This document shows positions 1-64,000 of a stretch of DNA of 64,000 nucleotides, piece after piece. The notes beneath the pieces are model-generated. The model was not told the origin of the DNA, made no database searches, and was given only the letters and a program-made list of their open reading frames with translations. This stretch comes from Lachnospiraceae bacterium. GTDB taxonomy: Bacteria; Bacillota; Clostridia; Lachnospirales; Lachnospiraceae. The translations under genes and the position numbers were made by a program. The DNA lies in assembly GCA_045597325.1 (NCBI GenBank), contig JAZLJJ010000011.1, forward strand, positions 14,426 to 78,425, written 5' to 3'. Positions within the stretch are counted from its first letter, which is position 1. The number at the start of each line of letters is the position of its first letter.

Positions 1-363
1 AGCATGAATCCCGACAGCAAGGTCACACAGGTCTATTTCACATTGCTGTTTGTATTTGCTTTTTTGTATTTGGCAATTTCGATTTATTTGTTCCCGCTGT
101 TGTCCAGACTGAATCTGACAAACAGACAGTTATATAAAATGTCGCTGGTACTGGCACTTCGGAATTTGCCGGTAACGCTGAGCCTGATCATTTTGATTGT
201 CGGTTCCGTCGTATTGACGGTACTGACATTGATTCCGATATTTTTTGCCCCGGCAGTTTACACATGGATTTCTTCGTTGATGATTGAGCGAATTTTGAAG
301 AAATACATGCCGAAGCCGGCAGAGGGAGAAGAAAGCACGGTGGATGCCTGGTATTTGGAGTAA
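1..363 (+). CDS. C-terminal part of a YesL/DUF624-like integral membrane protein (5' end probably outside the window)
   Basis: ORF 4..363 abuts the window edge. It has several hydrophobic helices and a short charged tail. Family assignment is by recall only. Confidence 0.4.
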   Translation, partial: SMNPDSKVTQVYFTLLFVFAFLYLAISIYLFPLLSRLNLTNRQLYKMSLVLALRNLPVTLSLIILIVGSVVLTVLTLIPIFFAPAVYTWISSLMIERILKKYMPKPAEGEESTVDAWYLE

Positions 364-407
364 TGTCGGGCGAAATCCGGAAAAAAGTGGAAACGGAGGA
401 GACGTGA

Positions 408-2630
408 ATGAACGATACATTGTATAAACTGATGAACTGGCCGGAAATCGAAGCGATTGTATATTCCGAGCATGACAATCCTCATCAGGTATTGGGAAGT
501 CACGAAGTGAAGAACGGAACCTTGTATACGGCATTCGATCCGAATGCGACGAAGGCCTGTCTGATACTGGGAAAAGGGAAGAAAGAAATCGAAATGGAAA
601 TGGTTGACGAGGGCGGTTTTTTCGCCGTTCTGGCACCGAAGGACAAATACCGGTTCCATTTCCTGTACGAAGGCGGTGAACGTGTATGCGAGGATGCATA
701 CCGGTTTGCACCGCAGATTACGGAGGAAGACTGTAAGTCTTTCAATGCCGGAATTCATTACACCGTATATGAGAAACTCGGCGCACATCCGATGACACTG
801 GACGGTGTGGACGGAACGTATTTCGCCGTTTGGGCACCGAATGCCATGCGTGTCAGCGTAGTCGGCGATTTCAATCATTGGGACGGACGTCTGTATCCGA
901 TGAGACGGCTTGGCGGAAGCGGTATTTTCGAACTGTTTGTTCCGCATGTCGGAGTCGGAGAACTGTATAAATTCGAATTAAAGGCAAAGGGCGGTCTGAC
1001 CTATCTGAAGGCCGATCCGTATGCCAACGCGGCAGAGCTTCGCCCGGGTACCGCATCCCGGATTGTCAATCTGAACGCATTTGACTGGAATGATAAGGAG
1101 TATCTGGAACACCGGAAGACGGTTGATTTCAAATCAAGTCCGATGTCAATTTACGAGGTTCATCTCGGCTCCTGGAAGAAACCGACGGCAGAGAACGGAA
1201 GCTTTTACAATTATCGGGAGCTGGCCGTTATGCTTGCGGAGTACGTGAAGAAAATGGGCTATACCCATGTGGAACTGATGCCGGTTATGGAGCATCCGCT
1301 CGATGCGTCCTGGGGGTATCAGGTAACCGGATATTATGCCGCAACCTCTCGGTACGGTACACCGGAAGACTTCATGTATTTTATTGATTATATGCACAAA
1401 AACGGAATCGGCGTTATCCTTGACTGGGTACCGGCGCATTTCCCGAGAGATACATTCGGCCTGTCCAATTTCGACGGAACCTGCCTGTACGAGCACTGGG
1501 ATCCGAGAAAGGGCAGCCACCCGCATTGGGGCACGCTGATTTTCAATTACGGACGTCCGGAGGTTTCCAACTTCCTGATTGCCAATGCGCTGTTTTGGCT
1601 GAAGGTATATCATGCCGACGGAATCCGTATGGATGCGGTTGCGTCCATGCTGTATCTGGATTACGGAAAAAATGACGGCGAGTGGGTTGCCAACATTTAC
1701 GGAGGCAACGAGAACCTGGAAGCAATCGAACTTCTGAAGCATTTGAATTCTATTGCCAAGAAACAGGTTCCCGGTGCACTGATGATTGCCGAGGAATCGA
1801 CCGCATGGCCGAAGATTACGGGTGATTTGAACGATGACGGCCTCGGATTTGATTTCAAATGGAACATGGGCTGGATGAACGATTTTACCACCTATATGAG
1901 ACAGGATCCGCTGTTCCGCCGCGGTTGTCACGGTTCGCTGACGTTCAGTATGATTTATGCGTACAGCGAGAACTTCATTTTGGTTCTGTCGCACGATGAG
2001 GTTGTTCACGGAAAGGGCTCCATGCTTGGGAAAATGCCCGGACTGTATGAGGAAAAATTTGCCAATCTCCGTGTTGCATACGGCTTTATGATGTGCCATC
2101 CCGGCAAGAAACTTCTGTTTATGGGACAGGATATGGCACAGCTCAGCGAATGGAACGAAGAGTGCAGCCTGGAATGGCATCTTCTGACCGATAAGGTAGA
2201 GGGAGATCCGAAGGGAACTCTGAATGCCAAGATGAATGCCATGCTGAAGGATTTGTACGGCATTTACAATACGCATCCGGCATTGTATGAACTCGACCAG
2301 GATCCGGACGGATTTGAATGGATGAGCTGTCTGGATGCCGATCACAGCATTGTAACGTTTGTTCGGAAAACCGAAAAGCCGGAAGAGACATTGTTCGTTG
2401 TCTGCAACTTTACTCCGGTTGTCTATGAGAAGCAGTCGGTCGGTGTACCGTTTGCAGGAAAATATAAAGAGATTTTCAACAGTGATTCGGTTGCTTACGG
2501 CGGAAGCGGTCATTTGAATTCCCGCCTGAAGCAGTCCCGTGAGGAAAAGGTGGACGGACGTGCGAACTCCATCCAGATTACGATTCCGCCGCTCGGATGT
2601 GCGATTTTTACATGTACACCGATTCTCTGA
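408..2630 (+). CDS. glgB: 1,4-alpha-glucan branching enzyme (GH13)
   Basis: 740 aa. GH13 motifs DWVPAHF, GIRMDAVASMLY, MIAEEST and LSHDEVVHGK. GGAGGAG RBS upstream of the ATG. Confidence 0.95.
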   Translation: MNDTLYKLMNWPEIEAIVYSEHDNPHQVLGSHEVKNGTLYTAFDPNATKACLILGKGKKEIEMEMVDEGGFFAVLAPKDKYRFHFLYEGGERVCEDAYRFAPQITEEDCKSFNAGIHYTVYEKLGAHPMTLDGVDGTYFAVWAPNAMRVSVVGDFNHWDGRLYPMRRLGGSGIFELFVPHVGVGELYKFELKAKGGLTYLKADPYANAAELRPGTASRIVNLNAFDWNDKEYLEHRKTVDFKSSPMSIYEVHLGSWKKPTAENGSFYNYRELAVMLAEYVKKMGYTHVELMPVMEHPLDASWGYQVTGYYAATSRYGTPEDFMYFIDYMHKNGIGVILDWVPAHFPRDTFGLSNFDGTCLYEHWDPRKGSHPHWGTLIFNYGRPEVSNFLIANALFWLKVYHADGIRMDAVASMLYLDYGKNDGEWVANIYGGNENLEAIELLKHLNSIAKKQVPGALMIAEESTAWPKITGDLNDDGLGFDFKWNMGWMNDFTTYMRQDPLFRRGCHGSLTFSMIYAYSENFILVLSHDEVVHGKGSMLGKMPGLYEEKFANLRVAYGFMMCHPGKKLLFMGQDMAQLSEWNEECSLEWHLLTDKVEGDPKGTLNAKMNAMLKDLYGIYNTHPALYELDQDPDGFEWMSCLDADHSIVTFVRKTEKPEETLFVVCNFTPVVYEKQSVGVPFAGKYKEIFNSDSVAYGGSGHLNSRLKQSREEKVDGRANSIQITIPPLGCAIFTCTPIL

Positions 2631-2674
2631 TATCAATTGGATGAATTTGTTGAGACGATTCGGAAAGGAGACTT

Positions 2675-3574
2675 ATGAAAGAGTTTTTTAATGCGTTGTT
2701 TCAAGGTGAATTTGTCGATGCATTGAGCAGTTTTGCACCGCTTGTTGTGAAACTGGTGATTGTTCTGCTGCTGGCATGGATCGGCAGCAAACTGATTAAA
2801 TGGGTTCTCAGTCTGCTTGACAAAGCTTTGAATAAGAGCATCGAAAAGGGCATGGACAAGGGAATTGCAAAGTTCTTTAAGTCCAGCTGCAAGGTGCTTC
2901 TGTATATCGTTCTGTTTTTGATTGTTGTGGATCAGCTCGGAGTTCCGATGACATCGTTTGTTACGATTCTGGGTTCTGTCGGTCTTGCTGTCGGCCTTGC
3001 ATTACAGGGCAGCCTGTCCAATTTTGCCGGCGGTGTTCTGATTCTGCTGACACATCCGTTCCGGATCGGCGATTATATTGTTGCCGGCGGACAGGAAGGA
3101 ACCGTTACGGACATCAGCATCTGCTATACCAAACTGCTGACGGTTGACAATCGGACGGTGGTATTCCCGAATGGGACTCTTTCCAATTCCAATCTGGTAA
3201 ATGTGACCGCGGAGCCGTTCCGAAGAATTGATTTGGAAATCCCGGTATCGTACGACGATGACATTCGCGAGGTTCGTTCCATGCTCTTAGAGCTGTGCGA
3301 CCGCGATGCGAGAATTCTGAATGACGGCACAAATGTGAACGGAACGGTGTCTCCGACCGAGAGCCCGGCACCGAAGTTTGTTCGGGAAGTTTATGTCAAA
3401 GATTTCGGAGACAGTTCGATTACGATACTGTACCGTTTCTGGGTACGTCGGGAAGATTACTGGGGTGCCTATTTCGATATGATGGAATCTGTTCGGTATG
3501 CCATGAAGGAACGCGGTTTTACAATCCCGTTCAATCAGTTGGATGTTTCCATCAAAAATGATAAGCGGAACTGA
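2675..3574 (+). CDS. MscS-family mechanosensitive channel
   Basis: 299 aa. Three N-terminal TM helices, then the MscS beta-domain signature PFRIGDYI...GTVTDISICYTKLLTVDNRTVVFPNGTLSNSNLVN. Good RBS. Confidence 0.85.
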   Translation: MKEFFNALFQGEFVDALSSFAPLVVKLVIVLLLAWIGSKLIKWVLSLLDKALNKSIEKGMDKGIAKFFKSSCKVLLYIVLFLIVVDQLGVPMTSFVTILGSVGLAVGLALQGSLSNFAGGVLILLTHPFRIGDYIVAGGQEGTVTDISICYTKLLTVDNRTVVFPNGTLSNSNLVNVTAEPFRRIDLEIPVSYDDDIREVRSMLLELCDRDARILNDGTNVNGTVSPTESPAPKFVREVYVKDFGDSSITILYRFWVRREDYWGAYFDMMESVRYAMKERGFTIPFNQLDVSIKNDKRN

Positions 3575-3585
3575 TCTGAATTTGT

Positions 3586-3620
3586 AAAGGGTCATGCTGC
3601 AAATGTGGCGATGACCTTTT
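3586..3620 (+). terminator. rho-independent terminator after the mscS-like gene
   Basis: Hairpin AAAGGGTCAT...ATGACCTTTT followed by T-rich sequence. Confidence 0.6.
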
Positions 3621-3644
3621 ATCACTTTTTGCGAGGTATGGAAT

Positions 3645-5753
3645 ATGGCTGAAAAATTGACCGAGATTTTCGGAAAGGACGTATTTAACGAAACGGTTAT
3701 GGCAGAACGTCTTCCGAAGGAAACCTTTGAGGCATGGAAACATGCCATGAACAATCATGAAACACTCAGCAAGGAAGTTGCACAGGTGATTGCGGGATGC
3801 ATGAAGGACTGGGCTCTGGAACACGGAGCAACACACTATACGCACTGGTTCCAGCCGATGACCGGAATTACAGCCGAGAAGCATGATTCCTTTATTACTC
3901 CGGCACCGGCCGGTAAGGTAATGATGGAATTTTCCTATAAGGAGCTGATTAAGGGTGAGTCGGATGCATCTTCATTTCCGAGCGGCGGTCTGCGTGCCAC
4001 ATTTGAAGCACGCGGCTATACCGCATGGGATTTTACGTCGCCGGCCTTTTTGAGAGAGGATGCTGCGGGTGTTACCCTGTGCATTCCGACCGCATTTTGT
4101 TCCTATACGGGAGAAGCACTCGACATGAAAACACCGCTTCTTCGTTCTATGGAGGCGGTCAGCAAGCAGGCAGTCCGGATTCTTCACCTCTTCGGACACG
4201 ATGATGTGAAGCGCGTTGACTGTTCGGTCGGAGCCGAGCAGGAGTATTTCCTTGTGGATCATAACTCCTATATGAAACGGGAGGATTTGATTTTTACCGG
4301 ACGGACGCTGTTCGGTGCGAAACCGCCGAAGGGACAGGAAATGGATGACCACTATTTCGGAAGTCTGAAAGAGCGTGTTGCGTCCTTCATGAAAGAATTG
4401 AACAATGAGCTTTGGAAGCTGGGCATTTATGCCAAAACACAGCACAACGAAGCGGCACCGGCACAGCATGAGCTGGCACCGGTATATACAACGGCAAACA
4501 TTTCCACAGATCATAATCAGCTGATTATGGAGTGCATGAAGAAGGTTGCCAAGCGTCACGGGCTGGAATGCCTGCTGCACGAGAAGCCGTTTGCCGGAGT
4601 GAACGGTTCCGGTAAGCATAACAACTGGTCACTCGTGACCGATACCGGCAAGAATCTGCTGAATCCCGGTAAGACACCGAATGAAAATGTGCAGTTCCTG
4701 CTGTTCCTGACAGCGGTTTTGGAAGCTGTTGACAACCATGCCGATCTGCTTCGCATTGCCGCGGCCAACCCCGGAAACGATCAGCGTCTCGGAGCAAATG
4801 AGGCACCGCCCGCGATTATTTCCGTATTCCTCGGTGCACAGCTGGACGACGTGGTTACTCAGCTGATTGAAACCGGTGAAGCAAAACGTCTGAAAAAGGA
4901 AGGCCGCCTGTATACGGGCGTTTCCACGTTGCCCTCCATCGGACGGGATGCGACCGACAGAAACCGTACGTCGCCGTTTGCATTTACCGGAAACAAGTTC
5001 GAGTTCCGTTCCGTCGGTTCCTCGATGTCCATTGCCGATGCCAATACGACGCTCAATACGATTGTTGCCGAGGCACTGGAGCGGTTTGCCGATATTCTGG
5101 AACAGGCGGATGATTTTGAACAGTGCGTACATGACCTGATTAAGTCGTCCCTTGCGGACCACGAGAGAATCATTTTCAACGGAAACGGATATTCCGAAGA
5201 ATGGGTGAAGGAAGCGGAGCGCAGAGGCCTGCCGAACCTTCGTTCCATGGTGGATGCCATCCCGTCGCTTGTGACTCCGAAGGCAGTGGAAACTTTCGGT
5301 CATCAGGGAGTATTTACCGAGACCGAACTGATGAGCCGTGCGGAAATCGATTATGAAATTTACGCAAAGGCAATCAATATTGAAGCCAGAACCATGATTT
5401 CCATGGCAAGCTGCAAATATATTCCGTCCGTGATTCGGTTTACGACACGGCTGGCGGAATCGATTAATGCAATCAACGATGCGGTTCCGGAGGCGGATAA
5501 CAGTGTTCAGATTGAGCTTCTGATGTCCACATCCAAACTGCTGCGTGAGGCACAGGATGCGTTGAACCGGTTGAAATCACTGGACGAAGAAGCCGTTAAC
5601 AAGTCTCAGGGCAAGGAAATGGCGTTGTTCTTCCGCAATGAGATTGTACCGGCGATGGAAGCGTTGAGAACTCCGATTGACCGTTTGGAAATGCTGGTTG
5701 ACCGCGATTTGTGGCCGGTTCCGACGTATTCGGAATTGTTATTTGAAATCTGA
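3645..5753 (+). CDS. glnN: type III glutamine synthetase
   Basis: 702 aa, the GSIII size class. Motifs GVNGSGKHNNWS and NKFEFRSVGSS. GAGG RBS 7 nt upstream. Confidence 0.9.
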   Translation: MAEKLTEIFGKDVFNETVMAERLPKETFEAWKHAMNNHETLSKEVAQVIAGCMKDWALEHGATHYTHWFQPMTGITAEKHDSFITPAPAGKVMMEFSYKELIKGESDASSFPSGGLRATFEARGYTAWDFTSPAFLREDAAGVTLCIPTAFCSYTGEALDMKTPLLRSMEAVSKQAVRILHLFGHDDVKRVDCSVGAEQEYFLVDHNSYMKREDLIFTGRTLFGAKPPKGQEMDDHYFGSLKERVASFMKELNNELWKLGIYAKTQHNEAAPAQHELAPVYTTANISTDHNQLIMECMKKVAKRHGLECLLHEKPFAGVNGSGKHNNWSLVTDTGKNLLNPGKTPNENVQFLLFLTAVLEAVDNHADLLRIAAANPGNDQRLGANEAPPAIISVFLGAQLDDVVTQLIETGEAKRLKKEGRLYTGVSTLPSIGRDATDRNRTSPFAFTGNKFEFRSVGSSMSIADANTTLNTIVAEALERFADILEQADDFEQCVHDLIKSSLADHERIIFNGNGYSEEWVKEAERRGLPNLRSMVDAIPSLVTPKAVETFGHQGVFTETELMSRAEIDYEIYAKAINIEARTMISMASCKYIPSVIRFTTRLAESINAINDAVPEADNSVQIELLMSTSKLLREAQDALNRLKSLDEEAVNKSQGKEMALFFRNEIVPAMEALRTPIDRLEMLVDRDLWPVPTYSELLFEI

Positions 5754-5831
5754 TCGGGCATTTGCCCCGAAGAACCGTCGCCCGCAGCGGCGATACAGAA
5801 ATGACGGAATGATACAGAATGGAGAACAGAC

Positions 5832-7466
<1,635 letters not shown>

Positions 7467-7500
7467 TTTCACGGCGGCGTGAATCGGTAGAACTGTTGGG

Positions 7501-9549
7501 GTGGTTGATTTGAAATTTATCACAAAGAAGCTGAAGGCAGAAGGAAAATCGGGAAATCCGACGGAACTCGGCGCAACGGTCAACGGGGCGTCGGTGAATT
7601 TTGCGGTGTCCGTACCGGGAGCTTCCGAGGTTATCCTTCATTTATATAAGGCAGGAGAGGCAGATCCGGTAATTTCCGTGAGTCTCGGAGAGGACGAGAG
7701 AACCGGCTCGGTCTATGCCGTCAATCTGCGAACGGAGTCGGAAGACCTCTGTACGTTAGAGTACGATTATGAAACCAAAGGGGAACATTTTAACGATCCG
7801 TACACGCGTCTTTTGCGCGGCAGGGACCGCTACGGACATCGCCCGACGGCATCCGAGGTACCCTTTGTGAGAAGTGCGATTCGTGCCAACCGGTTTCGTT
7901 GGAACGAGGAATGCCGTCCGAAGAGCGAAATGAGTAATCTGCTGTTATATAAGCTGCATGTCCGCGGATTTACCAAGGAAAGCGGAAGCCGGGCAGCCGG
8001 TACGTATCTCGGTGTGGCCGGGAAAGCCGGATATCTGAAAACGCTCGGAATCAATGCGGTTTTGCTCATGCCGGTGACGGAATACAACGAATGTTTCCGT
8101 GACGGGGATCGTCCGGAGGGAATTCCGGATTTTCGTACCTCGTCCTTTTATCGGGAAAATCCGCTTGCCACGGCGTCGGTAAAAGCGGCTGCCGCAGCGT
8201 CGGTAAAAACGTCTGCTCCGGCGGTAAAGACGGCTGCGCAGGATACGGAGAAACCGGAAGAAGCGGGGCCGGTGAATTTCTGGGGATATTCCGGACAGTA
8301 TTTTCTGTTTGCTCCGAAGGCTTCCTATGCCGCAGACCCGGCACAGGCCGATAACGAGTTCCGCGGAATGGTGAAGAAACTTCATCAGAACGGAATCGAA
8401 GTATTGATGGAAATGATGATTCCCGAACATACAAATCGCAGCATGGTACTGGACGCACTCCGGTTCTGGGTGCGTGAATATCATGTCGACGGGTTCCGCA
8501 TAAACGGAAACATCGATGCGGAAATGCTTGCCTGCGATCCGTATCTGTACAATGTCAAACTGCTTGGCTCCGACTGGAATATCGAACGGATTTCGAGTGT
8601 TCAGCCGATGCCTGAATCGCCTCATTTGGCGGTTTACAACGACCGGTATTCCGAGCTGACAAGAAAATTTATAAAGGGTGATGAAGGTGTGGCAGAGAGC
8701 TTTGCCGACATTTTCCTTCGAAATACCGCAGGCTGCGGCAACATCCGCTACATTACGGACCATAACGGGTTTACCCTGAACGACCTGTACATGTATGATG
8801 TAAAGCACAACGAGGCAAACGGTGAGCAGGGTCGGGACGGTACCGATTACAATTTCAGCTGGAATTGCGGTGTGGAAGGTCCGGACAAGCATAAGAAGAT
8901 ACGCGATTTGCGAATGAAAATGAAGAAAAATGCCATTTGCGCCATGATGCTTTCGCAGGGAACACCGATGATTCTGGCGGGCGACGAATTCGGAAATTCG
9001 CAGAACGGAAATAACAACGCATACAATCAGGACAACCCGACCGGCTGGGTAAACTGGTCGGAACAGAGGAAAAATACGGAGTTACAGTCATTTTTCCGGG
9101 AAATGATTGCCCTGAGAAAGGCCCATCCCGTGTTCCATAATCCGCTTCCGCTGCAGTGGAAAGATTCGCTGTACAAAGGAATTCCGGATGTTTCCGTACA
9201 CGGAAAAGAAGTCTGGAAAATGGATCACAGCCCGTACAACCGCAGCATCGGCATTCTGCTGAACGGCGAGTATGTGCGCAAAGACGATAAACAGCCGGAC
9301 GATTCGTTCTATCTGATGTTCAATATGTATTGGGAAGAGCAGAGCTTTGCGGTTCCGATTTTGTCGGGACATCGATGGGTTCGCGTGATGACAACCGATA
9401 CTTCCTGTGCGGAGGAACCGGTCGAAAACCGAATGAATATTCCGCCGCGAAGCATCGTCCTTCTGCAAAGTGTTGCAGAGAAAAAAAGTCCGGAACGGCG
9501 TACCAAACAGCCGAAAAGAACGGAGCATACTACAACAGTAGAAAGGTAA
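7501..9549 (+). CDS. GH13 glycogen debranching enzyme / isoamylase-type (GlgX-like)
   Basis: 682 aa. Motifs DHNGFTLNDLYMYDVKHNEANGE and ILAGDEFGNSQNGNNNAYNQDN are typical of GlgX/isoamylases. Start codon uncertain (GTG 7501 or TTG 7510). Confidence 0.8.
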   Translation: MVDLKFITKKLKAEGKSGNPTELGATVNGASVNFAVSVPGASEVILHLYKAGEADPVISVSLGEDERTGSVYAVNLRTESEDLCTLEYDYETKGEHFNDPYTRLLRGRDRYGHRPTASEVPFVRSAIRANRFRWNEECRPKSEMSNLLLYKLHVRGFTKESGSRAAGTYLGVAGKAGYLKTLGINAVLLMPVTEYNECFRDGDRPEGIPDFRTSSFYRENPLATASVKAAAAASVKTSAPAVKTAAQDTEKPEEAGPVNFWGYSGQYFLFAPKASYAADPAQADNEFRGMVKKLHQNGIEVLMEMMIPEHTNRSMVLDALRFWVREYHVDGFRINGNIDAEMLACDPYLYNVKLLGSDWNIERISSVQPMPESPHLAVYNDRYSELTRKFIKGDEGVAESFADIFLRNTAGCGNIRYITDHNGFTLNDLYMYDVKHNEANGEQGRDGTDYNFSWNCGVEGPDKHKKIRDLRMKMKKNAICAMMLSQGTPMILAGDEFGNSQNGNNNAYNQDNPTGWVNWSEQRKNTELQSFFREMIALRKAHPVFHNPLPLQWKDSLYKGIPDVSVHGKEVWKMDHSPYNRSIGILLNGEYVRKDDKQPDDSFYLMFNMYWEEQSFAVPILSGHRWVRVMTTDTSCAEEPVENRMNIPPRSIVLLQSVAEKKSPERRTKQPKRTEHTTTVER

Positions 9550-9556
9550 TAACAGA

Positions 9557-10405
9557 GTGAATAGCTTAGTTTTGAAAATTATTTTGGCGGTCACCATGAC
9601 CCTGGACCATTATGCCCTCATTTTCCTGGAATCCGATCAGGTTCTGTACACGGTTTTCCGGTCTGCGGGTCGTATGGCATTACCGATTGCCTGCTGTCTT
9701 TTGGTGGTCGGATATCAGCGGACAAAGTCACGGAAGAAGTATGTTATCCGGTTGGGTGTTACGGCACTGATTTCCGAAGTGTTCTGGCTGTACCTGTATG
9801 TAAAACGGCAGGAAGTATGCCTCCGGGCAATTCAGGACGCTTACGATGCATCCGGTTCCGCACTGAAAATGGAAGACTGGTATCAGGGGCTGGGTCCTGA
9901 AACGATGATGTCCTATTGGAACGGAATGATTCCGATGTTCAATGTGATGTTTACGTTGCTCACATGTGTCTTGATGATGAAGTTATTTGATCTGATCAAG
10001 GCCAAGGTCGGTCCGATGCAGGTAAAGAAACCGCTCCATAATTTTGCATGCATGATGTTCTACGGATTGGCAATTTTTGCGGTTATTATCGTTCTCGTGC
10101 TTCTGAAAGCGGATTACAGCCTGATGGCACCGCTGCTGGTTGCAAATTTCTATTTCTTCTTCGACGAGAAACCGACGATGATACTGGTTATGGTGTTTAT
10201 CATTGTATTCCAGGCGCTGGAGTCTCCCTGGATGATGATTGGTATGGCGGTTTCGGTACTCCTTGTTTGGAAGTATAACGGAAAACAGGGATATGAGAAG
10301 AAACCTTGGGTAAAATGGATTTTCTACGCATATTATCCGATTCATTTGTCCGTTCTGGTATGGATTCGGTATTTTGATGAACTGTGTCAGATTTATTTTA
10401 AATAG
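9557..10405 (+). CDS. TraX-family membrane protein
   Basis: 282 aa, polytopic. The N-terminus LKIILAVTMTLDHYALIF...GRMALPIACCLLVVGY matches the TraX signature (recall). GTG start. Confidence 0.7.
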   Translation: MNSLVLKIILAVTMTLDHYALIFLESDQVLYTVFRSAGRMALPIACCLLVVGYQRTKSRKKYVIRLGVTALISEVFWLYLYVKRQEVCLRAIQDAYDASGSALKMEDWYQGLGPETMMSYWNGMIPMFNVMFTLLTCVLMMKLFDLIKAKVGPMQVKKPLHNFACMMFYGLAIFAVIIVLVLLKADYSLMAPLLVANFYFFFDEKPTMILVMVFIIVFQALESPWMMIGMAVSVLLVWKYNGKQGYEKKPWVKWIFYAYYPIHLSVLVWIRYFDELCQIYFK

Positions 10406-10456
10406 GCATTGAAAACACCGAGGCCCGGGAAGGGCTTTGCGTGGGAGGACAAACAA

Positions 10457-11380
10457 ATGACAGCGTTATATCTCGCACCGATGGAGGAGGTTACAGGATA
10501 TCTGTTCCGTCGGGTGCTGTGGGAGCAATTCGGAGGGGTGAATCGGTTTTTCACCCCTTTTTTATCCCCGATTCAGGGCAGTACGTTTAAGACCCGTCAG
10601 GGCAAGGAAATCAATCCGGAAAATAATGCCGGAATGCCGGTGGTGCCGCAAATTCTGACCAACGATGCGGCGGGATTTCTGCATATGACCGAGCTGATGG
10701 CCGATTTGGGGTACCGGGAAGTGAATCTGAATCTCGGCTGCCCGTCCGGAACCGTCGTTCGAAAGGGGCGCGGCAGCGGATTTCTGCGGAATCCGGAGGG
10801 GCTTGAGCGGTTCTTCTCGGATGTCTTTTCCGGGAATCCGAAGCTTCCGATTTCCGTCAAAACAAGACTGGGCTTTTCGGATGCAGCGGAATGGCCGGCC
10901 CTTTTGGACATTTATAACCGGTATCCGATCAGCGAGCTGATTGTTCATGCACGGGTGCAGAAGGATTTGTACGGAAATGTGCCCAATTGGAAAATGACGG
11001 ACTACACCGTCAGGAATTCCAAGGCTCCGGTCTGCTATAACGGCGATGTCTGCACGAAGGAGGATTATGACCGTGTCGCAGAATCATTTCCGGACTTGAA
11101 GGCGGTAATGATCGGTCGCGGTGCGGTTGCCAATCCGGGAATTTTTCGCGAACTGACCGACGGCCGGGCGATGACGGTGGCAGAACAGCGGGAATTTCAC
11201 GACCGCCTGTACGAGGCCTATGTGAGAGAACTCGGTGCCCACAACACGTTATTTAAAATGAAGGAACTTTGGGGATTTATGGGCAGCCGGTTTCCGGAAG
11301 CGGACCGGGAGCGAAAAGAAATCCGCAAAGCGGAGACAACGGAAGCTTATTTGGCAGCGGCATACCGGCTGTTACGGTGA
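10457..11380 (+). CDS. tRNA-dihydrouridine synthase family protein
   Basis: Dus motifs LAPMEEVTG, NLNLGCPSGTVVRKGRGSGFL and VHARV. ATG 10457 chosen because GGGAGG lies 8 nt upstream (the ORF is open from 10409). Confidence 0.85.
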   Translation: MTALYLAPMEEVTGYLFRRVLWEQFGGVNRFFTPFLSPIQGSTFKTRQGKEINPENNAGMPVVPQILTNDAAGFLHMTELMADLGYREVNLNLGCPSGTVVRKGRGSGFLRNPEGLERFFSDVFSGNPKLPISVKTRLGFSDAAEWPALLDIYNRYPISELIVHARVQKDLYGNVPNWKMTDYTVRNSKAPVCYNGDVCTKEDYDRVAESFPDLKAVMIGRGAVANPGIFRELTDGRAMTVAEQREFHDRLYEAYVRELGAHNTLFKMKELWGFMGSRFPEADRERKEIRKAETTEAYLAAAYRLLR

Positions 11381-11385
11381 AATTA

Positions 11386-11412
11386 TTAGCACTCAGACTA
11401 AATGAGTGCTAA
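11386..11412 (+). promoter_or_regulatory. CIRCE operator (HrcA binding site), perfect inverted repeat
   Basis: TTAGCACTC-AGACTAAAT-GAGTGCTAA is an exact match to the CIRCE consensus TTAGCACTC-N9-GAGTGCTAA. It is followed by TTTTT, so it can also form a terminator-like hairpin after dus. Confidence 0.85.
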
Positions 11413-11418
11413 TTTTTG

Positions 11419-11447
11419 TTGACAAAGAGAAAGTACGGGGGTATACT
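11419..11447 (+). promoter_or_regulatory. sigma-A type promoter of htpG
   Basis: TTGACA (11419-11424), 17-nt spacer, TATACT (11442-11447). It lies about 80 nt upstream of the htpG ATG. Confidence 0.65.
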
Positions 11448-11525
11448 GTCTCTTGTGCCGGATTTGACAGACGGCCGAAAGAAACAGATTGCACGGTGCA
11501 GGGCACCGAAACGGAGGTAGTTACT

Positions 11526-13547
11526 ATGATAGAACAAGGAAGCTTATCCATTAATTCGGACAATATATTTCCGATTATCAAGAAATGGTTATATTCCGAT
11601 CACGATATTTTTGTAAGAGAGCTGGTTTCCAACGGATGCGACGCGATTACCAAGCTGAAGAAGCTGTCACTGATCGGCGAAGCACAGTTGCCGGATGACA
11701 ACGAGTGGAAGATTACCGTCAGAATTAATCCGGAAGAGAAAACGCTGACGTTTATCGATAACGGTATCGGTATGACGGCGGAGGAAGTCAGGGAATACAT
11801 CAACCAGATTGCATTTTCCGGCGCAACCGATTTCCTGAGCAAATACAAGGACAAGGCCAGCGAGGACCAGATTATCGGTCATTTCGGTCTCGGATTTTAC
11901 AGCGCATTTATGGTTGCTCACAAGGTAACCATCGAGACATTGTCGTACAAGGATGGAGCAAAGGCGGTTTATTGGGAATCCGAAGAAGGTATGGAATTCG
12001 AAATGGATGAGTCCGACCGGACAGAGCGCGGAACGGAGATTACGCTGTATCTGAACGAGGACAGCTATGAATTTTCCAATGAGTACCGAATCAGGGAAAT
12101 CCTGAATAAGTACTGTTCCTTTATGCCGGTTCCGATTTTCTTTGAGGACGAAACCAAGCCGGCGGAAGAACCGAAGGAAGAAGTTGTCGATGCGGAAGTC
12201 AGCGAAGACGGCACCGAAGCAAAGCCGGTTGAGAAGAACGCACCGAAGCCGATAAATGAAATCAATCCGCTGTTTTTGCATACACCGAGTGATTGCACGG
12301 AGGAGGAATATAAGACCTTTTACCGCGATACGTTCCATGATTACAAAGAGCCGCTGTTCTGGATTCATTTGAACATGGATTATCCGTTCAACCTGAAGGG
12401 AATTCTGTATTTCCCCAAGATTAATACGGAATACGACAGCCTGGACGGAACGATTAAGCTGTACAACAATCAGGTCTTTATTGCGGACAATATCAAAGAG
12501 GTAATTCCGGAATTTTTGATGCTGTTAAAGGGTGTCATCGACTGCCCCGATATCCCGCTCAACGTTTCCCGAAGCGCTTTGCAGAATGACGGTTTCGTGA
12601 AGAAAATCAGCGATTACATTTCCAAGAAGGTTGCCGACAAGCTGTCCGGTATGTTCAAGACCGACCGGGAAGCGTATGAAAAATGCTGGGATGACATTTG
12701 CCCGTTTATCAAATACGGCTGCCTGAAGGATTCGAAGTTCCGCGACAAGATGAAGGACTTCATCATTTATAAAAATCTGAGCGGCGAATATCTGACACTG
12801 CCCGATTATGTGGCTGCAGCCAAGGAAACGGCAGAACCGGAGAAGGCAACCGAGGCAACCGAAAATGCCGAAACCGCTGCCAATGCCGAAACCGCTGCAA
12901 ACGGCGAAACAACCGAAAATCAGGATGCGACATCGGAAAAGAAGGAGCCGGAGAAGACGACGGTTTACTATGTTACCGATGAGAAGCAGCAGAGCCAGTA
13001 TATCAATATGTTCAAAGAAAACGGTATGGATGCGCTGATTATGACGCATCGGATTGACCAGCCGTTTATTACGCAGTTGGAGCAGGACAACGATACGGTT
13101 GCATTTAAGAGAATCGATGCCGATGTTACGGATACGATGAAGGAAGCAACCGACGGAGAGGAACTGAAGGCCATGGCAGAATCGCTGACCGAGCTGTTCC
13201 GCAGAAAGCTGAATGATTCCGAACTGGATGTGAAGCTGGAAAAACTGAAGAACAGCAATGTGTCTGCAATGATTACGCTGTCGGAAGAAAGCCGCCGTAT
13301 GCAGGATATGATGGCAATGTACGGAATGGCACCGGGCAGCTTCGGAAAACAGGATCAGACGCTGGTGCTGAATGCCAATAACAGTCTCGTACAGTATGTC
13401 AGTGAGCATGCCGACGATGACAATACGGGACTTCTGTGCGAGCAGATTTACGATTTGGCACGCTTGGCACACGGCCCGCTCGAACCCGATGACATGACGA
13501 AGTTCATGGAACGAAGCAACCGTCTGATGGGATTGATGATTCAGTAA
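11526..13547 (+). CDS. htpG: molecular chaperone HtpG (Hsp90)
   Basis: N-terminal GHKL motif IFVRELVSNGCDAI and IGHFGLGFYSAFMVA. Acidic repeat linker. GGAGG RBS before ATG 11526 (the ORF is open from 11406). Confidence 0.95.
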   Translation: MIEQGSLSINSDNIFPIIKKWLYSDHDIFVRELVSNGCDAITKLKKLSLIGEAQLPDDNEWKITVRINPEEKTLTFIDNGIGMTAEEVREYINQIAFSGATDFLSKYKDKASEDQIIGHFGLGFYSAFMVAHKVTIETLSYKDGAKAVYWESEEGMEFEMDESDRTERGTEITLYLNEDSYEFSNEYRIREILNKYCSFMPVPIFFEDETKPAEEPKEEVVDAEVSEDGTEAKPVEKNAPKPINEINPLFLHTPSDCTEEEYKTFYRDTFHDYKEPLFWIHLNMDYPFNLKGILYFPKINTEYDSLDGTIKLYNNQVFIADNIKEVIPEFLMLLKGVIDCPDIPLNVSRSALQNDGFVKKISDYISKKVADKLSGMFKTDREAYEKCWDDICPFIKYGCLKDSKFRDKMKDFIIYKNLSGEYLTLPDYVAAAKETAEPEKATEATENAETAANAETAANGETTENQDATSEKKEPEKTTVYYVTDEKQQSQYINMFKENGMDALIMTHRIDQPFITQLEQDNDTVAFKRIDADVTDTMKEATDGEELKAMAESLTELFRRKLNDSELDVKLEKLKNSNVSAMITLSEESRRMQDMMAMYGMAPGSFGKQDQTLVLNANNSLVQYVSEHADDDNTGLLCEQIYDLARLAHGPLEPDDMTKFMERSNRLMGLMIQ

Positions 13548-13682
13548 CGAAAGAATTTGCCGGACCGTTCGGCAACAACCGAATACCCGGAACTGCGAAA
13601 CAGCAGATTCCGGGTTGCCGGTGAAGGTACGGGCTCTGATTCGGGGCGGAAAAAATGATAGCAGATTTTTTCAAAATGACAC

Positions 13683-13711
13683 TTGACAATTCCGTTTCTT
13701 TGTTGCATAAT
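13683..13711 (+). promoter_or_regulatory. promoter of the tRNA cluster
   Basis: TTGACA (13683-13688), 17 nt, CATAAT (13706-13711). It lies about 25 nt upstream of the first tRNA. Confidence 0.55.
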
Positions 13712-13733
13712 ATCAAAGCACGTTAAAATTTTT

Positions 13734-13807
13734 CGAGGCATGGCTCAGTTTGGTAGAGCGCTGCGTTCGGGACGCAGAGGTCGTGGGTTCGAATCCCGTT
13801 GCCTCGA
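13734..13807 (+). tRNA. tRNA-Pro (anticodon CGG)
   Basis: Hand-folded cloverleaf. Acceptor CGAGGCA/TGCCTCG, D arm GCTC-AGTTTGGTA-GAGC, anticodon arm CTGCG-TTCGGGA-CGCAG, T arm GTGGG-TTCGAAT-CCCGT. Confidence 0.9.
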
Positions 13808-13820
13808 TTCATCCGTGCTT

Positions 13821-13893
13821 GCTGGAATAGCTCAGCCGGTAGAGCACTTCACTCGTAATGAAGGGGTCGTCAGTTCGAATCTGATTTCCAGCT
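13821..13893 (+). tRNA. tRNA-Thr (anticodon CGT)
   Basis: Acceptor GCTGGAA/TTCCAGC, anticodon arm CTTCA-CTCGTAA-TGAAG, T loop TTCGAAT. Confidence 0.9.
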
Positions 13894-13948
13894 TTTATTT
13901 TGCCCAAGCGGACAGAAGGAAAGCAGGAAACAGCATAAGTTAATACTT

Positions 13949-14022
13949 CGAGGCGTGGCTCAGTTTGGTAGAGCACCGTGTTAGGGACGCGGGGGTCGCG
14001 TGTTCAAGTCACGTCGCCTCGA
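13949..14022 (+). tRNA. tRNA-Pro-like with anticodon AGG (A34)
   Basis: Acceptor CGAGGCG/CGCCTCG (like the first Pro tRNA), anticodon arm CCGTG-TTAGGGA-CGCGG, T arm GCGTG-TTCAAGT-CACGT. The loop reads U33-A34-G35-G36-G37. Confidence 0.8.
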
Positions 14023-14026
14023 TACG

Positions 14027-14056
14027 CACCGTATTCATAGAATACGGTGTTTTTTT
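14027..14056 (+). terminator. rho-independent terminator of the tRNA cluster
   Basis: CACCGTATTC-ATA-GAATACGGTG followed by T7. Confidence 0.85.
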
Positions 14057-14220
14057 ATCTCATAGGTAAGTTCGTCCTATGAGATAAAAAAAGCTCCGCG
14101 GGGATGCACACGCCTGTGCAGAGGAAAAATGTCGCTTCGCGGGGATGCACACGTTTTTGGCCGGGGAAATGGTCGCTTCGCGACGCAAAAGCGGCGCAGC
14201 GTGTCATAAGCAACATGCAT
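14057..14220 (+). repeat. structured ~130-nt intergenic element, copy 1 (diverged, with an internal partial duplication)
   Basis: Starts ATCTCATAGGTAAGTTCGTCCTATGAGATAAAAAAAGCTCCGCGGGGATGCACACGCCTGTGCAGAGGAAAAATGTCGCTTCGCG. The GGGGATGCACACG...GTCGCTTCGCGAC module then repeats, and the 3' hairpin is degenerate. Confidence 0.85.
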
Positions 14221-14387
14221 TCATATACGACAGGCTGTTTTACAATTAACAAAAATGTAACGGTTTTGAATGTTGTTTTGTAACAATCGTTTGATATAAT
14301 GAAACCATAGGAACGAAAATACAATGACAGTATCAACCGACGCATGAGAAAACGCAGAGAATAAAAAGCAATGAGGAGGTAAGGAGT

Positions 14388-15923
14388 ATGATAAAAGATA
14401 TCCTGATAATTGCGGGAATAGCCCTGCTTTTGGCAGCAGTGATTGTGATTACTTTTTTGGCATATCGATATAAAGCGGTACTGCAGACGTTATCGGAAGC
14501 AGAAACGGATTTGGACAAGGCAGAGGTACGGGCCAATCAGGCCGAGGATTTGTATCGGAATTGCAACCGTACCAGGGAAATGACCGAGCAGGAACTGGAA
14601 ACCCTGAAACAGCAGTACGGGAAAGTCAGCAAACTGGCTTATACCGATATGAATTCCGATTTACCGAACAGCCGCATGCTGACGGAGGCATTTGACAAAG
14701 CCATCCGGACGGTCGGACCGTCGACGGGCGCCATCGGTGTTGCCATGTTTGAATTCCGGAATCCGAACGAATCCGGTGTCGGATTTTTCAGCAGAAGTCA
14801 TGCGGAGCTGAAGCAGGAAATGATTCAGCGCCTGAAGAGCGCGCAAAATGAAGCGGACGATCTTCTGGTCAGCATGACCGACAACGCATTTGCCCTGATG
14901 ACGGAGCATGTGTCCATGCGGAAGGATTACGAGGGAAAAATCGATAAATTGTTTAAAATGCTGACGCTGCCGTTAATGAGCAACGGAGTGGAGATTCTGC
15001 CGGTAGTGTACGGAGCGGTGACAATCGCACCGACAGACGGCAATTCCATGCAGTTAGTGATGATGAATCTTGGTCTGGCAATGGATGAGGCCATGACTCA
15101 GAAGGACAGTACATACTGTTTTTATAAGCCCGACATGGCCAAAAAGGTGATGGATGAAATGGAGCGCCAGGGTGCGGTAACGGAGGCTATCCGAAACGAC
15201 AAACTCGAATATTTGCTGACACCGCAGGTCAATCTGGCAAGCGGCCGCAGCGACATTTTCGCACTGACTCCGATGCTTGGCAACGGTGTCAACATTGTCG
15301 GTTCGGAATTGCTGAAAATGCTCGATAACAGCGGAATGTCCATTGTCGTATATGAAAATATGCTTCGCAAGGTTTGTGAGTATTTGCAGCAGTACACCGA
15401 ACAGGGCTATACGGACATTTGCATTACCGTTCCCGTAACGGACCGGATGTTCCAAAACAGAGAGTTTATCAAGACCACATATGACGTTCTTCAGAATTTG
15501 GAAATCGATATGCAGCGCGTTCGATTTGAACTGACGGCCTGCGCGATTACGAAGAATCCGAAGGAAGCAGCGGACAAGATGAGAAAAATGACCAACTTCG
15601 GCGTGCGGTTTGTCCTGAAAACGGAGGGGATTCCGGAGGTTCCGGCGTGGTTGCTGATGAACATGCCGATTGCCGCATGGAAACTGACGAAGGTACGGCA
15701 GGACGGTTTGGATTCGGATGAATTTTCCCGGTTACTGTCGGTTTATGTCAATACGGCACATTCGTTCCGGGCGGATATCATTTGCTCCGGTGTGGATGAC
15801 CCGATTCAGGAAGAACTGCTCCGCGGATGCGGCATGGATTATGCCGAAGGACGCTTGTACGGTGGAGCAATGACCGAGGAACTGATCGGCGGATATCTGG
15901 CAGCACGCGTAAAAACGATGTAA
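14388..15923 (+). CDS. membrane-anchored protein with degenerate GGDEF and degenerate EAL domains
   Basis: 511 aa with an N-terminal TM helix and coiled coil. GGDEF-like region YTDMNSDLPNSRML...SMTDNAFALM (the GGDEF motif is lost). EAL-like region LLTPQVNLASGRSDIFALTP (EAL becomes FAL) ... YAEGRLYG. Confidence 0.7.
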   Translation: MIKDILIIAGIALLLAAVIVITFLAYRYKAVLQTLSEAETDLDKAEVRANQAEDLYRNCNRTREMTEQELETLKQQYGKVSKLAYTDMNSDLPNSRMLTEAFDKAIRTVGPSTGAIGVAMFEFRNPNESGVGFFSRSHAELKQEMIQRLKSAQNEADDLLVSMTDNAFALMTEHVSMRKDYEGKIDKLFKMLTLPLMSNGVEILPVVYGAVTIAPTDGNSMQLVMMNLGLAMDEAMTQKDSTYCFYKPDMAKKVMDEMERQGAVTEAIRNDKLEYLLTPQVNLASGRSDIFALTPMLGNGVNIVGSELLKMLDNSGMSIVVYENMLRKVCEYLQQYTEQGYTDICITVPVTDRMFQNREFIKTTYDVLQNLEIDMQRVRFELTACAITKNPKEAADKMRKMTNFGVRFVLKTEGIPEVPAWLLMNMPIAAWKLTKVRQDGLDSDEFSRLLSVYVNTAHSFRADIICSGVDDPIQEELLRGCGMDYAEGRLYGGAMTEELIGGYLAARVKTM

Positions 15924-16070
15924 AAAAGAAGAGGCTCATTTTGTGACATATGCACGGTTTTTGAACCCATGAAGAAAGGAAACGGCGTAGAGATTTTGTA
16001 CAAATCAAACCAAATCGGAGGCGTCGATTCTGAGACCGGAAGTCTTGCATTTGCATAGGGAAACTGATAC

Positions 16071-16111
16071 AATCAGAGTTACCGAAAAATCTGCGGTGAC
16101 TCTGATTTTTT
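16071..16111 (+). terminator. rho-independent terminator
   Basis: ATCAGAGTTACCG...CGGTGACTCTGAT followed by T7. Confidence 0.8.
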
Positions 16112-16113
16112 TC

Positions 16114-16242
16114 ATCTCATAGGAACGTTCGTCCTATGAGATAAAGAACGCTCCGCGAGGATGCACACGCCTGTGCAGAGGAAAAATGTCGCTTCGCGAC
16201 ACACAGGCGGCGCGAGCATATCGTAAGCGATATGCTTTGTTC
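16114..16242 (+). repeat. structured ~130-nt intergenic element, copy 2
   Basis: ATCTCATAGGAACGTTCGTCCTATGAGATAAAGAACGCTCCGCGAGGATGCACACGCCTGTGCAGAGGAAAAATGTCGCTTCGCGACACACAGGCGGCGCGAGCATATCGTAAGCGATATGCTTTGTTC. Confidence 0.95.
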
Positions 16243-16329
16243 GAAACTTCATTGAATCGATTCATGAAACTCATACAGAACGAATATTGAAGAAAGGTGT
16301 CGGCAGGCAATGCCGATGGTGTGTTTACT

Positions 16330-17301
16330 ATGGAGAAATTTCATGAATTTTGCGAAACGCTGAGAACCGGGACGGAAGAGACAATGGGAACCGGGTATGA
16401 GGTGTCGCTTCGAACGGTGAAGAAGAATAACAATGTGACTTTGACGGGACTGATGATTCGGGAGGATGGGGCCAATGTCATTCCGACCATTTATCTGGAT
16501 CCGTATTATGAGCAGTATCTGGAGGGAAGATTGCTGACGGGAATCGAAGAAGAGATTCTTGATATTTATCGAAAGAACCGTGTGCCCCGGCAGACAGAAC
16601 TGAGTCTGGATTACGAGTCCGTAAAGGAGCGGATTTTCTTTTTGATGATGAATCGCGGCCTGAATCACGAAATGTTAGAATCCATGCCGCATGTGGAAAT
16701 CGGTGATTTGGCGGTTGGATTTCAGTGGATTGTTGATTTGGAGGAACGGCAAATCGGTGCTGTGAGGATTACCGAAGATCAGACGGCCATGTGGAATGTG
16801 ACAACGGAAGAACTGATTCGGGATGCACTGAACAATACGGTGCGTTCCCTGCCGCCGGTGCTGAAAAGCATCGAGGATGTACTGCGGGAAATTCTGATTG
16901 GGGATTCGGGACAGGACGGCAATAAGGAAAATGCGGAGAAACGGGACGAAATCATTCGATTATTGGGAGAAGAGACGGATCGAAAGACATTTCCGATGTA
17001 TGTCCTGTCCAACGAAACCGCACGGCTCGGGGCATCGTCTCTGCTGTCGCTTCCGTTTCTGAATCGGTTCCGCGATACCATCGGAGAGGATTTTTGGATT
17101 CTTCCGTCCAGCATTCATGAGGTCATTCTGGTTCCGGAATCGGAAGTGGAAGACCGGGAAAAACTGAAACAGATGGTACGGGAAATCAACGAGACCCAGG
17201 TGCCGATTCAGGAATTTTTGTCGGATGAGGTGTATCTGTACAGTGAATTTGAGAAACTGATACCCGATTCGTTCCGGACAAGACTGCTGCAGGCCGGTTG
17301 A
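16330..17301 (+). CDS. hypothetical protein, DUF5688-like
   Basis: The ORF is open from 16297 and the first ATG is at 16330. The N-terminus ...KKNNNVTLTGLMIREDGANVIPTIYLDPYYEQY resembles DUF5688 proteins of Lachnospiraceae (recall only). Start uncertain and RBS weak. Confidence 0.5.
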   Translation: MEKFHEFCETLRTGTEETMGTGYEVSLRTVKKNNNVTLTGLMIREDGANVIPTIYLDPYYEQYLEGRLLTGIEEEILDIYRKNRVPRQTELSLDYESVKERIFFLMMNRGLNHEMLESMPHVEIGDLAVGFQWIVDLEERQIGAVRITEDQTAMWNVTTEELIRDALNNTVRSLPPVLKSIEDVLREILIGDSGQDGNKENAEKRDEIIRLLGEETDRKTFPMYVLSNETARLGASSLLSLPFLNRFRDTIGEDFWILPSSIHEVILVPESEVEDREKLKQMVREINETQVPIQEFLSDEVYLYSEFEKLIPDSFRTRLLQAG

Positions 17302-17420
17302 TGCTGTTTGAGCAAGACTGCTGCAGGCAGCTGACGTTGTTTGAGCAAGACTACTGCAGGCCGGTTGACGCTGTTCGGACAAGACTGCTGCAGGCCGGCT
17401 GACACTGTTCGGGCAAAATG
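17281..17420. repeat. tandem repeat, 33-34 bp x 4, starting inside the last codons of the upstream CDS
   Basis: CAAGACTGCTGCAGG recurs at 17289, 17323, 17356 and 17390. Unit 1 holds the TGA stop (17299-17301). Confidence 0.9.
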
Positions 17421-17478
17421 TATTGAGAAGTATCGGAAAAAGAAAATGCCGTACCCGTTCGGGTACGGCAATCGGCAA

Positions 17479-17551
17479 TGCGCCTGAAGGGATTCGAACC
17501 CCCGACCATTGGCTTCGGAAGCCACTACTCTATCCACTGAGCTACAAGCGC
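17479..17551 (-). tRNA. tRNA-Arg (anticodon CCG)
   Basis: The reverse complement folds as GCGCTTG-TA-GCTC-AGTGGATA-GAGT-A-GTGGC-TTCCGAA-GCCAA-TGGTC-GGGGG-TTCGAAT-CCCTT-CAGGCGC-A. A hairpin GCCGTACCCG-TTC-GGGTACGGC plus T-run lies downstream on the - strand (17445-17470). Confidence 0.85.
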
Positions 17552-17625
17552 AGATGCATTTGACGAACGAAAAAGCGGAGTTTCGGAACCCGGAACAGGC
17601 GGCTCTCGTTCTGTCACTGCCCCGT

Positions 17626-17654
17626 ATGATACCACATTTGCCGAATAAAGTAAA
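17626..17654 (-). promoter_or_regulatory. candidate promoter for tRNA-Arg
   Basis: On the - strand: TTTACT, 17 nt, TATCAT with TG at the extended -10 position. Confidence 0.45.
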
Positions 17655-17710
17655 GCATATCTTGAAAGAAAACGAGAGAACGGATATCTTACGACCGCGG
17701 CGGTTGAAAC

Positions 17711-17808
17711 GTGAGAGAACGGAAGCCGGGGAGAGAACGGAAGCAGGCGGGAACGGAAGCAGGCGGGAACGGAAGCCGGGAGAGAACGGAAACAGAGCAA
17801 GAACGAAC
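17711..17808. repeat. short tandem repeats of GAACGGAAGC(A/C)GG, ~16-19 bp x 5
   Basis: gagagaacggaagccgggga / gagaacggaagcaggcgg / gaacggaagcaggcgg / gaacggaagccggga / gagaacggaaacagagc. Confidence 0.85.
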
Positions 17809-17960
17809 TCATGGCGGGAATGACAGCAGAAAATCAACACACTCGGGAAAGAAATATCATATCGGACCGCAGAAACATCATATCATACATTGTTTTTCCG
17901 TCCGGCAAACGGTACAGTGGAAGAAAAATGTTCGCTGAAGCGGACAGATGGGAGAAGGTT

Positions 17961-18914
17961 ATGATTCGATTCGGTATTATGGGATGCGGTTCGATTGCGA
18001 GAAGTTTTTGCGACGGAGCGTCACATGCAAATGATGCAGAGGTCGTTGCGGTAGCCAGCAAGAGCCTGGAGCGTGCGAAGGCACTGGCGGACGAAAAGGG
18101 AATCCGTCGGGCATACGGAGACTACGAAGAACTGTTGAACGACCCGGAAGTGGATGCGGTATATATAGCGACGACAACCAATTATCATTATGAGAATGTA
18201 AAACAGTGTCTGGCGGCTGGGAAGCATGTTCTGTGCGAAAAAGCCATGGTGGAAACCGAGGCGCGTGCGAGAGAACTGTTTGCCCTGGCAGCGGAAAAGA
18301 AACTGTTTCTGATGGAAGGCATGTGGTCCCGATTCCAGCCGAAAACCAAAAAGGTAAGGGAATGGGTGACCGGCGGTGCCATCGGAGACGTTGTCTGCAT
18401 GCAGGCCACTATCGGATTCGGACCGAAGCGGGACATGACCAACCGATTCTTTAATCCGGATCTCGGCGGCGGCGCATGGTATGATATCGGCGTGTATCTG
18501 GCGGATTTGCTGCCGTACTTCGTCGATCAGGAGCTGGTGGATATTTCCTGCGATATGACCTGCGCGGATTCCGGCGTCGATGCGGTTTTGAATATCAACA
18601 TGAAACTGACGTCCTGTCTTGCCAACGGTCAGGCGAGTCTGTATTGCAGAATGCCGGAGACCTGTTATATATACGGAACCGACGGAATGATTGTCATTCC
18701 CGGAATTCATTTTGGAGGAGAAGCGATTCGCTATGATGCTCAGGGAGCGGAGGCAGAACGCTTTGAGGATCCGGAGCCGTACCGGTTCTGTTATGAAATC
18801 AATGAAGTTACGGAATGCATTACGGCGGGACGGCTGACCAGTGAAACGGACAGCCCGGAAATGACCTATGCGACAAGCCGTCTGTATGACCGTTTTTGCC
18901 CAATCAAAAAGTAA
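17961..18914 (+). CDS. Gfo/Idh/MocA family oxidoreductase
   Basis: Rossmann N-terminus MIRFGIMGCGSIARSF and VLCEKAM motif. ATG 17961 has a GGAGAAGG RBS (the ORF is open from 17811). Confidence 0.85.
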   Translation: MIRFGIMGCGSIARSFCDGASHANDAEVVAVASKSLERAKALADEKGIRRAYGDYEELLNDPEVDAVYIATTTNYHYENVKQCLAAGKHVLCEKAMVETEARARELFALAAEKKLFLMEGMWSRFQPKTKKVREWVTGGAIGDVVCMQATIGFGPKRDMTNRFFNPDLGGGAWYDIGVYLADLLPYFVDQELVDISCDMTCADSGVDAVLNINMKLTSCLANGQASLYCRMPETCYIYGTDGMIVIPGIHFGGEAIRYDAQGAEAERFEDPEPYRFCYEINEVTECITAGRLTSETDSPEMTYATSRLYDRFCPIKK

Positions 18915-18950
18915 TCGGAAAAGACCGATTTTCCGACAGAACACAAAAAA

Positions 18951-18988
18951 ACAGCACCGCGCGCGAAAATGAGCCGGTGCTGTTTTTT
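18951..18988. terminator. bidirectional-type rho-independent terminator
   Basis: A-run, ACAGCACCG...CGGTGCTGT, T6. Confidence 0.8.
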
Positions 18989-19155
18989 GATTCGCGCACA
19001 ATCGGTTGTTTTTCTTGCAAAAAATGAGTTTTTGTATTACGATAGAGTGTGTATTTTAAGTGTTGAAAAGACCGTTTCGGGATGATTGGAAAGGTTGCTT
19101 TGAAATGGAGTTCGAAACGGTTCGCAGGATAAACGCAGATGGGAATTAAGACAGT

Positions 19156-20013
19156 ATGAAAAAGATAACAGGAAACCGATGGAGTCGGACAATTGCAATA
19201 TTTTGGCTGGCGCTTGCGGTCATGGGAATGTCGGGTTGCGGTAAGGAGTCAAAGACAAACCAAAGCAGGAATCCGTCACCGACGCCGACGACAGCGGTGC
19301 GACCGACGGACCCCGATACGGATGATGATACGGAACCGGCGTTAAGACCGGAAGCACAACAGCTGTTTCAGTTGAAACGGCCGGTACAGGGCGAGCTGTG
19401 TGCCGAGGTGGTGTTTGACGGATACGGTTCGGTGTTTGTGAAACTGTTCGAGGACCGGGCGAAAAAAGCGGTTGAGAATTTTCGGGCTTTGGCTGCAAAC
19501 GGATATTATAACGGGATTAAGGTGAATCGTATCGTGGCCGATTATATGATTCAGGCAGGTGACCGGGAAGGAACCGGACAGAGCGGAGAGAGCATTTACG
19601 GCGGTGGATTTGCCAATGAAATCAATTCGGATCTGCATCCGATTCGAGGAGCATTGTGCATGGCCAATCTCGGGGACGAATCGACGAATACGACACAGTT
19701 TTTCTTTGTACAGACCAGGAATGAACTGATTCGGGGACTGGCGGAACCGCTGGACAACCGATACCATATGACATTGTCCGAATATTTTGAAGAAGCATAC
19801 GGAACCGGGCTCAGTGACGTTGATTTGGAACTGTACAGGCAGTACGGCGGGGCACCCTGGCTCAACGGGCACAATACCGTGTTCGGACAGATTTACGAAG
19901 GTTATGAGGTGATGGACGCGTTAATGAGCGCCAAAGTAACGTCGCGATTGAAACCGAATCCGTCCGTCATCATTTCCGAGATTCGGATTTTCCGGTTCGG
20001 AGAGACTCAATAG
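19156..20013 (+). CDS. cyclophilin-type peptidyl-prolyl isomerase, lipoprotein
   Basis: Signal peptide with lipobox AVMGMSGC, Pro/Thr/Asp linker, and a cyclophilin core NRIVADYMIQAGD...GALCMAN...NTTQFFFV. Confidence 0.85.
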   Translation: MKKITGNRWSRTIAIFWLALAVMGMSGCGKESKTNQSRNPSPTPTTAVRPTDPDTDDDTEPALRPEAQQLFQLKRPVQGELCAEVVFDGYGSVFVKLFEDRAKKAVENFRALAANGYYNGIKVNRIVADYMIQAGDREGTGQSGESIYGGGFANEINSDLHPIRGALCMANLGDESTNTTQFFFVQTRNELIRGLAEPLDNRYHMTLSEYFEEAYGTGLSDVDLELYRQYGGAPWLNGHNTVFGQIYEGYEVMDALMSAKVTSRLKPNPSVIISEIRIFRFGETQ

Positions 20014-20160
20014 GGATGTTCACAGGATAATCATAAAACCGTGCTATACTGACCGATGAGAAGGCCGCATAACCATGGGCAGACGAACAGGCTGAAGCGG
20101 AATGCGGAACGGGAACAGGACAAGGAAACCTTCGAACCGGAGGGGAAAGGAAGAGGTATT

Positions 20161-20835
20161 ATGGAAGAAGTAACGGTACTGGTGGTTGATGACGAAGCAA
20201 GAATGCGCAAGCTGGTTTGCGATTTCCTGGAAAAGCACGGATATAAGACGCTGGAAGCGGAAGACGGAGAACAGGCGCTGGATGTGTTCTTTGACAAGAA
20301 AAATATTGATTTGGTTATTTTGGACGTTATGATGCCGAAGATGGACGGCTGGCAGGTATGCAAGGAAATCCGGCAGTTTTCCAGGGTGCCGATTATTATG
20401 CTGACGGCCCGCACGGAAGAGCGTGATGAATTGCTCGGATTTAAGCTCGGAGTGGATGAATATATCGGAAAGCCGTTCAGCCCCAAGATTCTGATGGCAC
20501 GTGTCGATGCGATTTTGCGTCGTACCGGCCCGGAGGAAGAAAGTCTTGCCATCGGCGGAATCGTAATCGACAAGACGGCTCACAATGTTACCATCGACGG
20601 TACATTGGTTGATTTGAGTGTCAAGGAATTTGAGCTGTTGTCGTACTTTATGATGAATAAGGGCGTGGCACTGTCCCGTGAGAAAATCCTCAACAACGTG
20701 TGGAATTACGATTACTACGGGGATGCCAGAACCATTGATACCCATGTGAAGAAACTTCGCAGCAAGATGGGTGAAAAGGGAGATTACATCAAAACCATTT
20801 GGGGTATGGGATATAAATTTGACCCCGAACTGTAA
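20161..20835 (+). CDS. OmpR/PhoB-family response regulator
   Basis: Receiver LVVDDE...LVILDVMMPKMDG and winged helix ...IKTIWGMGYKF. ATG 20161 has an RBS (the ORF is open from 20056). Confidence 0.9.
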   Translation: MEEVTVLVVDDEARMRKLVCDFLEKHGYKTLEAEDGEQALDVFFDKKNIDLVILDVMMPKMDGWQVCKEIRQFSRVPIIMLTARTEERDELLGFKLGVDEYIGKPFSPKILMARVDAILRRTGPEEESLAIGGIVIDKTAHNVTIDGTLVDLSVKEFELLSYFMMNKGVALSREKILNNVWNYDYYGDARTIDTHVKKLRSKMGEKGDYIKTIWGMGYKFDPEL

Positions 20836-20916
20836 CCATACAATGCTCTGCATTCGTTTGCAGAGCATTTGCTGATTTTTTCGGAAGACGATACGGAAAG
20901 GAGAGCGGACCCCTTT

Positions 20917-22428
20917 ATGAAAGCAAAGCTGTCATTTCGATGGAAAATGCTTCTGATGTTTATCGTGCTGGTTGTCATCAGTACGGGCGGAACATGGTTC
21001 GTTTTCCGTGTTTTTATCGACAAATATTCCCAGGTTCAGAAGGTCAAGGAAATGGAAAACTGTTTCCGTACCGTCAATCAGGCATTTGGAAAAATGTCGG
21101 AAATTAACGAGAGCAAAATGAGCCTGGAATTCGCCAATAAAACGGCCAATCACTATTCCGTCATGATTATCAACCTGGAGGCACACGGGAAGCAGGCTCT
21201 GTACACAAATGAGTCCAACTCCAACCTGCGACTCCGGTATCAGCTGGCCGTCCGGTACTATATGGGCTTCGGGCAGGATAAGGAACTGGAGCAGTCCACG
21301 GTCCTGAAGGAACATGACAATTACCGGATTTACAAGCTGAAGGACAATTCCATCGATACCGAGAATCTGGACGTTTTCGGCCGGCTTGACAACGGCTGGT
21401 ATTTGCTGGTGCGGGCAAATTACATTTTGACCGAAGAGGATAACCAGATGGCAATGGATTTGCTGCTGGTGTCCGGTTTGTGCTCGCTGGTGGTCGGAAT
21501 TGTCTGCGCGGCATTTTTAAGCCGTCGTGTCACAAAGCCGATTAAGCAGATGTCCCTTCAGTCCGAGAAAATGGCGCAGATGGATTTCGATATCCGCTGT
21601 GATGTGAAATCCGGAGACGAAATCGGTGTCCTGGGACAGTCGCTGAACCGTCTGGCCGCGGAACTTCAGAAAACCGTCGGAGAACTGAAAAACGCCAACA
21701 ATGAGCTGTTGAAGGATTTGGAGAAACGTAACGAAAATGACCGAATGCGGTCGGAATTCATCGCAAACGTATCGCATGAACTGAAAACGCCGATTGCTCT
21801 GATTCAGGGCTATGCGGAAGGGCTTGCGGAAAACATTTCCGATGATGAGGAAAGCAGAACGTACTATTGTGAAGTCATTGCCGACGAAGCGGCGAAAATG
21901 AGCACGATGGTACAGAAACTTCTGAAACTGAACCAGCTGGAGTTCGGAAACAATCAGCTGGAAATCGACCGGTTTGACATTATGCCCCTGCTTCGGGGCG
22001 TTCTGGAATCAACGGCGGTTCTGCGGGAACAGAGCGGAATTACGCTTCATTTTGCGGAAACGGAGCCGATTTATGTCTGGGCGGATGAATACATGATTGA
22101 GGAAGTCATTACCAACTATGTCAGCAATGCGATTCATTATGCCACAAAAGAAAAGGAAATTGCCGTTTCCGTAAAGAAAAATGATGCAAGCCTGCGGGTT
22201 TCCGTGTATAATACAGGAGAGCCGATTCCCGAGGAAGCCCGGGAACAGATTTGGACCAAATTCTATAAGGTGGATAAGGCCAGAACGAGAGAGTACGGCG
22301 GAAGCGGAATCGGATTGTCCATCGTCAAGGCAATCATGGAACAGCATAACCACGGATACGGATTTATTAACCATGAGAACGGTGTCGAGTTCTGGTTTGA
22401 ACTGGAGATTGCCGAGCAGACGGAATGA
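20917..22428 (+). CDS. sensor histidine kinase (2 TM, HAMP, HisKA, HATPase)
   Basis: H-box SHELKTPIALIQGY, N box NAIHYA, G box GGSGIGLSIVK. Lies downstream of the response regulator. Confidence 0.9.
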   Translation: MKAKLSFRWKMLLMFIVLVVISTGGTWFVFRVFIDKYSQVQKVKEMENCFRTVNQAFGKMSEINESKMSLEFANKTANHYSVMIINLEAHGKQALYTNESNSNLRLRYQLAVRYYMGFGQDKELEQSTVLKEHDNYRIYKLKDNSIDTENLDVFGRLDNGWYLLVRANYILTEEDNQMAMDLLLVSGLCSLVVGIVCAAFLSRRVTKPIKQMSLQSEKMAQMDFDIRCDVKSGDEIGVLGQSLNRLAAELQKTVGELKNANNELLKDLEKRNENDRMRSEFIANVSHELKTPIALIQGYAEGLAENISDDEESRTYYCEVIADEAAKMSTMVQKLLKLNQLEFGNNQLEIDRFDIMPLLRGVLESTAVLREQSGITLHFAETEPIYVWADEYMIEEVITNYVSNAIHYATKEKEIAVSVKKNDASLRVSVYNTGEPIPEEAREQIWTKFYKVDKARTREYGGSGIGLSIVKAIMEQHNHGYGFINHENGVEFWFELEIAEQTE

Positions 22429-22455
22429 CGAAGGAACGTATTTTGGAGGATACCA

Positions 22456-23058
22456 ATGATAGCAATTATCGATTATGATGCAGGAAATATACAGAGCGTG
22501 GTCAATGCGTTGAATGCACTCGGACTGGACAATACGGTAACCGGGGATCCGGAAGTAATCCGGCGTGCGGACCGCGTGATTCTGCCCGGTGTCGGAGCGT
22601 TTGGCGATGCCATGAACAAACTGCACGAACGGGGACTGATTGAGGTTATCCGGGAGGTTGCGAAGACGAAACCGTTTTTGGGCATTTGTCTCGGGTTACA
22701 GCTGATGTTTGAATCCAGCGAGGAAGCACCCGGGGTGAGCGGACTCGGACTGTTGCCGGGAACCGTAGTGAAAATTCCCGAGGGCGACGGTCGGAAGATT
22801 CCGCATATCGGCTGGAATGATTTGACATTCCCGAAGGAATCCCGATTATTTCGGAAGGTTCCGGAAGGAAGCTATGTATATTTTGTCCATTCGTATTATC
22901 TGAAGGCGGGAAATCCCGACGATGTTGCGGCAACGACCGAGTACGGTCCGGTGATTCATGCGGCCGTGGAGCATGACAATATCTTCGCGTGTCAGTTCCA
23001 TCCGGAGAAGAGCGGCGATGTCGGAAGTCAAATTTTGAAGAATTTTGCCAGAGCATAA
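22456..23058 (+). CDS. hisH: imidazole glycerol phosphate synthase, glutaminase subunit
   Basis: 200 aa. GICLGLQLM (nucleophile Cys) and QFHPEKS. Confidence 0.9.
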
Positions 23059-23084
23059 AATACGAAACGGAAAAGGAAAATGTG

Positions 23085-23843
23085 ATGTTTACGAAACGAA
23101 TAATTCCATGTCTGGATGTTCACAACGGACGTGTTGTAAAAGGTATTAATTTTGTGAATCTGCGAGATGCCGGAGACCCGGTCGAGGTCGGTAAGGCATA
23201 CGGAAAAGCCGGAGCGGACGAACTTGTATTTTTGGATATTACGGCATCCTCGGATGCCAGAACCATTCGAAAGGAAATGGTCCGCAGAGTGGCGGAACAG
23301 GTCTTTATTCCGTTCACCGTCGGCGGCGGAATCCGCAGCGTGGATGATTTTCGAATGATTTTGCGCGAGGGCGCCGATAAAGTTGCGGTGAATTCGGCCG
23401 CAATTATGAACCCGCCGCTCATTTCGGAAGCGGCCATGAAGTTCGGAAGCCAGTGTGTGGTTGTGGCCATCGATGCCAAGCGGATGAAGGACGGAACCTG
23501 GCACATTTTCAAAAACGGCGGTCGTATCGATATGGGAATCGATGCCGTGGAATGGGCCGCTCGTGCAGAGCAGCTGGGAGCGGGAGAAATTCTTCTGACC
23601 AGCATGGACTGTGACGGAACGAAGGACGGATATGATATTGAACTGACAAAGGCGATTTCTTCGGAATTGTCCATTCCGGTTATTGCATCGGGCGGAGCGG
23701 GAACCTGCGAGCATTTTTACGAGGCACTGACCGAGGGCGGAGCGGAAGCGGCGCTTGCCGCAACCCTGTTCCATTACAAGGAGTTGGAGATTTCCGAGTT
23801 GAAGCGATATTTGAGAGAACGCGGAGTCAGCGTGCGTCTCTAA
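23085..23843 (+). CDS. hisF: imidazole glycerol phosphate synthase, cyclase subunit
   Basis: [34 protein letters not shown] 23085 chosen (the ORF is open from 22989). Confidence 0.9.
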
Positions 23844-23852
23844 GGAGGAACC

Positions 23853-24542
23853 ATGGCCGTTATTCAGCAGGATTGGACCGGATTTCTGAAAGAGGAATTT
23901 GCAAAGCCGTATTATCGGTCGTTGAGCTCATTTATCAAAGACGAGTATGCGGGAGCGCGGGTGTATCCGCCGAAGGACGAGATTTTCGAAGCCTTCCGCT
24001 ATACGTCCCGGTCACAGGTGAAGGTTCTGATTCTCGGACAGGATCCGTATCACGAGGAACACCAGGCACACGGACTGTGCTTTTCGGTTCAGCCCGGAAC
24101 GGAAATCCCGCCGTCCTTACAGAACATTTACAAGGAACTTGAACAGGATTGCGGCTGTTATATTCCGGACAACGGGTATCTGGTCAAATGGGCCGAGCAG
24201 GGTGTCCTGCTGCTCAACACGGTGCTGACGGTACGTGCACATCAGGCAAATTCGCATCAGAACAGAGGCTGGGAGCAGTTTACGGACGCGGTGATTCGGG
24301 CCGTGAACGGGGAAGACCGGCCGGTTGTGTATATGCTGTGGGGCAAGCCGGCGCAATCCAAAATACCGATGCTGACCAATCCGAAACATTTGATTCTGAC
24401 GGCACCTCATCCGAGCCCGCTGTCGGCATATCGCGGATTTTTCGGATGTCATCATTTCAGTAAAGCAAATGAATTTCTGCGGAAGAACGGAGAAGCTCCG
24501 ATTGACTGGCAGATAGAAAATATCATGGCAGGAGGTAAATGA
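23853..24542 (+). CDS. ung: uracil-DNA glycosylase (family 1)
   Basis: GQDPYH and HPSPLSA motifs, 229 aa. Confidence 0.92.
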   Translation: MAVIQQDWTGFLKEEFAKPYYRSLSSFIKDEYAGARVYPPKDEIFEAFRYTSRSQVKVLILGQDPYHEEHQAHGLCFSVQPGTEIPPSLQNIYKELEQDCGCYIPDNGYLVKWAEQGVLLLNTVLTVRAHQANSHQNRGWEQFTDAVIRAVNGEDRPVVYMLWGKPAQSKIPMLTNPKHLILTAPHPSPLSAYRGFFGCHHFSKANEFLRKNGEAPIDWQIENIMAGGK

Positions 24543-25420
24543 CGATGGCAGAGTTTCATTCTGACATAACCTATGAGGATTTTCATCCGACCGTGCTGTA
24601 CTGCAGCCGCGTTCGTGATGCCAGACTGACGTATTATCATTCGCATTCCATTCTGGAAATTGCGTACATCCTGTCGGGACGCGGACAGTACCTTGTGGAC
24701 GGGGTCACGTATGAGGTTTCGCAGGGAGATTTGCTGGTTTGTAATCCGGGCGTGATGCACCAAAGTATCATTACCAACCCGGCCGACCCGACGCTGGAAT
24801 TTGTTGCCGGCCTGTCCGATATTCATTTTCTGGACATGGAGCCGAATCACATTCAGACGCCGAACGGAAGCCCCGTCATTTCCCTGAGCAATGAGCTGAA
24901 GCGGGAAATCAGCCGGTGCTGCTATGAGATTATCGATGAAAATATGTCCACGCAGCCCGGACGGTATTATCTCGTTCAGGCGCAAATGATGAAAATGCTG
25001 ATTCTGATTTATCGCTCCATCACCGAAAAGCCGAGAGATGAAATCGTTGGCGTTACGTTCGAAAGTTATTCGAAAAATTATGTTGTGCAGAAAATTATTC
25101 AGTATCTGAAGGCCAATTATTCGCAGCACATTTCGCTGGACCAGATTGCACAGAATATGTATCTGAGCCCGGTGTACATTTCCAAAATTTTTAAAGAAAA
25201 AACAGGCGATTCCCCGATTAATTATCTGATTCAGATTCGACTCGGGAAGGCCAAGGAAATGCTGGAAGAAAACCGCGGAAGTATTCGGATGATTGCGGCA
25301 CAGGTCGGTTATGACGACGTGTATCATTTCAGTAAACTGTTTAAAAAGCATTACGGTGTGTCCCCGTTGTTTTATCGGAAATCCGTCATCGGAGATGCGT
25401 CGGCCGGCTTGGAAGAATAG
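24539..25420 (+). CDS. AraC-family transcriptional regulator (cupin + HTH)
   Basis: Cupin-like N-terminus and a C-terminal HTH_AraC ...GDSPINYLIQIRLGKAKEML...FSKLFKKHYGVSP. It overlaps the ung stop by 4 nt (ATGA). Confidence 0.88.
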   Translation: MTMAEFHSDITYEDFHPTVLYCSRVRDARLTYYHSHSILEIAYILSGRGQYLVDGVTYEVSQGDLLVCNPGVMHQSIITNPADPTLEFVAGLSDIHFLDMEPNHIQTPNGSPVISLSNELKREISRCCYEIIDENMSTQPGRYYLVQAQMMKMLILIYRSITEKPRDEIVGVTFESYSKNYVVQKIIQYLKANYSQHISLDQIAQNMYLSPVYISKIFKEKTGDSPINYLIQIRLGKAKEMLEENRGSIRMIAAQVGYDDVYHFSKLFKKHYGVSPLFYRKSVIGDASAGLEE

Positions 25421-25550
25421 GAAATTGCGGGAACGGCGGCCGAGCCGGTGAGGACAATGCGGGAACGGCGGCTGAGCCGGTGAGGACAATGCGGGAACGG
25501 CGGCCGAGCCGGTGAGATGACGGCAGTGCGGCACGCGCCGGAATTGCGGG
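25400..25550. repeat. tandem repeat, 32 bp x 3 plus a partial fourth, directly after the AraC-family stop codon
   Basis: TGCGGGAACGGCGG recurs at 25426, 25458 and 25490 (and 25535). The last ~20 nt of the CDS resemble a diverged unit. Confidence 0.9.
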
Positions 25551-25578
25551 AACGGTCCACACGGAGAAAGGAGACAAG

Positions 25579-26319
25579 ATGGACGAAAACGGAAAACGTT
25601 TTGCGGAGATTTTGAAAAACAGTAACAACGTAGTGTTCTTCGGTGGAGCGGGGGTGTCCACGGCAAGTAACATCCCGGATTTTCGAAGCGCCAACGGACT
25701 GTTTCATCAGAAACTGCATCGGACACTGTCTCCGGAGGAAATGGTTTCCCACAGCTTTTTTGAACGCTATACAGACGATTTTTATGCCTTTTACCGGACG
25801 CATCTGGTGTATCCGGGCGCAGAGCCGAATGCCTGTCATACGGCACTGGCCGAGCTGGAAGCCATGGGAAAACTGAAGGCGATTGTAACACAGAACATCG
25901 ACGGCCTGCATCAGAAGGCGGGTTCGAAAACAGTATTCGAACTTCACGGTTCGGTGCTCCGGAATTACTGCACGAAATGCCGTAAGTTTTACGGAGTGGA
26001 GAAAATACTCGAATCGGACGGAATTCCGACATGTACGTGCGGCGGCATCGTAAAGCCGGACGTCGTACTGTATGAGGAAGGACTGGATGACAACATCATT
26101 GACGGTGCGATTCGGGCTATTTTGGAAGCGGATGTGCTGATTGTCGGGGGGACGTCGCTTGTCGTATATCCGGCGGCGGGACTGATTCAGTATTTTCGCG
26201 GAAAGCATCTGATTTTGATTAATCGGACGGAAACACAGGCGGACCGTCACGCGGAGCTGGTATTCCGTGACGATATCGCGACGGTGATGAAAGAAGTTGC
26301 GGACGAACTGAAGCGATAA
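25579..26319 (+). CDS. cobB: NAD-dependent protein deacylase (Sir2 family)
   Basis: GAGVSTASNIPDFRS, QNIDGLH, and zinc ribbon CTKC...CTCGG. Confidence 0.9.
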   Translation: MDENGKRFAEILKNSNNVVFFGGAGVSTASNIPDFRSANGLFHQKLHRTLSPEEMVSHSFFERYTDDFYAFYRTHLVYPGAEPNACHTALAELEAMGKLKAIVTQNIDGLHQKAGSKTVFELHGSVLRNYCTKCRKFYGVEKILESDGIPTCTCGGIVKPDVVLYEEGLDDNIIDGAIRAILEADVLIVGGTSLVVYPAAGLIQYFRGKHLILINRTETQADRHAELVFRDDIATVMKEVADELKR

Positions 26320-26425
26320 GGATATCCCGAACGGATGTCCTGCGCGGGAGGTTTCCATGCTTGCATTTTTTGGAAATATCACATATACTGTACATGCGTG
26401 ATTTTTAGTTAGCAGGAGGATTCAA

Positions 26426-28540
26426 TTGAGTACACAAAACAACGAGAACGGAAACGGAGGAAAGAACGACAACAACAAAAAGAAGGGACTGGCGACAAGA
26501 ATCATTGCCACTATTATCATTTCCCTCATTTTTATTTGTTGCTGGATGTATGTTTCGTCCGAAATCGATAAGGTTCAAAATAAGGAAATCAGCTACGATG
26601 AATTCCTGGCAATGCTGGAAACCGATACCATCGAGAAACTGGAAATTCAGGAGGATTACGACAAAATCGTAATCACACCGAAGGAAGGCACGGCGGAGGA
26701 TAAGCGGACCAAGACGTATTATACGGGAATCATTACCGGAGACGAGGAACTGGTTGCCCGGTTGGAACGGGCGAGAGCGAGAATGGAACAGGAAGGCAAA
26801 GAGCCGTTCACCTATGAAAGACCGACGGTGGATAAGGGAACGACGCTGATTGACATTGTATTGTCATATGTTCTTCCGTTCGTATTTTTCTATCTGGTTC
26901 TTTGGGGTCTGTACCGCATGCTTACGAAAAACGGCGGAATCGGCGGACTCGGTGCCGGCAAATCGACGGCCAAGATGTATGTCGAGAAAGAAACCGGAAT
27001 TACTTTTAAGGATGTTGCGGGACAGGAGGAAGCCAAGGAATCCGTTTTGGAACTTGTGGATTTCCTGCATGACCCGGCAAAATATACCAGAATCGGTGCG
27101 AAACTGCCGAAGGGTGCGCTGCTGGTCGGCCCGCCCGGAACCGGTAAAACGCTGTTGGCCAAGGCCGTTGCGGGAGAAGCGAAGGTACCGTTCTTCTCAC
27201 TGTCCGGTTCGGATTTTGTAGAAATGTATGTCGGTGTCGGTGCGTCCCGAGTTCGTGATTTGTTCCGTCAGGCGCAGTCGATGGCACCGTGTATCGTATT
27301 TATTGATGAGATTGTTGCCATCGGTAAGAGCCGTGACAGCAGATACGGCGGCGGAAATGATGAGCGGGAACAGACACTGAACCAGCTCCTTGCCGAAATG
27401 GACGGCTTTGATACGTCCAAGGGTATTGTCATTTTGGCTGCGACAAACCGTCCCGAGGTATTGGATAAGGCACTTCTCCGTCCGGGTCGATTTGACCGCC
27501 GGATTATTGTTGACAAGCCGGATTTGAAAGGCCGTCTGGCAACACTGAAGGTACATGCGAAGAACGTATTGATGCACGATTCCGTTGATTTGGAAGAGAT
27601 TGCACTGGCTACGAGCGGTGCGGTCGGTTCCGATTTGGCCAATATTATCAATGAAGCCGCAATTCTTGCCGTTAAGGAAGGACGTTCCGTGGTACGGCAG
27701 TCCGACCTGATGGAATCGGTGGAAGTTGTATTTGCGGGAAAAGAGAAGAAAGACCGGATCCTCGGACCGGAGGAGAAGCGAATCGTCGCTTACCACGAAG
27801 TCGGTCATGCCCTGGTAGCAGCACTTCAGAAGGGTGCCGAGCCGGTTCAGAAGATTACCATAGTTCCGAGAACCATGGGAGCCCTCGGGTACACCATGCA
27901 GGTTCCGGAAGAAGAAAAATACCTGAATTCCAAAGAGGAAATCCTCATTTCCCTTCGAACTTTCTGCGGCGGTCGTGCTGCGGAAGCGGTGAAATTCAAT
28001 TCCGTAACGACCGGTGCCAGCAATGATATCGAGAGAGCAACGGCACTGGCCCGTCAGATGATTACCATGTACGGTATGTCGGATGAGTTCGGAATGGTTG
28101 CACTGGAAACGGTGGAAAGCAGATATCTGGACGGACGTCCGGTTGTGACCTGCAGTAACGAGACGGCAACCAAGATTGACGATGAAGTGAAGCGGATTAT
28201 GTCGGAATGCTATAACGAAGCGGTTCGCATGCTGACGGAAAATATGGAAATTATGGACGAAGCGGCAAACTTCCTGATTGAAAAGGAAACGATTACCGGC
28301 AAGCAGTTCATGGAGATTTTCAACCGTCATCGCGGAATTGTCGAAACGACATCGGATGCGCCCGCAGAGGAGCAGTCCGTTATCGGGAGTTCGTCGGTTG
28401 AGCCTGCAGAAGAACTGAACACGGCAGAGCCGGCAACGGCAGAGCCGAAGACGGAAGAGTCGAACACGGAAGAGCCGAAGACGGCAGAGCCGAAGACGGA
28501 AGAGCCGGCAACGGAAAACCGGAGTACGCTCGGAGTGTAA
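26426..28540 (+). CDS. ftsH: ATP-dependent zinc metalloprotease FtsH
   Basis: TM helices, Walker A GPPGTGKT, second region of homology, HEVGHAL zinc site. TTG start with AGGAGG 7 nt upstream. C-terminal (T-A/E-E-P-K/A) repeat tail. Confidence 0.95.
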
Positions 28541-28607
28541 TCCGATACCGGCTGACACGACAATTGTTCCGCGGACGGTCCGAACAATGAGTATGAATGG
28601 CAACGGG

Positions 28608-28638
28608 CCGGGAACCGCATGTTCCCGGTCCGGTCTTT
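28608..28638 (+). terminator. terminator-like hairpin after ftsH
   Basis: CCGGGAAC-CGCAT-GTTCCCGG followed by TCCGGTCTTT (a weak T-tract). Confidence 0.5.
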
Positions 28639-28768
28639 ATCTCATAGGAAAGTTCGTCCTATGAGATAAAAAAACGCTTCGCGAGGATGCACACGCCTGT
28701 GCAGAGGAAAAATGTCGCTTCGCGACGCACAGGCGGCGCGAGCATATCGCAAGCGATATGCTTTGTTC
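28639..28768 (+). repeat. structured ~130-nt intergenic element, copy 3
   Basis: Near-identical to copies 4-6, from ATCTCATAGGAAAGTTCGTCCTATGAGAT to GAGCATATCGCAAGCGATATGCTTTGTTC. Confidence 0.95.
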
Positions 28769-28836
28769 CACGGCTGCGAAAGAAATCAGCTGCCGTTTTG
28801 GAAATTCGACGTAGAGAAAACCGAAAGGAGAAACGC

Positions 28837-30747
28837 ATGAAAGAGTTTGATATTCGGGAAGAATTGAAAAAACTGCCGAACTGCCCCGGCGTTTATATTA
28901 TGCATGACTGCAATGACCGGATTTTGTATGTCGGCAAAGCAAAAATTCTGAAACGCCGCGTCAGTCAGTATTTTCGCCCCGGACAGAAGCTGATGCCGAA
29001 AATCCGGAAAATGGTTTCGCTCGTCAACTGGTTTGAATACATAGTGGTCGGAACCGAGCTGGAGTCTCTTGTTCTGGAAAATAACCTGATCAAGGAACAT
29101 CGTCCGCCGTACAACACTCTCCTGAAAGATGACAAGACGTATCCGTTTATCAAGGTGACAACGGACGAGGCATTTCCGAGAGTGGTGGTGACCCGAAAAC
29201 AGCTGAAAGATAAGGCAAAATATTTCGGCCCGTACACCAACGGGGTGGCGGTCAACGATACCGTGGACTTAATCAACAAGATTTATCATATCCGAACCTG
29301 CACCAGAACGCTGCCGGCGGAGTCCGGAACGATGCGGCCGTGCCTGTATTATCAGCTGCATCAGTGCGACGCCCCGTGCATCGGAAACATTTCCGAAGAA
29401 CAGTACGGGAAAATGGTGGAGAAGGTACTGAAGTTCCTCGGACGTGACTATTCCGACGGAATTGCGTATCTCGAACAGCGCATGGCAGCAGCCAGTGAAG
29501 CCATGGAATATGAGCAGGCGGCCGAATACCGGGATTTGATTACCCGCGTCAAGGCGTTGTCGCAGACGCAGCGCGCAAATGATTCACATATCGAGGAACG
29601 CGACATCATCGCCATGGTTCGGGAAAACGGACACTGCGTGGTTCAGGTATTTTTCGAACGGGACGGCAAACTGATCGGCCGGGAACATTTTCATATGACG
29701 GAGACCGGAGAACGGGAACAGGCGGAAATTATGACGGAATTTATCAAGCAGTATTATGAGGGAACGCCGTATATTCCGAAGGAAATTCTGGTCGAGGTGC
29801 TGCCGGACGAGCAGGAGCTGCTGACCGAATGGCTGAGCAACAAAAAAGGGCGGCCGGTTCATTTTACGGAACCGAAAATCGGCGGCAAGGAGCGGCTGGT
29901 CGAGCTTGCCAGGGACAATGCAAGAATGGTTATCCGAAAGGATTTGGATAAAATTACAAAAGAAGAGAAGCGAACGCTCGGCGCGATGCAGGCATTGGCG
30001 GGGCTGCTCGGCATGGAGAATCTGCATCGAATCGAATCCTACGATATATCCAATATCAGCGGATTCCACAGTGTCGGTTCCATGGTGGTATTTGTGGACG
30101 GCCGTGCCAAAACGCAGGATTATCGGAAATTCCGAATCCGCAGCGTGGACGGACCCAACGATTATGCGTCCATGCAGGAGGTTCTGACCCGTCGGTTTAC
30201 GCATGGCCTGAAGGAACTGGAGGAGGCAAAGGATACCGGATTTTCGCGCCTCCCGGACGTGCTTCTGATGGATGGCGGCGAGGGCCAAATCGGTGTAGCC
30301 GAGGACGTTCTGGCGTCGCTCGGACTGAGCATTCCGGTGTGCGGCATGGTCAAGGACGACCACCATCGTACCCGCGGATTGTTGTTTCAGGGCAGGGAAA
30401 TTGCACTTTCCGCAGCCAGCCGTGGAAATGAGTCCGCAACCGAGGAAGTAGCCTCTCTGGTGACGAGAATTCAGGATGAAACGCACCGATTTGCCATAGA
30501 ATATCACAAGAGCCTGCGTTCCAAAGCCCAGGTGCATTCCGCACTCGACGATATTCCGGGCATCGGACCGACCCGCCGGAGAACGCTGATGACGTATTAT
30601 CGAAGCATGGCGGAACTTCGTGAGGCGGCGCAGGAAGATTTGGAGAAACTTCCGGGGATGAACCGTGCGGTGGCACAGACGGTGTATGAGTATCTGCATG
30701 CGGAGAATACGACGGAAGCGCCGGCCGAACCGGACAGCGAGGAATAA
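28837..30747 (+). CDS. uvrC: excinuclease ABC subunit C
   Basis: GIY-YIG N-terminus PGVYIMHD...ILYVGKAK, UVR domain, C-terminal HhH. ATG 28837 has an AAAGGAG RBS. The longer ORF from 28687 runs through the repeat element and is rejected. Confidence 0.95.
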   Translation: MKEFDIREELKKLPNCPGVYIMHDCNDRILYVGKAKILKRRVSQYFRPGQKLMPKIRKMVSLVNWFEYIVVGTELESLVLENNLIKEHRPPYNTLLKDDKTYPFIKVTTDEAFPRVVVTRKQLKDKAKYFGPYTNGVAVNDTVDLINKIYHIRTCTRTLPAESGTMRPCLYYQLHQCDAPCIGNISEEQYGKMVEKVLKFLGRDYSDGIAYLEQRMAAASEAMEYEQAAEYRDLITRVKALSQTQRANDSHIEERDIIAMVRENGHCVVQVFFERDGKLIGREHFHMTETGEREQAEIMTEFIKQYYEGTPYIPKEILVEVLPDEQELLTEWLSNKKGRPVHFTEPKIGGKERLVELARDNARMVIRKDLDKITKEEKRTLGAMQALAGLLGMENLHRIESYDISNISGFHSVGSMVVFVDGRAKTQDYRKFRIRSVDGPNDYASMQEVLTRRFTHGLKELEEAKDTGFSRLPDVLLMDGGEGQIGVAEDVLASLGLSIPVCGMVKDDHHRTRGLLFQGREIALSAASRGNESATEEVASLVTRIQDETHRFAIEYHKSLRSKAQVHSALDDIPGIGPTRRRTLMTYYRSMAELREAAQEDLEKLPGMNRAVAQTVYEYLHAENTTEAPAEPDSEE

Positions 30748-30853
30748 CCGAAAATGCGTTGCATTTAGAGGTTGCCTGATTTATAATACAAGTTGAAACA
30801 GATTGCCGGAGCGGCACATTTGGCATGCTTCGGAGAAAACGGAGGATATCGGT

Positions 30854-31822
30854 ATGAGTACCTATCAGGTAGCATTGCAAAAGCTTGTCGATAAGATGCA
30901 TTTGGTGAATCTGACACCGGAAATCGACATCAGCAAGATTATGATTACAAAGCCGGAAATCAACCGACCCGCGTTGCAGCTGGCCGGATTTTTCAGTGAT
31001 TTTGACAAAGACCGTATTCAGCTGATCGGAAACGTTGAGTACGCATATATGTATAAAAATGAGATGACCTCGGAGGAACGTCACAAATGCTTTTCACGAC
31101 TGATGGGCTACGGCGTGCCGTGTATCGTATTTTGCCGAAATCTGCAGGTCAGTGACGGAATGAGACGCCTCGCGATTGAGAAGGGCGTTCCGGTGTTCCA
31201 GAGCAGCATGGAGACGACGGCGCTGGTTGCGGAAGTCGTTCGCTGGCTGAAGGTGCAGCTGGCACCCCGCATTTCCATTCACGGAGTTCTGGTTGATGTA
31301 TTCGGCGAAGGTCTTCTGATTATGGGAGAAAGCGGAATCGGAAAGAGCGAGGCGGCGCTGGAACTGATTAAGCGCGGCCACCGTCTGGTATCCGATGACG
31401 TTGTGGAAATCAAGAAAGTCAGTGACGATACGCTGTTCGGCTCGGCGCCCGATGTAACCAAGCATCTGATTGAGCTTCGCGGAATCGGAATCATCGATGT
31501 CAAGACGCTGTACGGCGTACAGAGTGTCAAGGAAACGCAGACCATTGACCTGGTTGTTCAGCTGGAGGAGTGGGACCGCGAGAAGGAATACGACCGCATG
31601 GGCCTGGAAGAGCATTACACCGAATTCCTCGGCAACAAGGTTGTCTGCAATAACATCCCGATTCGTCCGGGTCGAAATCTGGCCATCATTTGTGAAACGG
31701 CGGCAATCAATTACCGTCAGAAGAAGATGGGCTACAATGCGGTTTTGGAATTGCAGAAGCGCGTTATGCAGAACATGATGAAGTATCAGGAAGAACATGA
31801 AAATGAGGCTCCTCAGCAGTAA
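30854..31822 (+). CDS. hprK: HPr kinase/phosphorylase
   Basis: Walker A GESGIGKSE and LIELRGIGIIDV signature. GGAGG RBS before ATG 30854. Confidence 0.93.
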   Translation: MSTYQVALQKLVDKMHLVNLTPEIDISKIMITKPEINRPALQLAGFFSDFDKDRIQLIGNVEYAYMYKNEMTSEERHKCFSRLMGYGVPCIVFCRNLQVSDGMRRLAIEKGVPVFQSSMETTALVAEVVRWLKVQLAPRISIHGVLVDVFGEGLLIMGESGIGKSEAALELIKRGHRLVSDDVVEIKKVSDDTLFGSAPDVTKHLIELRGIGIIDVKTLYGVQSVKETQTIDLVVQLEEWDREKEYDRMGLEEHYTEFLGNKVVCNNIPIRPGRNLAIICETAAINYRQKKMGYNAVLELQKRVMQNMMKYQEEHENEAPQQ

Positions 31823-31848
31823 TGCCGAAGGACGAAACGGAGGAACAT

Positions 31849-32787
31849 ATGCAGTATTGCTTTGGAATCGATGTCGGCGGAACGACTATCAAGTGCGGTC
31901 TGTTCAATAGCATCGGAGAAGTTTTGGATAAATGGGAAATTCCGACAGACAGAGATGCCGACGGAGTCAAAATCCCCGGCGACATTGCCGCTTCCATTCA
32001 GCTTAAAATGGCGGAAAAGAACCTGACCGGGGAACAGCTGAGCGGTGTCGGAATCGGAGTTCCCGGCCCGGTATTGGACGACGGAACGGTTCTTTTGTGC
32101 CCGAATCTCGGATGGAAGAAACTCAACATTCGCACTATTATGGAGCAGATGCTTGGGGTGCCGGTTCGCGTCGGAAATGATGCCAACGTGGCGGCTCTCG
32201 GAGAACAGTGGAAGGGCGGCGGACGCGGCTTTTCCGATATGATGATGGTAACGCTCGGAACCGGTGTCGGCGGCGGTCTGATTTTAAATAAGAAAATTGT
32301 TTGCGGAAGCAACGGTGCGGCGGCGGAGCTGGGTCATATCATCGTCAATTCCGAGGAAACGGATTGCTGCGGTTGCGGCGGTCACGGTCATTTGGAACAA
32401 TACGCATCGGCAACGGGAATTGTACGGATGGCGAAGAAGAAACTCGCTTCCGAGTCGGTCATTTCCACATTGCACGGGTATGAGAATCTGACGGCAAAGG
32501 ACATTTTCGATGAGGCGAAAAAGGGTGATTCGGTTGCTCTGGAGCTGGTCGATATGCTCGGCAAATATCTGGCAATGGCGTTGTCCCACGTGGCTGCGGT
32601 TGTCGATCCGGTAGCGTTTGTTATCGGCGGCGGAGTCAGCAGAGCGGGAAGTATTTTGATTGATGCGATTGAGCGTCATTACAATGAGAATCTGATGGAA
32701 ATGCTGAAGGGTAAAGTGTTCCGGCTGGCGGAACTCGGCAACGATGCCGGCATTTTCGGTGCGGCCAGAATGGTTCTCGGAGAATAA
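31849..32787 (+). CDS. glk: ROK-family glucokinase
   Basis: GIDVGGTTIK, ROK zinc motif CGCGGHGHLEQY, GGGV... Confidence 0.88.
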   Translation: MQYCFGIDVGGTTIKCGLFNSIGEVLDKWEIPTDRDADGVKIPGDIAASIQLKMAEKNLTGEQLSGVGIGVPGPVLDDGTVLLCPNLGWKKLNIRTIMEQMLGVPVRVGNDANVAALGEQWKGGGRGFSDMMMVTLGTGVGGGLILNKKIVCGSNGAAAELGHIIVNSEETDCCGCGGHGHLEQYASATGIVRMAKKKLASESVISTLHGYENLTAKDIFDEAKKGDSVALELVDMLGKYLAMALSHVAAVVDPVAFVIGGGVSRAGSILIDAIERHYNENLMEMLKGKVFRLAELGNDAGIFGAARMVLGE

Positions 32788-32799
32788 ACGGGCGGGAAT

Positions 32800-32908
32800 C
32801 CGAACGGAAGTCGGAACCGGCCGAACAGGCAGAAGTCGGAACCGGCCGAACAGGCAAAAGTCGGAACCGGCTGAACAGACGGAAGTCGGAACCGGCCGAA
32901 CAGGCAAA
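32800..32908. repeat. tandem repeat, 25 bp x 4, between the glk stop and the murB RBS
   Basis: GAAGTCGGAACCGG(C/T)(C/T)GAACAG(G/A)C recurs with starts at 32807, 32832, 32857 and 32882. Confidence 0.9.
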
Positions 32909-32928
32909 AAAAGAAAACAGGAGCGGTC

Positions 32929-33852
32929 ATGATGACAAACGAGCAAAAGCGACAACTGGAAATGCTGTACAGCACACAGGGCGTGTGCCGGTTTGAGGAA
33001 CCGATGGCGGAACATACGACGTTTCGTATCGGCGGACCGGCCGAGATCTGGCTTGTGCCGGACTCGGTGGAGCAGCTGCAGAAGACCGTGACCTTTTTGA
33101 AACAGGAAGGAATCCGTATGCAGATTCTCGGAAACGGAAGCAATGTCCTTGTTTCCGACGAGGGAGTTCGCGGAGCGGTTATCCGGATGGAAGACCGTCG
33201 GAGCAAAGTACTGTATGATACTGACGGAGAGGTGACAATGGCGACCGCACCGGCGGGGATGTCGCTGTCCGCCTTTGCCCGGGAAGTATGTGACAAAGGA
33301 TATGCGGAAATGGAATATGCGACGGGAATTCCGGGAAGCGTCGGCGGTGCGATTGTTATGAATGCCGGGGCATACGAAGGGGAAATCCGAAATCAGCTGC
33401 AGTCGGCCAAAGTTCTGACGGAAGACGGCGAGATTGTAAATCTGACCGCAGAGGATTTGAAACTGTCGTACCGATACAGCATCATTCCGGAGAAGCGGTA
33501 TCTGGTGCTGAGCGGAACATTTGCCCTGAAACCGGGAAATCGGGACGAAATCCGTGCCAAGGTGCTGGATTTGGCAACGAGGCGCAGGGAGAAGCAGCCG
33601 TTGGAATACCCCAGCGCAGGCAGTACATTTAAGCGGCCGGAAGGAAATTATGCAGGGAAGCTGATTCAGGAGTCCGGTTTGCGGGGATATCGTGTCGGGG
33701 ATGCCATGGTGTCCGAAAAGCATTGCGGTTTTGTCATTAATGCGGGTGCCGCGACGGCATCGGAGGTAAAACAGTTGATTGCCGATGTGCAGCGCATCGT
33801 ACAGGAGAAGACCGGCATTTTGCTGGAGCCGGAAGTGAAATTTCTGGAATAA
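32929..33852 (+). CDS. murB: UDP-N-acetylenolpyruvoylglucosamine reductase
   Basis: TFRIGGPAE, GNGSNVLV, PSAGSTFKRP, VSEKHCGFVIN. Confidence 0.93.
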   Translation: MMTNEQKRQLEMLYSTQGVCRFEEPMAEHTTFRIGGPAEIWLVPDSVEQLQKTVTFLKQEGIRMQILGNGSNVLVSDEGVRGAVIRMEDRRSKVLYDTDGEVTMATAPAGMSLSAFAREVCDKGYAEMEYATGIPGSVGGAIVMNAGAYEGEIRNQLQSAKVLTEDGEIVNLTAEDLKLSYRYSIIPEKRYLVLSGTFALKPGNRDEIRAKVLDLATRRREKQPLEYPSAGSTFKRPEGNYAGKLIQESGLRGYRVGDAMVSEKHCGFVINAGAATASEVKQLIADVQRIVQEKTGILLEPEVKFLE

Positions 33853-33871
33853 TGTGTGAGGACGGAAATCG

Positions 33872-34831
33872 ATGTCATTTGTAAATGATGTAAAAGCGGA
33901 ATTGGAGGACAGGATTCCATCGCAGGAGCATTGCCGGCTGAGTGAGCTGGCAGGGATGCTTTTGTATGGCGGAAACGTCGGAAAAAACGGGAAAGAAGAG
34001 CTTTATTTGGTATTTTCTGCCGAAAAAGAAAATATTGCGAAAAAATGCTTTACATTTCTGAAAAAGTCCTTTAATATGAACAATAGTGTGACAGAAAGCA
34101 TGGTAAAGGCCGGACGAAAGACGAATTATCAGATTCGAATCGAAGGAACGGACGATGTGAAGAAAGTCACGGAAAAAGCCGGATTTGTATGGCCGTCAAA
34201 GTGTGATGAGGCGGTTACGGCACTGTCGGAATGGGAATGGAGATGTCCCGAACACGACGGTTGCATCAGAAGTTTTGTCAGAGGGTTATTTCTGATGAGC
34301 GGGATGATGAATAATCCGGAAAAATCGTATCATTATGAAATTACCGTACCGAACGAGGCCGTGGGAGGCTATCTGAAACAGGCACTGGAAAAGTTTGGCT
34401 GCGAACCGAAATTATGGGAGAGGCGAGGGTCACTGGTCGTCTATATGAAGGATGCATCGCAGATTGCGGATGCGTTGACGATTATGGAAGCGACGAAAGC
34501 AAGAGTGCATTTTGAAGATATTCGTGTGGTACGAAGCAAGCGTGGAGAGATACAGAGGCAGGTCAATTGCGAGATTCATAATTTGGCAAAAACCTCCGAA
34601 GCGTCTCGAAAGCAGATAGAAGATATCAGAACTATTCAGGAAACCATAGGACTTGGTGCATTACCTGAAGAGTTGGAGAAGATGGCACGTGTTCGGATAC
34701 AGTTTCCGGAGGCGTCGTTGCAGGAATTGGGAGCACATATGGTACCGCCGCTCGGCAGGTCCGGAGTGAACCATCGTTTGCAGAAACTATGCAGTATTGC
34801 AGAGGGAATACGGTTGAAAGAAGGAGGTTGA
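33872..34831 (+). CDS. whiA: DNA-binding protein WhiA
   Basis: N-terminus MSFVNDVKAELE, LAGLIDADG-like middle region, C-terminal HTH ...RSGVNHRLQKL. The gene order followed by a crh-like gene matches the Bacillus yvc operon. Confidence 0.88.
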   Translation: MSFVNDVKAELEDRIPSQEHCRLSELAGMLLYGGNVGKNGKEELYLVFSAEKENIAKKCFTFLKKSFNMNNSVTESMVKAGRKTNYQIRIEGTDDVKKVTEKAGFVWPSKCDEAVTALSEWEWRCPEHDGCIRSFVRGLFLMSGMMNNPEKSYHYEITVPNEAVGGYLKQALEKFGCEPKLWERRGSLVVYMKDASQIADALTIMEATKARVHFEDIRVVRSKRGEIQRQVNCEIHNLAKTSEASRKQIEDIRTIQETIGLGALPEELEKMARVRIQFPEASLQELGAHMVPPLGRSGVNHRLQKLCSIAEGIRLKEGG

Positions 34832-34835
34832 GTCA

Positions 34836-35093
34836 ATGATTTCAAAAGACATGACAGTTAACATTCCCAATGGCCTTGGTGGGAGACCGGTTGCCTTACT
34901 GGTACAGGTGGCAAGTCGTTACGACAGCAGCGTTTATGTTCAGTGCGACAATAAGAAAGTTAATGCAAAGAGCATCATGGGTATGATGAGTCTTGCCCTT
35001 CCGACCGGTGCAGTGGTTACCGTTACGGTGAACGGAGCGGATGAAGAGGCTGCGATGAAGGATATTGAAGCATATCTGAGTGGGGAGCAGTAA
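34836..35093 (+). CDS. crh: HPr-family phosphocarrier paralog lacking His15 (Crh-like)
   Basis: 85 aa. NGLGGRPVA replaces the HPr motif GLHARPA (His15 becomes Gly). The Ser46 region KVNAKSIMGMMSL is retained. Confidence 0.85.
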   Translation: MISKDMTVNIPNGLGGRPVALLVQVASRYDSSVYVQCDNKKVNAKSIMGMMSLALPTGAVVTVTVNGADEEAAMKDIEAYLSGEQ

Positions 35094-35149
35094 AGAAGAC
35101 AGCACAAATTGAGTGCATAAGTAAGAAAACAGGCTGCATTGCAGCAATG

Positions 35150-35193
35150 AGAAGTCCTTCGGGTCACCTCCGGGTGATTCGGAGGGCTTTTTT
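35150..35193 (+). terminator. rho-independent terminator after crh
   Basis: CCTCCG-GGTGATT-CGGAGG inside a longer GC-rich hairpin, followed by CTTTTTT. Confidence 0.65.
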
Positions 35194-35370
35194 ATCTCAT
35201 AGGAAAGCTCGTCCTATGAGATAAAAAAACGCTCCGCGAGGATGCACACGTCTGTGCAGAGGAAAAATGTCGCTTCGCGACGCACAGGCGGCGCGAGCAT
35301 ATCGCAAGCGATATGCTTTGTTCTGTCATAGGAAAGTTCGTCCTATGAGATAAAAAAACATTCCGCGAGG
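35194..35370 (+). repeat. structured ~130-nt intergenic element, copy 4, plus a second partial unit (hairpin + A-run + CATTCCGCGAGG)
   Basis: A full unit is followed by TGTCATAGGAAAGTTCGTCCTATGAGATAAAAAAACATTCCGCGAGG. Confidence 0.95.
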
Positions 35371-35479
35371 AATAAAAGAACACCTTCAATAGAAGAATTT
35401 GGTCTTGTCAAATGAGCTATATTTGTGTTACATTGTTTTTGTTTCTTCAACACGTAGTGAAACGGAAGGGGAAAAGATA

Positions 35480-37693
35480 ATGAATCAAAAAACAGTAAAA
35501 AAATGGATGTGCTTACTCAGTGTGCTGTGTTGTCTGATGCTCGGTAACCGGACGACAGGGACGGCTTTGGCAGAGGCTGAAGTACCGGATACCGTAACAG
35601 CAGAGGTGGCAGCGAAAGAAACTACGGAAACAGCGAAAGAGACTACGGATGCGGAGCCGGTGGCAGCAGTGGATGAATCATTTGCAGAAACCACAGAGGC
35701 CACCAATATTGCAAGCGGTACCGGCTGGTATTTGGATCGTGCCGGATGCCTGCATCTTACAGGAAAAATAGAAGAAATTGGCTGGAAAGATTACAAATCG
35801 AATATTATAACAGTTATCGCTGAGACGGGTTCATCACTCGGACAGGATGGAAGAAAAGTGTTTATGGATTGTAATAATCTCGTATCTGCTGACTTAAGTA
35901 AGTTGGATACGTCGAATGTACTTGATATGTCCGATATGTTTAACGGATGTTATTCGTTAACAACATTGGATGTCAGTACATGGGATACGTCGCATGTGGC
36001 ACATTTCATTCGTATGTTTTACGACTGTACAGTATTAACGACATTGGATGTCAGTGAGTGGGATATGTCGGGCGCGATATTTATTGATGACATGTTTGGG
36101 GAGTGTCGTGCATTAACAACCTTGGATGTCAGTAAGTGGCGTACACCGCATTTATACAGCGCGACATATACGTTTTTTCGTTGTAGAAAATTAACGACCC
36201 TGGATGTCAGCAATTGGGATACATCGAACGTGACGGATATGAGCGGAATATTTGATGGTTGCGAGGCAGTGAAGGAATTGGATGTCAGCAAGTGGGATAC
36301 GTCAAACGTGACGAGAATGGGCAAAATGTTTATGTGCTGTTATTCCGTAACGGAATTGGACGTCAGCAAGTGGAATGTATCAAACGTGACGAGTATGCAG
36401 AACATGTTCAATGAGTGCTCGGCTTTATCGGAATTGGATGTCAGCAAGTGGAATGTATCAAACGTGACCAATATGAGCAACATGTTTAAGCGTTGCAGTT
36501 CGTTGACGGCACCGGCTGTCAGCAATTGGGACATGTCAAGCGTGACAGATATGGATTACATGTTTTCATATTGCAGTTCATTAACTACACTGGATCTCAG
36601 CGGGTGGGATATCTCGAAAGTGAAAAGACTGGATGACTTTGTTTGGGAGAGTAATTCGCTTCATACGATTATTTGGCCCAAACAGGTAAAGGATGATCTT
36701 AGGCTGAAATGGCTGGCAGAGGAATTGCTCGAGTATTGCCCTGTATGGTGTGATTCCAAAACGGGGAAGATGTATTCTGATGAGAAGGTAATGCAGAAAT
36801 TATCCGGTTCGGTGACACTTGTTGTCCATGGCATTGATATCCGGATAAGTAATGGTTGGGAGGGAGTTATCCTTAAGTGGACTCCGGTAGCAGGCAGCCC
36901 GGTAACGGTCTTTCGTAAGGAAGCCGATATTTATCGAAATTCATCCGACGATTTGAGTGGTCTGGATTACACTAGGTATAATGGCAAGTGGACGAAAATG
37001 GCAACCACGACGGAAGGGGTGTATTATGACAAAGAGGTAACAAACGCAAAAGGATATGATTATATTGTGTTGCGAAACAATGCGACAACGCCGCGGTCGA
37101 TACCTCTGAATATATGCCGTTATGTTCAGCCTCCGACGATAGAGTCAGTGACCAATGTGGCCGGCGGAGTGAAGGTGAGCTGGTCGTCTGAGAGCTATAG
37201 GCCGGACGGATTCTTCGTGTATCGCAAAGACACTCAGAACGGTACGTGGCACATGATTGGCTCTACCCAAAAGAATCTGACCTATACGGATACAACCGTG
37301 GAAAACGGAGTAGTATACTATTATGCCGTGAAAGAATTCTATAAAGAGACGAAAACGTACCGAAGCTACAGTGCTTCCAGTTCCGCAAAGAATACAGTTT
37401 ATGCGAAGAATGTATTTATTTCCGCGATTTCCAATCCGCGTCCCGGTGATTTCACGGTGGTTCATTCCGTAAACGACAAGGCAACCGGATACCAGATTGC
37501 ATACAGTACCAATTCCAATATGAGCGGCTCCAAGTACGTGACTCAGGCGGGAGGAAACTATACAACCATTAAGGCAACCGGACTGACAAAGGGCAAGACA
37601 TATTATGTCATGGTACGCCCGTATAAGACCGTCGCCGGTTACACCTTCTACGGTGCATGGAGTGCCAAGAAGGTGGTTACCGTTACGAAGTAA
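35480..37693 (+). CDS. secreted surface protein: DUF285/BspA-type leucine-rich repeats + FN3-like repeats
   Basis: Signal peptide MNQKTVKKWMCLLSVLCCLM...ALAEA. About 10 copies of a 25-aa repeat L..LDVS.WDTSNVT.M..MF..C (about 35900-36640). C-terminal modules such as GVKVSWS...G(Y/F).VYRKDT..GTW..IG....LTYTDTTVENGVVYYYAVKA are FN3-like. Confidence 0.8.
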   Translation: MNQKTVKKWMCLLSVLCCLMLGNRTTGTALAEAEVPDTVTAEVAAKETTETAKETTDAEPVAAVDESFAETTEATNIASGTGWYLDRAGCLHLTGKIEEIGWKDYKSNIITVIAETGSSLGQDGRKVFMDCNNLVSADLSKLDTSNVLDMSDMFNGCYSLTTLDVSTWDTSHVAHFIRMFYDCTVLTTLDVSEWDMSGAIFIDDMFGECRALTTLDVSKWRTPHLYSATYTFFRCRKLTTLDVSNWDTSNVTDMSGIFDGCEAVKELDVSKWDTSNVTRMGKMFMCCYSVTELDVSKWNVSNVTSMQNMFNECSALSELDVSKWNVSNVTNMSNMFKRCSSLTAPAVSNWDMSSVTDMDYMFSYCSSLTTLDLSGWDISKVKRLDDFVWESNSLHTIIWPKQVKDDLRLKWLAEELLEYCPVWCDSKTGKMYSDEKVMQKLSGSVTLVVHGIDIRISNGWEGVILKWTPVAGSPVTVFRKEADIYRNSSDDLSGLDYTRYNGKWTKMATTTEGVYYDKEVTNAKGYDYIVLRNNATTPRSIPLNICRYVQPPTIESVTNVAGGVKVSWSSESYRPDGFFVYRKDTQNGTWHMIGSTQKNLTYTDTTVENGVVYYYAVKEFYKETKTYRSYSASSSAKNTVYAKNVFISAISNPRPGDFTVVHSVNDKATGYQIAYSTNSNMSGSKYVTQAGGNYTTIKATGLTKGKTYYVMVRPYKTVAGYTFYGAWSAKKVVTVTK

Positions 37694-37793
37694 ACGCGGC
37701 GCCCGGAGTGCAGCGAAGCCGATTGCATTGACGAAATAAACAGCGTCCTGAGTGCAGCAAAAACGATTACATTGACGAAATAAATGCTGCATA
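37660..37793. repeat. tandem repeat, 44-46 bp x 3, re-iterating the last 11 codons plus the stop of the surface-protein gene
   Basis: Unit starts (GAGTGC) at 37660, 37706 and 37750. The units translate as WSAKKVVTVTK*, SAAKPIALTK* and SAAKTITLTK*. Confidence 0.9.
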
Positions 37794-37849
37794 CAGTGAA
37801 TTTTGCAACCGGAACAGAGCGAAATACAGTTATATTTTTGAGGAGGCAG

Positions 37850-38521
37850 ATGATGTTAACAATTGAAGAGTTCTATTGGGCAATGGGAATTATTATAGGG
37901 GTTACGGCATTGGTTTGTGCGGTGTATTGCGGTATTTATTTTATTTGGGGAAAGAAGCATTTCCGCCGTGCGTATCCGTCAAGAGTCTGCTGCATAGTGC
38001 TGATTTTGGCATTGGCAGCGTCGAGTTTATTTGGCATCGACCAAATGACCAAACGGGTAGAGTACAGAAAGAAGCACTACACCTCGGTCAATAATTCCAA
38101 ACACTATTGCCTTGGTGTGAGCGGTGAGAGCGAGGATGTATATAGCGAGGGAAATGATTGGCTGCAGAGAATGGAACAGGATAAAAATGCAGTTCAGGAA
38201 ATCACTTCCTTCGAGAGCGATTCGGTGCAAATGACGGCTTACATCTTAAAATCGAGAGAAACTTATCAGGCGAAGGTTTTCCTCAAGGTGGAACCTCTCG
38301 GTGAAACAGAGTATTTTGATAATTTCGGACTCGTATGGTTTGAAAACAAGGAAGAGATTGCCAATTCGGGAATCATTGGACCCCTGCCGCCGGAAGAGTC
38401 CCGTTTCCTTGTCAAAATAGACTGTTCGGAAGCGATTACCTCGCTTCATTTTGATATTGATTGCTATGATGAAACCGGCGCGAAAAAGCATGAAGCATTT
38501 GTACTTGATCTTTCAAAATGA
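37850..38521 (+). CDS. hypothetical membrane-anchored protein
   Basis: AGGAGG RBS, ATGATG start, 1-2 N-terminal TM helices, no recognisable domain. Confidence 0.55.
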   Translation: MMLTIEEFYWAMGIIIGVTALVCAVYCGIYFIWGKKHFRRAYPSRVCCIVLILALAASSLFGIDQMTKRVEYRKKHYTSVNNSKHYCLGVSGESEDVYSEGNDWLQRMEQDKNAVQEITSFESDSVQMTAYILKSRETYQAKVFLKVEPLGETEYFDNFGLVWFENKEEIANSGIIGPLPPEESRFLVKIDCSEAITSLHFDIDCYDETGAKKHEAFVLDLSK

Positions 38522-38593
38522 TTTTGTAGTCTTGCAAAGGTAGTCGGTGTGTGATGTTCTACTGTTGTGCGCATAAAGAAAAGGAGTGCCATC

Positions 38594-39289
38594 ATGAGAG
38601 TATCGGTATGTGATGATTTGATAGAGGCTATCGAGGACTTGAAAGAGAAACTGTCGCATTTCCAGGAAATTACGGCCATTGATACGTATTCGGATTTGGA
38701 TGTTTTTGCAAAGAGCATTGGGAAAATTGAATACGACATTTGTTTCATGGATATTGACTGGGGAAAAGAGAAAATGCTTGGAATTGATTTCGCCGAGCGG
38801 CTGAAGGGGTGTTCCATCATTTTCGTGACGGCGTATCCGATGGAATTTGCCGAGAAAATATTTGGTAAAGATTATACGCCGAGCGGCTTCCTGATTAAGC
38901 CGGCGAAGGAAGAACAGATTGCGATTCTGCTCGGGAAGGTTCTGCGGGAACGTCGGATGAAGATGAAAACCGTTTCGTTTTCCATCAATGGCAAATGCCG
39001 GGTGACGAAGTTTGAGGACATCGTTTTTCTGGAGGGAGTTCTGCACAAAACAAAAGTGCATCTCAGTGACCGGAAGGAACTGGTTGTAAATAAATCATTG
39101 TCGGAGCTGTCGGAGTCGATGCCGGAGTATTTTCTGAGGTGCCACAAAAGCTTTGTGGTCAATCCGTTGTACGTCGAGACTTTGAAAGCGGACAAGGTGA
39201 CGCTGAAGACGTCCGAGGCGATTTCCGTCAGTCGGGCGAGGCGGGCGGACACGAAGGCACAGTTTCTGGATTATTTGGCAAATCATTAA
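38594..39289 (+). CDS. LytTR-family response regulator
   Basis: Receiver MRVSVCDD...ICFMDIDW...FVTAY and a C-terminal LytTR domain ...IVFLEGVLHKTKVHL...FLRCHKSFVVN. AAGGAG RBS. Confidence 0.85.
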   Translation: MRVSVCDDLIEAIEDLKEKLSHFQEITAIDTYSDLDVFAKSIGKIEYDICFMDIDWGKEKMLGIDFAERLKGCSIIFVTAYPMEFAEKIFGKDYTPSGFLIKPAKEEQIAILLGKVLRERRMKMKTVSFSINGKCRVTKFEDIVFLEGVLHKTKVHLSDRKELVVNKSLSELSESMPEYFLRCHKSFVVNPLYVETLKADKVTLKTSEAISVSRARRADTKAQFLDYLANH

Positions 39290-39311
39290 CGGGATGTGAA
39301 GGGAGAATAGG

Positions 39312-40139
39312 ATGAAGAGGTACTGGTGGTTATTTGTGCTGTTTCCGATCAGCCAGTTTTTTCTGATAATCAATGCGTATCAGACAGTCGGGCATTTGGA
39401 CAGAAGGGGCATACTGGGGCTGATTCTGGCGCCGATTGCGGATGTGCTGGTGCTGTTCCTCATTTTGAGTTCGCAGCGTAAGGAGAAGGTGGAATACGAG
39501 CTTCAGAAGGTTCAGATGCTGCGGGAAGCGGAGGCACGTCGAAATGAAAATCTGGAACGCAGCCAGAAGGCGTTTCTGGAACTGAAAGAATCGCTGGCGT
39601 CGGAATTTGAACGGGTGAAAGAATCCATGAAGAATTCGGATGACAACGGTGAGAGCGACTGGAAACATTTTGAGGATGTCCTGGAATCCACGCGACATAC
39701 ATTTTATACGGAAAATGTCATTGCCAACGCGATTTTGTCGGAAAAACAGAAGCAGTGCAGGCAGGAACTTCAGACGGAGATTGAGATTTCCGCATCGCTG
39801 TCCCGGCATGTTTCCTTTGATCCGATGCAGTTGTGCAGCCTGTATGCAAATTTGATTGATAATGCGATGGAAGCAATTGCCGAGCTTGAGCCGGAGAAAC
39901 GGTTTATCCGGCTGGAGACCGGCTACAACGCCGGAAATATGTGGATTCGTGTCAGTAACCCGGCCGATGAGAGTCATGTCGTGAGAACGCGTCGGGAAGG
40001 ACACGGATACGGAAGGAATATTTTGGAATCGATTGCCAATCAGCACAACGGCGTGTACAAGGCGGAATACAAGAACGGAATATACGAAGCATCTGTGATG
40101 GTTGAAGCAGAGGAAACGGGGGCCACACGTGATATTTAA
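39312..40139 (+). CDS. GHKL ATPase-domain protein of the AgrC/LytTR-associated kinase type: 2 TM + coiled coil + ATPase, no recognisable phospho-acceptor H-box
   Basis: C-terminal YTENVIANAILSEKQ...LYANLIDNAMEA...EGHGYGRNILESI (N and G boxes). The position where relatives carry RHDxxNH reads FLELKESL. Confidence 0.7.
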   Translation: MKRYWWLFVLFPISQFFLIINAYQTVGHLDRRGILGLILAPIADVLVLFLILSSQRKEKVEYELQKVQMLREAEARRNENLERSQKAFLELKESLASEFERVKESMKNSDDNGESDWKHFEDVLESTRHTFYTENVIANAILSEKQKQCRQELQTEIEISASLSRHVSFDPMQLCSLYANLIDNAMEAIAELEPEKRFIRLETGYNAGNMWIRVSNPADESHVVRTRREGHGYGRNILESIANQHNGVYKAEYKNGIYEASVMVEAEETGATRDI

Positions 40140-40932
40140 CAAGGTTTTGCTGGTGAGCATGTGGGCGTACAATTTCGTATATGCCTATGGGTTGTGTGCG
40201 TTTGTTATGAAACGGCGGTTTGGAAAGGTTGCCAGTGTTTTTCTGTTTCTCGGACTCAGTTCGGTGATAATCGGGTTTCGCATCTGGTTTGTCATCGGAG
40301 GCGGACAGGATGCGGTGCCGGTGGGAAGCATGGTGACGATGTTGGGGTGCTTCTCTCTGCAGGTTGTTTTGTTTCGCGGAAAATGGTTCCGGCAGCTGAT
40401 GAATTATGCAATTGTATCGGTGTTTGCGATACTGGCGGAAATTCTCGCGTCGTTCTTTGCTTCGAGCATTACGGGAAGTGTGGAATCATTTAACTTTAAC
40501 GATCCCGGATTCCGGGTCGGCATGTTACTGTTCTTCCCGTCTTTGTCGGCGATGATATATCCGACGATTGTGCTCTTGCGAAAAGTGAACCGTTTATCGG
40601 TCGGCGAAGTGATCGGTGCGTATTCGTGGCTTGTGGTGACATTTCCGTTAAGCCAAATGTTCCTGATTAATCTCTACACCGGCGTCACGACGGTAGTGAA
40701 ACCGATTGGTTTGATTGGTGCACTGGTCGGAATTACATCCGATTGTCTGCTGATTTGGTTCCTCGATAAGGAGCACCAGAAATTCCGACTCCGGAAAGAG
40801 CTCGAAGAAGAAAAACAAATGCTGGAATTTGAGGAAATGACGTATCGGGACCTGATGTCGCAGCAGGAAGAAATCGCGCAGCTGCGGCACGATTACCGGA
40901 ACCAGATGATTGCACTGAAAGCGATAAAATGA
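40102..40932 (+). CDS. polytopic membrane protein ending in a histidine-kinase H-box (LRHDYRNQMIAL) with no ATPase domain
   Basis: About 6 TM helices. The last two TM helices plus the coiled coil are paralogous to the N-terminus of the preceding gene (WLVVTFPLSQMFLINLY vs WLFVLFPISQFFLIINAY). Start uncertain (TTG 40102, GTG 40129 or ATG 40159). Confidence 0.6.
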   Translation: MKQRKRGPHVIFNKVLLVSMWAYNFVYAYGLCAFVMKRRFGKVASVFLFLGLSSVIIGFRIWFVIGGGQDAVPVGSMVTMLGCFSLQVVLFRGKWFRQLMNYAIVSVFAILAEILASFFASSITGSVESFNFNDPGFRVGMLLFFPSLSAMIYPTIVLLRKVNRLSVGEVIGAYSWLVVTFPLSQMFLINLYTGVTTVVKPIGLIGALVGITSDCLLIWFLDKEHQKFRLRKELEEEKQMLEFEEMTYRDLMSQQEEIAQLRHDYRNQMIALKAIK

Positions 40933-41030
40933 ACGGGCACCGAAACCAGATGATGGCACTGAAAGCGATAAAATGAACGATTATCGAGACCAAATATTGG
41001 CATCGAAAAAGCAATAAAGTGAAATAAAAA
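40888..41030. repeat. tandem repeat, 44 bp x 3, re-iterating the H-box codons plus the stop codon
   Basis: ACCAGATGAT at 40901 and 40945, ACCAAATATT at 40989. The units translate as HDYRNQMIALKAIK*, GHRNQMMALKAIK* and DYRDQILASKKQ*. Confidence 0.9.
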
Positions 41031-41257
41031 ACCGAAAAAGTGACAAGCTATTTTGCAAAAACATCGACTTGTTGAGCATGAATAAAAGTGCTCGACAGAC
41101 CGGTGTTTTTTTTGTATGCTAATTCTGCCGGGAAATCCGCCGTTTCTGCATGTGAGGTTGAATGAAACATGGGAAAATGGGAAGATTAAGGGGAAGTATA
41201 TGGCCGGGTGAGGGCTGTATATGAGATGACAAAAACTAAAAAACGGAGGAATGAATT

Positions 41258-42417
41258 ATGAGAAGATTTATGTTGTTACTTTTGTCGGTTTTCTTGCTGG
41301 CAAGCGTATCTGCTTGTGGGAAGACGGATAAAAATGATACGCAGAGGCAAGATGACAAACAAAAGACCACTCAAATACCGACGGTGGCACCGACTGCAAC
41401 GCAAGTGCCGTCACCGATGCCTACAAAAGAAACAACTATTCCAACAAACCCGCCGACACCGGAACCAACGGATGGTGTGATTCTAAAACGGGGAAAATGT
41501 ATTCCGATGTGAAGCCATTGCAAGCAATATCCGGTCCGGTGACACTTATTTGTCATGGCATTTCTGTTCAAGTAGGAAATGGTTGGGAAGGAGTTACCAT
41601 TAAATGGACTCCGATACAGGGACAATCGGTAACGGTATATCGTAAAAGGATGTATCTTGAGCAAGACCCATCTGCCGATTGGAATGGTACGAGAAGTTAT
41701 GACCTCGACACAGAGTGGACGAAACTGGCGACTACGACGGCAGGAGGGTATTATGATAAATCGGTTACAAACGGAGACGGATATGAGTATCGTGCGGTAC
41801 TAAACAAGGCGAAAACACCGCAGCGGACGTATTCGAGTATATGCCGTTACGTTCAAGCACCGACAATCCAGTCGGTGACCAATGTGGCCGGCGGAGTGAA
41901 GGTGAGTTGGTCGGCAGTGGATGGTGCAAACGGATACATAGTATATCGCAAAGACACTCAGGCAGGAACATGGCATATGATTGGTTCCACACAGAAGAAT
42001 CTGACCTATACGGATACAACCGTGGAGAACGGAGTGGTATATTATTATGCCATCAAGGCATTCTTTTATGAGATGGGAAAATCCAGAAGTTACAGTGCTT
42101 CCAGTTCTGCTAAAAACACGGTTTATGTGAAGAACGTATTCATTTCGTCCATTGCAAATCCGCGTCCCGGTGATTTCACGGTGGTTCATTCCGTCAATGA
42201 CAAAGCAACCGGATACCAGATTGCATACAGTACCAATTCCGATATGAGCGGTTCCAAGTACGTAACTCAGGCAGGTGGAAGTTATACGACTATTAAGGCA
42301 ACCGGACTGACAAAGGGCAAGACATATTACGTCATGGTACGCCCGTATAAGATCGTCGCCGGTTATACCTTCTACGGTGCATGGAGCGCCAAGAAAACGA
42401 TTACGTTGACGAAGTAG
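41258..42417 (+). pseudogene. lipoprotein signal/PT-linker ORF (41258..41512) out of frame with an FN3-like ORF (41497..42417): either a frameshifted paralog of the C-terminus of 35480..37693 or a -1 frameshift-dependent gene
   Basis: Lipobox LLASVSAC and a Pro/Thr linker in frame A. Frame B is homologous to residues ~WCDSKTGKMYSD...VTVTK of the upstream surface protein. The two frames overlap by 16 nt, and the overlap contains G_GGA_AAA. Confidence 0.6.
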
Positions 42418-42445
42418 ATAAGTAAATTCATGGCAATACAAACTA

Positions 42446-42476
42446 AGACCTGTCGCTCTCCGCGGCAGGTCTTTTT
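42446..42476 (+). terminator. rho-independent terminator
   Basis: AGACCTG-TCGCTCTCCGCGG-CAGGTCT followed by T5. Confidence 0.8.
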
Positions 42477-42625
42477 ATCTCATAGGAAAGTTCGTCCTAT
42501 GAGATAAAAAACGCTCCGCGAGGATGCACACGCCTGTGCAGAGGAAAAATGTCGCTTCGCGACGCACAGGCGGCGCGAGCATATCGCAAGCGATATGCTT
42601 TGTTCTGACATGAGATATAGGACAA
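42477..42625 (+). repeat. structured ~130-nt intergenic element, copy 5 (plus a decayed second hairpin)
   Basis: A full unit 42477-42606, then TGACATGAGATATAGGACAAAACG. Confidence 0.95.
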
Positions 42626-42741
42626 AACGTGATGATAAAAACCGCCTCAAACCCCTGATATATAAGGACTTGAAGCGGTTTAATCTTTCATGTGAAATCA
42701 GATGGAAGCCGGACAAAACCTGTTGATGTCGCTCCCCTCGC

Positions 42742-43743
42742 TTACATGCTTGCGATGCCTTCCGAAATACCCAGAATAACGATTCCGACAATAACGGAAA
42801 TGACGCAGGCGTACTGGGAGGCGCGCAGCCGTTCTTTGACGAAAATGCGCGACAGAATAACCGAAACGATACAATACGATGCAACCATGGGCGCTGCAAT
42901 CACCGGCTTTCGAGCCATGGCGAAAACGTAGAACACCTGACCGAATTCCTCACAGCAGGCAGCGATGCCTTTGGATACTTCCGAACGACGGAACGGGTTG
43001 TAAGGCTTGTGTGAGCGAATCAGAATATACAGCCAGCAGCCGAGGCCGACCAGAAGGAAGGTCAGTCCGTACAAAATGATGACATCCATTTCGCCGAGGC
43101 CGAGTCCCTTTTCTTCATCGAGAATAATTCCGTCCGCGGCGGTTCCGATAGTATCAAAGAGACAGTACAAAAGCGGGAACAAAAGCGCCAGCGTGCCGAA
43201 ACGATAGCGGCGGTCGGAATTGTCGGTATCTGCACTTTGTGCGGAAGCGGAAGAGGCGTCGGCGGACTTCCGGCTCAGCTTATTTTCAACGACGGCAAGA
43301 GCGATGACACCGATGACAATCAGAATCGTGCCGATGATGTCAAGTGTGGAAAATGCGTCCGTAAAATCGGTGAATCGACCGGTTGCCAGAAAGAAGACAA
43401 GCATGCAGATGGCAGACAGCGCACCGGATGCATTTTGAATCGGCGACACGATGGACAGCTCCAGATAACGAAGCCCCGCATATCCGATAATCATGGAAAT
43501 GATGTAGCAGAGCGATGCCGGCGCATAGGACAGGGCATTTTTCATAAGCCCCGAAAAGGTCATTTCCGTTTCCGACATGTGAAACAGGAGAAGAACGACG
43601 GAGGTGGCGCCCATGATGAGGCCGACCCAGACGGCAATTTTCAGATGCGAATAGCGGTCCTCGTCATCCGTTCCTTTTTTGTAAAATAAGTCCGCAAAGC
43701 CCCAGCCGAGCAGGCAAATGACAGAAAATACGAACCACGACAT
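42742..43743 (-). CDS. DMT/EamA-family transporter
   Basis: About 10 TM helices and 333 aa from ATG 43743, which has an AAGGGAGGA RBS (the ORF is open up to 43902). Confidence 0.75.
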   Translation of the reverse strand: MSWFVFSVICLLGWGFADLFYKKGTDDEDRYSHLKIAVWVGLIMGATSVVLLLFHMSETEMTFSGLMKNALSYAPASLCYIISMIIGYAGLRYLELSIVSPIQNASGALSAICMLVFFLATGRFTDFTDAFSTLDIIGTILIVIGVIALAVVENKLSRKSADASSASAQSADTDNSDRRYRFGTLALLFPLLYCLFDTIGTAADGIILDEEKGLGLGEMDVIILYGLTFLLVGLGCWLYILIRSHKPYNPFRRSEVSKGIAACCEEFGQVFYVFAMARKPVIAAPMVASYCIVSVILSRIFVKERLRASQYACVISVIVGIVILGISEGIASM

Positions 43744-43774
43744 ATTAATTCCTCCCTTAAAAATAATTTGTTTT

Positions 43775-43880
43775 CCGATACAGAAATAATTTTGCCACGA
43801 TACAGAAATTATTTCCGCAATACAATAAATTATTTCCGTAATACAATAAATAATCGTTGCCACAGTACAGAAACAACTTG
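43775..43880. repeat. five imperfect ~21-bp direct repeats upstream of the DMT transporter gene
   Basis: CCGATACAGAAATAATTTTG / CCACGATACAGAAATTATTT / CCGCAATACAATAAATTATTT / CCGTAATACAATAAATAATCGTTG / CCACAGTACAGAAACAACTTG. Confidence 0.75.
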
Positions 43881-44111
43881 TTACTGCAATACCCCACAAC
43901 ATTGAGGATTATAATAAAAAGAAAAAACAATGTCAATCAGTGATTTTGAGCATCCCGGCCGTTATCGCCGGCAAACCTCATTACGCCGGCCTGCCGTCGT
44001 TGCCGGCAAACCGGCCCTCCCTCATTGCAACAAAACCGGCCGGCTGTCGTTAGGGGAAAACCGGCCGAGTGTCATTTGGAAAATCAGTCGAACAGGTTAT
44101 GAAAAATCGGT

Positions 44112-44858
44112 TCAGTAAGGGGACGGATAGCCGGCTTCGGCTTTCGCGACCGCGTCTTCCAATGTCATGCCGGCAAAGTCCTGCGCCGGGAACAGGCGAC
44201 CGCAGCGGCCGTCATCCACAAAGGCACCGACCACGATTCCGGGAATGGTGCTTTCCGGTGCGTTAGGTGCGTTGGGACCGCCGAGATCGGTACGGCACCA
44301 GCCGGGATCGGCCAGATTGATTAACACGTTGCCGCCCTGCAGCTTGCTTCCGAGGTCCACGGTGAATTTATCCAGCCCCGCTTTGCTGGCGGAATAGCCG
44401 GCCTGCTCGGGCTCCAGACGGATTCCGCTTGTCGTGTTGACAATTCGGCCGAATCCGGCTTCCAGCATTTTCGGAAGAAAATGATAGCAAATCATTGCGG
44501 GTGCAATGGTATTGATTTTACAGCTTTCCAAATAGTCCGAAACGGGTGTGGCAAAATAATCGGTCCGATAGGCAATCTGAATGCCGGCATTATTCAGAAC
44601 AATGTCCACACGAACACCGAGTGCGTCAATGTACTGCAGCATGCCTTCCACAGCATCGGGGTCGCTGAGTTCGCAGGAAACGCCGTATGCCTGCACGCCG
44701 AGTGCACGAACCTCGGCCAGAACGGCTTCGGTATGCTCCGGTTTGCGGCTGTGAAGAATCAGATTGCAGCCCATTTTGGCCATAAACAGCGCGGACAAAC
44801 GTCCGATTCCGCGGGACGCTCCGGTAATCAGAGCCCAACGGTTTTGTACTGTAACCAT
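44112..44858 (-). CDS. SDR-family oxidoreductase
   Basis: TGASRGIG glycine motif and YSASK catalytic motif, 248 aa. Confidence 0.88.
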   Translation of the reverse strand: MVTVQNRWALITGASRGIGRLSALFMAKMGCNLILHSRKPEHTEAVLAEVRALGVQAYGVSCELSDPDAVEGMLQYIDALGVRVDIVLNNAGIQIAYRTDYFATPVSDYLESCKINTIAPAMICYHFLPKMLEAGFGRIVNTTSGIRLEPEQAGYSASKAGLDKFTVDLGSKLQGGNVLINLADPGWCRTDLGGPNAPNAPESTIPGIVVGAFVDDGRCGRLFPAQDFAGMTLEDAVAKAEAGYPSPY

Positions 44859-44876
44859 AGTATGCTCCTTCCTGAT

Positions 44877-46058
44877 TTACAGCGTTGCGTGAGCAGCGAT
44901 TTCATAGATTTTGCGAATGTCTTCGGAACGGAGAGAAACGAATCCGCCGGTCGCTCCGGTGTCGCCGAGACCAAACTTTTCTACAAGTGTAGAAATATCG
45001 CTTTCCTTGGCACCGAGTTCCGTAAAGTTAATCGGCATTCCGATTTCATGAAGGAAGCTGCGGAACGCCCGAATTCCCGCCAGAGCGGTTTCTTTCGGAT
45101 TTTCAAAGTTCATCGGACAACCGAATACGCGGGTCGCCATTTGCGCAAACCGCATTACATTGTGGTCGCAGACATATTCCATCCATGCCGGCATAATGAC
45201 GGCCAGTCCGGCACCGTGAGCACAGTCGTACAGACCGGACAGCTCATGCTCGATTCCGTGGCTGTTCCAGTCCTGCTCGCGTCCGACTCCGACCAGGTTG
45301 GTATGGGCAACGGTTCCGGCCCACATGATATTGGCGCGGGCTTCGTAGTTGTTCGGGTCAGCCATAACACGCTTCGTTTCCTTGAGCATGGTGATGAGGA
45401 CAGCTTCGCACAGACGGTCGGTGATTTCCACATCGGTTGTATTGGTGAAATACCGCTCAAATACGTGAGCGCAAATGTCTGTCGCACCGCAGGCGGTCTG
45501 GTACGGCGGGAGTGTGCAGGTGAGTTCCGGATTCATAATCGAAAATCTCGGGCGAATCAACGGCGAGCCGGCACCGCGCTTCAAACCGGTTGCTTCCTGG
45601 GTAATTACGGAATCTCCGGAGCCTTCGCTTCCGGCTGCCGCAATGGTCAGAACCGTTGCAACGGGAAGTGCTGCTTCCGGTGATTTTCCGCAATAGAAAT
45701 CCCAGAAATCTCCGCTGTAGGGAACGCCCATGGCAATGGCCTTGGAACTGTCAATGACGGAACCGCCGCCGACGCTTAAGATGAAATCCAAATTGTCGTC
45801 GCGGCACATTTGGATTCCTTTATATACCATTGTATCACGCGGGTTCGGCTGAACTCCGCCAAGTTCTTCGAAGAAAATGCCGGCGTCGGTCAGGGATGCC
45901 CTGACACGGTCCAAAAGACCGGACCGGATGCAGGAACCGGAGCCGTAATGAAGGAGAACGCGGGAACCGCCGTATTTGGCAACGAGACGTCCGCACTCAT
46001 TTTCACGTCCGCGTCCGAAAACAAATTCGGTAGGACTGCAGAAACTAAAATTATCCAT
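44877..46058 (-). CDS. iron-containing alcohol dehydrogenase (butanol dehydrogenase/YqhD-like)
   Basis: 393 aa. GGGSVIDSSKAIA and the histidine cluster HGIEHELS...HGAGLA. Lies in an operon with the SDR gene. Confidence 0.88.
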   Translation of the reverse strand: MDNFSFCSPTEFVFGRGRENECGRLVAKYGGSRVLLHYGSGSCIRSGLLDRVRASLTDAGIFFEELGGVQPNPRDTMVYKGIQMCRDDNLDFILSVGGGSVIDSSKAIAMGVPYSGDFWDFYCGKSPEAALPVATVLTIAAAGSEGSGDSVITQEATGLKRGAGSPLIRPRFSIMNPELTCTLPPYQTACGATDICAHVFERYFTNTTDVEITDRLCEAVLITMLKETKRVMADPNNYEARANIMWAGTVAHTNLVGVGREQDWNSHGIEHELSGLYDCAHGAGLAVIMPAWMEYVCDHNVMRFAQMATRVFGCPMNFENPKETALAGIRAFRSFLHEIGMPINFTELGAKESDISTLVEKFGLGDTGATGGFVSLRSEDIRKIYEIAAHATL

Positions 46059-46412
46059 ATAAAATACCTCCGTATGGTATGCTGATTTCTTTGATTATAT
46101 CGGAAATTGACGGTTTCGGTCAATGGGGAGGGGTGGAAGTCTATCATATACAACAAAAATAGCATATATGACATGATGGAAATCCGGTGGGAATCGGGAG
46201 GGTACGAGCCGGCAAACGCAGGAAAAATCCGCCAAGCAATGGACGGATTATTTGCATACGCTCGGATATTGACAAAATGCAGGTCATTTTCGTAAAGAAT
46301 GCAAAATGACCGCGAAAAAAGACATGGAAGCCGATTGAAAAATGTGTTATGATGAGAGTGTAAAATATTGTGAGGGAACCGGAGAAATTCCCCGGACAAT
46401 CAGAAAGGCGGG

Positions 46413-47105
46413 ATGTCTATGGAAATACAGGATTTATTGAATAAGGTGGATCACACGTTATTGGCAACAACGGCAACGTGGGAGGAAATTCGTCAGATTT
46501 GCGATGACGGAATGCGCTTCCATACCGCAAGCGTCTGCATTCCCGGCTGCTATGTCGGACCGGCGGCGGACTATGTAAAAGGGGAGGTCCCGATTTGCAC
46601 CGTAATCGGATTTCCGAACGGAAATTCCACGACGGAAGCAAAATGCTTCGAAGCGGCCGATGCGGTAAAAAACGGCGCGTCGGAGATTGACATGGTGATT
46701 AATATCGGTCTGGTGAAGGCGGGGCGGTACAATGAGGTTCTGCGGGAAATTAACCGTGTGAAGGAAGCCTGCGACGGACGATTGCTGAAGGTCATTGTCG
46801 AAACCTGCAAACTGACCGAGGAAGAGAAACTGGAAATGTGCCGCGTGGTATCCGAGTCCGATGCGGATTTCATCAAAACCTCGACCGGTTTCGGCGGAGG
46901 CGGTGCGACGATTCATGACGTTGAACTGATGGTGGAGAACTGCAAGGGCAAACGCGTGAAAGCCGCAGGCGGTATTCAGTCGTTGGAGGATGCCGAGCAT
47001 TTTATCGAAATCGGCGCAGAGCGGCTCGGAACGAGCAAGGTTGTCAACGAAGTCAAATCGATGCTGAATGTGAAGAAACACAGCAATTTGAGTTATTTCT
47101 CATAA
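46413..47105 (+). CDS. deoC: deoxyribose-phosphate aldolase
   Basis: [32 protein letters not shown] (Schiff-base Lys). Confidence 0.92.
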
Positions 47106-47140
47106 GATAAGCGAAACGGTCGGGCGACGAAAGGTGCCGG

Positions 47141-47268
47141 CGAGCGGCCGGAGCGGCGATGTAACAAGGCCGCAGAACGCCGGAGAAACCCGCTCTCGAG
47201 CGGCCGGAGCGGCGATGTGACAAGGCCGCAGAACGCCGGAGGAACCTGCTCTCGAGCGGCCGGAACAG
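47141..47268. repeat. tandem repeat, 56 bp x 2.3, between deoC and deoD
   Basis: CGAGCGGCCGGAGCGGCGATGT(A/G)ACAAGGCCGCAGAACGCCGGAG(A/G)AAC(C/-)C(G/T)CTCT at 47141 and 47197, with a partial unit at 47253. Confidence 0.9.
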
Positions 47269-47296
47269 TATTTACGAAAAAGGACGGTACAGAATA

Positions 47297-48046
47297 ATGG
47301 GAACAAATTATCCTACCCCGCATATTGCCTGCACACCGGATGATTTTGCGAAAACGGTGCTGATGCCGGGCGATCCGCTGCGGGCCAAATTCATAGCGGA
47401 AACGTATCTGAAAGATGCCGTTTTGGTCAATAACGTGCGCGGCGTGAACGGTTACACGGGAACATATGAAGGCACCCGGGTGTCGGTCATGGCCAGCGGT
47501 ATGGGAATGCCGGCAATCGGAATTTACAGCTATGAGCTGTATAATTTCTTCGGCGTGGACAACATTATCCGGATCGGTTCCGCGGGCGCATACCGTGACG
47601 ACATTGCGGTAATGGACCTGGTCATCGGGCAGGGAGCCTGCTACGAAAGCGGATACGCGGGACAGTTTAACCTGCCCGGAACGTACTCCGCCATTGCCGA
47701 TTACAAGCTTCTTTCTACGGCAGTAGAATTAGCGAAATCAAGGAAAATGAAGTATCACGTCGGAAATCTCCTGTCCAGTGATTATTTTTACGGAGATCCC
47801 GGTGCATGGACCGCAGCAGAGCAGCCGGCAGCCGCATGGGGTAAAATGGGAGTGATGGCAGTGGAAATGGAAGCGGCGGCATTGTACATGAATGCGGCGC
47901 GCGCCGGAAAGAGGGCACTGGCCATCTGTACGGTGTCCGATCATTTGCTCCGCGAGGAACACATTTCCGCAGAGGAACGCCAGCTGTCGCTGACCGAAAT
48001 GATTGAATTGGCACTGCAGACGGCGGTGGCAATGGACCGCGAATAA
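47297..48046 (+). CDS. deoD: purine nucleoside phosphorylase, DeoD type
   Basis: VLMPGDPLRAKFIAETYL...NNVRG..GYTGTY.G..VSVM.SGMGMP..GIYS.EL. Confidence 0.93.
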   Translation: MGTNYPTPHIACTPDDFAKTVLMPGDPLRAKFIAETYLKDAVLVNNVRGVNGYTGTYEGTRVSVMASGMGMPAIGIYSYELYNFFGVDNIIRIGSAGAYRDDIAVMDLVIGQGACYESGYAGQFNLPGTYSAIADYKLLSTAVELAKSRKMKYHVGNLLSSDYFYGDPGAWTAAEQPAAAWGKMGVMAVEMEAAALYMNAARAGKRALAICTVSDHLLREEHISAEERQLSLTEMIELALQTAVAMDRE

Positions 48047-48067
48047 TAAAAAGACGGAAAATGAGAC

Positions 48068-48097
48068 CCCGGCTTCGATGAGGAGCCGGGATTTTTT
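48068..48097 (+). terminator. rho-independent terminator after deoD
   Basis: CCCGGCT-TCGATGAGG-AGCCGGG-A-T6. Confidence 0.85.
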
Positions 48098-48276
48098 ATC
48101 TCACAGGAAAGTTCGTCCTGTGAGATAAAAAACGCTCCGCGAGAATGCACACGCCTGTGCAGAGGAAAGATGTCGCTTCGCGACGCACAGGCGGCGCGAG
48201 CATATCGCAAGCGATATGCTTTGTTCTCTCACAGGAAAGTTCGTCCTGTGAGAAAAAAACGCTCCGCGAGGATGCA
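48098..48276 (+). repeat. structured ~130-nt intergenic element, copy 6, plus a second hairpin unit; both hairpins carry compensatory changes
   Basis: CTCACAGGAAAGTTCGTCCTGTGAG (twice) where the other copies have CTCATAGGAAAGTTCGTCCTATGAG. Confidence 0.95.
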
Positions 48277-48396
48277 GACTCATTTTCAAACAGGCTCGAA
48301 ACCGGCTGCGCAGAAGGCAGAAATGCAGTGTCCGGCGCAGGGATGAATGCCGCTGTTGTGTACTTTGACGAAAAGAAGGTTATTTCGGTTATTTGA

Positions 48397-48425
48397 TTGA
48401 CATTTGACATACTCATTGTTAGAAT
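48397..48425 (+). promoter_or_regulatory. sigma-A type promoter of trpS
   Basis: TTGACA (48397-48402), 17 nt, TAGAAT (48420-48425). It lies about 40 nt upstream of the ATG. Confidence 0.65.
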
Positions 48426-48438
48426 TATACTTTGGTAA

Positions 48439-49551
<1,113 letters not shown>

Positions 49552-49563
49552 TGGGAGGTTCCC

Positions 49564-50826
49564 GTGGTCTACGATAACAATTATTTTCAAAATAATGAAA
49601 TCAGTGTCAACAATCTGCTGATTCGCTGCGCATTTGTGTTAGTGTTTGTCGGACCGGCAGTGGCTTTAATGAAACTGGTCGGACTGACGAACAATTTTAC
49701 GTACAAGGAATGTCTGGCGCTGTTTCTGATTGCGTTTGCGGTGTACGGAATTTGCGTATATCTTCAAAAGTCGATGAGAATGCAGTTCTTAATCAAGTAT
49801 TTCCTCCTGCTCGGAATGCACGCCGGGATTTGCTATATGGCGACCAAGCCGGGAATCCTGATTTATATTTGCTATGCATTGATGCCGGCATTGTCCTGCT
49901 TATATCTGAAACGGCATTTTACATTGAAAATCGTGACCATCAGTTATGCTATCATGCTGTTTTCCCTGTATTTCCGTACGGAACTGGAAATCGGCATGGA
50001 AACCGAGAACATGACCATCTTTGATCGGTTCGGCGTGTTCGGATTTGTAATGACATGGGAATATGCCATGCTGATTATTGTGTTATATATTCTGGTTGGA
50101 AAGATTGAAACCAGTATTGCCACACTCAATAAGAACAACGGCCAGATGAGGGATATTCAGACACAGCTTGTGTCCGGTTTCGCGAATTTCCTGGAGTCCC
50201 GCGATTCGTCTACGGGACATCATGTTCGCAGAACGCAGGCCTATGTTCGAATGATTGCCATCGGCATGTACAACCAGGGATATTATCAGGCGGATCTGTC
50301 AGCCCGTTCCATTGCCAATCTGGAAACGGCGGCACCGCTTCATGACGTCGGGAAAATTGCCATCCCGGATGCGATTTTGCTGAAGGAAGGCGGCCTGACC
50401 GACGAAGAATATAAGAAAATTCAAAATCATACCTGCGAAGGGTATCGGCTTGTAACGGAAAATCTGTCGGAGCTGACGGACAAACGGCTTCTGAAATGCA
50501 TTCAGGAAATTACGCTGAGTCATCATGAGAGATGGGACGGCGGCGGTTATCCGAATCATTTGAAAGGAACCAGCATCCCGTTGTCGGCGCGAATCATGGC
50601 GATTGCGGATGCACTCGACGCGATGTTGTCAGAACGAGTCTACAAGCGTAGTATGGATTTGGATGAAGTGCTGTTGGAGCTGTCCCTCGAGAGCGGAAAG
50701 CATTTTGAACCGTGTATCGTCGATACGGTTATCAGGATTCGTGCGGAGATTGAGGAGTTCCTGAGAGAAGAAGCCAACAGGATGGAAGAAGAGCAGAGAG
50801 AACAGAAAAAACAAAACAATATTTAA
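49564..50826 (+). CDS. membrane-bound HD-GYP domain protein (c-di-GMP phosphodiesterase type)
   Basis: N-terminal polytopic region, HHVRRTQ, LHDVGKIAIPD, HHERWDGGGYP. GTG start with a GGGAGG RBS. Confidence 0.85.
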   Translation: MVYDNNYFQNNEISVNNLLIRCAFVLVFVGPAVALMKLVGLTNNFTYKECLALFLIAFAVYGICVYLQKSMRMQFLIKYFLLLGMHAGICYMATKPGILIYICYALMPALSCLYLKRHFTLKIVTISYAIMLFSLYFRTELEIGMETENMTIFDRFGVFGFVMTWEYAMLIIVLYILVGKIETSIATLNKNNGQMRDIQTQLVSGFANFLESRDSSTGHHVRRTQAYVRMIAIGMYNQGYYQADLSARSIANLETAAPLHDVGKIAIPDAILLKEGGLTDEEYKKIQNHTCEGYRLVTENLSELTDKRLLKCIQEITLSHHERWDGGGYPNHLKGTSIPLSARIMAIADALDAMLSERVYKRSMDLDEVLLELSLESGKHFEPCIVDTVIRIRAEIEEFLREEANRMEEEQREQKKQNNI

Positions 50827-50850
50827 CAGAATACCGGAAAGGCAAATTCA

Positions 50851-52335
50851 ATGAAACGTATCGGTTTTGACAACGAAAAATACGTAGAAATGCAATCGGC
50901 ACATATTAAGGAACGGATTGCAAAATTCGGCGGAAAGCTGTATTTGGAATTCGGCGGCAAGCTGTTTGATGATTTTCACGCATCCAGAGTGCTCCCGGGT
51001 TTTCAGCCGGACTCTAAAATTCGGATGCTGGCTCAGCTGAAGGATGACGCCGAGATTGTAATTACCATCAAGGCGGGAGATATTATTGAAAATAAAGTCC
51101 GTGCGGATTTGAGTATTACCTATGATCTCGATGTGCTTCGACTGATTGACGCATTTCGCGGATACGGACTGTATGTCGGGAGCGTGGTTCTGACCCAGTT
51201 CGTGGAGCAGAGCGCGGTGCTGGCATATCAGAAGAAACTGGAAAGCCTTGGCCTGAAGGTATACCGTCATTACAAAATCGAAGGATATCCTTCCAACGTA
51301 TCCAAGATTGTAAGTGACGAAGGACTCGGTGCCAATCAGTATATTGAAACGACCAGACCGCTCGTTGTCATTACGGCTCCCGGACCCGGAAGCGGCAAGA
51401 TGGCAACCTGCCTGTCTCAGCTGTATCACGAGCACAAGCGCGGAATTCAGGCCGGTTATGCTAAATTTGAGACGTTCCCGATTTGGAATCTGCCGCTGAA
51501 TCATCCCGTGAATCTGGCATATGAAGCAGCAACCGCAGATTTAAATGATGTGAATATGATTGATCCGTTCCACATGGAAGCATACCATGAAGCAACGGTG
51601 AATTATAACCGTGATGTGGAGATTTTCCCGGTATTGAAAGCAATGTTTGAGAAAATATACGGGACATCACCGTACCAGTCCCCGACCGATATGGGTGTCA
51701 ATATGGCAGGGAACTGTATTATTGATGATGAGGGTGTCAGTGCGGCAGCCAAGGAAGAAATCATTCGACGGTATTTCGCTGTTTTGTGCGACCGCAGAAA
51801 GGCACGCGCCAAGGAAGAAGCGCAGTATAAGCTGGAACTGTTGATGGAAAAGGTCGGCATTTCCACGGAGGACCGTCGTGTTGTGGCAGCAGCACTGGAA
51901 AAATCCGAAAATACCGGAAAAGCGCCTGCTGTGGCTATCGAACTGAATGACGGCCGAATTGTGACGGGAAAGACGTCTCCGTTGCTGGGAGCTTCTTCGG
52001 CAGCTCTTCTGAATGCACTGAAGACCCTGGCCGGAATTGATGATTCCGTGAATTTACTGTCCCCGAATCTGATTGAACCGATACAGGATTTGAAGGTCAA
52101 TCATTTGGGAAATCATAATCCGAGACTGCATACCGACGAGGTGCTGATTGCCCTGTCCATCTGTGCCGCAACCGATGACAAAGCGGAACAGGCGATGCAG
52201 CAGTTAATCAATCTGAACAGTTGTGAGGTTCACAGTACGGTCATTTTGTCGGCAGTGGATGAGGGTGTCTTCCGTAAGCTCGGAATGCATTTGACCAGCG
52301 AGCCGATTTACGAAACCAAAAAGTTATATCACTGA
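50851..52335 (+). CDS. DUF1846/UPF0371 family protein
   Basis: 494 aa. The N-terminus GFDNEKY...[18 protein letters not shown] is typical of UPF0371 (recall). Confidence 0.7.
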
Positions 52336-52362
52336 GAAGTGACGCAGAAAAGAGGAATATTT

Positions 52363-53373
52363 ATGAGCAGTTGTTTTGTTCCCGAAGGCTATAAGGCCGT
52401 ATTGGGAAATCGGGAAACACAGATCGCAATTAAGAAGGTAAAGGATTATTTTCAGAGAGAACTGGCAACGCAGCTGAATCTGCATCGTGTGACGGCACCG
52501 TTGTTTGTAACACCGGAGTCCGGTCTGAACGATAACCTGAACGGTGTAGAGCGTCCGGTTGTGTTCGGAATTCGTGAAAATGATGATCACCCCGTGGAAA
52601 TCGTGCATTCTCTTGCAAAATGGAAGCGTATGGCACTGGCCAAATACGGATTCCGCGTAGGCGAAGGTCTGTATACGGATATGAATGCCATTCGCCGGGA
52701 TGAGGATACCGACAATATTCACTCCATTTTCGTGGATCAGTGGGACTGGGAAAAGGTGATTACCCGGGAGCAGAGAACGGAAGAGTATCTGAAAAAGACG
52801 GTGAAGGGTGTGTATGAAGCACTTCGCGTCACCGAAAAATATATTGCCAACCAGTATGATTATGTTGAGTGCATTTTGCCCGAGGAGATTACGTTTATTA
52901 CGTCGCAGGAACTGCTGGACCGCTATCCGGACAAGACCGCAAAGGAACGTGAATATGCGGCCGCAAAGGAATACGGAGCGGTTTTCATTATGAAAATCGG
53001 CGATTTGCTCAGCAACGGAGAACGCCATGACGGACGCGCACCGGACTATGATGACTGGCAGTTGAACGGAGATATCATGGTATATTATCCCGTCAATGAT
53101 ATTGCATTGGAATTGTCCTCCATGGGAATCCGCGTCGATGAAGAAGCGCTGCTGAGCCAGCTGGAAAAAGCCGGCTGCCCGGAACGGAAGGAAATGGAAT
53201 TCCAGAAGGCTTTGCTGGAGGGCAAACTGCCGTACACGGTCGGCGGCGGAATCGGACAGTCCCGAATCTGTATGTTCTTCCTGCGGAAGACGCATATCGG
53301 AGAAGTACAGGTTTCGGTATGGCCCGCAGCGGATGTCGAATATGCCCGCGCGCATGGTGTGGAGCTGTTATAA
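52363..53373 (+). CDS. asnA: aspartate--ammonia ligase
   Basis: RRDEDTDNIHSIFVDQWDWE and GGGIGQSRICMFFL. Confidence 0.92.
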   Translation: MSSCFVPEGYKAVLGNRETQIAIKKVKDYFQRELATQLNLHRVTAPLFVTPESGLNDNLNGVERPVVFGIRENDDHPVEIVHSLAKWKRMALAKYGFRVGEGLYTDMNAIRRDEDTDNIHSIFVDQWDWEKVITREQRTEEYLKKTVKGVYEALRVTEKYIANQYDYVECILPEEITFITSQELLDRYPDKTAKEREYAAAKEYGAVFIMKIGDLLSNGERHDGRAPDYDDWQLNGDIMVYYPVNDIALELSSMGIRVDEEALLSQLEKAGCPERKEMEFQKALLEGKLPYTVGGGIGQSRICMFFLRKTHIGEVQVSVWPAADVEYARAHGVELL

Positions 53374-53510
53374 TCGGTCCGGCGGACGTGCCAGATACCG
53401 AAACGGAAAATATGCCCGCGCGCATGGCGTGGAGCTGTTATAATCGGTCCGGCGGACGTGCCAGATACCGAAACGGAATATGCCCGCGCACATGGCGTGG
53501 AGCGGATATA
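53338..53510. repeat. tandem repeat, 68-70 bp x 2.5, re-iterating the last 11 codons, the stop and the 3' flank of asnA
   Basis: TATGCCCGCGCGCATGG(T/C)GTGGAGCTGTTATAATCGGTCCGGCGGACGTGCCAGATACCGAAACGGAA at 53341 and 53411, with a third partial unit from 53479. Confidence 0.95.
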
Positions 53511-53522
53511 GGAAAACAACGG

Positions 53523-53545
53523 GAGGCTGCTTCGGCAGCCTCTTT
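53523..53545 (+). terminator. rho-independent terminator after the asnA repeat array
   Basis: GAGGCTGC-TTCG-GCAGCCTC-TTT. Confidence 0.75.
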
Positions 53546-53568
53546 ATGGTGAAAATGGTGCAAACAAT

Positions 53569-54294
53569 ATGAAACGGGAAAGTCAGCAGAGCGAATGGAA
53601 GGACGGACTGAAAAGCGGTATCCCGATTGCGTTGGGATATTTTTTTGTGTCCTTTGCATTTGGAATTATGGGGTCGGCATCCGGCCTGCAATGGTGGGAA
53701 TCGGTTTTGATTTCCATGACAAATATGACAAGTGCCGGTCAGTTTGCCGGAGTGAAAATAATCGAACAGGGAGGTTCCGCGGCGGTGCTGGCACTGTCCC
53801 AGCTGGTGATTAATCTGAGATACTCGCTGATGGGAATTTCTCTGGCGCAGAATACGGAAGAATCGTTTTCCGGATGGAAGAGAGCACTGCTCGGATTTTG
53901 AATTACCGATGAAATATACGGCGTTTCCGTCAATCGGAAAAAGCCGGTGAGTGCAATTTATTTTCTTGGACTGGCATTCCTTCCGTGGCTTGGCTGGTCA
54001 CTCGGAACCCTTGCGGGAGCGCTGTTCGGCGATGTTATGCCGGATGCCGTGACAAAGGTGATGGGACTTGCGTTGTACGGAATGTTTATCGCGATTGTGG
54101 TTCCGGAAGTGAAACAGGATCGGAAGGTACTGATTGTAGCCGCGATTTCCGCCGCAATCAGTTGCCTGATTGCTTTCGTGCCGGTATTCCGGGCAATTTC
54201 CGCGGGAACATCGGTTATCCTTTGCGCGGTTACGGCATCGCTTCTCGGAGCATGGCTGTTTCCGCTGCCGGAGGAGAACGGAGGTGACGTATGA
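53569..54294 (+). pseudogene. azlC: azlC (branched-chain amino acid permease subunit) interrupted by one in-frame TGA at 53899-53901
   Basis: ORFs 53569..53901 and 53947..54294 are in the same frame. The read-through translation ...ALLGF*ITDEIYGVSVN... spans the conserved AzlC TDE region. Confidence 0.75.
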
Positions 54295-54599
54295 AAGAGT
54301 TCTTTTGGTACGTCGGAATCATGATGGGTGTGACCTATCTGATTCGTGCCGTTCCGTTTACTCTGTTTCGCCGAAAGGTTCAGAACCGGTTTTTCCGCTC
54401 GTTTCTTCGGTATGTTCCTTATACGGTACTGACCGCAATGACCGTTCCGGCCATGTTTTTCGAAACCTCATTTCCGGTTGCCGCCATCGGATTTTTGACG
54501 GCGGTATTCCTGGCGTATCGGGGAAAAGGACTTGTGACGGTGGCTCTTGCAGCCTGCTCGTCCGGTTTACTGATAATGTTAATGCAGCACTTCCTGTAA
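54291..54599 (+). CDS. azlD: AzlD-family branched-chain amino acid transport protein
   Basis: 102 aa, 3-4 TM helices. It overlaps the azlC stop by 4 nt. Confidence 0.8.
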   Translation: MKEFFWYVGIMMGVTYLIRAVPFTLFRRKVQNRFFRSFLRYVPYTVLTAMTVPAMFFETSFPVAAIGFLTAVFLAYRGKGLVTVALAACSSGLLIMLMQHFL

Positions 54600-54620
54600 C
54601 GGAAATGCTGCATTTTTTTA
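54583..54620 (+). terminator. rho-independent terminator overlapping the azlD 3' end
   Basis: ATGCAGCA...TGCTGCAT followed by T7. Confidence 0.75.
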
Positions 54621-54715
54621 GTAAGTTAAGTTGTTGTTGTCGTGACCGAAAAGCCGGCTCGGCGTTTCCTGTGAAAAGCGAGCCGAACAGCCTGTCGTAC
54701 CGTATGCCGAACAGC

Positions 54716-56239
54716 TTACTGTACGCCTGTTAAAACGATGGTGGTGACGCTTTCACCGGGCATTTTCATACTGCCGTTTTCGTCCAGAGAGCCGCAGTCA
54801 CGGTACATCATATCGGCGGTGTAGCCGGCGGTAAAGACGGACTGGTAGGACTGACTTCCGGTGTAGGAGAAGTTGTCGGGCAGGCACTGGAATGTGACTT
54901 CCGAATCCGTATTGTTGAGCACGACGATGACCAGTGTCGAGCCGTCGGGGCTTCGGTAAGCACTGGTGCGGACCTTCATGTTTCCGGGCATGGACGCATC
55001 AACGCGGACATAACCGGGACGGATAAACTGTGAAAAATGTCTCATTGCGTAGTAATTTCCGGTTGCCAGAAATCCGTCCGCAGAGGGCCAGCGCTGAGCG
55101 GAATTGCCGGCAATAATGAGATTGCCGGAATACATTTCCTCGCCCTTCGGACTTTCGTTATTCCATACACCGCCCCAGAAAATATATGCGTTGACATTTT
55201 CGTAAACGAGGGAGTTGTTGATGACATTGGCGGTCTGCAGTGCCGTTCCGCGGTAAAACTCGGTTTGCCACTTCTTCAGGTTATTTTCCTTGGCGTAGGA
55301 ATCCACGTTCAAAAAATTAATCATGAAGGAGTCGGCATCGCAGCTGTTCGGATTGTCCGAGGACGTTCCGCCCACATACAAATGATGTGCCAGAGCATAA
55401 ATACTGTCCGGCTCTTCCTGAAGAATCTCTCTCGTGTACCGTTTGATGTCGCCGGGTTGAACGCTCATGGTCTCGGGCGCAATCATCAGCGGTGCGGAAT
55501 CCCCGAAAAGTTCCTTGTTAAGCCGGTAGGTTGCCAAAAATGCCAACGGATAGGAAGCGTATTTTTCGGTTTCGGTCGATTCCATTTCACAGCCGTCGTA
55601 GCTTGCCTGAAAATCACATTCGTTCTGGATACTGATGACATCGACGGGAATTCCGTGCTCCCGGTATGCGGTTACGGAGTCGGTCCACCATTTTGCAAAT
55701 TCGTCATACATATAGTTGCCGTCGTCGTCCTTTTTGATGGTACCGCCGCCGTTGATGTTGTGATTGCTCTTGAGATCCGCTTCGGGAGACCAGCTGGTGT
55801 AGAGCACGGTGACATTTTCGTTGCGCTCATTTGCACGCTTTTTGGCCTCTTCGTAATATTTGAAATTGGTTTTTGCGGAGTTCTCAAAACCGGAGTAGCC
55901 GTATTCATTTTTAAAGCGGAGAATGGTCAGACCGCCGTCTTTGAAGAGCATGTCGAGGGCCTTCTCCTTTTCGGGAGTCCGGAACAGATAGTCGGCGTAC
56001 CAGGTAAAGCCGGCACCGAAGCCGTCGATGGTCTGGTATGTTTTGGTGAAATCCGCCGAGAACTGCATTGCGTTGTCCAGTACCACGGGAGCGGCAGTGG
56101 GCGACGGTTCTGCGGTCGGGGAAACCGTCGGAACATCGGTCGGAGCCGTGCCGTTGCGGTCGGAAGAACCGCTGCAGGCACACAAACCGCACAGGCCGCA
56201 CAATAACAGTGCAAGAATCATATATTTTGTTCGTTTCAT
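54716..56239 (-). CDS. glycoside hydrolase family 30 lipoprotein
   Basis: Lipobox GLCACSG. IDGFGAGFTW, ISIQNECDF (acid/base Glu) and KKWQTEF (nucleophile Glu). Confidence 0.8.
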   Translation of the reverse strand: MKRTKYMILALLLCGLCGLCACSGSSDRNGTAPTDVPTVSPTAEPSPTAAPVVLDNAMQFSADFTKTYQTIDGFGAGFTWYADYLFRTPEKEKALDMLFKDGGLTILRFKNEYGYSGFENSAKTNFKYYEEAKKRANERNENVTVLYTSWSPEADLKSNHNINGGGTIKKDDDGNYMYDEFAKWWTDSVTAYREHGIPVDVISIQNECDFQASYDGCEMESTETEKYASYPLAFLATYRLNKELFGDSAPLMIAPETMSVQPGDIKRYTREILQEEPDSIYALAHHLYVGGTSSDNPNSCDADSFMINFLNVDSYAKENNLKKWQTEFYRGTALQTANVINNSLVYENVNAYIFWGGVWNNESPKGEEMYSGNLIIAGNSAQRWPSADGFLATGNYYAMRHFSQFIRPGYVRVDASMPGNMKVRTSAYRSPDGSTLVIVVLNNTDSEVTFQCLPDNFSYTGSQSYQSVFTAGYTADMMYRDCGSLDENGSMKMPGESVTTIVLTGVQ

Positions 56240-56619
56240 GGAATTCCTTTCTGATTCGGCGCAGGGCCGAATGCGAACAGCCTTTCGGAATCCCGGTTGG
56301 GATGCCGTTCCTCAAATTTTACTTGAAAATGATGCGCCCGTCAATCCAAAGCGGCTGAAAAATGAGAGAAATTACGCTTTCGCCGGTTCGCGGAAGGGAA
56401 ACCGGGGGACGTCACCCGGAATTGTAAGATGATATGTCAAAAAAAGTAAATTACACGTTATTTCACCGTAAAATACCGAGAAATGGCATAGCATTTTTAC
56501 AAATGTTGTGCTACAATGCGATTTAGGAATTTTTGCCCTTTAAGGGGTAGTTTGCCCTTTTTTTGAGGTGAAAAGGATTATTTTTTCAAAAGGATTATTT
56601 TTTCAGCAAGGAGAATGAT

Positions 56620-58320
56620 ATGAAGGGACCTGTAGCACCGAAGGATCCGACAAAGAAACGGCCGGGAATTTATTTTATGTTGGAGGACACGGTATATACC
56701 GCACATGAAATGAACGGGCGATATGCCGAGATGATTTTTCTGGAAAATCGTGTGGCCGGAAATCTGAAGCTGATTTGTCCCGAACTGCCGGATGATTTGG
56801 CCGGGAAACTTCAGAACAGTCAGGAATTCTTTCGGATTGTACACAGTATCGGGGTGATTGCAGAGACGGACGAAGAGGAAAACCGGGAAGCGGTGATTAC
56901 CTGCGCACTGCAGCATTACGGAAAAACCGACCGCTATCACAGCGGCACCATGATGGAAATGGAGGTTCTGTGCGACGGAGCGGAGAGAATCTTCCCGTTG
57001 ACGGAATTTGAGAATAAGGAAGACAATGATATTCTCGGAACGTTTTTCGTATTTTCCGAGAAACCGAATGTCAAAGTGAAGCTGACGATAAAATTGTATC
57101 TTCAGGACGGATATGAGGTACCGGAACCGGTGCTGGATCCGCCGGTGGCATTTAATTCGCCGGAATACCGGACGATGATTGAACGGTCGCTGTTTTCCAT
57201 GGGAAATACGCATCGTTTGCGCAAGGCAATGGAAAAGGCGGAACGCGGTGAGGATGTAACAATTGCTTTTATCGGCGGTTCGATTACACAGGGAGCGGGT
57301 GCCAAGCCGATTGAACGGGAAAGCTACTGCTACCGCGTGTACCGGCATTTTTGCGAAACGTACGCAACCTGCCCGGAGAAGGTTCATTTGATTAAAGCGG
57401 GTCTCGGCGGAACTCCGTCGGAACTCGGACTGGTTCGCTACGAGCACGATGTATTGCGTGACGGTACGGTGGAACCGGATATCGTTTTGATTGAGTTTGC
57501 GGTCAATGACGAAGGCGACGAGACCAAGGGAGTCTGCTTCGAAAGCCTGATTTCCAAGGCGTATAATCAGCCGAACATGCCGGCTGTACTGATTGTGTTC
57601 GCAGTATTCATGAATGACTGGAACCTTCAGGACCGTCTGGCTCCCATCGGATTTCACTATGCGATTCCGATGATCAGTGTCAAGGATGCGGTATCGCCGC
57701 AGTTCCCTGCCGGACCGGGACATGTCATTTCCAAACGGCAGTATTTCTATGATATTTATCATCCGACCAATGACGGCCACCATGTTATGGCGGACTGCAT
57801 TTGCAATCTGCTCGAGAAATCGCTGGCACACATTGACGAGGAGTTTGAATGGCCGGCGGAGCCCTGTATGGGACGTCCGTTCGACAAGTGCTTCAGCGTA
57901 ACCCGGAAGACGGCGGACCGGTTTGCCGATACGATGACGATTTCGGCCGGTTCCTTTACCGAAACGGATACCGCACTGCAGTATGCGGAGATGGATCTGG
58001 ATGCGAAGGGGACGCCGCAGTTCCCGGAGAACTGGATGCGTGTAACGGGCGATGAGCCGTTTGTCATCCGGACAACGTGCCGAAACCTGTTCCTGACTTA
58101 CAAGGATTCCGGAGATCCGAATTTCGGTACCGTGGATGTAACGGTGGACGGAACTTTTGTGCGGGACATCAATGCCCGGCTGATCGGATGGAATCACGTC
58201 AATACGTTCCTGATTATTAACGAGAAGGAAAATGCGGAGCACGAGGTGCGAATCTCGATGAAGCCCGGCGAAGAAGACAAGCAGTTTACGATTTTTGCGA
58301 TAACCGTTTCCAACGATTAA
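56620..58320 (+). CDS. SGNH/GDSL-family hydrolase with an uncharacterised N-terminal domain
   Basis: Block I IAFIGGSITQGAG, block III EFAVNDEG, block V DIYHPTNDGHHVMA. Confidence 0.8.
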   Translation: MKGPVAPKDPTKKRPGIYFMLEDTVYTAHEMNGRYAEMIFLENRVAGNLKLICPELPDDLAGKLQNSQEFFRIVHSIGVIAETDEEENREAVITCALQHYGKTDRYHSGTMMEMEVLCDGAERIFPLTEFENKEDNDILGTFFVFSEKPNVKVKLTIKLYLQDGYEVPEPVLDPPVAFNSPEYRTMIERSLFSMGNTHRLRKAMEKAERGEDVTIAFIGGSITQGAGAKPIERESYCYRVYRHFCETYATCPEKVHLIKAGLGGTPSELGLVRYEHDVLRDGTVEPDIVLIEFAVNDEGDETKGVCFESLISKAYNQPNMPAVLIVFAVFMNDWNLQDRLAPIGFHYAIPMISVKDAVSPQFPAGPGHVISKRQYFYDIYHPTNDGHHVMADCICNLLEKSLAHIDEEFEWPAEPCMGRPFDKCFSVTRKTADRFADTMTISAGSFTETDTALQYAEMDLDAKGTPQFPENWMRVTGDEPFVIRTTCRNLFLTYKDSGDPNFGTVDVTVDGTFVRDINARLIGWNHVNTFLIINEKENAEHEVRISMKPGEEDKQFTIFAITVSND

Positions 58321-58384
58321 GGAACACGGAAATCGAAAAGTATAAAATGAACCGGTGACGAAATGTCCGGTTTGAAAATCCATT

Positions 58385-58560
58385 ACGGGAGGTGAGTTTT
58401 GTGGAAGGTGACAGTGGAAGCGGCGCGAACCCTGCCGGGTATCACTCGTGCTGCTCAGACAACAGAAGACGACGCAAAGCTCAGATTCGGTGCGGGGGAC
58501 GGAGTACCCGATAGAATGATTCCTGCGGCTTTGCAAAAAGCGGCAATGAGACCTGTATGG
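58385..58560 (+). promoter_or_regulatory. possible M-box (Mg2+) riboswitch in the mgtE leader
   Basis: A ~290-nt untranslated leader. Segments GGGAGGTGAG, GTGCTGCTCAGACAACAGAAGACGACGC and ACAGCATTTTGCTAAAAG loosely resemble the conserved M-box blocks GGUGAGG, GCUGCUGCCC...AAAGACGC and ACAGUGCUAAAGC. No covariance search was run. Confidence 0.35.
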
Positions 58561-58613
58561 TTCCGTTTCTTCTAACAGCATTTTGCTAAAAGAATGAAAA
58601 CGGAGGATAAACC

Positions 58614-60110
58614 ATGAATATGGATGAGGAAACCCTCGTCTCAACGGAGGTCGAGGAGAACAAAAACCTGTTGACGGAACCGGAGAAAACAGCTTCGGAG
58701 TCGACAGAGCCGGCAGAACCGGCAATCAGGGAGGCGGATGAGGACGAAGTATTCTTTGACAAAGAGGAAGCCATCCGACTTCTGGACGAGAAACAGTATG
58801 CGGCTTTGAGAATGCTGCTTCGGGAAGCGGAGCCGGCCGATATTGCGGAATTGTACGAAGATATTTCCAAGCAGCAGTATGCGGTTATTTTCCGCATTTT
58901 GCCCAAGGAACTTGCAGCGGAAGTATTTGTTGAGCTGGACAGTGATTTCCAGCAGATTTTGATTGAATCGTTCAGTGATGTCGAATTGCGGGATGTCCTG
59001 AATGAGCTGTATATGGATGATGCGGCCGACCTGGTTGAGGAAATGCCCGCCAACGTGGTGAAACGTATTCTTCAGAACTCGAAGCCGGATATGCGGAAAA
59101 CGGTCAATGAACTGTTGAAGTATCCGGAGGACAGTGCCGGAAGCATTATGACAACCGAGTTTGTCCGGTTGAAATCGGATTTGACGGTGGATGAGGCATT
59201 TGCCTATATCCGGCAGGTCGCAATCGACAAGGAGACCATTTATACCTGTTATGTTACCGACAAAATCAGCAGGCTGATCGGCGTGGTAACGGTCAAGGAT
59301 TTGCTCCTGGCGGAACGCAGCAAGGTCATTTCCGAGATTATGGAAGAACATGTCGTCAGCGTGAATACGTTGGACGATAAGGAAGACGTGGCTGCGACAA
59401 TCAGTAAGTATGATGCACTGGCCCTGCCGGTTGTGGATGCGGAAAATCGTCTGGTCGGTATTGTCACCGTCGATGATGCGATCGATGTCATGCAGGATGA
59501 GACGGAAGAGGACTTCGCGAAAATGAACGCTATGCTCCCTACCGAGAAACCGTATTTGCGTACGAATCCGTGGGAGTTGTACCGGTCGAGAATCATTTGG
59601 CTGTTGCTGCTCATGATTTCCGCAACGTTTACGGGAATGATTATTTCATCATTCCAAAATGCACTGGCGGCACAGGTCGTGCTGACGGCATTTATTCCGA
59701 TGCTGATGGACACCGGCGGAAATTCCGGAAGTCAGGCGAGTGTTACGGTGATTCGTGCCTTGTCGCTCGGCGAGGTGGAATTCGGTGATATCGCGAAGGT
59801 AATCTGGAAAGAAATCCGGGTGGCCCTGATGTGCGGCGGCAGTCTGGCGGTGGTTTCTTTCGGTAAGATTTTTTTGGTGGATAAGATTTTGATGGGACAG
59901 CCGATTACGGTAACGATTGCGTTGGTTGTCTGTCTGACTCTGATGGTTACGGTGGTTGCGGCGAAGCTGTTGGGATGCACACTGCCGTTGATTGTAAGCA
60001 AACTCGGATTTGACCCGGCGGTAATGGCAAGTCCGTTTATTACTACGATTGTGGATGCGGTTTCGTTGTTTGTATTCTTTGGCTTGGCCACCATGATTAT
60101 GGGAATTTAG
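58614..60110 (+). CDS. mgtE: magnesium transporter MgtE
   Basis: Acidic N-terminus, MgtE-N domain, two CBS domains, and a TM domain with IPMLMDTGGNSGSQ. Confidence 0.92.
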   Translation: MNMDEETLVSTEVEENKNLLTEPEKTASESTEPAEPAIREADEDEVFFDKEEAIRLLDEKQYAALRMLLREAEPADIAELYEDISKQQYAVIFRILPKELAAEVFVELDSDFQQILIESFSDVELRDVLNELYMDDAADLVEEMPANVVKRILQNSKPDMRKTVNELLKYPEDSAGSIMTTEFVRLKSDLTVDEAFAYIRQVAIDKETIYTCYVTDKISRLIGVVTVKDLLLAERSKVISEIMEEHVVSVNTLDDKEDVAATISKYDALALPVVDAENRLVGIVTVDDAIDVMQDETEEDFAKMNAMLPTEKPYLRTNPWELYRSRIIWLLLLMISATFTGMIISSFQNALAAQVVLTAFIPMLMDTGGNSGSQASVTVIRALSLGEVEFGDIAKVIWKEIRVALMCGGSLAVVSFGKIFLVDKILMGQPITVTIALVVCLTLMVTVVAAKLLGCTLPLIVSKLGFDPAVMASPFITTIVDAVSLFVFFGLATMIMGI

Positions 60111-60156
60111 GAATATGAACCGACTGCAAAGTTGATAAAGGAGGTACTGCGGCAAG

Positions 60157-61236
60157 GTGGAAGATCGTCGTCAAAAACTGTATAAGCACTTTTTGATTTT
60201 GATGTTGCTGGTTACGTTTCTGATTTTGTTCGTAACTTTTTGCCAGTATTTTCTCATTATCAAAATCAATAAGGAATACGCGGATATTACACTGAGCAGT
60301 TTCCTGCAGTATTATGTGGAAATACCGGCGGTGATTTACGGCGTTTCGTATATCGCCATGTGTTTTATACTGGATTCGCCGAATATTGCGTACAAATGGA
60401 AAGACCTTACCACAATTTTGTATTTGTGGATTTTATGTACGGTTATCTGTTTTGTAGGAAGCTATTCGCCGTCCATTTTCGGATGTTATTGTGTTCCGAT
60501 TGTGATGTCTACGATTTACGGGCGGCGCAAACTGTGTCGAATCACAGAGTCCCTTTGCGTTGTGACGCTGACGCAGTTTATGGGAACGGCGAGACTGATT
60601 CGAACCTGTACGGAACGAAGCGGTCTGCATGTCGGAATTGCGGTTCTGTTCCTGCTTGTATTCATTTTGTGCAATGAAATTCTGCTGGAATTTGTATTGG
60701 ACAACAATGACGAGATTCAGACTCACATGGATGATAAATCCAGACTTGCGATGAAACTCCAGAGAGAGCCGATGACGGGTCTTTACAACCATACGGCATT
60801 TTACGAATACCTGAACGAGTGCGTCAAAAAACGCGGTGAATCCCCGTTGACGCTGGCGGTTGTGGATATCGATAATTTCAAGAAAATCAATGATACATAC
60901 GGACACAATAACGGAGATGAGGTCATTTTGAATCTGGCCAGAACGCTGCAGAAATGGTGTGACGACTCCAATAATTACGTATGCCGGTACGGCGGCGAAG
61001 AGTTTGCGGTCATTTTCCCGAATGTGAAGGTGAAGCAGGCAAAGGAAGCCATGGAGCACGTACTGGAGGATTTCCGAAATACCACGTACAGCTGGCTGGA
61101 CGGAAACATCACGTTCAGCTGCGGCATTTTCCAGTTAAGCTCTTATACGATGACGGCCGATGAATTCTTTAAAGTGGCGGACAAGATGCTGTACAGTGCG
61201 AAGCACAACGGAAAGAACCAGTGTGTCAGCGGCTGA
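60157..61236 (+). CDS. membrane-bound diguanylate cyclase (GGDEF)
   Basis: About 5 TM helices. TGLYNH...VDIDNFKKINDTYGH..GD...RYGGEEFAVIF (intact GGEEF). GTG start. Confidence 0.88.
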   Translation: MEDRRQKLYKHFLILMLLVTFLILFVTFCQYFLIIKINKEYADITLSSFLQYYVEIPAVIYGVSYIAMCFILDSPNIAYKWKDLTTILYLWILCTVICFVGSYSPSIFGCYCVPIVMSTIYGRRKLCRITESLCVVTLTQFMGTARLIRTCTERSGLHVGIAVLFLLVFILCNEILLEFVLDNNDEIQTHMDDKSRLAMKLQREPMTGLYNHTAFYEYLNECVKKRGESPLTLAVVDIDNFKKINDTYGHNNGDEVILNLARTLQKWCDDSNNYVCRYGGEEFAVIFPNVKVKQAKEAMEHVLEDFRNTTYSWLDGNITFSCGIFQLSSYTMTADEFFKVADKMLYSAKHNGKNQCVSG

Positions 61237-61314
61237 CCGGAAACGGAAAAGGCTGACCGGAAACGGAAACCGGCTGACCGGAAACGGAAAAAGGCTGACC
61301 GAAAACGGAAAACT
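61231..61314. repeat. tandem repeat, 20-22 bp x 4, whose first unit contains the GGDEF-gene stop codon
   Basis: GGCTGACCGGAAACGGAAAA at 61231, 61251, 61272 and 61293. TGA 61234-61236 is the stop. Confidence 0.95.
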
Positions 61315-61328
61315 GAAAAACAGGAACA

Positions 61329-61365
61329 AAATGTCCGGCCGGAATATGCCGGACATTTGTGTTTT
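61329..61365 (+). terminator. rho-independent terminator
   Basis: AAATGTCCGGC-CGGAATAT-GCCGGACATTT followed by GTGTTTT. Confidence 0.8.
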
Positions 61366-61462
61366 GAAAACTTTTTGTGTTCGGACTTTACTTTTGAATT
61401 GCGGTTTGATACAATGAATAAGCTGTTTTATAGCAGTAACGAGAATACAGAAAAGGATAAGA

Positions 61463-62815
61463 ATGAGTATGAAGAAAGCAGTTCTGATTGCAATGTTTGC
61501 AGCAACCATGCTGGTTTTGTGTGCTTGCGGCAAAAGTTCGAATAATACAACAAACAATACGTCATCCGTAACACCGGGCGGAACGACGACGCAGCCGGCT
61601 TCGGTACAGTTTTTCCATGAATGCGGCGGCGAGATGAAACTCGGTGAATACAAAGGTATCACCTATGATATTGTCACATACGAAATCAAAGACGAGGATT
61701 TGGATCAGCAGATTAAGGAATTCATGACCAAGTACCCCAATTATGTTAAGGACGATACCCGTGACAATACCGAAGTAAAAGACGGCGATACCCTGAATAT
61801 TGATTATTCGGGAAGAGTCGGCGAGGTTGTATTTGACGGCGGTACCGCAAAGGATCAGTTCCTGACAATCGGTTCCAATCAGTTTATTGACGGCTTTGAA
61901 TCTTCCCTGATCGGTAAGAAGGTCGGTGAAACCGTGGACATTGATGTGACGTTCCCGAACCCTTATCCGAACAATCCGGATTTGGCCGGTGCGGCAGCTG
62001 CATTTACGGTTACCATCAATTATGTCGGAAAGGCACAGGAAGACATTGACGATGCTTACGTCAAGAAGTATTTCTCTCCGACCGCGGAAGATGTTGCTAC
62101 ATTGAAAGCAAAGCTCAAAGAGCAGATGGAAATCAGCGCGAAGGAAGATGCAGAGGATTACGAGCTGTCTCAGGTAATCAAGAAGATTATCAGCAATTCC
62201 GAGTTTACCAAGATTGATCAGGCCGATGTGGATTTCTATTACGAACAAAGTGTTCTGCAGTATCAGCAGGTTGCCAATCAGTACGGAGTAACTCTGGAAA
62301 TGGTGGTAACCCAGCTTACGGGCGAGTATGAAAACTTTGATGAGTTTAAGAAGAAAATGACGAGTGACGCCCAGGAAGTTGTTAAACAGTTTATGGTTCT
62401 GGAAGCAATTATCGAGGCGGAACAGATTACCGTTTCCGATGAAGAATACGCAAAGTGCCTGCAGGATTATAAAGAGCGTGTCGGTGTTTCGGCACAGTAC
62501 TCCGATGCGGAGTTTGAGAAAATGGTCGGCAAGGATTACATCCATTATTGCGCATTGACCGATAAGGCACTGGATTTCATTTATGACAATGCCAAGGGCG
62601 TTGAGAAACAGCCTGCGGAAGGCGGCGAGAATGCGGAATCCGGCGAGAACGGTGAAGGCGGCGAGAACGCTGAAGGCGGCGAGAACGGTGAATCCGGCGA
62701 GAACGCGGAATCCGGCGAGAACGCGGAAGGCGGCGAGAATGCGGAAGGCGGCGAGAACGCTGAAGGCGGCGAGAACGCTGAGAACGCCGTAACCACTGAG
62801 AACGGCGAAAACTAA
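61463..62815 (+). CDS. trigger-factor-like FKBP PPIase with a lipoprotein signal peptide and an acidic C-terminal repeat tail
   Basis: Lipobox LVLCACG. TF-type PPIase DGDTLNIDYSGRVGEVVFDGGTA...FIDGFESSLIGKKVGE...VTFP. TF C-terminal domain. No N-terminal ribosome-binding domain. Nine 18-bp repeats encode E(G/S)GEN(A/G). Confidence 0.75.
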   Translation: MSMKKAVLIAMFAATMLVLCACGKSSNNTTNNTSSVTPGGTTTQPASVQFFHECGGEMKLGEYKGITYDIVTYEIKDEDLDQQIKEFMTKYPNYVKDDTRDNTEVKDGDTLNIDYSGRVGEVVFDGGTAKDQFLTIGSNQFIDGFESSLIGKKVGETVDIDVTFPNPYPNNPDLAGAAAAFTVTINYVGKAQEDIDDAYVKKYFSPTAEDVATLKAKLKEQMEISAKEDAEDYELSQVIKKIISNSEFTKIDQADVDFYYEQSVLQYQQVANQYGVTLEMVVTQLTGEYENFDEFKKKMTSDAQEVVKQFMVLEAIIEAEQITVSDEEYAKCLQDYKERVGVSAQYSDAEFEKMVGKDYIHYCALTDKALDFIYDNAKGVEKQPAEGGENAESGENGEGGENAEGGENGESGENAESGENAEGGENAEGGENAEGGENAENAVTTENGEN

Positions 62816-62842
62816 GCATCCGAACAGTAACAGAAATGACAG

Positions 62843-62878
62843 AAGACCCTTCGAAACGGAAAGGGTCTTCTTTTTTTT
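62843..62878 (+). terminator. rho-independent terminator
   Basis: GAAGACCCTT-CGAAACGGA-AAGGGTCTTC followed by T8. Confidence 0.9.
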
Positions 62879-63043
62879 CTTGCACATCGCCTGTTTCATG
62901 GTATACTGTGAGGGTGGGAAGTCGTCCGGAGAGGTATCATTTGGCTGAAGAAGCAGAGAAAATGAGGAAATCCGGAAGTTTACCGGAACAGGGCTTCAAA
63001 AACGACAGGAAGGAACGCGCGGCAACGGGCTGCGGAAGTGTGT

Positions 63044-64000
63044 ATGGACAAAAATGAAACAATCGCAGTCGGAATTTCGGGCGGAGTGGATTCTGCGGTG
63101 GCGGCGTATTTGCTGAAGCAGCAGGGCTATCATGTCATCGGGGTGACGATGCAGGTATGGCACGGGACCGGAGCGGAAGAACATGAAAATGTGACAGCCA
63201 TGAAACGGGACGCGGAGGAAGTGTGCCGACTGATTGGAATCGAACATCGCATGGTTACGATGGAATCCTGTTTTGAAGACTGTGTGGTAAAGCGGTTCCT
63301 GAGCGATTATTTGAGAGGGCGAACCCCGAACCCGTGCGTCATTTGCAATTATGCGGTGAAATGGAGAGCGTTGCGGGAGGCTGCCGATTCGGTGGGGGCA
63401 ACCCTGGTCGGAACCGGCCATTATGCGGCAATTCGGGAACTTGACAACGGACGGAAGGCGGTGGCGGTCGGAAAGGACCGTTCCAAGGATCAGACATACA
63501 TGCTGTACCGCCTGTCGCAGGAACAGTTGAATCAGACAAGGATGCCGCTGGCGGATTATACCAAAGAAGAAATCCGGGATCTGGCGCGCTCCATCGGGCT
63601 GTCGGTTGCCGACAAATCGGACAGCCAGGAAATCTGCTTTATACCGGATGATGATTATGCCGGATTTTTGGAAATGCAGGCGGAGCGGTTTGCAATGCAA
63701 ATGCCGCCGGCCGAAGGAAATTTTGTGGGAACGGACGGAACGGTGTTGGGAAAACACAAGGGCATTTGGCACTATACCGTAGGTCAGCGAAAAGGACTGG
63801 ATATCGCTCTGGGACATCCGGTTTATGTGGTTGCCATACGTCCGGAGAGCAACGAAGTGGTACTTGGAAATGCTGACGAAGTGTTCTGCAGGGAACTGAT
63901 TGCCGGGGAAGTCTTTTGCCAGGGAATCGGGACGGTATCGGAACCGATTTCCGCTGTGGCAAGGATTCGGTACGCCCATCGCGGTGCAAATTGTACGGTA
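63044..64000 (+). CDS. mnmA: tRNA 2-thiouridine(34) synthase MnmA (3' end beyond the window)
   Basis: My own translation from ATG 63044: MDKNETIAVGISGGVDSAVAAYLL (PP-loop), GRTPNPCVICN, GTGHYA, KDQTYML. The frame stays open to the window end. It is absent from the ORF track because no stop is reached. Confidence 0.9.
   Translation, partial: MDKNETIAVGISGGVDSAVAAYLLKQQGYHVIGVTMQVWHGTGAEEHENVTAMKRDAEEVCRLIGIEHRMVTMESCFEDCVVKRFLSDYLRGRTPNPCVICNYAVKWRALREAADSVGATLVGTGHYAAIRELDNGRKAVAVGKDRSKDQTYMLYRLSQEQLNQTRMPLADYTKEEIRDLARSIGLSVADKSDSQEICFIPDDDYAGFLEMQAERFAMQMPPAEGNFVGTDGTVLGKHKGIWHYTVGQRKGLDIALGHPVYVVAIRPESNEVVLGNADEVFCRELIAGEVFCQGIGTVSEPISAVARIRYAHRGANCTV

Follow-up and report, generated by a model that had tools for sequence, protein, structure and literature searches.

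Anticodons that start with A are, according to reviews and a 2026 study, essentially absent in prokaryotes besides Arg(ACG) and sporadic Leu(AAG) and Thr(AGU), and the literature treats this absence as an unexplained near-universal constraint. Our literature search for a bacterial Pro(AGG) clade found nothing beyond engineered mutants and general censuses. The locus studied here lies in a 64,000-nucleotide stretch of DNA from a Lachnospiraceae bacterium (hereafter, the window) and raises the question of whether a proline tRNA with the anticodon AGG can be a working gene and, if so, whether its A34 is used as such or converted to inosine.

An earlier, sequence-only reading had placed a tRNA-Pro with an A34 anticodon and the loop TTAGGGA at 13949-14022, and suggested that a tRNA finder be run to confirm the anticodon. 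ARAGORN called four tRNAs in the window, including Pro(cgg), Thr(cgt) and Pro(agg), all three on the + strand (bounds 13733-13808, 13821-13893 and 13948-14023, respectively). The Rfam model RF00005 spans 13949-14022 end to end with 56.8 bits (E 4.3e-12, gathering score 29). Both the coordinates and the description were thus correct, and the genomically encoded A34 is read directly from the sequence. The features of the locus are as follows:

13683..13711, + strand: promoter-like site of the tRNA operon (TTGACA, 17-nt spacer, CATAAT; 11 of 12 consensus matches; pattern match only)
13734..13807, + strand: tRNA-Pro(CGG), operon gene 1 (ARAGORN; Rfam tRNA model 65.7 bits)
13821..13893, + strand: tRNA-Thr(CGT), operon gene 2 (ARAGORN; Rfam tRNA model 69.1 bits)
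13949..14022, + strand: tRNA-Pro(AGG) (ARAGORN; Rfam tRNA model 56.8 bits; loop UUAGGGA, C1-G72, A73, G37)
13983, + strand: A34, the anticodon wobble base of tRNA-Pro(AGG) (position counted from the sequence)
14026..14057, + strand: intrinsic terminator of the tRNA operon (11-bp stem, 3-nt loop, seven-T run)

The 74-nt tRNA-Pro(AGG) has no non-canonical stem pair in the Rfam alignment. Its acceptor stem is CGAGGCG/CGCCTCG, with C1-G72 and the discriminator A73, followed by the D arm GCTC-AGTTTGGTA-GAGC, the anticodon stem CCGTG/CGCGG enclosing U32 U33 A34 G35 G36 G37 A38, and the T arm GCGTG-TTCAAGT-CACGT; CCA is encoded neither here nor in the two operon partners. Studies of E. coli ProRS have defined G35, G36, A73 and G72 as its identity elements, while G37 serves TrmD, and all five are present in the sequence of tRNA-Pro(AGG).

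Separately, an Rfam search of 13000-18000 under default (gathering) filters recovered both neighbouring tRNAs and missed Pro(AGG). The miss is a filter loss and no sign of a low score or a pseudogene, and it means that filtered cmscan runs can under-report tRNAs of this type.

The three genes, Pro(CGG)-Thr(CGT)-Pro(AGG), look like one predicted transcription unit, flanked by htpG and a GGDEF-EAL gene. Directly upstream of the operon, the window encodes a dihydrouridine synthase (Dus) and an HtpG of 713 aa (10409-13547), and the htpG-tRNA operon linkage is kept in several related genomes (L007, L049, L085, L111, L319 and L358). At the other end, a copy of a repeated, terminator-associated element of about 90 nt starts at the T-tract of the operon terminator (14050-14141, continuing to about 14200) and is 92-97% identical to further copies at 16107-16198, 28636-28724, 35188-35279, 42472-42561 and 48092-48182. 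The copy at 14050 has an extra partial internal duplication, with GCTYCGCGGGGATGCACACG present twice.

To see how far the gene extends beyond this genome, one genome per prokaryotic species was scanned with the Pro D-arm plus the loop YTAGGGA as query. At least 119 genome stretches matched, in which ARAGORN called 124 tRNA-Pro(agg) genes; four loci were set aside (two alphaproteobacterial non-Pro calls, one cut by a contig end and one decayed copy, L004). Pro(AGG) with the same D-arm is thereby found in at least 115 species-representative genomes, mostly Lachnospiraceae and Anaerotignum, with 'Eubacterium sp.' and unclassified Clostridia as other carriers by record title among the matches listed. 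The listed carriers come from the guts of humans, mice, ruminants, horses and rabbits, and cultured ones include Anaerotignum lactatifermentans, A. propionicum, Diplocloster agilis, Lientehia hominis, Fusibacillus kribbianus and Clostridium sp. ASF356. Four contexts recur: Pro(CGG)-Thr(CGT)-Pro(AGG), Pro(CGG)-Pro(AGG), Asn(GTT)-Pro(AGG)-Arg(TCT) and tandem AGG-AGG, the tandem duplicates being found in Anaerotignum-type loci. The earlier suggestion of a kinship with Firmicutes that have extra A34 tRNAs is supported.

Two further observations were made on these loci. An A4-C69 acceptor mismatch (CGGAGCG...CGCCCCG) is kept in more than 20 species in the Asn-Pro(AGG)-Arg(TCT) context (loci including L017, L025, L038, L043, L055, L057, L062, L069, L073 and L090), while sister genes have G4-C69. 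Lachnospiraceae-type Pro(AGG) also appears under unrelated labels, namely a Bacteroides fragilis MAG (L039, identical to the commonest mouse/ruminant type), a Lactobacillaceae MAG (L010), a Ruthenibacterium bin (L006) and a Christensenellaceae MAG (L041), which suggests mis-binning or chimeric scaffolds, with horizontal transfer less likely.

Among 50 distinct Pro(AGG) sequences, 99.3% of stem cells pair on the cloverleaf and 13 of the 21 stem pairs show compensatory change on both sides. None of 500 shuffles reached the observed covariation, and sliding the pairing partners dropped pairing to 35-50%. The anticodon loop is invariant in all 50, as is A34, which the search pattern fixed. The exact 74-nt window tRNA occurs in loci of six other species; in several of these (L049, L085 and L111) it sits in the htpG-linked operon while the coding DNA, htpG included, is only about 70-79% identical. 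It is also present in two isolate assemblies of about 3 Mb (X7 and X8), with no variant letters across 13949-14022. By these comparisons, the structure of tRNA-Pro(AGG) is kept by purifying selection across species.

These results bear on two simple ways of dismissing the gene. In the first, A34 would be a sequencing or assembly error in the window. Nothing specific speaks for this beyond the genome being probably metagenome-assembled, and the identical 74 nt in six independent assemblies and in both isolates leave it a negligible probability. In the second, Pro(AGG) would be a non-functional or near-neutral mutant duplicate of Pro(CGG) or Pro(GGG) that drifted to A34, as the sequence-only reading had also considered. 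Such point switching of the anticodon does occur, given that AGG is close to neighbouring CGG genes and intermixed with them in the tree described below; one decayed copy exists (L004), and the Rfam score of 56.8 bits is below the neighbours' 65.7 and 69.1. However, a drifting copy is contradicted by conservation in at least 115 species with compensatory stem changes, by full identity of the tRNA where coding DNA has diverged, by the invariant loop and the duplication of the gene in some lineages, by the lack of any G34 revertant in 124 listed matches (below), and by an operon equipped with a promoter-like site and a terminator. We consider a mutant duplicate very improbable. Clade-wide conservation and the exact tRNA in independent assemblies together exclude, for practical purposes, both a sequencing error and a decaying copy.

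Where did the gene come from? In the window, Pro(AGG) and Pro(CGG) differ at 13 of 74 positions, with an identical D arm and a single different pair in the acceptor stem (that these two arms are close had been noticed from the sequence alone); across shared loci the two differ at 2 to 13 positions. With position 34 masked, AGG and CGG genes are intermixed in the tree, with an estimated 11 changes between them, at least five of which are forced by well-supported branches, and one AGG gene is identical outside position 34 to the CGG gene of another species. Either AGG arose repeatedly from CGG duplicates, or tandem paralogues were homogenised while selection held their anticodons apart; a 73-column tree is too weak to separate repeated origin from gene conversion between tandem paralogues. 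The earlier reading saw A34 as a replacement of the usual U34 or G34; in these comparisons it is Pro(CGG) genes that the AGG genes resemble most and among which they fall. An origin from Pro(GGG) by G34A is not supported: there is no GGG in this backbone and AGG clusters with CGG, in a tree that is itself weak.

Position 34 was addressed in metagenomes, with the backbone TGGCTCAG...GGTCGC and either A or G permitted at that position. Among the matches listed (120 stretches) there were 124 A and no G, in a sample formed by the first rows rather than a random draw, in which contigs of different samples may be one species; the scan sees this backbone only, and a GGG tRNA with another backbone would escape it. 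With any base permitted in viral contigs, the matches listed had 42 C, 22 T and no A or G, and a looser backbone found neither GGG nor AGG in viral contigs. A-to-G is the easiest mutation, yet G34 is wholly absent across about 70 distinct AGG sequences, which argues that A itself, and not merely a purine, would be needed at position 34. An encoded A34 in the listed matches is thus accompanied by no G34 isoacceptor of the same backbone, as is typical of I34 tRNAs, and this strict retention of A over G suits an inosine precursor at least as well as an adenosine that stays unmodified.

As a side observation, Pro(CGG) of the same backbone is frequent in IMG/VR contigs (42 of 64 listed matches), many of them at contig ends (L236-L295), which fits the use of the gene as a prophage attachment site.

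Taken together, these results show a genuine, conserved gene under structural constraint in which A34 is fixed, and Pro(AGG) is almost certainly a functional tRNA-Pro. The mechanism that we favour goes further. tRNA-Pro(AGG) would come last in the transcript of the Pro(CGG)-Thr(CGT)-Pro(AGG) operon. ProRS would charge it by recognising G35, G36, A73 and C1-G72, and it would read the pyrimidine-ending codons CCU and CCC, a task that falls to tRNA-Pro(GGG) in other bacteria. Purifying selection keeps the encoded A34 across a large clade of gut bacteria (Lachnospiraceae, Anaerotignum and their relatives), and this A34 would stay unmodified. The anticodon AGG pairs with CCN, a four-codon box in which two G:C pairs permit two-out-of-three reading, and these two strong pairs would carry decoding; CCU and CCC would be read with similar efficiency, CCA and CCG weakly, as was measured for AGG tRNAs of Salmonella and E. 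coli. As a whole, with operon transcription, charging, CCU/CCC reading and a selected but unmodified A34 all included, we regard this statement as evenly balanced between right and wrong.

The expectation of an unmodified A34 comes from precedent. In E. coli, the proline tRNA produced by the proL G34A mutation, with anticodon AGG, is unmodified and present at wild-type levels (bioRxiv 10.64898/2026.05.15.725136), and an orthogonal tRNA(AGG) contains no inosine, reads CCU and CCC similarly and reads all proline codons (PMC11066159). A Salmonella AGG mutant (Chen et al. 2002, as cited in PMC11066159) left CCU and CCC undiscriminated without inosine. The relaxed TadA of S. pyogenes edits UAMG (M = A or C) and skips UAGG, within a streptococcal editing consensus of YUAMGRA (PMC11472039), and no I34 was detected in the natural A34 Thr and Ser tRNAs of O. 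oeni (PMC8072771).

The main competing explanation is that the TadA of this lineage tolerates G35 and converts A34 to inosine, so that IGG would read CCU, CCC and CCA, and the operon's Pro(CGG) would read CCG. This would extend to proline the two-tRNA strategy of ICG and CCG used for arginine, and would constitute the first natural bacterial I34 proline tRNA. We give it somewhat less than an even chance, and the evidence on both sides deserves detail.

The loop of Pro(AGG) keeps U33, G36, R37 and A38, and its sole departure from known TadA substrates is G35; UUAGGGA fits the streptococcal consensus except at position 35. In the structure of S. aureus TadA with RNA, C35 is solvent-exposed and makes no base-specific contact, while the strictness of the E. 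coli enzyme for C35 has been attributed to R26 and R152 (PMC10586758). A search for a deaminase motif in the 64-kb window found none. Two Lachnospiraceae MAG loci, however, carry a bona fide TadA gene about 2 kb from Pro(AGG) (L033, about 3840-4440, + strand; L048, about 2940-3520, + strand; E 8.7e-45 against PDB 2B3J), a linkage that is probably coincidental. In a hand alignment, this TadA keeps the residues that read U33 and G36 (S150, F156 and R161), and shows His34 and Leu160 at the positions of the C35-restricting arginines R26 and R152 of E. coli and Asn116 at that of D108; its C-terminus is extended by an acidic tail of some 35 residues. These residues would neither rule out nor demonstrate G35 acceptance. 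Against inosine, acceptance of G35 is not known for any bacterial TadA characterised to date, and the loop departs from known substrates precisely here; position 35 is A or C even in the sites edited by the relaxed S. pyogenes enzyme, and all AGG-anticodon tRNAs so far assayed in bacteria were reported to be unmodified.

Assembled metatranscriptome contigs of 20 sequencing runs (recorded as RNA or of unknown kind) were compared with the operon and with two other Pro(AGG) types. All assignable Pro(AGG) contigs have A34, and no edited contig was seen. Most extend into flanking DNA, and the contigs with the gene in RNA runs (for example, depth 37 in X82 and an exact match in X27) may be precursors or DNA. 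As a control, four of the same runs were examined on an Arg(ACG)-Pro(UGG) array, where the Arg A34 also reads as A (depths 515, 70 and about 52 in three runs). To our knowledge, A34 of Arg(ACG) is edited wherever it has been studied. The unedited control therefore indicates that these contigs are precursors or DNA and blind to I34, and we did not count them against inosine. For expression of Pro(AGG), the signs are the consensus promoter and terminator patterns and these contigs from RNA runs, which may be DNA or precursors.

Codon usage offers another view of decoding. The 657 proline codons in 42 long ORFs of the window are 70% CCG, 16% CCC, 8% CCU and 6% CCA, from which Pro(CGG) would serve the bulk and AGG about a quarter (CCU + CCC = 24%). 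The Anaerotignum/ASF356 group of carrier loci, of lower GC and with tandem AGG in several cases, uses 32% CCU, 33% CCC, 16% CCA and 19% CCG, and CCU plus CCC make up 65% of proline codons in Anaerotignum-type loci. The Arg box of the same group, read by ICG, is close to its Pro box (36/33/10/20), while in its Ala and Thr boxes the A-ending codon dominates (38% and 46%). By tRNA type, carrier loci use 4-16% CCA and 8-13% CGA, with GCA and ACA common, and this parallel scarcity of CCA and CGA speaks for inosine. Codon use is thus co-adapted to a CCY-reading tRNA, and usage does not distinguish inosine from adenosine. An excess of CCC over CCU was considered as a sign of inosine and rejected, given that unmodified AGG tRNAs read CCU and CCC equally (PMC11066159).

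If IGG and CGG covered the box, Pro(UGG) could be dispensed with. In the two 3-Mb isolate assemblies that carry the operon, no contig reached 80% likeness to a Pro(UGG) reference, in a test of about 60-70% sensitivity (62-70% of diverse Pro(UGG) genes reach 80% likeness to the reference), and at that level nothing but the operon itself matched G9-type Pro genes. The lack of a match to two Pro(UGG)-type references, at that sensitivity, would raise the chance of Pro(UGG) absence modestly.

Several of these points weigh against an A34 that stays unmodified. The hosts of the unmodified AGG tRNAs have an E. coli-type TadA with R26 and R152, where a carrier TadA has His and Leu. The unmodified O. 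oeni tRNAs lack G36, and Pro(AGG) has it. The tested clade-wide bacterial case, another A34 tRNA, Leu(AAG), is fully I34. In carrier loci, A-ending codons are scarce in the Pro box, as they are in the Arg box read by ICG but not in the Ala and Thr boxes. The repeated pairing of Pro(CGG) and Pro(AGG) in one operon also favours inosine. The fuller proposal, in which TadA of Lachnospiraceae and Anaerotignum has widened to G35 and makes IGG, and some lineages decode the Pro box with IGG and CGG and without UGG, is one that we hold only tentatively, as a minority possibility.

Whichever of the two applies, a proline A34 tRNA that is fixed, constrained and sometimes duplicated in a major gut family provides a natural system with cultured members. 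It poses two questions: whether an ordinary bacterium can tolerate an unmodified A34 in the long term, or whether TadA has been broadened repeatedly; either outcome bears on the co-evolution of wobble decoding and codon usage. If TadA makes IGG, gut bacteria that are abundant and can be cultured would have taken an independent step toward a multi-substrate I34 system like that of eukaryotes. A G35-tolerant TadA, if true, would be of interest for TadA-based base editors, and coverage of the Pro box by IGG and CGG without UGG would parallel ICG and CCG for arginine.

Four known systems resemble Pro(AGG). The eukaryotic tRNA-Pro(AGG), whose anticodon ADAT2/3 changes to IGG, shares the encoded anticodon, the proposed CCU/CCC/CCA decoding and the exclusion of G34. 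ADAT2/3, a heterodimer, binds the tRNA as a whole regardless of the loop sequence, whereas bacterial TadA is a homodimer that reads the loop. Thr(AGU) of Mycoplasma capricolum and Thr(AGU)/Ser(AGA) of O. oeni are, like Pro(AGG), natural bacterial four-box A34 tRNAs, with an unmodified A34 and several codons read (PMC11066159, PMC8072771). They differ in having U36 or A36 in place of the G36 that TadA requires, and Mycoplasma has a minimal tRNA set while Pro(AGG) carriers have ordinary-sized genomes.

The proL G34A mutants of Salmonella and E. coli, and the orthogonal tRNA(AGG), share both the anticodon AGG and G37. As reported (Chen et al. 2002, in PMC11066159; Raval et al. preprint), laboratory AGG tRNAs are charged, stable and non-toxic, read CCU and CCC alike together with other proline codons, and contain no inosine. 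Those are laboratory mutants in hosts with a C35-strict TadA, whereas Pro(AGG) is natural, ancient and selected in the genomes of at least 115 wild species. Finally, Leu(AAG) of Lactobacillales (Oenococcus oeni, Streptococcus pyogenes and oral streptococci) is, like Pro(AGG), an A34 tRNA of Firmicutes that serves a four-codon box other than that of Arg; it is fixed clade-wide, takes the place of a G34 isoacceptor and goes with shifted synonymous codon use (PMC11472039, PMC13249217, bioRxiv 10.64898/2026.05.15.725136). It has A35 and is fully converted to I34 by a relaxed TadA, while Pro(AGG) has G35, serves proline and belongs to Lachnospirales. In nature, the closest precedent for Pro(AGG) is thus Leu(AAG) of Lactobacillales; in function, the proL G34A mutant comes nearest.

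Follow-up and report, generated by a model that had tools for sequence, protein, structure and literature searches.

Known small mobile elements and the repeat of the window

Gene-less derivatives (PATEs) of IS200/IS605 insertion sequences exist, and excision in this family needs a motif beside the left end as well as a 'guide' inside that end (PMC10055086). A different group of small repeats comprises the pneumococcal BOX, RUP and SPRITE elements, among which BOX has the modular build A-Bn-C and SPRITE the ends AAAA/TTTT (PMC3049150), and group IIC introns are typically found just downstream of terminator motifs (PMC1702495).

The 64,000-nt stretch of Lachnospiraceae DNA that we analyzed (the window) contains a repeat unit of about 128 nt that shares many traits with the PATEs. 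It is gene-less, lacks terminal inverted repeats as well as a target duplication, and carries a hairpin at or close to either end. Its orientation is constant relative to a short motif on its 5' side, which is conserved and retained and is matched by a sequence inside its left end. It is seamlessly present or absent, and it mostly occupies the strand that is single-stranded in lagging-strand synthesis. Unlike PATEs, it targets a terminator T-run instead of a 4-5-nt motif, is very small (128 nt), has no cognate tnpA/tnpB identified for it, and matches no IS605-related Rfam RNA family.

With BOX, RUP and SPRITE (PMC3049150) the element has in common that it is lineage-restricted, shorter than 200 nt, heavily folded and slowly turned over between close genomes; it is modular like BOX and, like SPRITE, resides at gene 3' ends and looks terminator-like. 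Its sequence is unrelated to theirs, however, its G+C content is about 50% rather than AT-rich, and it follows directly on a native terminator, which it does not replace; its insertion point and seamlessness are defined, whereas no empty site is available for SPRITE. Group IIC introns, like the element, closely follow intrinsic terminator stem-loops, have the orientation of the gene, and base-pair over a short stretch with their 5' flank (PMC1702495), yet they are ribozymes of at least 400 nt with domains I-VI and usually a reverse transcriptase, none of which the element has.

The element also resembles the bcr1-type repeats of the Bacillus cereus group, which are about 155 nt long, folded, and inserted at TTTAT, with TTTAT reportedly duplicated at both ends: both are Firmicute repeats of similar size with a predicted stable fold and a T-rich target ending in AT, but the element makes no target duplication. 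No match was obtained in Rfam, neither at the gathering threshold nor at E <= 10, in line with the preliminary description of this DNA, which recognized no named repeat or Rfam family in it, and no matching repeat was found in the literature. The repeat, which occurs in gut Clostridia, is previously undescribed.

Units and arrays in the window

The preliminary description had reported six near-identical, same-strand copies of a highly structured element. The repeat is present at all six positions on the + strand, but these are arrays rather than single copies (second, partial units with the 5' module alone lie at 35324-35372 and 48228-48276), with eight to nine units in total. Copies 2-6 differ pairwise at 2-8 positions (94-98% identity), which bears out the claimed near-identity, and their substitutions are private to each copy, resulting in a star-like pattern. 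A 42-nt core has five matches with at most one mismatch in the window, compared to none expected from shuffled sequences.

Array 1 (14057..14225; 123 bits with our covariance model), detected by both a repeat finder and this model, is a composite located directly after the terminator of tRNA-Pro(agg); it opens with a module A (14058-14108), continues with a module B of consensus type that is truncated at about 14141, and closes with a complete but divergent module B that resembles subfamily 2 (14142-14225). Array 2 (16114..16242; 162 bits) is one unit 3' of the terminator of a GGDEF/EAL gene (14388-15923), and array 3 (28639..28768) is one unit between the ftsH terminator and uvrC. In array 4, a full unit of consensus type (35194..35323; 174 bits) directly follows the HPr terminator and is abutted, end to start, by a degenerate module A (35324..35372) that retains the 5' hairpin, the A-run, and a small hairpin with a GCGA loop. 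Array 5 (42478..42605), our reference unit, is a 128-nt insertion with empty sites in two relatives. Array 6 begins with a full unit (48098..48227) after the purine-nucleoside phosphorylase (PNP) terminator, followed by a second unit (48228..48353) in which a module A (48228-48276) precedes a decayed remnant of module B (48277-48353) whose 3' part is common to relatives.

The tandem junctions are exact, with the end of one unit joined to the start of the next (GTTC|TCTCACAGG and GTTC|TGTCATAGG). Downstream units are the more diverged ones in arrays 1, 4, and 6 and in the loci L002 and L005; the youngest unit adjoins the terminator, as would be expected from re-use of a retained target.

Fold and covariation

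The unit folds far more stably than shuffled sequence (z = -7.8 for the + strand and -7.3 for the - strand), as the preliminary description had indicated. Module A is composed of hairpin 1 (42477-42505 in array 5), the A-run (42506-42511), and hairpin 2 (42513-42527); module B contains hairpin 3, in which an outer helix (42531-42539 paired with 42564-42572) encloses an 11-nt bulge (42540-42550) and an inner hairpin (42551-42563), and hairpin 4 (42578-42599), and the unit ends with the tail TTGTTC (42600-42605). Among 31 aligned units from two host lineages, covariation is strong for the four hairpins, with 27 of 38 pairs changing on both sides. These data confirm the previously proposed 5' hairpin, the long helix CGCCTGTGC/GCACAGGCG, the inner GTCGC/GCGAC hairpin, and the 3' palindrome. 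A further long-range helix, GCTC(C)GCG/CGCGAGC, found no such support, with its 3' side alone varying, and the notion of mutually exclusive pairings had to be abandoned: the 'alternative' TGCACA/TGTGCA is not conserved in other subfamilies.

The sequence TAAAAAA at the 3' foot of hairpin 1 is invariant across the aligned units. The first base of the element (alignment column 10) covaries with its partner (8 C-G vs 20 U-A), and column 9, which belongs to the flank, is A or G facing an invariant T. In keeping with the earlier view that the repeat has no credible ORF, no frame is conserved in the subfamily alignments, as an indel of 1 nt puts the subfamilies out of frame with one another, and the element has no promoter.

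Presence and absence in related genomes

In relatives about 92-93% identical to the window, the element is missing at three of four shared sites. Array 5 provides a clean empty site, TTTTTAT|GAC in the relatives as opposed to a 128-nt insert in the window: a related MAG (L033) reads GGTCTTTTTAT|GACATGAG and a third relative (L035) GGTCTTTTTAT|GATATAGG, while the window has TTTTTAT, the 128 nt, and then GACATGAG. No target duplication was seen when the window was compared with L033 and L035. This comparison delimits the unit to 42478-42605 or, with an ambiguity of 1 nt, to 42479-42606, and it corrects the otherwise accurate consensus given earlier in that its first 'A' belongs to the flanking DNA. 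The indel may stem from an insertion in the window or from an excision in the relatives; the comparison proves neither.

Across 35 kb of synteny with the MAG (90-95% identity, most blocks 92-93%), the window has four arrays and the MAG a single one from another subfamily. At the site of array 3, the 93%-identical MAG is devoid of the element, and its spacer measures 153 nt vs 297 nt; the differences between the genomes at sites 3 and 4 are complex rather than clean indels. The young unit at the PNP|trpS site (array 6) is missing from four related contigs, and no element was found in more distant relatives. Two units of the MAG have the same sequence and share 99% identity with units of the window; together with the private differences among the copies, this points to a burst-like spread, and units at older sites are decayed.

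Turnover between close genomes, the clean empty site, the star-like copies, and the covariation all support the proposal that this is a mobile, gene-less, non-autonomous element. Of the three labels offered earlier, PATE-like alone is suitable. A classical MITE is ruled out by the lack of terminal inverted repeats and of a target duplication, and the element is unlike the 20-40-nt REPs.

The insertion target

Of the 29 arrays that we read, 28 begin right behind a hairpin with its T-run and a purine, and they have the orientation of the gene upstream. For the window together with the related MAG, a hairpin (dG -11 to -24) and then T3-8 immediately precede 12 of 13 primary arrays; in the second host lineage, the sequence immediately preceding 15 of 16 units is a hairpin, T4-9, and a purine. 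One unit (L042) is without a T-run, and another (L007a) has a weak hairpin only. Immediately 5' of array 5, for example, an intrinsic-terminator hairpin is followed by TTTTT and A (42445..42477, + strand), and equivalent targets precede arrays 1-3 (14025-14057, 16081-16113, and 28600-28638) and arrays 4 and 6 (35157-35193 and 48066-48097). TTTTAT sites of the window are occupied in 4 of 7 cases when they follow a terminator hairpin vs 0 of 17 when they do not, a preference that could partly reflect selection against insertion elsewhere since most hairpin-less sites lie inside genes.

The TAAAAAA of the element is complementary to the target TTTTTTR, and the A-run pairs with the flank over at least six contiguous bases in 17 of 27 units. 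The strict placement at the 3' edge of T-runs and the complementary A-run, the defining feature of the element, had escaped the preliminary description. With respect to strand, the element lies on the G-rich one in 6/6 arrays of the window, 6/7 loci of the MAG, and 16/16 units of the second lineage (the skew at L003 is near zero), a bias that is confounded with gene orientation.

Proposed mode of movement and alternative explanations

We consider it slightly better than an even chance (a probability of roughly 0.55) that the repeat is a non-autonomous, PATE-like 128-nt element of the IS200/IS605 type that moves as single-stranded DNA, with terminator T-runs as target and its A-run as guide. 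The strand with the terminator hairpin and T-run would be exposed as single-stranded DNA during replication; TAAAAAA would base-pair with the T-run, in what we infer to be the step of target selection, and would bring the 3' end of the target beside the initial base of hairpin 1. A trans-acting enzyme, most likely an HUH/Y1 transposase of the IS200/IS605 'peel-and-paste' kind, would act on the conserved sequence blocks of the element and join the target end to it without a target duplication, so that integration would be seamless at the 3' edge of the T-run (TTTTTT-purine) and oriented as the terminated gene. The intact target, kept 5' of the insert, may then be hit again; each new unit would insert between the terminator and the older unit, and exact head-to-tail arrays with the youngest unit beside the terminator would result. 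Since landing behind terminators would be nearly harmless to the host, high occupancy could be reached, and the repeat would be a neat new example of very small selfish elements that settle where they do little harm. Two features argue against a PATE-like nature. In IS200/IS605 elements the hairpins of the left and the right end are usually alike, whereas hairpins 1 and 4 are unrelated in sequence, and the guide of IS608 sits 5' of the hairpin, whereas the candidate guide lies 3' of it and forms plain Watson-Crick pairs over about 7 nt.

That the element is instead a host-useful RNA module, present in transcripts reading through the upstream terminator, appears unlikely to us. Its hairpins would then terminate transcription as a back-up or in both directions, stop 3' exonucleases, or serve as a platform for protein binding; its invariant blocks would be contact sites for protein or RNA, and its mobility would be secondary. 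Co-orientation with the upstream gene would fit, as would the terminator-like scores of hairpin 4 plus TTTGTTC on the + strand and of the inner hairpin plus ATTTTTCC on the - strand; some units lie within operons or directly 5' of the next RBS (ftsH|uvrC, L007a) and must therefore be transcribed, the helices covary around invariant sequence blocks, and one G.U pair is kept throughout a five-member subfamily. However, the element sits behind a full terminator and has no promoter, orthologous sites in genomes about 93% identical do without it and offer no compensating feature, and older units decay. Moreover, wobble pairs in the stems are without clear strand asymmetry (18 G.U vs 12 A.C), and L001 has hairpin 1 with an inverted loop.

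The position behind terminators also raises the question of an RNA copy placed there by group IIC intron machinery or another reverse transcriptase, which we judge improbable. This machinery recognizes a terminator stem-loop together with a short base-pairing to the 5' flank; the pairing of the A-run with its 5' flank resembles that between exon- and intron-binding sites, and insertion is seamless and oriented. Yet a group II ribozyme is much larger than 128 nt, the element has neither a GUGYG 5' end nor a domain V with its bulge, Rfam yields no intron match even at E <= 10, and the surroundings showed no reverse transcriptase gene.

Still more doubtful is a site-specific recombination module. 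Hairpin 1, whose inverted arms of 11 nt each flank an asymmetric spacer of 7 nt, resembles in layout that of a tyrosine-recombinase core site (lox-, dif- or attC-like), and units integrating as small circles between such sites would give the A-B-A arrangements of arrays 4 and 6; the inverted spacer of L001 and the recurrent breakage at the A|B module border would agree with this. The clean empty site, though, is just TTTTTAT|GAC without a core like hairpin 1, and single insertions leave one hairpin 1 rather than two. The free covariation of the arms would be unusual in a site bound by a protein, attC R''/R' cores are absent, neighboring units lie 2-12 kb from one another among housekeeping genes, and no integrase gene is nearby. 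Genes for small RNAs or small proteins, e.g., 19-27-codon frames from internal ATGs, are scarcely credible despite a GAGG-N5-ATG within the bulge of hairpin 3 and the terminator-like 3' hairpin, given the missing promoter, the loss of the ATG in subfamily 2, the frame-shifting indel between subfamilies, stem substitutions that are compensatory rather than synonymous, and ORF ends set by flanking DNA.

As to the enzyme that the PATE-like reading calls for, no transposase or other partner was found for the element; a tblastn search with an IS200 TnpA over 500 kb of DNA, short of a complete genome, matched only the query's own locus. An IS200-type tnpA in a related MAG is likewise situated directly behind a terminator T-run.

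Six Arrays of a Modular Unit

The preliminary description had listed six same-strand copies of a repeat, and we confirmed the repeat at all six positions (14057, 16114, 28639, 35194, 42477, and 48098; arrays or sites 1–6), each on the + strand. A 42-nt core gave five matches at ≤1 mismatch in the window and none in 100 shuffles. The near-identity claimed for copies 3–6 was borne out as well, with pairwise 2–8 differences per ~128 positions among copies 2–6; these differences are private to single copies and thus form a star-like pattern. As had been proposed, the unit is highly structured: its fold is much more stable than that of shuffled sequences, whichever strand is folded (z ~ −7.5). The count of six holds for the loci, but what these hold are arrays and not lone copies. 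Second partial units abut the first ones in array 4 (35324–35372, + strand) and array 6 (48228–48276, + strand), a decayed remnant occupies positions 48277–48353 (+ strand) of array 6, and copy 1 is a composite with a junction inside it.

In the reference copy (42477–42606), module A consists of hairpin 1 (10-bp stem, 9-nt loop starting GGAAA), an A-run of six to seven residues, and hairpin 2 (GCTCC-GCGA-GGA(T)GC). Module B is the remainder. Its hairpin 3 has a 9-bp helix, a bulge of 11 nt on one side (AGAGGAAAAAT), and an inner hairpin of 5 bp; the block GGCGCGAG comes next, followed by hairpin 4 (10 bp) and the tail TTTGTTC at the 3' end. The left end of the unit reads TCTCATAGG...TAAAAAACGCTCCGCGAGGATGC and the right end GGCGCGAG-hairpin-TTTGTTC. 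Partial units are module A every time, and the remnant found in relatives begins precisely at the border of modules A and B. Where units stand in tandem, the end of one is joined exactly to the start of the next (GTTC/TCTCACAGG and GTTC/TGTCATAGG). The terminator-proximal unit is near consensus in three arrays (1, 4, and 6) and in two further loci (L002 and L005), with greater divergence in the unit downstream of it; this order, younger at the terminator and older downstream, is expected if a retained target is used repeatedly. Array 6 departs from the pattern in part, since both of its hairpin 1 copies carry the same private compensatory pair, which suggests local conversion between them. Isolated hairpin 1 half-sites that could represent the ends of a larger parent were found neither in the window nor in the loci compared. 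In one copy from the related Lachnospiraceae metagenome-assembled genome JAZUGQ01 (L001, 5343–5371), the 9-nt loop of hairpin 1 is reverse-complemented (ACGAACTTT versus the usual AAAGTTCGT) above an unchanged stem; this is a flip of the palindrome center.

Covarying Helices and Invariant Blocks

For 31 units aligned to a covariance model (A7), 96.9% of the alignment cells pair, and 27 of the 38 pairs have changed on both sides. Such changes support four helices (six in hairpin 1, eight in hairpin 3, four in the inner hairpin, and nine of nine in hairpin 4). The observed covariation values were reached by none of 500 shuffles, and pairing dropped to 25–53% in slid registers. Two pairings put forward in the preliminary description did not survive this analysis: the long-range helix GCTC(C)GCG/CGCGAGC has changes on its 3' side only, none of them compensating, and the mutually exclusive, riboswitch-like pairing TGCACA/TGTGCA lacks its partner in other subfamilies. 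Wobble pairs (6 G.U versus 7 A.C, later 18 G.U versus 12 A.C) did not tell which strand folds, nor whether the folded molecule is RNA or single-stranded DNA. Rfam yielded no family for the unit; matches at the gathering score were tRNAs only, and a scan of Rfam 15 at E ≤ 10 added only spurious microRNA and sRNA matches far under threshold.

Hairpin 2 showed no variation and sits in the invariant block TAAAAAACGCTCCGCG(A)GGATGC(A/G)CAC. Invariance extends to three further stretches, namely the AGGAAA of the hairpin 1 loop, the bulge's A..GG, and GGCG(C)GAG. A core made up of A6-CGCUCCGCGAGGAUGC-CAC, the AGNGG bulge, and GGCG(C)GAG is thus held invariant between four freely covarying helices, which points to a putative binding partner of these blocks. 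Hairpin 1 (ATCTCATAGG...) has no sequence relationship to hairpin 4 (AGCATATCGC...), and the motif CGCT(C/T)CGCGA is common only to hairpin 2 and the inner hairpin.

The Element Lands Behind Intrinsic Terminators

All six arrays in the window start directly 3' of an intrinsic terminator hairpin and its T-run. Among primary arrays of the first lineage, 12 of 13 follow this rule, as do 15 of 16 units from a second host lineage; all units are co-oriented with the T-run. The base that directly follows the purine of the flank covaries with the one it pairs with, and the purine itself (A, sometimes G) lies opposite an invariant T; this covariation at the boundary defines the target as hairpin, T-run, and purine. 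The invariant TAAAAAA of the element is the complement of this target and can form at least six contiguous base pairs with the flank in 17 of 27 units. TTTTAT sites in the window are occupied in four of seven cases when preceded by a terminator hairpin versus none of 17 cases when not, a contrast to which selection against insertions within genes contributes. In a 34-kb stretch, about half of the strong terminators are occupied. The + strand of the window is the G-rich (leading) strand throughout, and the element lies nearly always on the strand exposed in lagging-strand synthesis.

Comparison of occupied and empty sites gave one clean case. At site 5, the related genome JAZUGQ01 (L033) reads GGTCTTTTTAT followed directly by GACATGAG, and a third relative (L035) reads GGTCTTTTTAT followed by GATATAGG; in the window, an additional 128 nt separate these flanks. 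The target is not duplicated, the boundary is ambiguous by 1 nt, and the empty junction is TTTTTAT/GAC(GAT) in L033 and L035. At site 6, four related contigs are without the young unit and without the module A that follows it; JAZUGQ01, L031, and L032 retain just an older module B remnant, and L035 has a different sequence at which its contig ends. Site 3 carries no element in JAZUGQ01, the difference being complex, and site 4 exists in differing versions in the window, JAZUGQ01, and L009. Four arrays in the window compare with one in JAZUGQ01 across 35 kb of synteny. The clean indel at site 5 and the rapid turnover between close relatives favor the non-autonomous mobile element among the candidates named at the outset, and we put the probability that the repeat is a mobile element homing to terminator T-runs at roughly four in five.

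Distribution of the Repeat

When one genome per species was scanned, the core 24-mer had exact matches only in JAZUGQ01, in seven stretches. Several contigs of this genome end within arrays, and repeats of this kind break short-read assemblies of gut Clostridia. As judged by cluster look-ups, JAZUGQ01 carries the syntenic region of the window. Its loci L033 and L034 are 90–95% identical to window positions 23.7–58.5 kb (most blocks 92–93%) outside a divergent LRR/two-component region; L009, L031, L032, and L035 are similarly close to the window. Relatives at ~59% WhiA identity or 78% S18 identity lack the element at the same sites. In a more distant relative (L011, 10330–10400; likewise L012–L020), two direct copies of TTCGGAGCGGGCAGCCCTGC stand behind the rpsR terminator and may represent another small terminator-associated repeat.

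BLAST against a phage collection recovered 26 scaffolds labeled "UNVERIFIED Bacteriophage sp." from human feces, with units ~70–89% identical. Since those examined as L036–L051 (MT835472, MT835487, MT835858, and others) carry housekeeping genes (licT/PTS, ileS, aspartokinase, SpoIIE, and an EPSP-synthase-family gene of the aroA/murA type), they are bacterial chromosome fragments in virome data and derive from a different Clostridia lineage. A metagenome scan with a gapped pattern gave a single chance match in unrelated high-GC DNA, scans of viral contigs gave no match, and a plasmid collection gave one weak and partial match. Exact-protein look-ups of the window's purine-nucleoside phosphorylase (PNP) and HPr and of the cluster members P0287 and P0282 returned no record, and a full-text literature search with an invariant 16-mer returned no paper.

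Comparison With IS200/IS605 Elements

To our knowledge, the IS200/IS605 family alone combines the absence of inverted repeats and target duplication with hairpins at the ends, a motif that is kept in the flank, and a left-end guide that matches this motif. The repeat resembles the gene-less derivatives of this family (PATEs) in that it has neither terminal inverted repeats nor a target-site duplication, inserts or excises seamlessly, and lies in one orientation 3' of a conserved motif (T-run plus purine) in nearly all units. Its putative guide, TAAAAAA, is complementary to the flank but is positioned 3' of the hairpin, unlike the geometry of IS608. The left and right ends of IS200/IS605 elements usually form similar sub-terminal hairpins, both recognized by one TnpA; in contrast, the two end hairpins of the repeat (hairpins 1 and 4) are dissimilar. 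The PATE assignment among the original suggestions (MITE, PATE, or REP-like) is thus supported by the lack of inverted repeats and duplication and by the motif, but not by the end hairpins.

The comparisons above show a gene-less, folded unit of 128 nt that inserts or excises seamlessly and in one orientation at the T-run edge, has the complement of its target built in, and re-uses that target. In the mechanism we propose, the element would move as single-stranded DNA, with an HUH/Y1 transposase like that of IS200/IS605 acting in trans. This route is suggested by the combination of traits seen only in the IS200/IS605 family, by the existence of PATEs, by the strand on which the element lies, and by a parallel in a related metagenome-assembled genome (L021). 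There (GCA_017441265.1, 19700–20249), an IS200-type Y1 transposase gene has its left end a few bases past a T8-bearing intrinsic terminator; as a counterpart to where the repeat lands, this is anecdotal. A tblastn search with IS200 TnpA over 500 kb of compared loci matched solely the query's own locus in L021, whose ends are different, and these loci contained no partner gene for the element. We regard the attribution of movement to IS200/IS605-type chemistry, taken by itself, as tentative, and lean slightly toward the joint reading of a terminator-T-run-homing mobile element that uses this chemistry. We rate the repeat as a new family among the miniature non-autonomous elements, unusually explicit in its choice of target and built around an invariant core that is as yet unexplained. 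Its closest kinds are the gene-less IS200/IS605 PATEs by mechanism (PMC10055086) and the pneumococcal BOX and SPRITE repeats by general character (PMC3049150).

Alternative Explanations

A read-through RNA module that is useful to the host is possible as an added role, since some units must be transcribed and terminator-like signals are present on both strands of the unit; such a role leaves the spread of the element and its clean indels unexplained. It appears very improbable that the invariant core itself has catalytic or self-processing activity, either as a small ribozyme or as an ssDNA active site that cuts and joins at the T-run/hairpin junction. If it were true, the element would pick its target by its own 7-nt guide with little or no dedicated transposase and would represent a new class of guide-carrying, terminator-homing mini-elements.

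Group IIC introns are characterized by domain V (34 nt, with an AGC triad and a 2-nt bulge), a 5' GUGYG, and ribozyme domains. Insertion of the element by the machinery of such introns is suggested by the landing site behind terminators that both have in common (PMC1702495), but none of the defining intron parts is present in the repeat: no Rfam intron was matched at E ≤ 10, hairpin 4 is bulge-free and 22 nt long, and the 5' end is UCUCAUAGG.

Other repeat classes did not fit either. Classical MITEs, which derive from DDE transposons, have terminal inverted repeats and direct target duplications; the ends of the repeat (TCTCATAGG... and ...GCTTTGTTC) are not inverted repeats, and its clean site is without duplication. 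REP/RAYT repeats are imperfect palindromes of 20–40 nt with a conserved, GTAG-like tetranucleotide at the 5' end, often in inverted pairs (REPIN/BIME); the present unit has 128 nt and four different hairpins, and all units are direct, none inverted. Integron attC sites carry R''/R' core sites (RYYYAAC/GTTRRRY), occur once per ~1-kb cassette, and have intI nearby. These core sites do not fit the repeat, which is spaced at 2–12 kb among ftsH, uvrC, whiA, HPr, and trpS, with no integrase. Recombination at a core site fails as a model since the empty site has no matching core. Readings as a small gene fail in view of a 1-nt frame shift between subfamilies, in agreement with the initial view that there is no credible ORF, and because a sigma-70-like promoter, sought within the unit, was not found.

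Implications

The repeat would be a very small selfish sequence with a simple rule, namely that its A-run pairs with the T-run ending nearly every gene, and this pairing would let it land where harm is least. If the mechanism is confirmed, the element offers a system for studying target choice by structure plus base-pairing in single-strand transposition, and terminator-homing elements would then include, besides group IIC introns, a second class unrelated to them. The repeats can be mistaken for regulatory RNAs, are fast-evolving strain markers, and may change read-through and the mRNA 3' ends of adjoining genes.

Genomic Surroundings and Further Repeats

The window is ordinary Lachnospiraceae chromosome, with glgB, glnA, htpG, tRNAs, ftsH, uvrC, hprK, murB, whiA, HPr, deoC, the PNP gene, and a gene for a class I (Trp/Tyr-type) tRNA synthetase, named trpS here; no transposase, integrase, or reverse transcriptase is found among its genes. 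Counting the window and JAZUGQ01 together, tRNA genes precede four or five arrays, and rpsR precedes one. The gene upstream of array 1 (13948–14023) is a tRNA-Pro with the unusual anticodon AGG (ARAGORN) that scores below the Rfam gathering score; it shares 82% identity with tRNA-Pro(cgg) at 13733–13808 and may be a decaying duplicate.

A TGACATGAGAT stretch 3' of array 5, considered as an old remnant, proved to be native flank, as it is present in the empty sites. The native flank to the right of site 5 (L033, 20555–20620) contains a 31-nt unit, GAGATATAGGACAAAANGTGNTGATAAAAACC, twice in JAZUGQ01 and once in the window. Several other tandem repeats were noted. The gap between deoC and the phosphorylase gene (47141–47265) holds ~2.3 copies of a 56-nt GC-rich unit, and the whole ~160-nt insert is missing in the close relatives L031 and JAZUGQ01; this is a second indel polymorphism, unrelated to the element. 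A 70-nt tandem duplication (53339–53478, 99% identical) lies at the end of an ORF (52339–53373), a 33–34-nt unit is repeated four times between a DUF5688 gene and tRNA-Arg(ccg) (17279–17429), and a 25-nt unit (AAGTCGGAACCGGCCGAACAGGCAG) is repeated five times between a ROK-family gene and murB (32783–32932). Positions 36745–37505 and 41472–42229 are paralogous (77–84% identical) and fall within the C-terminal portions of two genes for surface proteins (BspA-type LRR/DUF285); this gene pair brackets a LytTR two-component cluster, where synteny with JAZUGQ01 is least conserved (66–85%).

Follow-up and report, generated by a model that had tools for sequence, protein, structure and literature searches.

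The tandem arrays found behind the stop codons of at least eight unrelated genes in this 64-kb window (the whole stretch of DNA that was analysed) are probably minisatellites (VNTRs) produced by a lineage-wide high level of local tandem duplication and filtered by selection. Their position behind stops most probably marks the places where duplications do no harm, not a mechanism linked to the stop itself.

Arrays were detected with Tandem Repeats Finder and by direct reading of the sequence of the window. All eight gene-end arrays listed in an earlier note on this DNA were recovered where it had placed them, starting between -44 and +35 nt relative to the end of the stop codon (Table 1). In five of them (DUF5688, surface protein, kinase fragment, asnA and GGDEF) the first unit is the CDS end including the stop, and comparison of units among arrays confirmed that no two loci share a unit. 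Gene names were borne out by Pfam for DUF5688, AraC, ROK glucokinase, the DUF285/LRR surface protein, DeoC, AsnA and GGDEF, while the "kinase fragment" had no Pfam match; it is truncated and AgrC-like, has an H-box-like C-terminal end (...RHDYRNQMIALKAIK), and is preceded by a HATPase_c_5 gene. Five further arrays were found in spacers, two of which are divergent spacers with a stop codon on neither side, and another six lie inside CDSs, all in frame. The resulting 19 arrays amount to about 3 per 10 kb and occupy about 17% of spacer DNA, compared with 0.03 arrays per window in 30 local shuffles, so the view that they go beyond random noise was upheld.

Table 1. Tandem arrays and associated features, with positions counted from the first nucleotide of the window.
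Feature	Position	Strand	Repeat	Remarks
Alpha-amylase-like CDS	8151-8237	+	24 bp x3.7	In frame
HSP90-like CDS	12863-12910	+	18 bp x2.7	In frame
Copy of dispersed 130-bp element	14093-14182	+	41 bp x2.2	Internal duplication
DUF5688	17279-17416	+	34 bp x4.1	Unit 1 is last 23 nt of CDS including TGA
tRNA-Arg (-)/GFO/IDH/MocA divergent spacer	17715-17820	+	16 bp x5.4, also 50 bp x2.1	No upstream stop codon
AraC family	25419-25516	+	32 bp x3.1	Starts directly behind stop
AraC family, 3' side	to 25556	+		24-nt filler, then partial copy at 25541-25556
FtsH C-terminal tail	28409-28516	+	15/45 bp	In frame; 24 nt before CDS end
glk (ROK glucokinase)	32807-32906	+	25 bp x4.0	Between glucokinase gene and murB
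Surface protein, near N-terminus	35610-35649	+	21 bp x1.9	In frame
Surface protein	37655-37784	+	44-46 bp x3	44 bp x2.0 part at 37699-37784; unit 1 (from about 37655) inside DUF285/LRR CDS end including TAA, about 66% identical (hand alignment)
Kinase fragment	40889-41002	+	44 bp x2.6	Unit 1 is last 44 nt of CDS including TGA
Spacer between two minus-strand genes	43806-43851		21 bp x2.2	
Downstream of adh_short (minus strand)	43986-44066		25 bp x3.2	45 nt past stop
deoC block	47111-47271	+	56 bp x2.2 at 47141-47264	161 bp between deoC and PNP gene
asnA	53338-53510	+	70 bp x2.5	Upstream of hairpin 53523-53542
Upstream of GDSL-lipase gene	56571-56605	+	17 bp x2.1, perfect	Divergent spacer; 14 nt before start codon
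GGDEF	61231-61312	+	20-21 bp x4	Starts 6 nt inside CDS; TGA in each unit
Trigger-factor C-terminal tail	62618-62812	+	18/54 bp	In frame; ends 3 nt before CDS end

We compared the window with a syntenic sister genome of 90.5-92.8% nucleotide identity, with a third genome, and with 160 further loci, most of them from other Lachnospiraceae. The latter consisted of 80 asnA loci of other Lachnospiraceae, totalling 1.33 Mb, and 80 loci from metagenomes, totalling 0.75 Mb. Per 10 kb, the window had 1.72 arrays with a period not divisible by 3 and the sister genome had 1.01, against 0.17 in the asnA set (Poisson P = 2e-8) and 0.05 in the metagenome set, which makes the density of such arrays 10-30 times that of the comparison loci. 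This Lachnospiraceae lineage would thus make or keep arrays about 10-30 times more than its relatives, and the array density points to a raised rate of duplication. The chromosome is that of a gut or rumen Lachnospiraceae and carries housekeeping genes (uvrC, ftsH, murB, asnA and tig); short duplications of this locus-specific kind are about ten times as common on it as in related bacteria.

The arrays turn over quickly. Those of AraC, deoC and asnA were missing in sister genomes. The AraC-family array represents a gain of 117 bp relative to two relatives, and the sequence at 25541-25556 behind it is a decayed partial copy that we read as the ancestral copy of the GGAATTGCGGGAACGG motif. The deoC block was missing in four relatives and an outgroup, and no template for it was detectable in the 143 kb searched. 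At asnA, the unit comprises the last 36 nt of the gene (including TAA) and 34 nt of 3' spacer. The sequence suggests that this seemingly novel half is probably ancestral spacer: 33-63 nt of the spacer are kept in outgroups and only 10 nt in the sister genome, and a 9-mer is common to the window and one outgroup, L002 (P about 0.01). The perfect duplication upstream of the GDSL-lipase gene was missing in a relative. The DUF5688 array was common to the window and the sister genome, and the surface-protein array was conserved in a relative.

Loci common to the window and its relatives differed in copy number or unit. At glk a homologous 18-bp unit was present in three and two copies in relatives, as against four copies of 25 bp in the window; the copy number of the kinase-fragment array differed in a relative, that of the 43806-43851 array varied among three genomes, an in-frame 15-bp array in MgtE had about 6, 2 and 1 copies across the three genomes, and an 18-bp indel separated the window from a relative at 35610-35649. 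The sister and third genomes also had stop-straddling arrays of their own behind Sir2 and MgtE, and the third carried an independent 31-bp duplication behind GGDEF. By hand count, about 20 of 33 indels of at least 9 bp between two genomes fell inside tandem arrays. Copies matched at 77-85% in arrays common to both genomes and at 89-95% in lineage-specific ones, and the young arrays (GGDEF, Sir2, the MgtE end and 56571) exactly duplicate sequence of which the relative has a single copy.

Because the sister and third genomes have arrays of their own and the common loci differ, we regard the arrays as genuine, fast-turnover VNTRs. It is very improbable that a short-read metagenome assembler made or miscounted the repeats, an artefact the earlier note had raised: orthologous arrays were present in other samples that had been assembled independently (one NCBI genome, ENA contigs and a Logan contig of run SRR18314300), copies within arrays differ by 5-23%, arrays inside CDSs keep the frame every time, and the length of most arrays is below that of the k-mers or reads that assemblers typically use. 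Where units are nearly identical, as at glk, the exact copy number is given as assembled. The note had also proposed slippage or template switching coupled to translational or transcriptional termination. As a generator this fits, since young arrays duplicate local sequence and genomes differ in copy number; local segments of 15-80 bp would duplicate in tandem, presumably by replication slippage or template switching, and then expand and contract. The coupling is not needed, because arrays are equally dense in spacers that lack a stop and are found inside genes too, in every case in frame.

Thirteen of the 19 arrays lie in spacer, which makes up 11.8% of the window (P = 1e-8). Within CDSs of the window and the sister genome, the period was divisible by 3 in 14 of 14 arrays (P = 2e-7), whereas this was true of only 3/13 spacer arrays in the window and 2/9 in the sister genome. 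Purifying selection inside genes would let only in-frame units persist, mostly in tolerant C-terminal tails, and in spacers, where the arrays appear to be neutral, units of any period could persist. A duplication that spans a stop leaves the protein unchanged and would therefore persist as repeats of the CDS end plus stop in the 3' UTR. With almost all genes co-directional and only short spacers between them, a tolerated position is nearly always directly behind a stop.

The interpretation offered in the earlier note was supported in part. Spacer array density was the same with and without stops (1.72 per kb in co-directional, 1.62 in convergent and 1.74 in divergent spacers). A neutral model with selection predicted that 22% of arrays would straddle a stop and 43% would start within 35 nt of one; straddling was observed in 5/10 arrays in the window and 8/18 pooled (P about 0.03-0.05), and the overall excess of straddling or stop-proximal arrays was marginal (P about 0.02-0.05). 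The model contains no promoters, terminators or mobile elements in long spacers and therefore inflates the expected share far from stops. A modest excess towards the 3' ends of genes may remain.

This excess is what would be expected of a dedicated or biased process of repeat formation, like that of Borg elements, that truly favours the 3' ends of genes and templates poor in T and rich in GC. The replisome might, for example, stall at sites of transcriptional or translational termination and then switch template, and the position behind stops would then be partly mutational and not solely selective. By hand count there are eight arrays across a stop codon and none across a start codon (P = 0.004 under equal tolerance of the two), and 6/14 in-frame arrays lie within the last 68 nt of the CDS (0.7 expected), although these represent only about three independent loci. 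The units contain 12% T, compared with 22-24% at the ends of CDSs and in spacer close to stops, a difference that position does not account for; the deoC gain lacks a template, and the tandem repeats of Borg elements obey the same rules (PMC9879509). Nevertheless, we think such a process unlikely, given that divergent spacers are as densely populated, that arrays also occur mid-gene and close to N-termini, that selection on start regions and protein cores would yield all of the positional biases, and that the sample is small, at about 20 independent spacer arrays. Duplication filtered by selection is the reading we retain.

It had also been suggested that the arrays are selected GGA-type (CsrA-like) sites. 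More broadly, they could be intercistronic or 3'-UTR RNA elements under selection, either as multimerised sites for CsrA-like or other RNA-binding proteins or as modulators of mRNA stability or translational coupling. Several arrays do lie between stop and terminator and would be transcribed, as claimed: that of GGDEF precedes a terminator at 61329-61358 and that of asnA precedes a terminator hairpin conserved in relatives, but scoring assigned the hairpin behind DUF5688 to the minus-strand tRNA-Arg, as its terminator. Most units hold GGA-containing motifs by eye, CGGAA is enriched 2.3-fold in units, and genomes that average about 90% identity reach about 99% in the region of the surface-protein array. 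The proposed common CGGAA/GGAAC core proved weak on counting: CGGAA was in 4/11 and GGAAC in 2/11 units, both 5-mers are common window-wide (5.6 and 2.6 per kb), and the 11 units had no motif in common beyond base composition. Folding z-scores ranged from +0.55 to -2.7 with no consistent structure among the arrays, and an Rfam search gave no match. With units that are locus-specific, arrays that are gained, lost or altered in unit length and copy number between sister genomes, and the same type of array in promoter-side spacers and inside genes, we consider a role as RNA elements improbable.

Back-up stop codons and mobile-element footprints each seem highly unlikely. A stop triplet does recur in every unit of the five straddling arrays, but periods such as 34, 44 and 70 place the reiterated stops out of frame, and the next in-frame stop is 7-103 codons on in the eight genes, as against a median of 16.5 for all plus-strand genes. 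Tests of back-up stops, a common CGGAA core and RNA structure were thus all without support. The spacers also host an active mobile element of 130 bp, but the arrays are unrelated to each other and to this element, except for the 14093 array within its copy, and terminal inverted repeats were not seen by eye in the eight arrays.

The arrays recall several known systems. Like the variable and template repeats of diversity-generating retroelements, they repeat the 3' end of a CDS immediately behind the gene; unlike them, the units are short, tandem and behind many unrelated housekeeping genes, the asnA copy differences inspected are not limited to adenines, and the Pfam tables of orthologous genes contained no reverse transcriptase. 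Mycobacterial MIRUs are reportedly 40-100 bp units, repeated in tandem and variable in copy number, that occupy spacers between co-directional operon genes and touch the flanking stop and start codons; they are said to form a single dispersed sequence family, with consensus types that are conserved and small ORFs bridging the genes on either side. The window arrays are likewise tandem spacer units near gene ends with variable copy number, but their units are unrelated between loci and carry stop codons.

Bacterial VNTRs serve as markers in MLVA strain typing, and replication slippage or recombination is held responsible for them (reviewed by Zhou, Aertsen and Michiels 2014, as cited in PMC9879509). 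They match the window arrays in having 10-100 bp units, an intergenic or in-frame location and a copy number that varies between strains. The density in the window is unusual for VNTRs, and systematic reiteration of the CDS end and stop is not known as a hallmark of VNTRs.

The closest parallel is offered by the tandem repeats of archaeal Borg elements, extrachromosomal elements of Methanoperedens in which head-to-tail repeats are pervasive and periods are all divisible by three within ORFs but only in 14-38% of intergenic cases (Schoelmerich et al. 2023, PMC9879509). Borg repeats are perfect, very young and A-enriched, whereas the window arrays are 59-100% matched, in some cases older than the sister-genome split, and GC-enriched with A unchanged; they also reside on a bacterial chromosome with housekeeping genes, and their units are mostly traceable to local sequence. 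The two are nonetheless alike in that the unit is unique to its locus, the divisible-by-three rule applies in ORFs, the repeats evolve fast, differ between close relatives and are nearly missing in related or host genomes, T is depleted on the coding strand, and some units are partly without obvious origin (PMC9879509).

We searched the whole window with Tandem Repeats Finder (TRF) and found 19 head-to-tail arrays with periods of 15-78 bp and TRF matches among copies of 59-100%, typically 77-95%. All eight arrays that the earlier note had described close behind stop codons were present, and the pattern extends beyond them to five more arrays in spacers (intergenic DNA) and six inside genes. 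By Pfam, the neighboring genes belong to DUF5688, the AraC family, ROK glucokinase (glk), DUF285/LRR surface protein, DeoC, AsnA and GGDEF. In five arrays (DUF5688, surface protein, kinase fragment, asnA and GGDEF) the first unit is indeed the end of the coding sequence (CDS) with its stop codon; we call such arrays stop-straddling. Each unit is specific to its locus, since blastn-short of every unit against 1.5 Mb hit nothing but that unit's locus or the orthologous one. Nor are the arrays random, as local shuffles of the window gave 0.03 such arrays versus 19 observed.

Tandem arrays in spacers and at gene ends of the window, and copies of a dispersed element. Arrays are named by the gene they follow; positions are those of the window unless marked rel79, the assembled stretch of the sister genome.
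Feature	Position	Unit and copies	Detection or strand
DUF5688 array	17279-17416	34 bp x4.1	TRF and direct reading
AraC-family array	25419-25516	32 bp x3.1	TRF and direct reading
ROK glucokinase (glk) array	32807-32906	25 bp x4	TRF and direct reading
DUF285/LRR surface-protein array	37699-37784	44 bp x2, plus diverged unit within CDS end	TRF and direct reading
Kinase-fragment array	40889-41002	44 bp x2.6	TRF and direct reading
deoC array	47141-47264	56 bp x2.2	TRF and direct reading
asnA array	53338-53510	70 bp x2.5	TRF and direct reading
GGDEF array	61231-61312	20-21 bp x4	TRF and direct reading
Further spacer array	14093-14182		
Further spacer array	17715-17820		
Further spacer array	43806-43851	21-bp unit	
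Further spacer array	43986-44066		
Further spacer array	56571-56605	perfect 17-bp duplication	
~130-bp element	14060-14230		
~130-bp element	16119-16241		
~130-bp element	28637-28767		
~130-bp element	35192-35322		
~130-bp element	42475-42604		
~130-bp element	48071-48225		
~130-bp element, one copy in relative	rel79 about 74907-75020		minus strand

AsnA-centered loci from 80 species placed the window in the Lachnospiraceae, and among these species the closest were rumen-derived metagenome-assembled genomes with 84-89% AsnA identity. We compared the window with a sister genome, GCA_045641285.1, which has a syntenic 110-kb contig (79.5 kb of it assembled) and is 90.5-92.8% identical to the window over ~39 kb aligned globally, and with a third genome, the Logan contigs of run SRR18314300; several shorter contigs supplied more loci. 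The gene map of the window consists of called genes transferred from the syntenic relative. Nearly all genes lie on the + strand, whose strong purine and G>C asymmetry over the whole window (G 18250 versus C 13422; A 17388 versus T 14940) yields long spurious antisense ORFs that mislead simple ORF-based gene calling.

On this map, 13 of the 19 arrays fell in spacers, which make up 11.8% of the window (P = 1e-8). The share of DNA covered by arrays was ~17% in spacers and 3.3% in the window as a whole. The periods of in-CDS arrays were divisible by three in 6/6 cases in the window and in 14/14 when the sister genome was included (P = 2e-7), while the figures for spacer arrays were 3/13 in the window and 2/9 in the sister genome. 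The in-frame arrays were concentrated in the C-terminal tails of FtsH, trigger factor and UvrC; arrays are expected to shift annotated gene ends and to produce C-terminal low-complexity tails in such proteins.

To compare density, we counted arrays with a period not divisible by three. The window held 1.72 per 10 kb and the sister genome 1.01, versus 0.17 in 80 other Lachnospiraceae asnA loci (1.33 Mb) and 0.05 in 80 metagenome loci (0.75 Mb), which came from a metagenome-contig scan with the PNP protein, whose closest match had 68% identity. Against the rate of 0.17, the Poisson P value was 2e-8 in the window and 7e-5 in the sister genome. The closest outgroups (asnA loci L001-L003) were repeat-poor, and a few unrelated loci, among them L049, L026 and L007, looked repeat-rich too. 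Separately, we observed that in four other Lachnospiraceae species of the comparison set (L016, L030, L049 and L054) asnA (stop ~11008) is followed within 3-130 nt by a tandem array, independent and unrelated in each case. These are 4 of the 22 non-multiple-of-three arrays in the 1.33 Mb, so the asnA 3' spacer seems recurrently tolerant or prone.

Copy number, which the earlier note had proposed comparing across strains, did vary among the related genomes. The in-frame 15-bp MgtE array has about 6, 2 and 1 copies across genomes, the 43806 and kinase-fragment arrays also differ in copy number, and at the glk locus the four 25-bp copies in the window correspond to a homologous 18-bp unit in three and two copies in two relatives, which indicates homogenization within the array. 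Whole arrays differ as well. The relatives lack the AraC array, the deoC array and the extra asnA copies. The sister genome has nine arrays in spacers and eight in CDSs, among them its own stop-straddling arrays after Sir2 (49 bp) and MgtE (18/37 bp), which it shares with the third genome and which are single-copy in the window. After GGDEF, a 21-bp segment spanning the stop was duplicated in the window and a 31-bp segment independently in the third genome. The DUF5688 array is common to the window and the sister genome, with units more alike within a genome than at orthologous positions. By our own count, ~20 of the 33 indels of at least 9 bp between the window and the sister genome fall in tandem arrays (assigned by overlap with TRF arrays), and another five come from insertion of a mobile 130-bp element. 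Copies were more diverged in arrays common to both genomes than in lineage-specific arrays, the pattern expected of real, ageing duplications. Together, the orthologous arrays, their turnover and their divergence rule out an assembly artefact, one of the explanations first considered, and point to turnover like that of variable-number tandem repeats (VNTRs).

The copies of the ~130-bp element are ~90-98% identical. The element opens with a palindromic hairpin, ATCTCATAGGAAAGTTCGTCCTATGAGAT, contains two more hairpins, and had no match in Rfam; most copies directly follow a terminator hairpin and T-run, and the copy at 14060 has an internal 41-bp duplication. At least three window copies are missing at the orthologous site in the sister genome, so the element is mobile (MITE-like). 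Several other features of the window were noted. The kinase fragment (40129-40932) is part of an AgrC-like membrane sensor that ends directly after the H-box (…LRHDYRNQMIALKAIK, then stop); a separate HATPase_c_5 gene and a LytTR response regulator stand upstream, and a relative has two tandem paralogues (locus L081, 18380-19189 and 19244-20017). The stretch 37694-37960, comprising the surface-protein 3' spacer with its array and the beginning of the gene that follows, is ~99% identical between the window and the relative, versus ~85-89% in the flanking surface-protein CDS, which suggests either recent recombination exchange or strong constraint on the stretch. The azlC gene (53569-54294) has an in-frame TGA at 53899-53901 where the sister genome has GGA (Gly), and the remainder of its 241-codon frame is 96% identical to the relative; the TGA may stem from recent nonsense mutation, which would make azlC a pseudogene, from recoding or from a sequencing error. 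A tRNA-Pro with anticodon AGG (A34) lies at 13948-14023 (56.8 bits with the Rfam tRNA model), adjoins tRNA-Pro(CGG) and tRNA-Thr(CGT), and is kept in the sister genome (locus L088, 9641-9716). Apart from tRNA-Arg(ACG), A34 tRNAs are uncommon in bacteria.

Young arrays proved to be simple duplications, the duplicated sequence occurring once in a relative: GGDEF, Sir2, the MgtE end, the GGDEF array of the third genome and the array at 56571. Half of the asnA unit seemed novel at first. There, the distance from the stop to the conserved terminator hairpin is 33-63 nt in three outgroups versus 10 nt in the sister genome, and a 9-mer in the window's 34 nt of the unit recurs in outgroup L002 (P about 0.01); the asnA unit is therefore probably the CDS end plus ancestral spacer that was lost in the sister lineage. 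The deoC block is a true gain of 161 bp, the corresponding spacer being just 22-34 nt in an outgroup and four relatives. Local Smith-Waterman alignment against the flanks and blastn-short found no template for it on either strand of 143 kb. Its 56-bp unit holds nested 9-10-nt near-tandem repeats (P about 0.02), compatible with stepwise growth via small duplications. For the apparently novel parts of units in general, flank Smith-Waterman and blastn-short against the 143 kb were at chance level or empty, as were two exact-pattern scans of viral contigs. The origin of the AraC unit is ambiguous.

The units share a bias in composition. On the gene-sense strand, T made up 12% of the units versus 24% of other spacer DNA and A 32% versus 31%; GC content was 55% versus 45%. 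We rejected the idea that T-poverty is a by-product of unit position, because T reached 22% directly after the stop in spacers without arrays and 23% at CDS ends. Possible reasons are that slipped intermediates of T-poor units are more stable, that repeated U-tracts or promoter-like AT-rich units are selected against, or that such templates are truly preferred. In a k-mer test, CCGG and GGCCG were enriched in the units, in step with their GC-rich make-up.

Among its possible explanations the earlier note had also listed slippage or template switching coupled to where translation or transcription ends. We simulated uniform duplications, matching the observed units in length, on a version of the window in which each array was reduced to a single unit. 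Tolerated duplications were those lying in free spacer or running across a stop codon. The simulation, which overstates the free space in long spacers because promoters, terminators and mobile elements lie there, predicted that 22% of arrays would straddle a stop and 43% would start within 35 nt of one, versus 5/10 (P = 0.05) and 8/10 (P = 0.02) observed in the window; when the relatives' independent arrays were pooled, 8/18 straddled a stop (P = 0.03). Eight arrays straddle a stop codon and none a start codon. Such a bias to stops and C termini is expected from selection, since start regions and protein cores are constrained and C-terminal tails and post-stop DNA are not. Spacers between co-directional genes held 10 of the window's 13 spacer arrays, and density was the same in all classes of spacer (1.72 arrays per kb in co-directional, 1.62 in convergent and 1.74 in divergent spacers), including two divergent-spacer arrays with no stop codon on either side. 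Equal density in spacers without stops speaks against the coupling and, together with biases that selection can produce, makes a stop-coupled mechanism unnecessary in our view. In a sample of about 20 independent arrays, a modest mutational bias to 3' ends may still act beside selection.

We also examined functional readings. We rejected a role as back-up stop codons: the reiterated stops are mostly out of frame, and the next in-frame stop lies 7-103 codons on in the eight genes versus a median of 16.5 for all genes. The supposed common core CGGAA/GGAAC did not hold up, as 4 of 11 units have CGGAA, a 5-mer frequent throughout the window. CsrA-type sites would present GGA in hairpin loops and be conserved across relatives; GGA is common in the units, though G and A abound in this genome, and the arrays are not conserved between the sister genomes. 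Folding of the arrays against dinucleotide shuffles revealed no common fold or consistent hairpin (z-scores +0.55 to -2.7), and Rfam at gathering thresholds returned only tRNAs across the whole window and no family for the arrays. By eye, no spacer-separated CRISPR-like structure or terminal inverted repeats were seen in the unit sequences. The asnA and GGDEF arrays do lie upstream of a terminator hairpin, as had been noted, so they would be in 3' UTRs, a position that fits tolerance as well as function.

We consider it probable that local tandem duplication at a high rate, combined with selection, accounts for the post-stop position with its reiterated stop. Duplications would arise at a high rate throughout the lineage, and selection would then filter them, with DNA after stops and C-terminal tails tolerating them. 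That plain tandem duplication followed by selection can give rise to such striking repeats is a caution for genome scans. In this uncultured Lachnospiraceae lineage, ~17% of spacer DNA consists of minisatellites, which also explain most of the differences in length between sister genomes, and the arrays would serve as high-resolution strain markers.

The window arrays fit the definition of bacterial VNTRs or minisatellites, in that units of ~10-100 bp stand head-to-tail and copy number varies among related genomes, and they are an unusually dense instance of this known kind of element. Like MIRU, most of those in spacers lie between co-directional genes; unlike MIRU, which form one dispersed homologous family, their units have no cross-locus similarity or common core beyond base composition. 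Diversity-generating retroelements have a reverse transcriptase nearby and adenine-specific mismatches between their two repeats; here the compared asnA copies differ at C/T and G/A positions, and the Pfam tables of orthologous genes contain no RVT domain. The closest parallel in the searchable literature is the tandem repeats of Borgs, linear extrachromosomal elements of Methanoperedens, as an analogue and not a member. Borg repeats have units unique to their locus, are divisible by three in ORFs and mostly not in intergenic regions, are perfect and without SNPs, and are adenine-enriched and T-depleted on the coding strand (PMC9879509). The window arrays likewise have locus-unique units, T depletion, and periods divisible by three in CDSs and mostly not in spacers. 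Unlike Borg repeats, the arrays are imperfect and partly old, their bias is T depletion and GC enrichment and not A enrichment, and their carrier is a bacterial chromosome with housekeeping genes, syntenic with Lachnospiraceae genomes. On another reading, which we regard as unlikely, a genome-specific process like that inferred for Borgs would act on a bacterial chromosome, amplifying T-poor, GC-rich segments with a mechanistic bias to gene 3' ends (e.g. if the replisome stalls or switches template at the ends of transcription or translation), with units sometimes lacking a detectable template, as in the deoC block. If the process were real, the lineage would be a bacterial system for studying the unexplained origin of Borg-type repeats. 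Given the Borg-type frame and uniqueness rules and the T-depleted units, the lineage could in any case serve to test what determines the rate of repeat formation, including DNA repair and polymerase repertoire, sequence composition and transcription-replication conflicts.

Follow-up and report, generated by a model that had tools for sequence, protein, structure and literature searches.

A 44-bp tandem array behind a Lachnospiraceae surface-protein gene is very probably a decaying minisatellite born across the gene's stop codon

Immediately behind a surface-protein gene (here gene1) in a Lachnospiraceae genome lie 134 bp that are very probably a small, decaying minisatellite (VNTR), produced by tandem duplication across the gene1 stop codon. 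The gene lies in the window, the 64,000-nucleotide stretch of contig JAZLJJ010000011.1 that was analysed. Its open frame occupies 35399..37693 (+), of which database protein P0001 (737 aa) sets the start at 35480, and its product matches Pfam DUF285 (7.5e-62) and LRR_5 (6e-13). The 3' terminus encodes ...YGAWSAKKVVTVTK, that is, WSAKKVVTVTK, with TAA as the stop codon. Gene1 belongs to a large, rearrangement-prone family, of which about 20 paralogs in the genome terminate WSAxKxhThTK*; the genes around it include those for HprK, ROK, MurB, WhiA, a LytTR two-component system, EamA and dehydrogenases. The features discussed below are the following.

35480..37693, + strand: gene1, surface protein with a signal peptide, DUF285/BspA-type leucine-rich repeats and C-terminal Fn3-like domains
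37655..37698, + strand: U0 of array A, the in-frame translated unit, its register taken from U1 and U2; stop codon 37691-37693
37699..37742, + strand: U1, untranslated unit, SAAKPIALTK* at 37707-37739
37743..37786, + strand: U2, untranslated unit, SAAKTITLTK* at 37751-37783; adjoins the original 3' flank
37850..38521, + strand: membrane-protein gene 3' of gene1, with the RBS GAGGAGG at 37840-37846
38567-39289: LytTR regulator gene, part of the operon 3' of array A
40889..41022, + strand: array B, units B0-B2, on the stop of a truncated AgrC-like kinase gene (40102..40932)
41497..42417, + strand: the paralog (P), a truncated relative of the Fn3-like part of gene1, terminating WSAKKTITLTK*; single unit at 42379-42422

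The first-pass annotation had described the end of gene1 as followed by two units reading as further C-termini, and TRF, translation and shuffle tests bear this out. TRF reports a period of 44 (2.0 copies, 85% matches, score 130), and the units lie head to tail and in register, each with its own stop codon. Identities are 28/46 for U0 and U1, 30/48 for U0 and U2, and 36/44 for U1 and U2. When local alignment scores are set against 5000 mononucleotide shuffles of one unit per pair, the similarity to U0 is significant both for U1 (score 19, p=0.007) and for U2 (p=0.023), and U1 and U2 are true homologs of the gene1 3' end that carry "fossil" coding information. The two stand in different frames relative to gene1 (+1 for U1, 0 for U2), and their differences from each other, 2 synonymous, 2 non-synonymous and 2 non-coding, give no sign of coding constraint. 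A candidate fourth unit at 37787-37830 was rejected, its similarity not being significant (p=0.14-0.18). The array unit is a local and not a dispersed element: blastn-short searches of the whole genome with the units returned the array itself and the end of the paralog, and nothing else. By eye, with no statistic attached, the 3' flank of U2, GCTGCATACAG, looks like that of an orphan 3'-end fragment found in the sister species (G041).

The sequence of events that would best account for the array is simple. A stop-spanning 44-bp segment of gene1 would have undergone two tandem duplications, probably through slippage of replication or through unequal exchange involving short direct repeats. Because the duplicated segment includes the stop, the first copy would still terminate the protein and the extra copies would go untranslated; and since a period not divisible by three is harmless in untranslated DNA, the copies could persist and drift. 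U1 and U2 would then be molecular fossils of an ancestral C-terminus, ...AKKTITLTK*, from which the translated copy later departed by conservative changes (T to V, I to V and L to V), while the paralog, 4.7 kb downstream, would have retained the ancestral codons. Array copy number still shifts through exchange between units, and we ascribe no function to the array.

The paralog bears on this reconstruction most directly. Gene1 and the paralog align collinearly (36745-37693 with 41472-42417), and the proposal that the last unit is the C-terminus of the paralog holds for the final 26 nt of U2, 24 of which match the paralog end (local score 37, equalled by none of 5000 shuffles); U1 also resembles that end (p=0.0004), and the sole non-local genome match of U2 falls exactly on the paralog stop (E=0.014). 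Over the whole unit the proposal does not hold, as the paralog end matches U2 at 32/46 positions and U0 at 34/45, and so is not nearer to U2 than to the translated unit, an outcome that the first-pass annotation had named as refuting. The paralog end is in fact a mosaic, with the first ~17 nt like U0 and the last ~26 nt like U2. The nearest homologs terminate KKTIT[VLI]TK*, a third-lineage homolog ends KKTITVTK* as a single unit followed by what by eye is an apparent terminator hairpin, and in the sister species U0 reads KKTVTVTK* and the paralog end KKTVTLTK*. From these endings and the family-wide WSAxKxhThTK* it would follow that U2 and the paralog simply retain ancestral codons, which would explain their resemblance, and that U0 is the derived copy. 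The array does hold coding-like information, as had been suggested, and its link to the paralog is very probably one of shared ancestry.

The suggestion of gene conversion or recombination likewise stands in part, in that units do recombine with one another (see below). Recent conversion between gene1 and the paralog was rejected: dS is 0.3-0.8 across the full 950 bp of the alignment, so that no recent conversion is visible at any point along it. High identity in the last 250 nt reflects low non-synonymous divergence there (dN 0.02-0.03 over the last 300 nt). A separate possibility is that recombination between the paralogs or between units made the resemblance, either by collapse, through U0-U2 exchange, of an array that the paralog once carried or by a short gene-conversion tract in either direction. 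The mosaic paralog end, the unit exchange seen directly in a four-unit allele, and metagenome contigs that hint at a two-unit array in another family copy all speak for it. However, only 2 nt (AAA vs AAG, ATT vs GTT) bring the paralog of the window nearer to U2 than that of the sister species, and both states are also ancestral for the family; dS is still 0.31-0.37 within the last 200 nt, with no recent conversion tract, and metagenome contigs do not separate paralogs from alleles. We regard this origin of the resemblance as unlikely. It may be noted that a hybrid, U0/U2-like paralog end is also what collapse of a former array would be expected to leave.

Beyond the window, both the same array and a longer allele of it occur. 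The sister species has the same three units, with U2 identical and U1 differing once (at 37709); a search for the locus in 40 relatives' genomes gave no match beyond the genome's own. Among the homologs recovered by two protein searches, usable 3' flank came only with the sister species and a single Logan contig. The three-unit allele is present in the window, in G041 and in contigs of metagenome runs X2, X3 and X5, whereas contigs of runs X7 and X9 (both from one study) carry a four-unit allele, so that copy number varies between strains. In the four-unit allele the joint runs from 37769 back 44 to 37726, and the extra unit starts as the 5' part of U2 and passes, inside a stretch of 15 shared bases, into a U1-type end. 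Such a hybrid is the product that would be expected from unequal exchange between units, and recombination between array units does occur, as this allele in X7 and X9 attests. Runs X3, X5, X7 and X8 contain contigs in which a paralog-type 3' flank comes after a diverged U0-U1 pair, and therefore another family copy may carry a two-unit array. A variant flank, GAAATAACGAATCAARTATCAATAC, had no matches in species-representative genomes. A search for the unit pattern in JGI metagenome contigs gave 30 matches, none of them homologous to the locus.

The same data weigh on the idea, also raised in the first-pass annotation, that the units are a store of silent C-terminal cassettes able to replace the end of the expressed gene. 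Such exchange would vary the surface protein. Gene1 does encode a surface protein of a family prone to rearrangement, U1 and U2 retain stop codons and family-like peptides, and stop-spanning repeats occur in 3 of ~17 family members. Yet with units in direct orientation and abutting, exchange can merely delete or add units; they are limited to 10 codons, within a terminal strand that is conserved; their synonymous and non-synonymous differences are equal in number; and the sister species has the same three. An in-frame end replaced by U1 or U2 was found in no contig at the locus across nine DNA metagenome runs (X1-X9), although contigs drop rare variants. No recombinase was found among the genes neighbouring the array and no inverted copy of the units within 35000-43000, by which a shufflon or invertible C-terminal switch was also rejected, and 41 further arrays of the same type lie at other genes, housekeeping-type and unrelated ones among them. 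On these points the cassette proposal is not supported, and we give it almost no credence. Silent-cassette variation (pilE/pilS, vlsE) and shufflon switching share with the present locus the placing of extra, partial surface-gene copies next to an expressed gene; the locus differs from them in its tiny abutting units, its lack of recombinase and inverted repeats, the absence of any switched allele among the contigs seen, and its stability across species.

Might the untranslated units nonetheless be used, as an extension of the protein or as a regulatory site? Stop-codon readthrough would add 29 residues ending in a second family-type C-terminus, as frame 0 is open from the TAA at 37691 to the U2 TAA at 37781 (encoding TRRPECSEADCIDEINSVLSAAKTITLTK*) because 46+44=90, a multiple of 3, and the spacing of the stops is equal in the sister species. 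An open stretch of 29 codons is, however, expected by chance about 1 time in 4, the gene1 stop is TAA, the strongest bacterial stop codon, a stimulatory structure is absent (the array region folds no more stably than shuffles, z=0.08), and the frame relation is broken in the four-unit allele; readthrough is accordingly a most improbable account. A regulatory role, as candidate LytTR operators or as the leader of the downstream membrane-protein/LytTR operon, has in its favour that array A lies 5' of that operon and array B 5' of the next surface-protein gene, that both have a period of 44, about four helical turns, and that LytTR regulators such as AgrA, ComE and PlnC bind direct repeats. LytTR sites are pairs of ~9-bp direct repeats at 12-13 bp spacing (a period of ~21-22) located 5' of a promoter. 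Against such a role, TRF reports only the period of 44 and no 21-22-bp sub-period, the units of A and B have no significant motif in common (best shared stretch 10/11 nt, p=0.10), a promoter-like site is absent from 37500-38000, the units are plainly coding-derived, and like arrays occur at more than 40 unrelated genes. We think regulation very unlikely to explain the repeats.

The scan of 37500-38000 was also free of terminator-like sites, with none between gene1 and the membrane-protein gene, and Rfam gave no match at E<=1 over 37300-38100. The membrane protein matched no Pfam family. RNA across the array was not seen in the one metatranscriptome searched, whose sole contig spans 38199-38392, inside the membrane-protein gene.

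The neighbourhood contains a second array of the same period. Array B, ~3 kb downstream of array A, has 2.6 copies by TRF, and its three units here are four, more diverged, in G041. That both neighbouring arrays share the period of 44 is a point against the minisatellite reading. A wider census of this genome combined TRF with our own ORF-based gene calls and counted arrays with a period of at least 20 and not divisible by 3, of which there are 146: 82 intergenic, 41 over a stop codon, 9 over a start only and 14 "inside" a gene call. The stop-spanning arrays that were printed repeat the final 2-38 nt of a gene together with its stop, in 2-5 copies, with units unrelated between loci, and the genes involved include housekeeping-type and unrelated ones. 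Tandem repeats with a period of at least 20 make up 8-11% of intergenic DNA. Non-3n arrays of such period number 64-79 per Mb in this genome and the sister species, 25 per Mb in a congener, and 0 in 200 kb of another family.

A mechanism specific to 3' ends was rejected, as repeats are about equally dense whether a spacer is convergent (1.04 per kb), divergent (0.87 per kb) or tandem (0.72 per kb). Stop-spanning arrays nevertheless number 37-41 against 15.8 expected from uniform placement given the number of intergenic arrays, a ~2.3x excess, and tolerance may not explain everything; the gene calls are, however, home-made, and the neutrality of intergenic DNA is not uniform. Two other paralogs of the gene1 family have stop-spanning repeats of their own (periods 70 and 16/32), and 3 of ~17 complete family paralog ends compare with ~2.4% of all genes (binomial estimate ~0.01), a weak enrichment. 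This excess and the three family members could point to a process in the lineage with a preference for duplicating the final few dozen bases of genes, a suggestion we hold to be improbable. If it were true, pseudo-ends would be raw material for new surface-protein C-termini, reached through single unit deletions or frameshifts, and the arrays would be more than passive debris.

Read as a decaying minisatellite, the array has familiar counterparts. Bacterial VNTR loci of the kind used in MLVA likewise have noncoding, head-to-tail units of tens of bases that diverge with age and vary in copy number between strains (here 3 vs 4) through unit exchange; here, by contrast, the first unit is translated, the later ones read as pseudo-C-termini with stops, and such loci are unusually many in this genome and its sister species. 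The MIRUs of Mycobacterium tuberculosis are tandem units of 40-100 bp, intergenic in operons; small ORFs within them overlap the flanking genes at their stop and start codons. They resemble array A in being tandem, of similar length and at gene ends, with stops in register with the upstream gene, and differ in that MIRUs are one dispersed family, whereas the unit here differs from locus to locus, each arising from the end of the gene at that place; a MIRU-like family was rejected, given the comparison of A with B and the unrelated units of the printed arrays. Microhomology-mediated tandem duplications, known from fission yeast (bioRxiv 10.1101/2020.03.03.972455), are similarly short and local, arise and revert easily, and survive where the frame is unbroken. 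Border microhomology is not demonstrable in the old, diverged units of array A, and organism and repair background differ.

It is important to emphasize that array A is ordinary for this genome, and that the repeat-rich genome itself is the more notable observation. What look like "alternative C-termini" downstream of a gene can be no more than fossils of a stop-spanning tandem duplication, and such fossils preserve an older state of the protein's end. Short tandem repeats occupy about a tenth of the intergenic DNA, dozens of genes have duplicated ends, and repeat density is similar in the sister species. Annotation is affected through spurious small ORFs and mis-set gene ends, and short-read assemblies break at the repeat sites; the same loci supply ready VNTR markers with which strains of an uncultured gut lineage can be typed. 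The question raised is which trait of replication or repair makes this lineage prone to short duplications.

The surface-protein gene of the window, gene 1, is followed by two untranslated copies of its own 3' end, which together with the translated unit form a short array (array A). The features lie as follows; all peptide ends quoted run to a stop codon.

35399/35480..37693, + strand: gene 1, a surface protein of 737-764 aa with signal peptide, DUF285/BspA-type leucine-rich repeats (LRR) and Fn3-like C-terminal domains
37655-37698: U0, the translated end in register, holding the end of gene 1
37699-37742: U1, 44 bp, directly 3' of the gene 1 unit, reads SAAKPIALTK
37743-37786: U2, 44 bp, after U1, reads SAAKTITLTK
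41497..42417: truncated paralog of the last 950 bp of gene 1, ends WSAKKTITLTK

The gene 1 protein matches the Pfam families DUF285 (7.5e-62) and LRR_5 (6e-13) and terminates in YGAWSAKKVVTVTK, with a TAA stop at 37691-37693. For the U1-U2 array, TRF gave a period of 44, 85% matches and a score of 130; pairwise, U1 and U2 match at 36/44 positions, U0 and U1 at 28/46, and U0 and U2 at 30/48. Significance was assessed with 5000 mononucleotide shuffles of one unit, which gave p=0.007 and p=0.023 for the similarity of U1 and U2, respectively, to U0, and p=0.0004 for U1 against the paralog end, while no shuffle reached the observed score of U2 against that end (0/5000). The tandem alternative C-termini reported behind gene 1 in the first-pass annotation are real, with translations, TRF and shuffle tests in agreement, and the units are homologous. 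The account of array A that we consider quite probable is that it would be a decaying VNTR (a minisatellite with a variable number of units), begun by tandem duplication across the gene 1 stop codon, in which U1 and U2 would be fossils of an ancestral protein end.

U2 had also been equated with the C-terminus of the paralog. This holds for its last 26 nt (24/26 identical), but over the whole unit the paralog end is no nearer to U2 (32/46) than to U0 (34/45), an outcome that the first-pass annotation had itself named as speaking against its reading; it is a mosaic, U0-like in the first ~17 nt and U2-like in the last ~26 nt. Of the roughly 20 copies of the C-terminal domain in the genome, nearly all have the end WSAxKxhThTK. 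A third-lineage homolog (P0003, Logan contig L043) ends KKTITVTK in a single unit, followed by an apparent terminator hairpin (judged by eye), and the corresponding ends in the sister species G041 are KKTVTVTK for U0 and KKTVTLTK for the paralog type. These family ends suggest that KKTIT[VLI]TK is the ancestral protein end, which U2 and the window's paralog would have kept while the translated copy shifted to KKVVTVTK by conservative steps; U2 would then resemble the paralog because the downstream units are fossils of that end. Gene conversion between gene 1 and the paralog had been proposed for the likeness, but a recent tract was not seen: dS stays at 0.3-0.8 from end to end of the alignment, the last 200 nt giving 0.31-0.37, and the high identity of the two 3' parts is due to a dN of 0.02-0.03.

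A search of 40 further genomes from the genus and the order gave no match to the array A locus. G041 (MAG Lachnospiraceae SGB_5976) has it with the same three units, U2 being identical and U1 carrying one difference (37709), and the array thus persists across species. The gene 1 body is strongly diverged between the two (dS about 0.6). Positions 37675-38640 of the window, a ~965-bp block containing the end of U0, U1, U2, a membrane-protein gene and the start of a LytTR gene, differ by only about 1% from their G041 counterpart (contig piece L022, G041:C33), with ~10% difference in the flanks on each side. The block appears to be a ~1-kb segment recently imported by recombination, with its left edge at the U0/U1 border. 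In L022 (9037-9125 and 10040-10140) an orphan, decayed Fn3 3'-end fragment of ~90 nt closely precedes a third LRR gene, in which only the last ~85 nt of the Fn3 body remain; its window equivalent has lost the LRR part instead. The gene 1 family is highly rearrangement-prone.

All three units are present, gap-free, in contigs from the DNA metagenome runs X2, X3 and X5. A four-unit allele occurs in runs X7 and X9, gut metagenomes from a single study, where the contig reaches 37769 and jumps back to 37726; its extra unit begins as the 5' part of U2 and changes to a U1-type end somewhere in 15 bases that the two share. Copy number has thus changed via a hybrid unit, the product expected from unequal exchange between U1 and U2. 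We do not think that this allele is an assembly loop, since U1 and U2 have no 31-mer in common. The copies of the array would have originated by slippage or unequal exchange, and we infer that they are neutral. A further set of contigs has a diverged U0-U1 pair running into a paralog-type flank, or a single U1-like end beside some other flank; because there are roughly 20 paralogs per genome, they are taken for paralogs and not for alleles. No replaced in-frame end at the locus was found among the metagenome contigs, which may miss rare variants.

Searches for a function gave no Rfam family match at E<=1 at the array A region, an RNA fold with stability like that of shuffles (z=0.08), no promoter-like or terminator-like sites in 37500-38000, and no copies of the units in inverted orientation across 35000-43000. 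The neighboring genes encode HprK, a ROK kinase, MurB, WhiA, a LytTR regulator with kinase fragments, an EamA transporter and dehydrogenases; no recombinase is among them. Beyond the TAA of gene 1, frame 0 runs on for 29 codons without a stop, up to the TAA of U2 (37694-37783, TRRPECSEADCIDEINSVLSAAKTITLTK), the U0-to-U1 and U1-to-U2 offsets totaling 90 nt; this is probably chance, at about 1 in 4, and the four-unit allele breaks the open frame. The metatranscriptome run X13 yielded a 194-nt contig with 2 differences at 38199-38392, within the membrane-protein gene (no Pfam match), which is therefore probably expressed in vivo.

A second array in the window also covers a stop codon.

40889-41022: array B, units B0-B2, period 44, over the stop of a truncated AgrC-like kinase gene (40102..40932)

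Its units show no sequence relation to those of array A (p=0.10), and it has 3 units in the window versus 4, more diverged, in G041. The sister species also has the kinase N-terminal gene a second time, in tandem, and this copy ends ALKAMRDR and bears no array (for both observations, L022 7600-7790 and 6760-6830). A reading of the arrays as LytTR operators was rejected, as the period of 44 contains no 21-22-bp sub-repeat and the two arrays share no motif. Two further gene 1 family members have stop-spanning repeats: one (C79:25100-25270, L003) with one extra copy at period 70, KKSITITK then KKCITITK, also found in G041 (L012), and one (C48:2590-2680) with period 16/32 and about five 16-nt units over the stop.

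A census of the entire 2.3-Mb genome, with TRF for the repeats and a simple codon-usage caller for the genes (1678 called, 86% coding), found 660 non-redundant tandem arrays, 146 of them with a period of at least 20 and not divisible by 3. Among these 146, 82 are intergenic, 41 span a stop codon (4 of them also a start), 9 span a start codon only, and 14 lie "inside" genes, probably through mis-set starts. The arrays inspected have a recurrent anatomy of 2-5 copies of the gene's last 2-38 nt plus the stop. Arrays with such periods are unable to persist within genes, and they gather at gene ends because duplicating a segment with the stop codon in it does no damage. Repeats with a period of at least 20 occupy 8-11% of intergenic DNA, and their densities in convergent, divergent and tandem spacers (1.04, 0.87 and 0.72 per kb) are alike, so the repeat habit belongs to noncoding DNA generally and not to 3' ends. 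Uniform placement in simulation predicts ~16 stop-spanning per 82 intergenic arrays; the 37-41 observed, about 2.3 times as many, are to be taken with caution, since the gene calls are home-made and constraint on noncoding DNA is probably lowest in the zone right after the stop codon.

Density of arrays (period at least 20, not a multiple of 3)
Own genome: 64 per Mb (whole genome)
Sister species G041: 79 per Mb (29 arrays in 365 kb)
Congener G001: 25 per Mb (5 arrays in 200 kb)
G025, other family of the order: 0 per Mb (200 kb)

From these densities, 64 and 79 versus 25 and 0 per Mb in small samples, it is concluded that the repeat-rich state is a trait of the small lineage comprising this genome and G041. 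The array A locus could be used as a strain marker; more notable than the array itself is the unusually repeat-rich noncoding DNA of the lineage.
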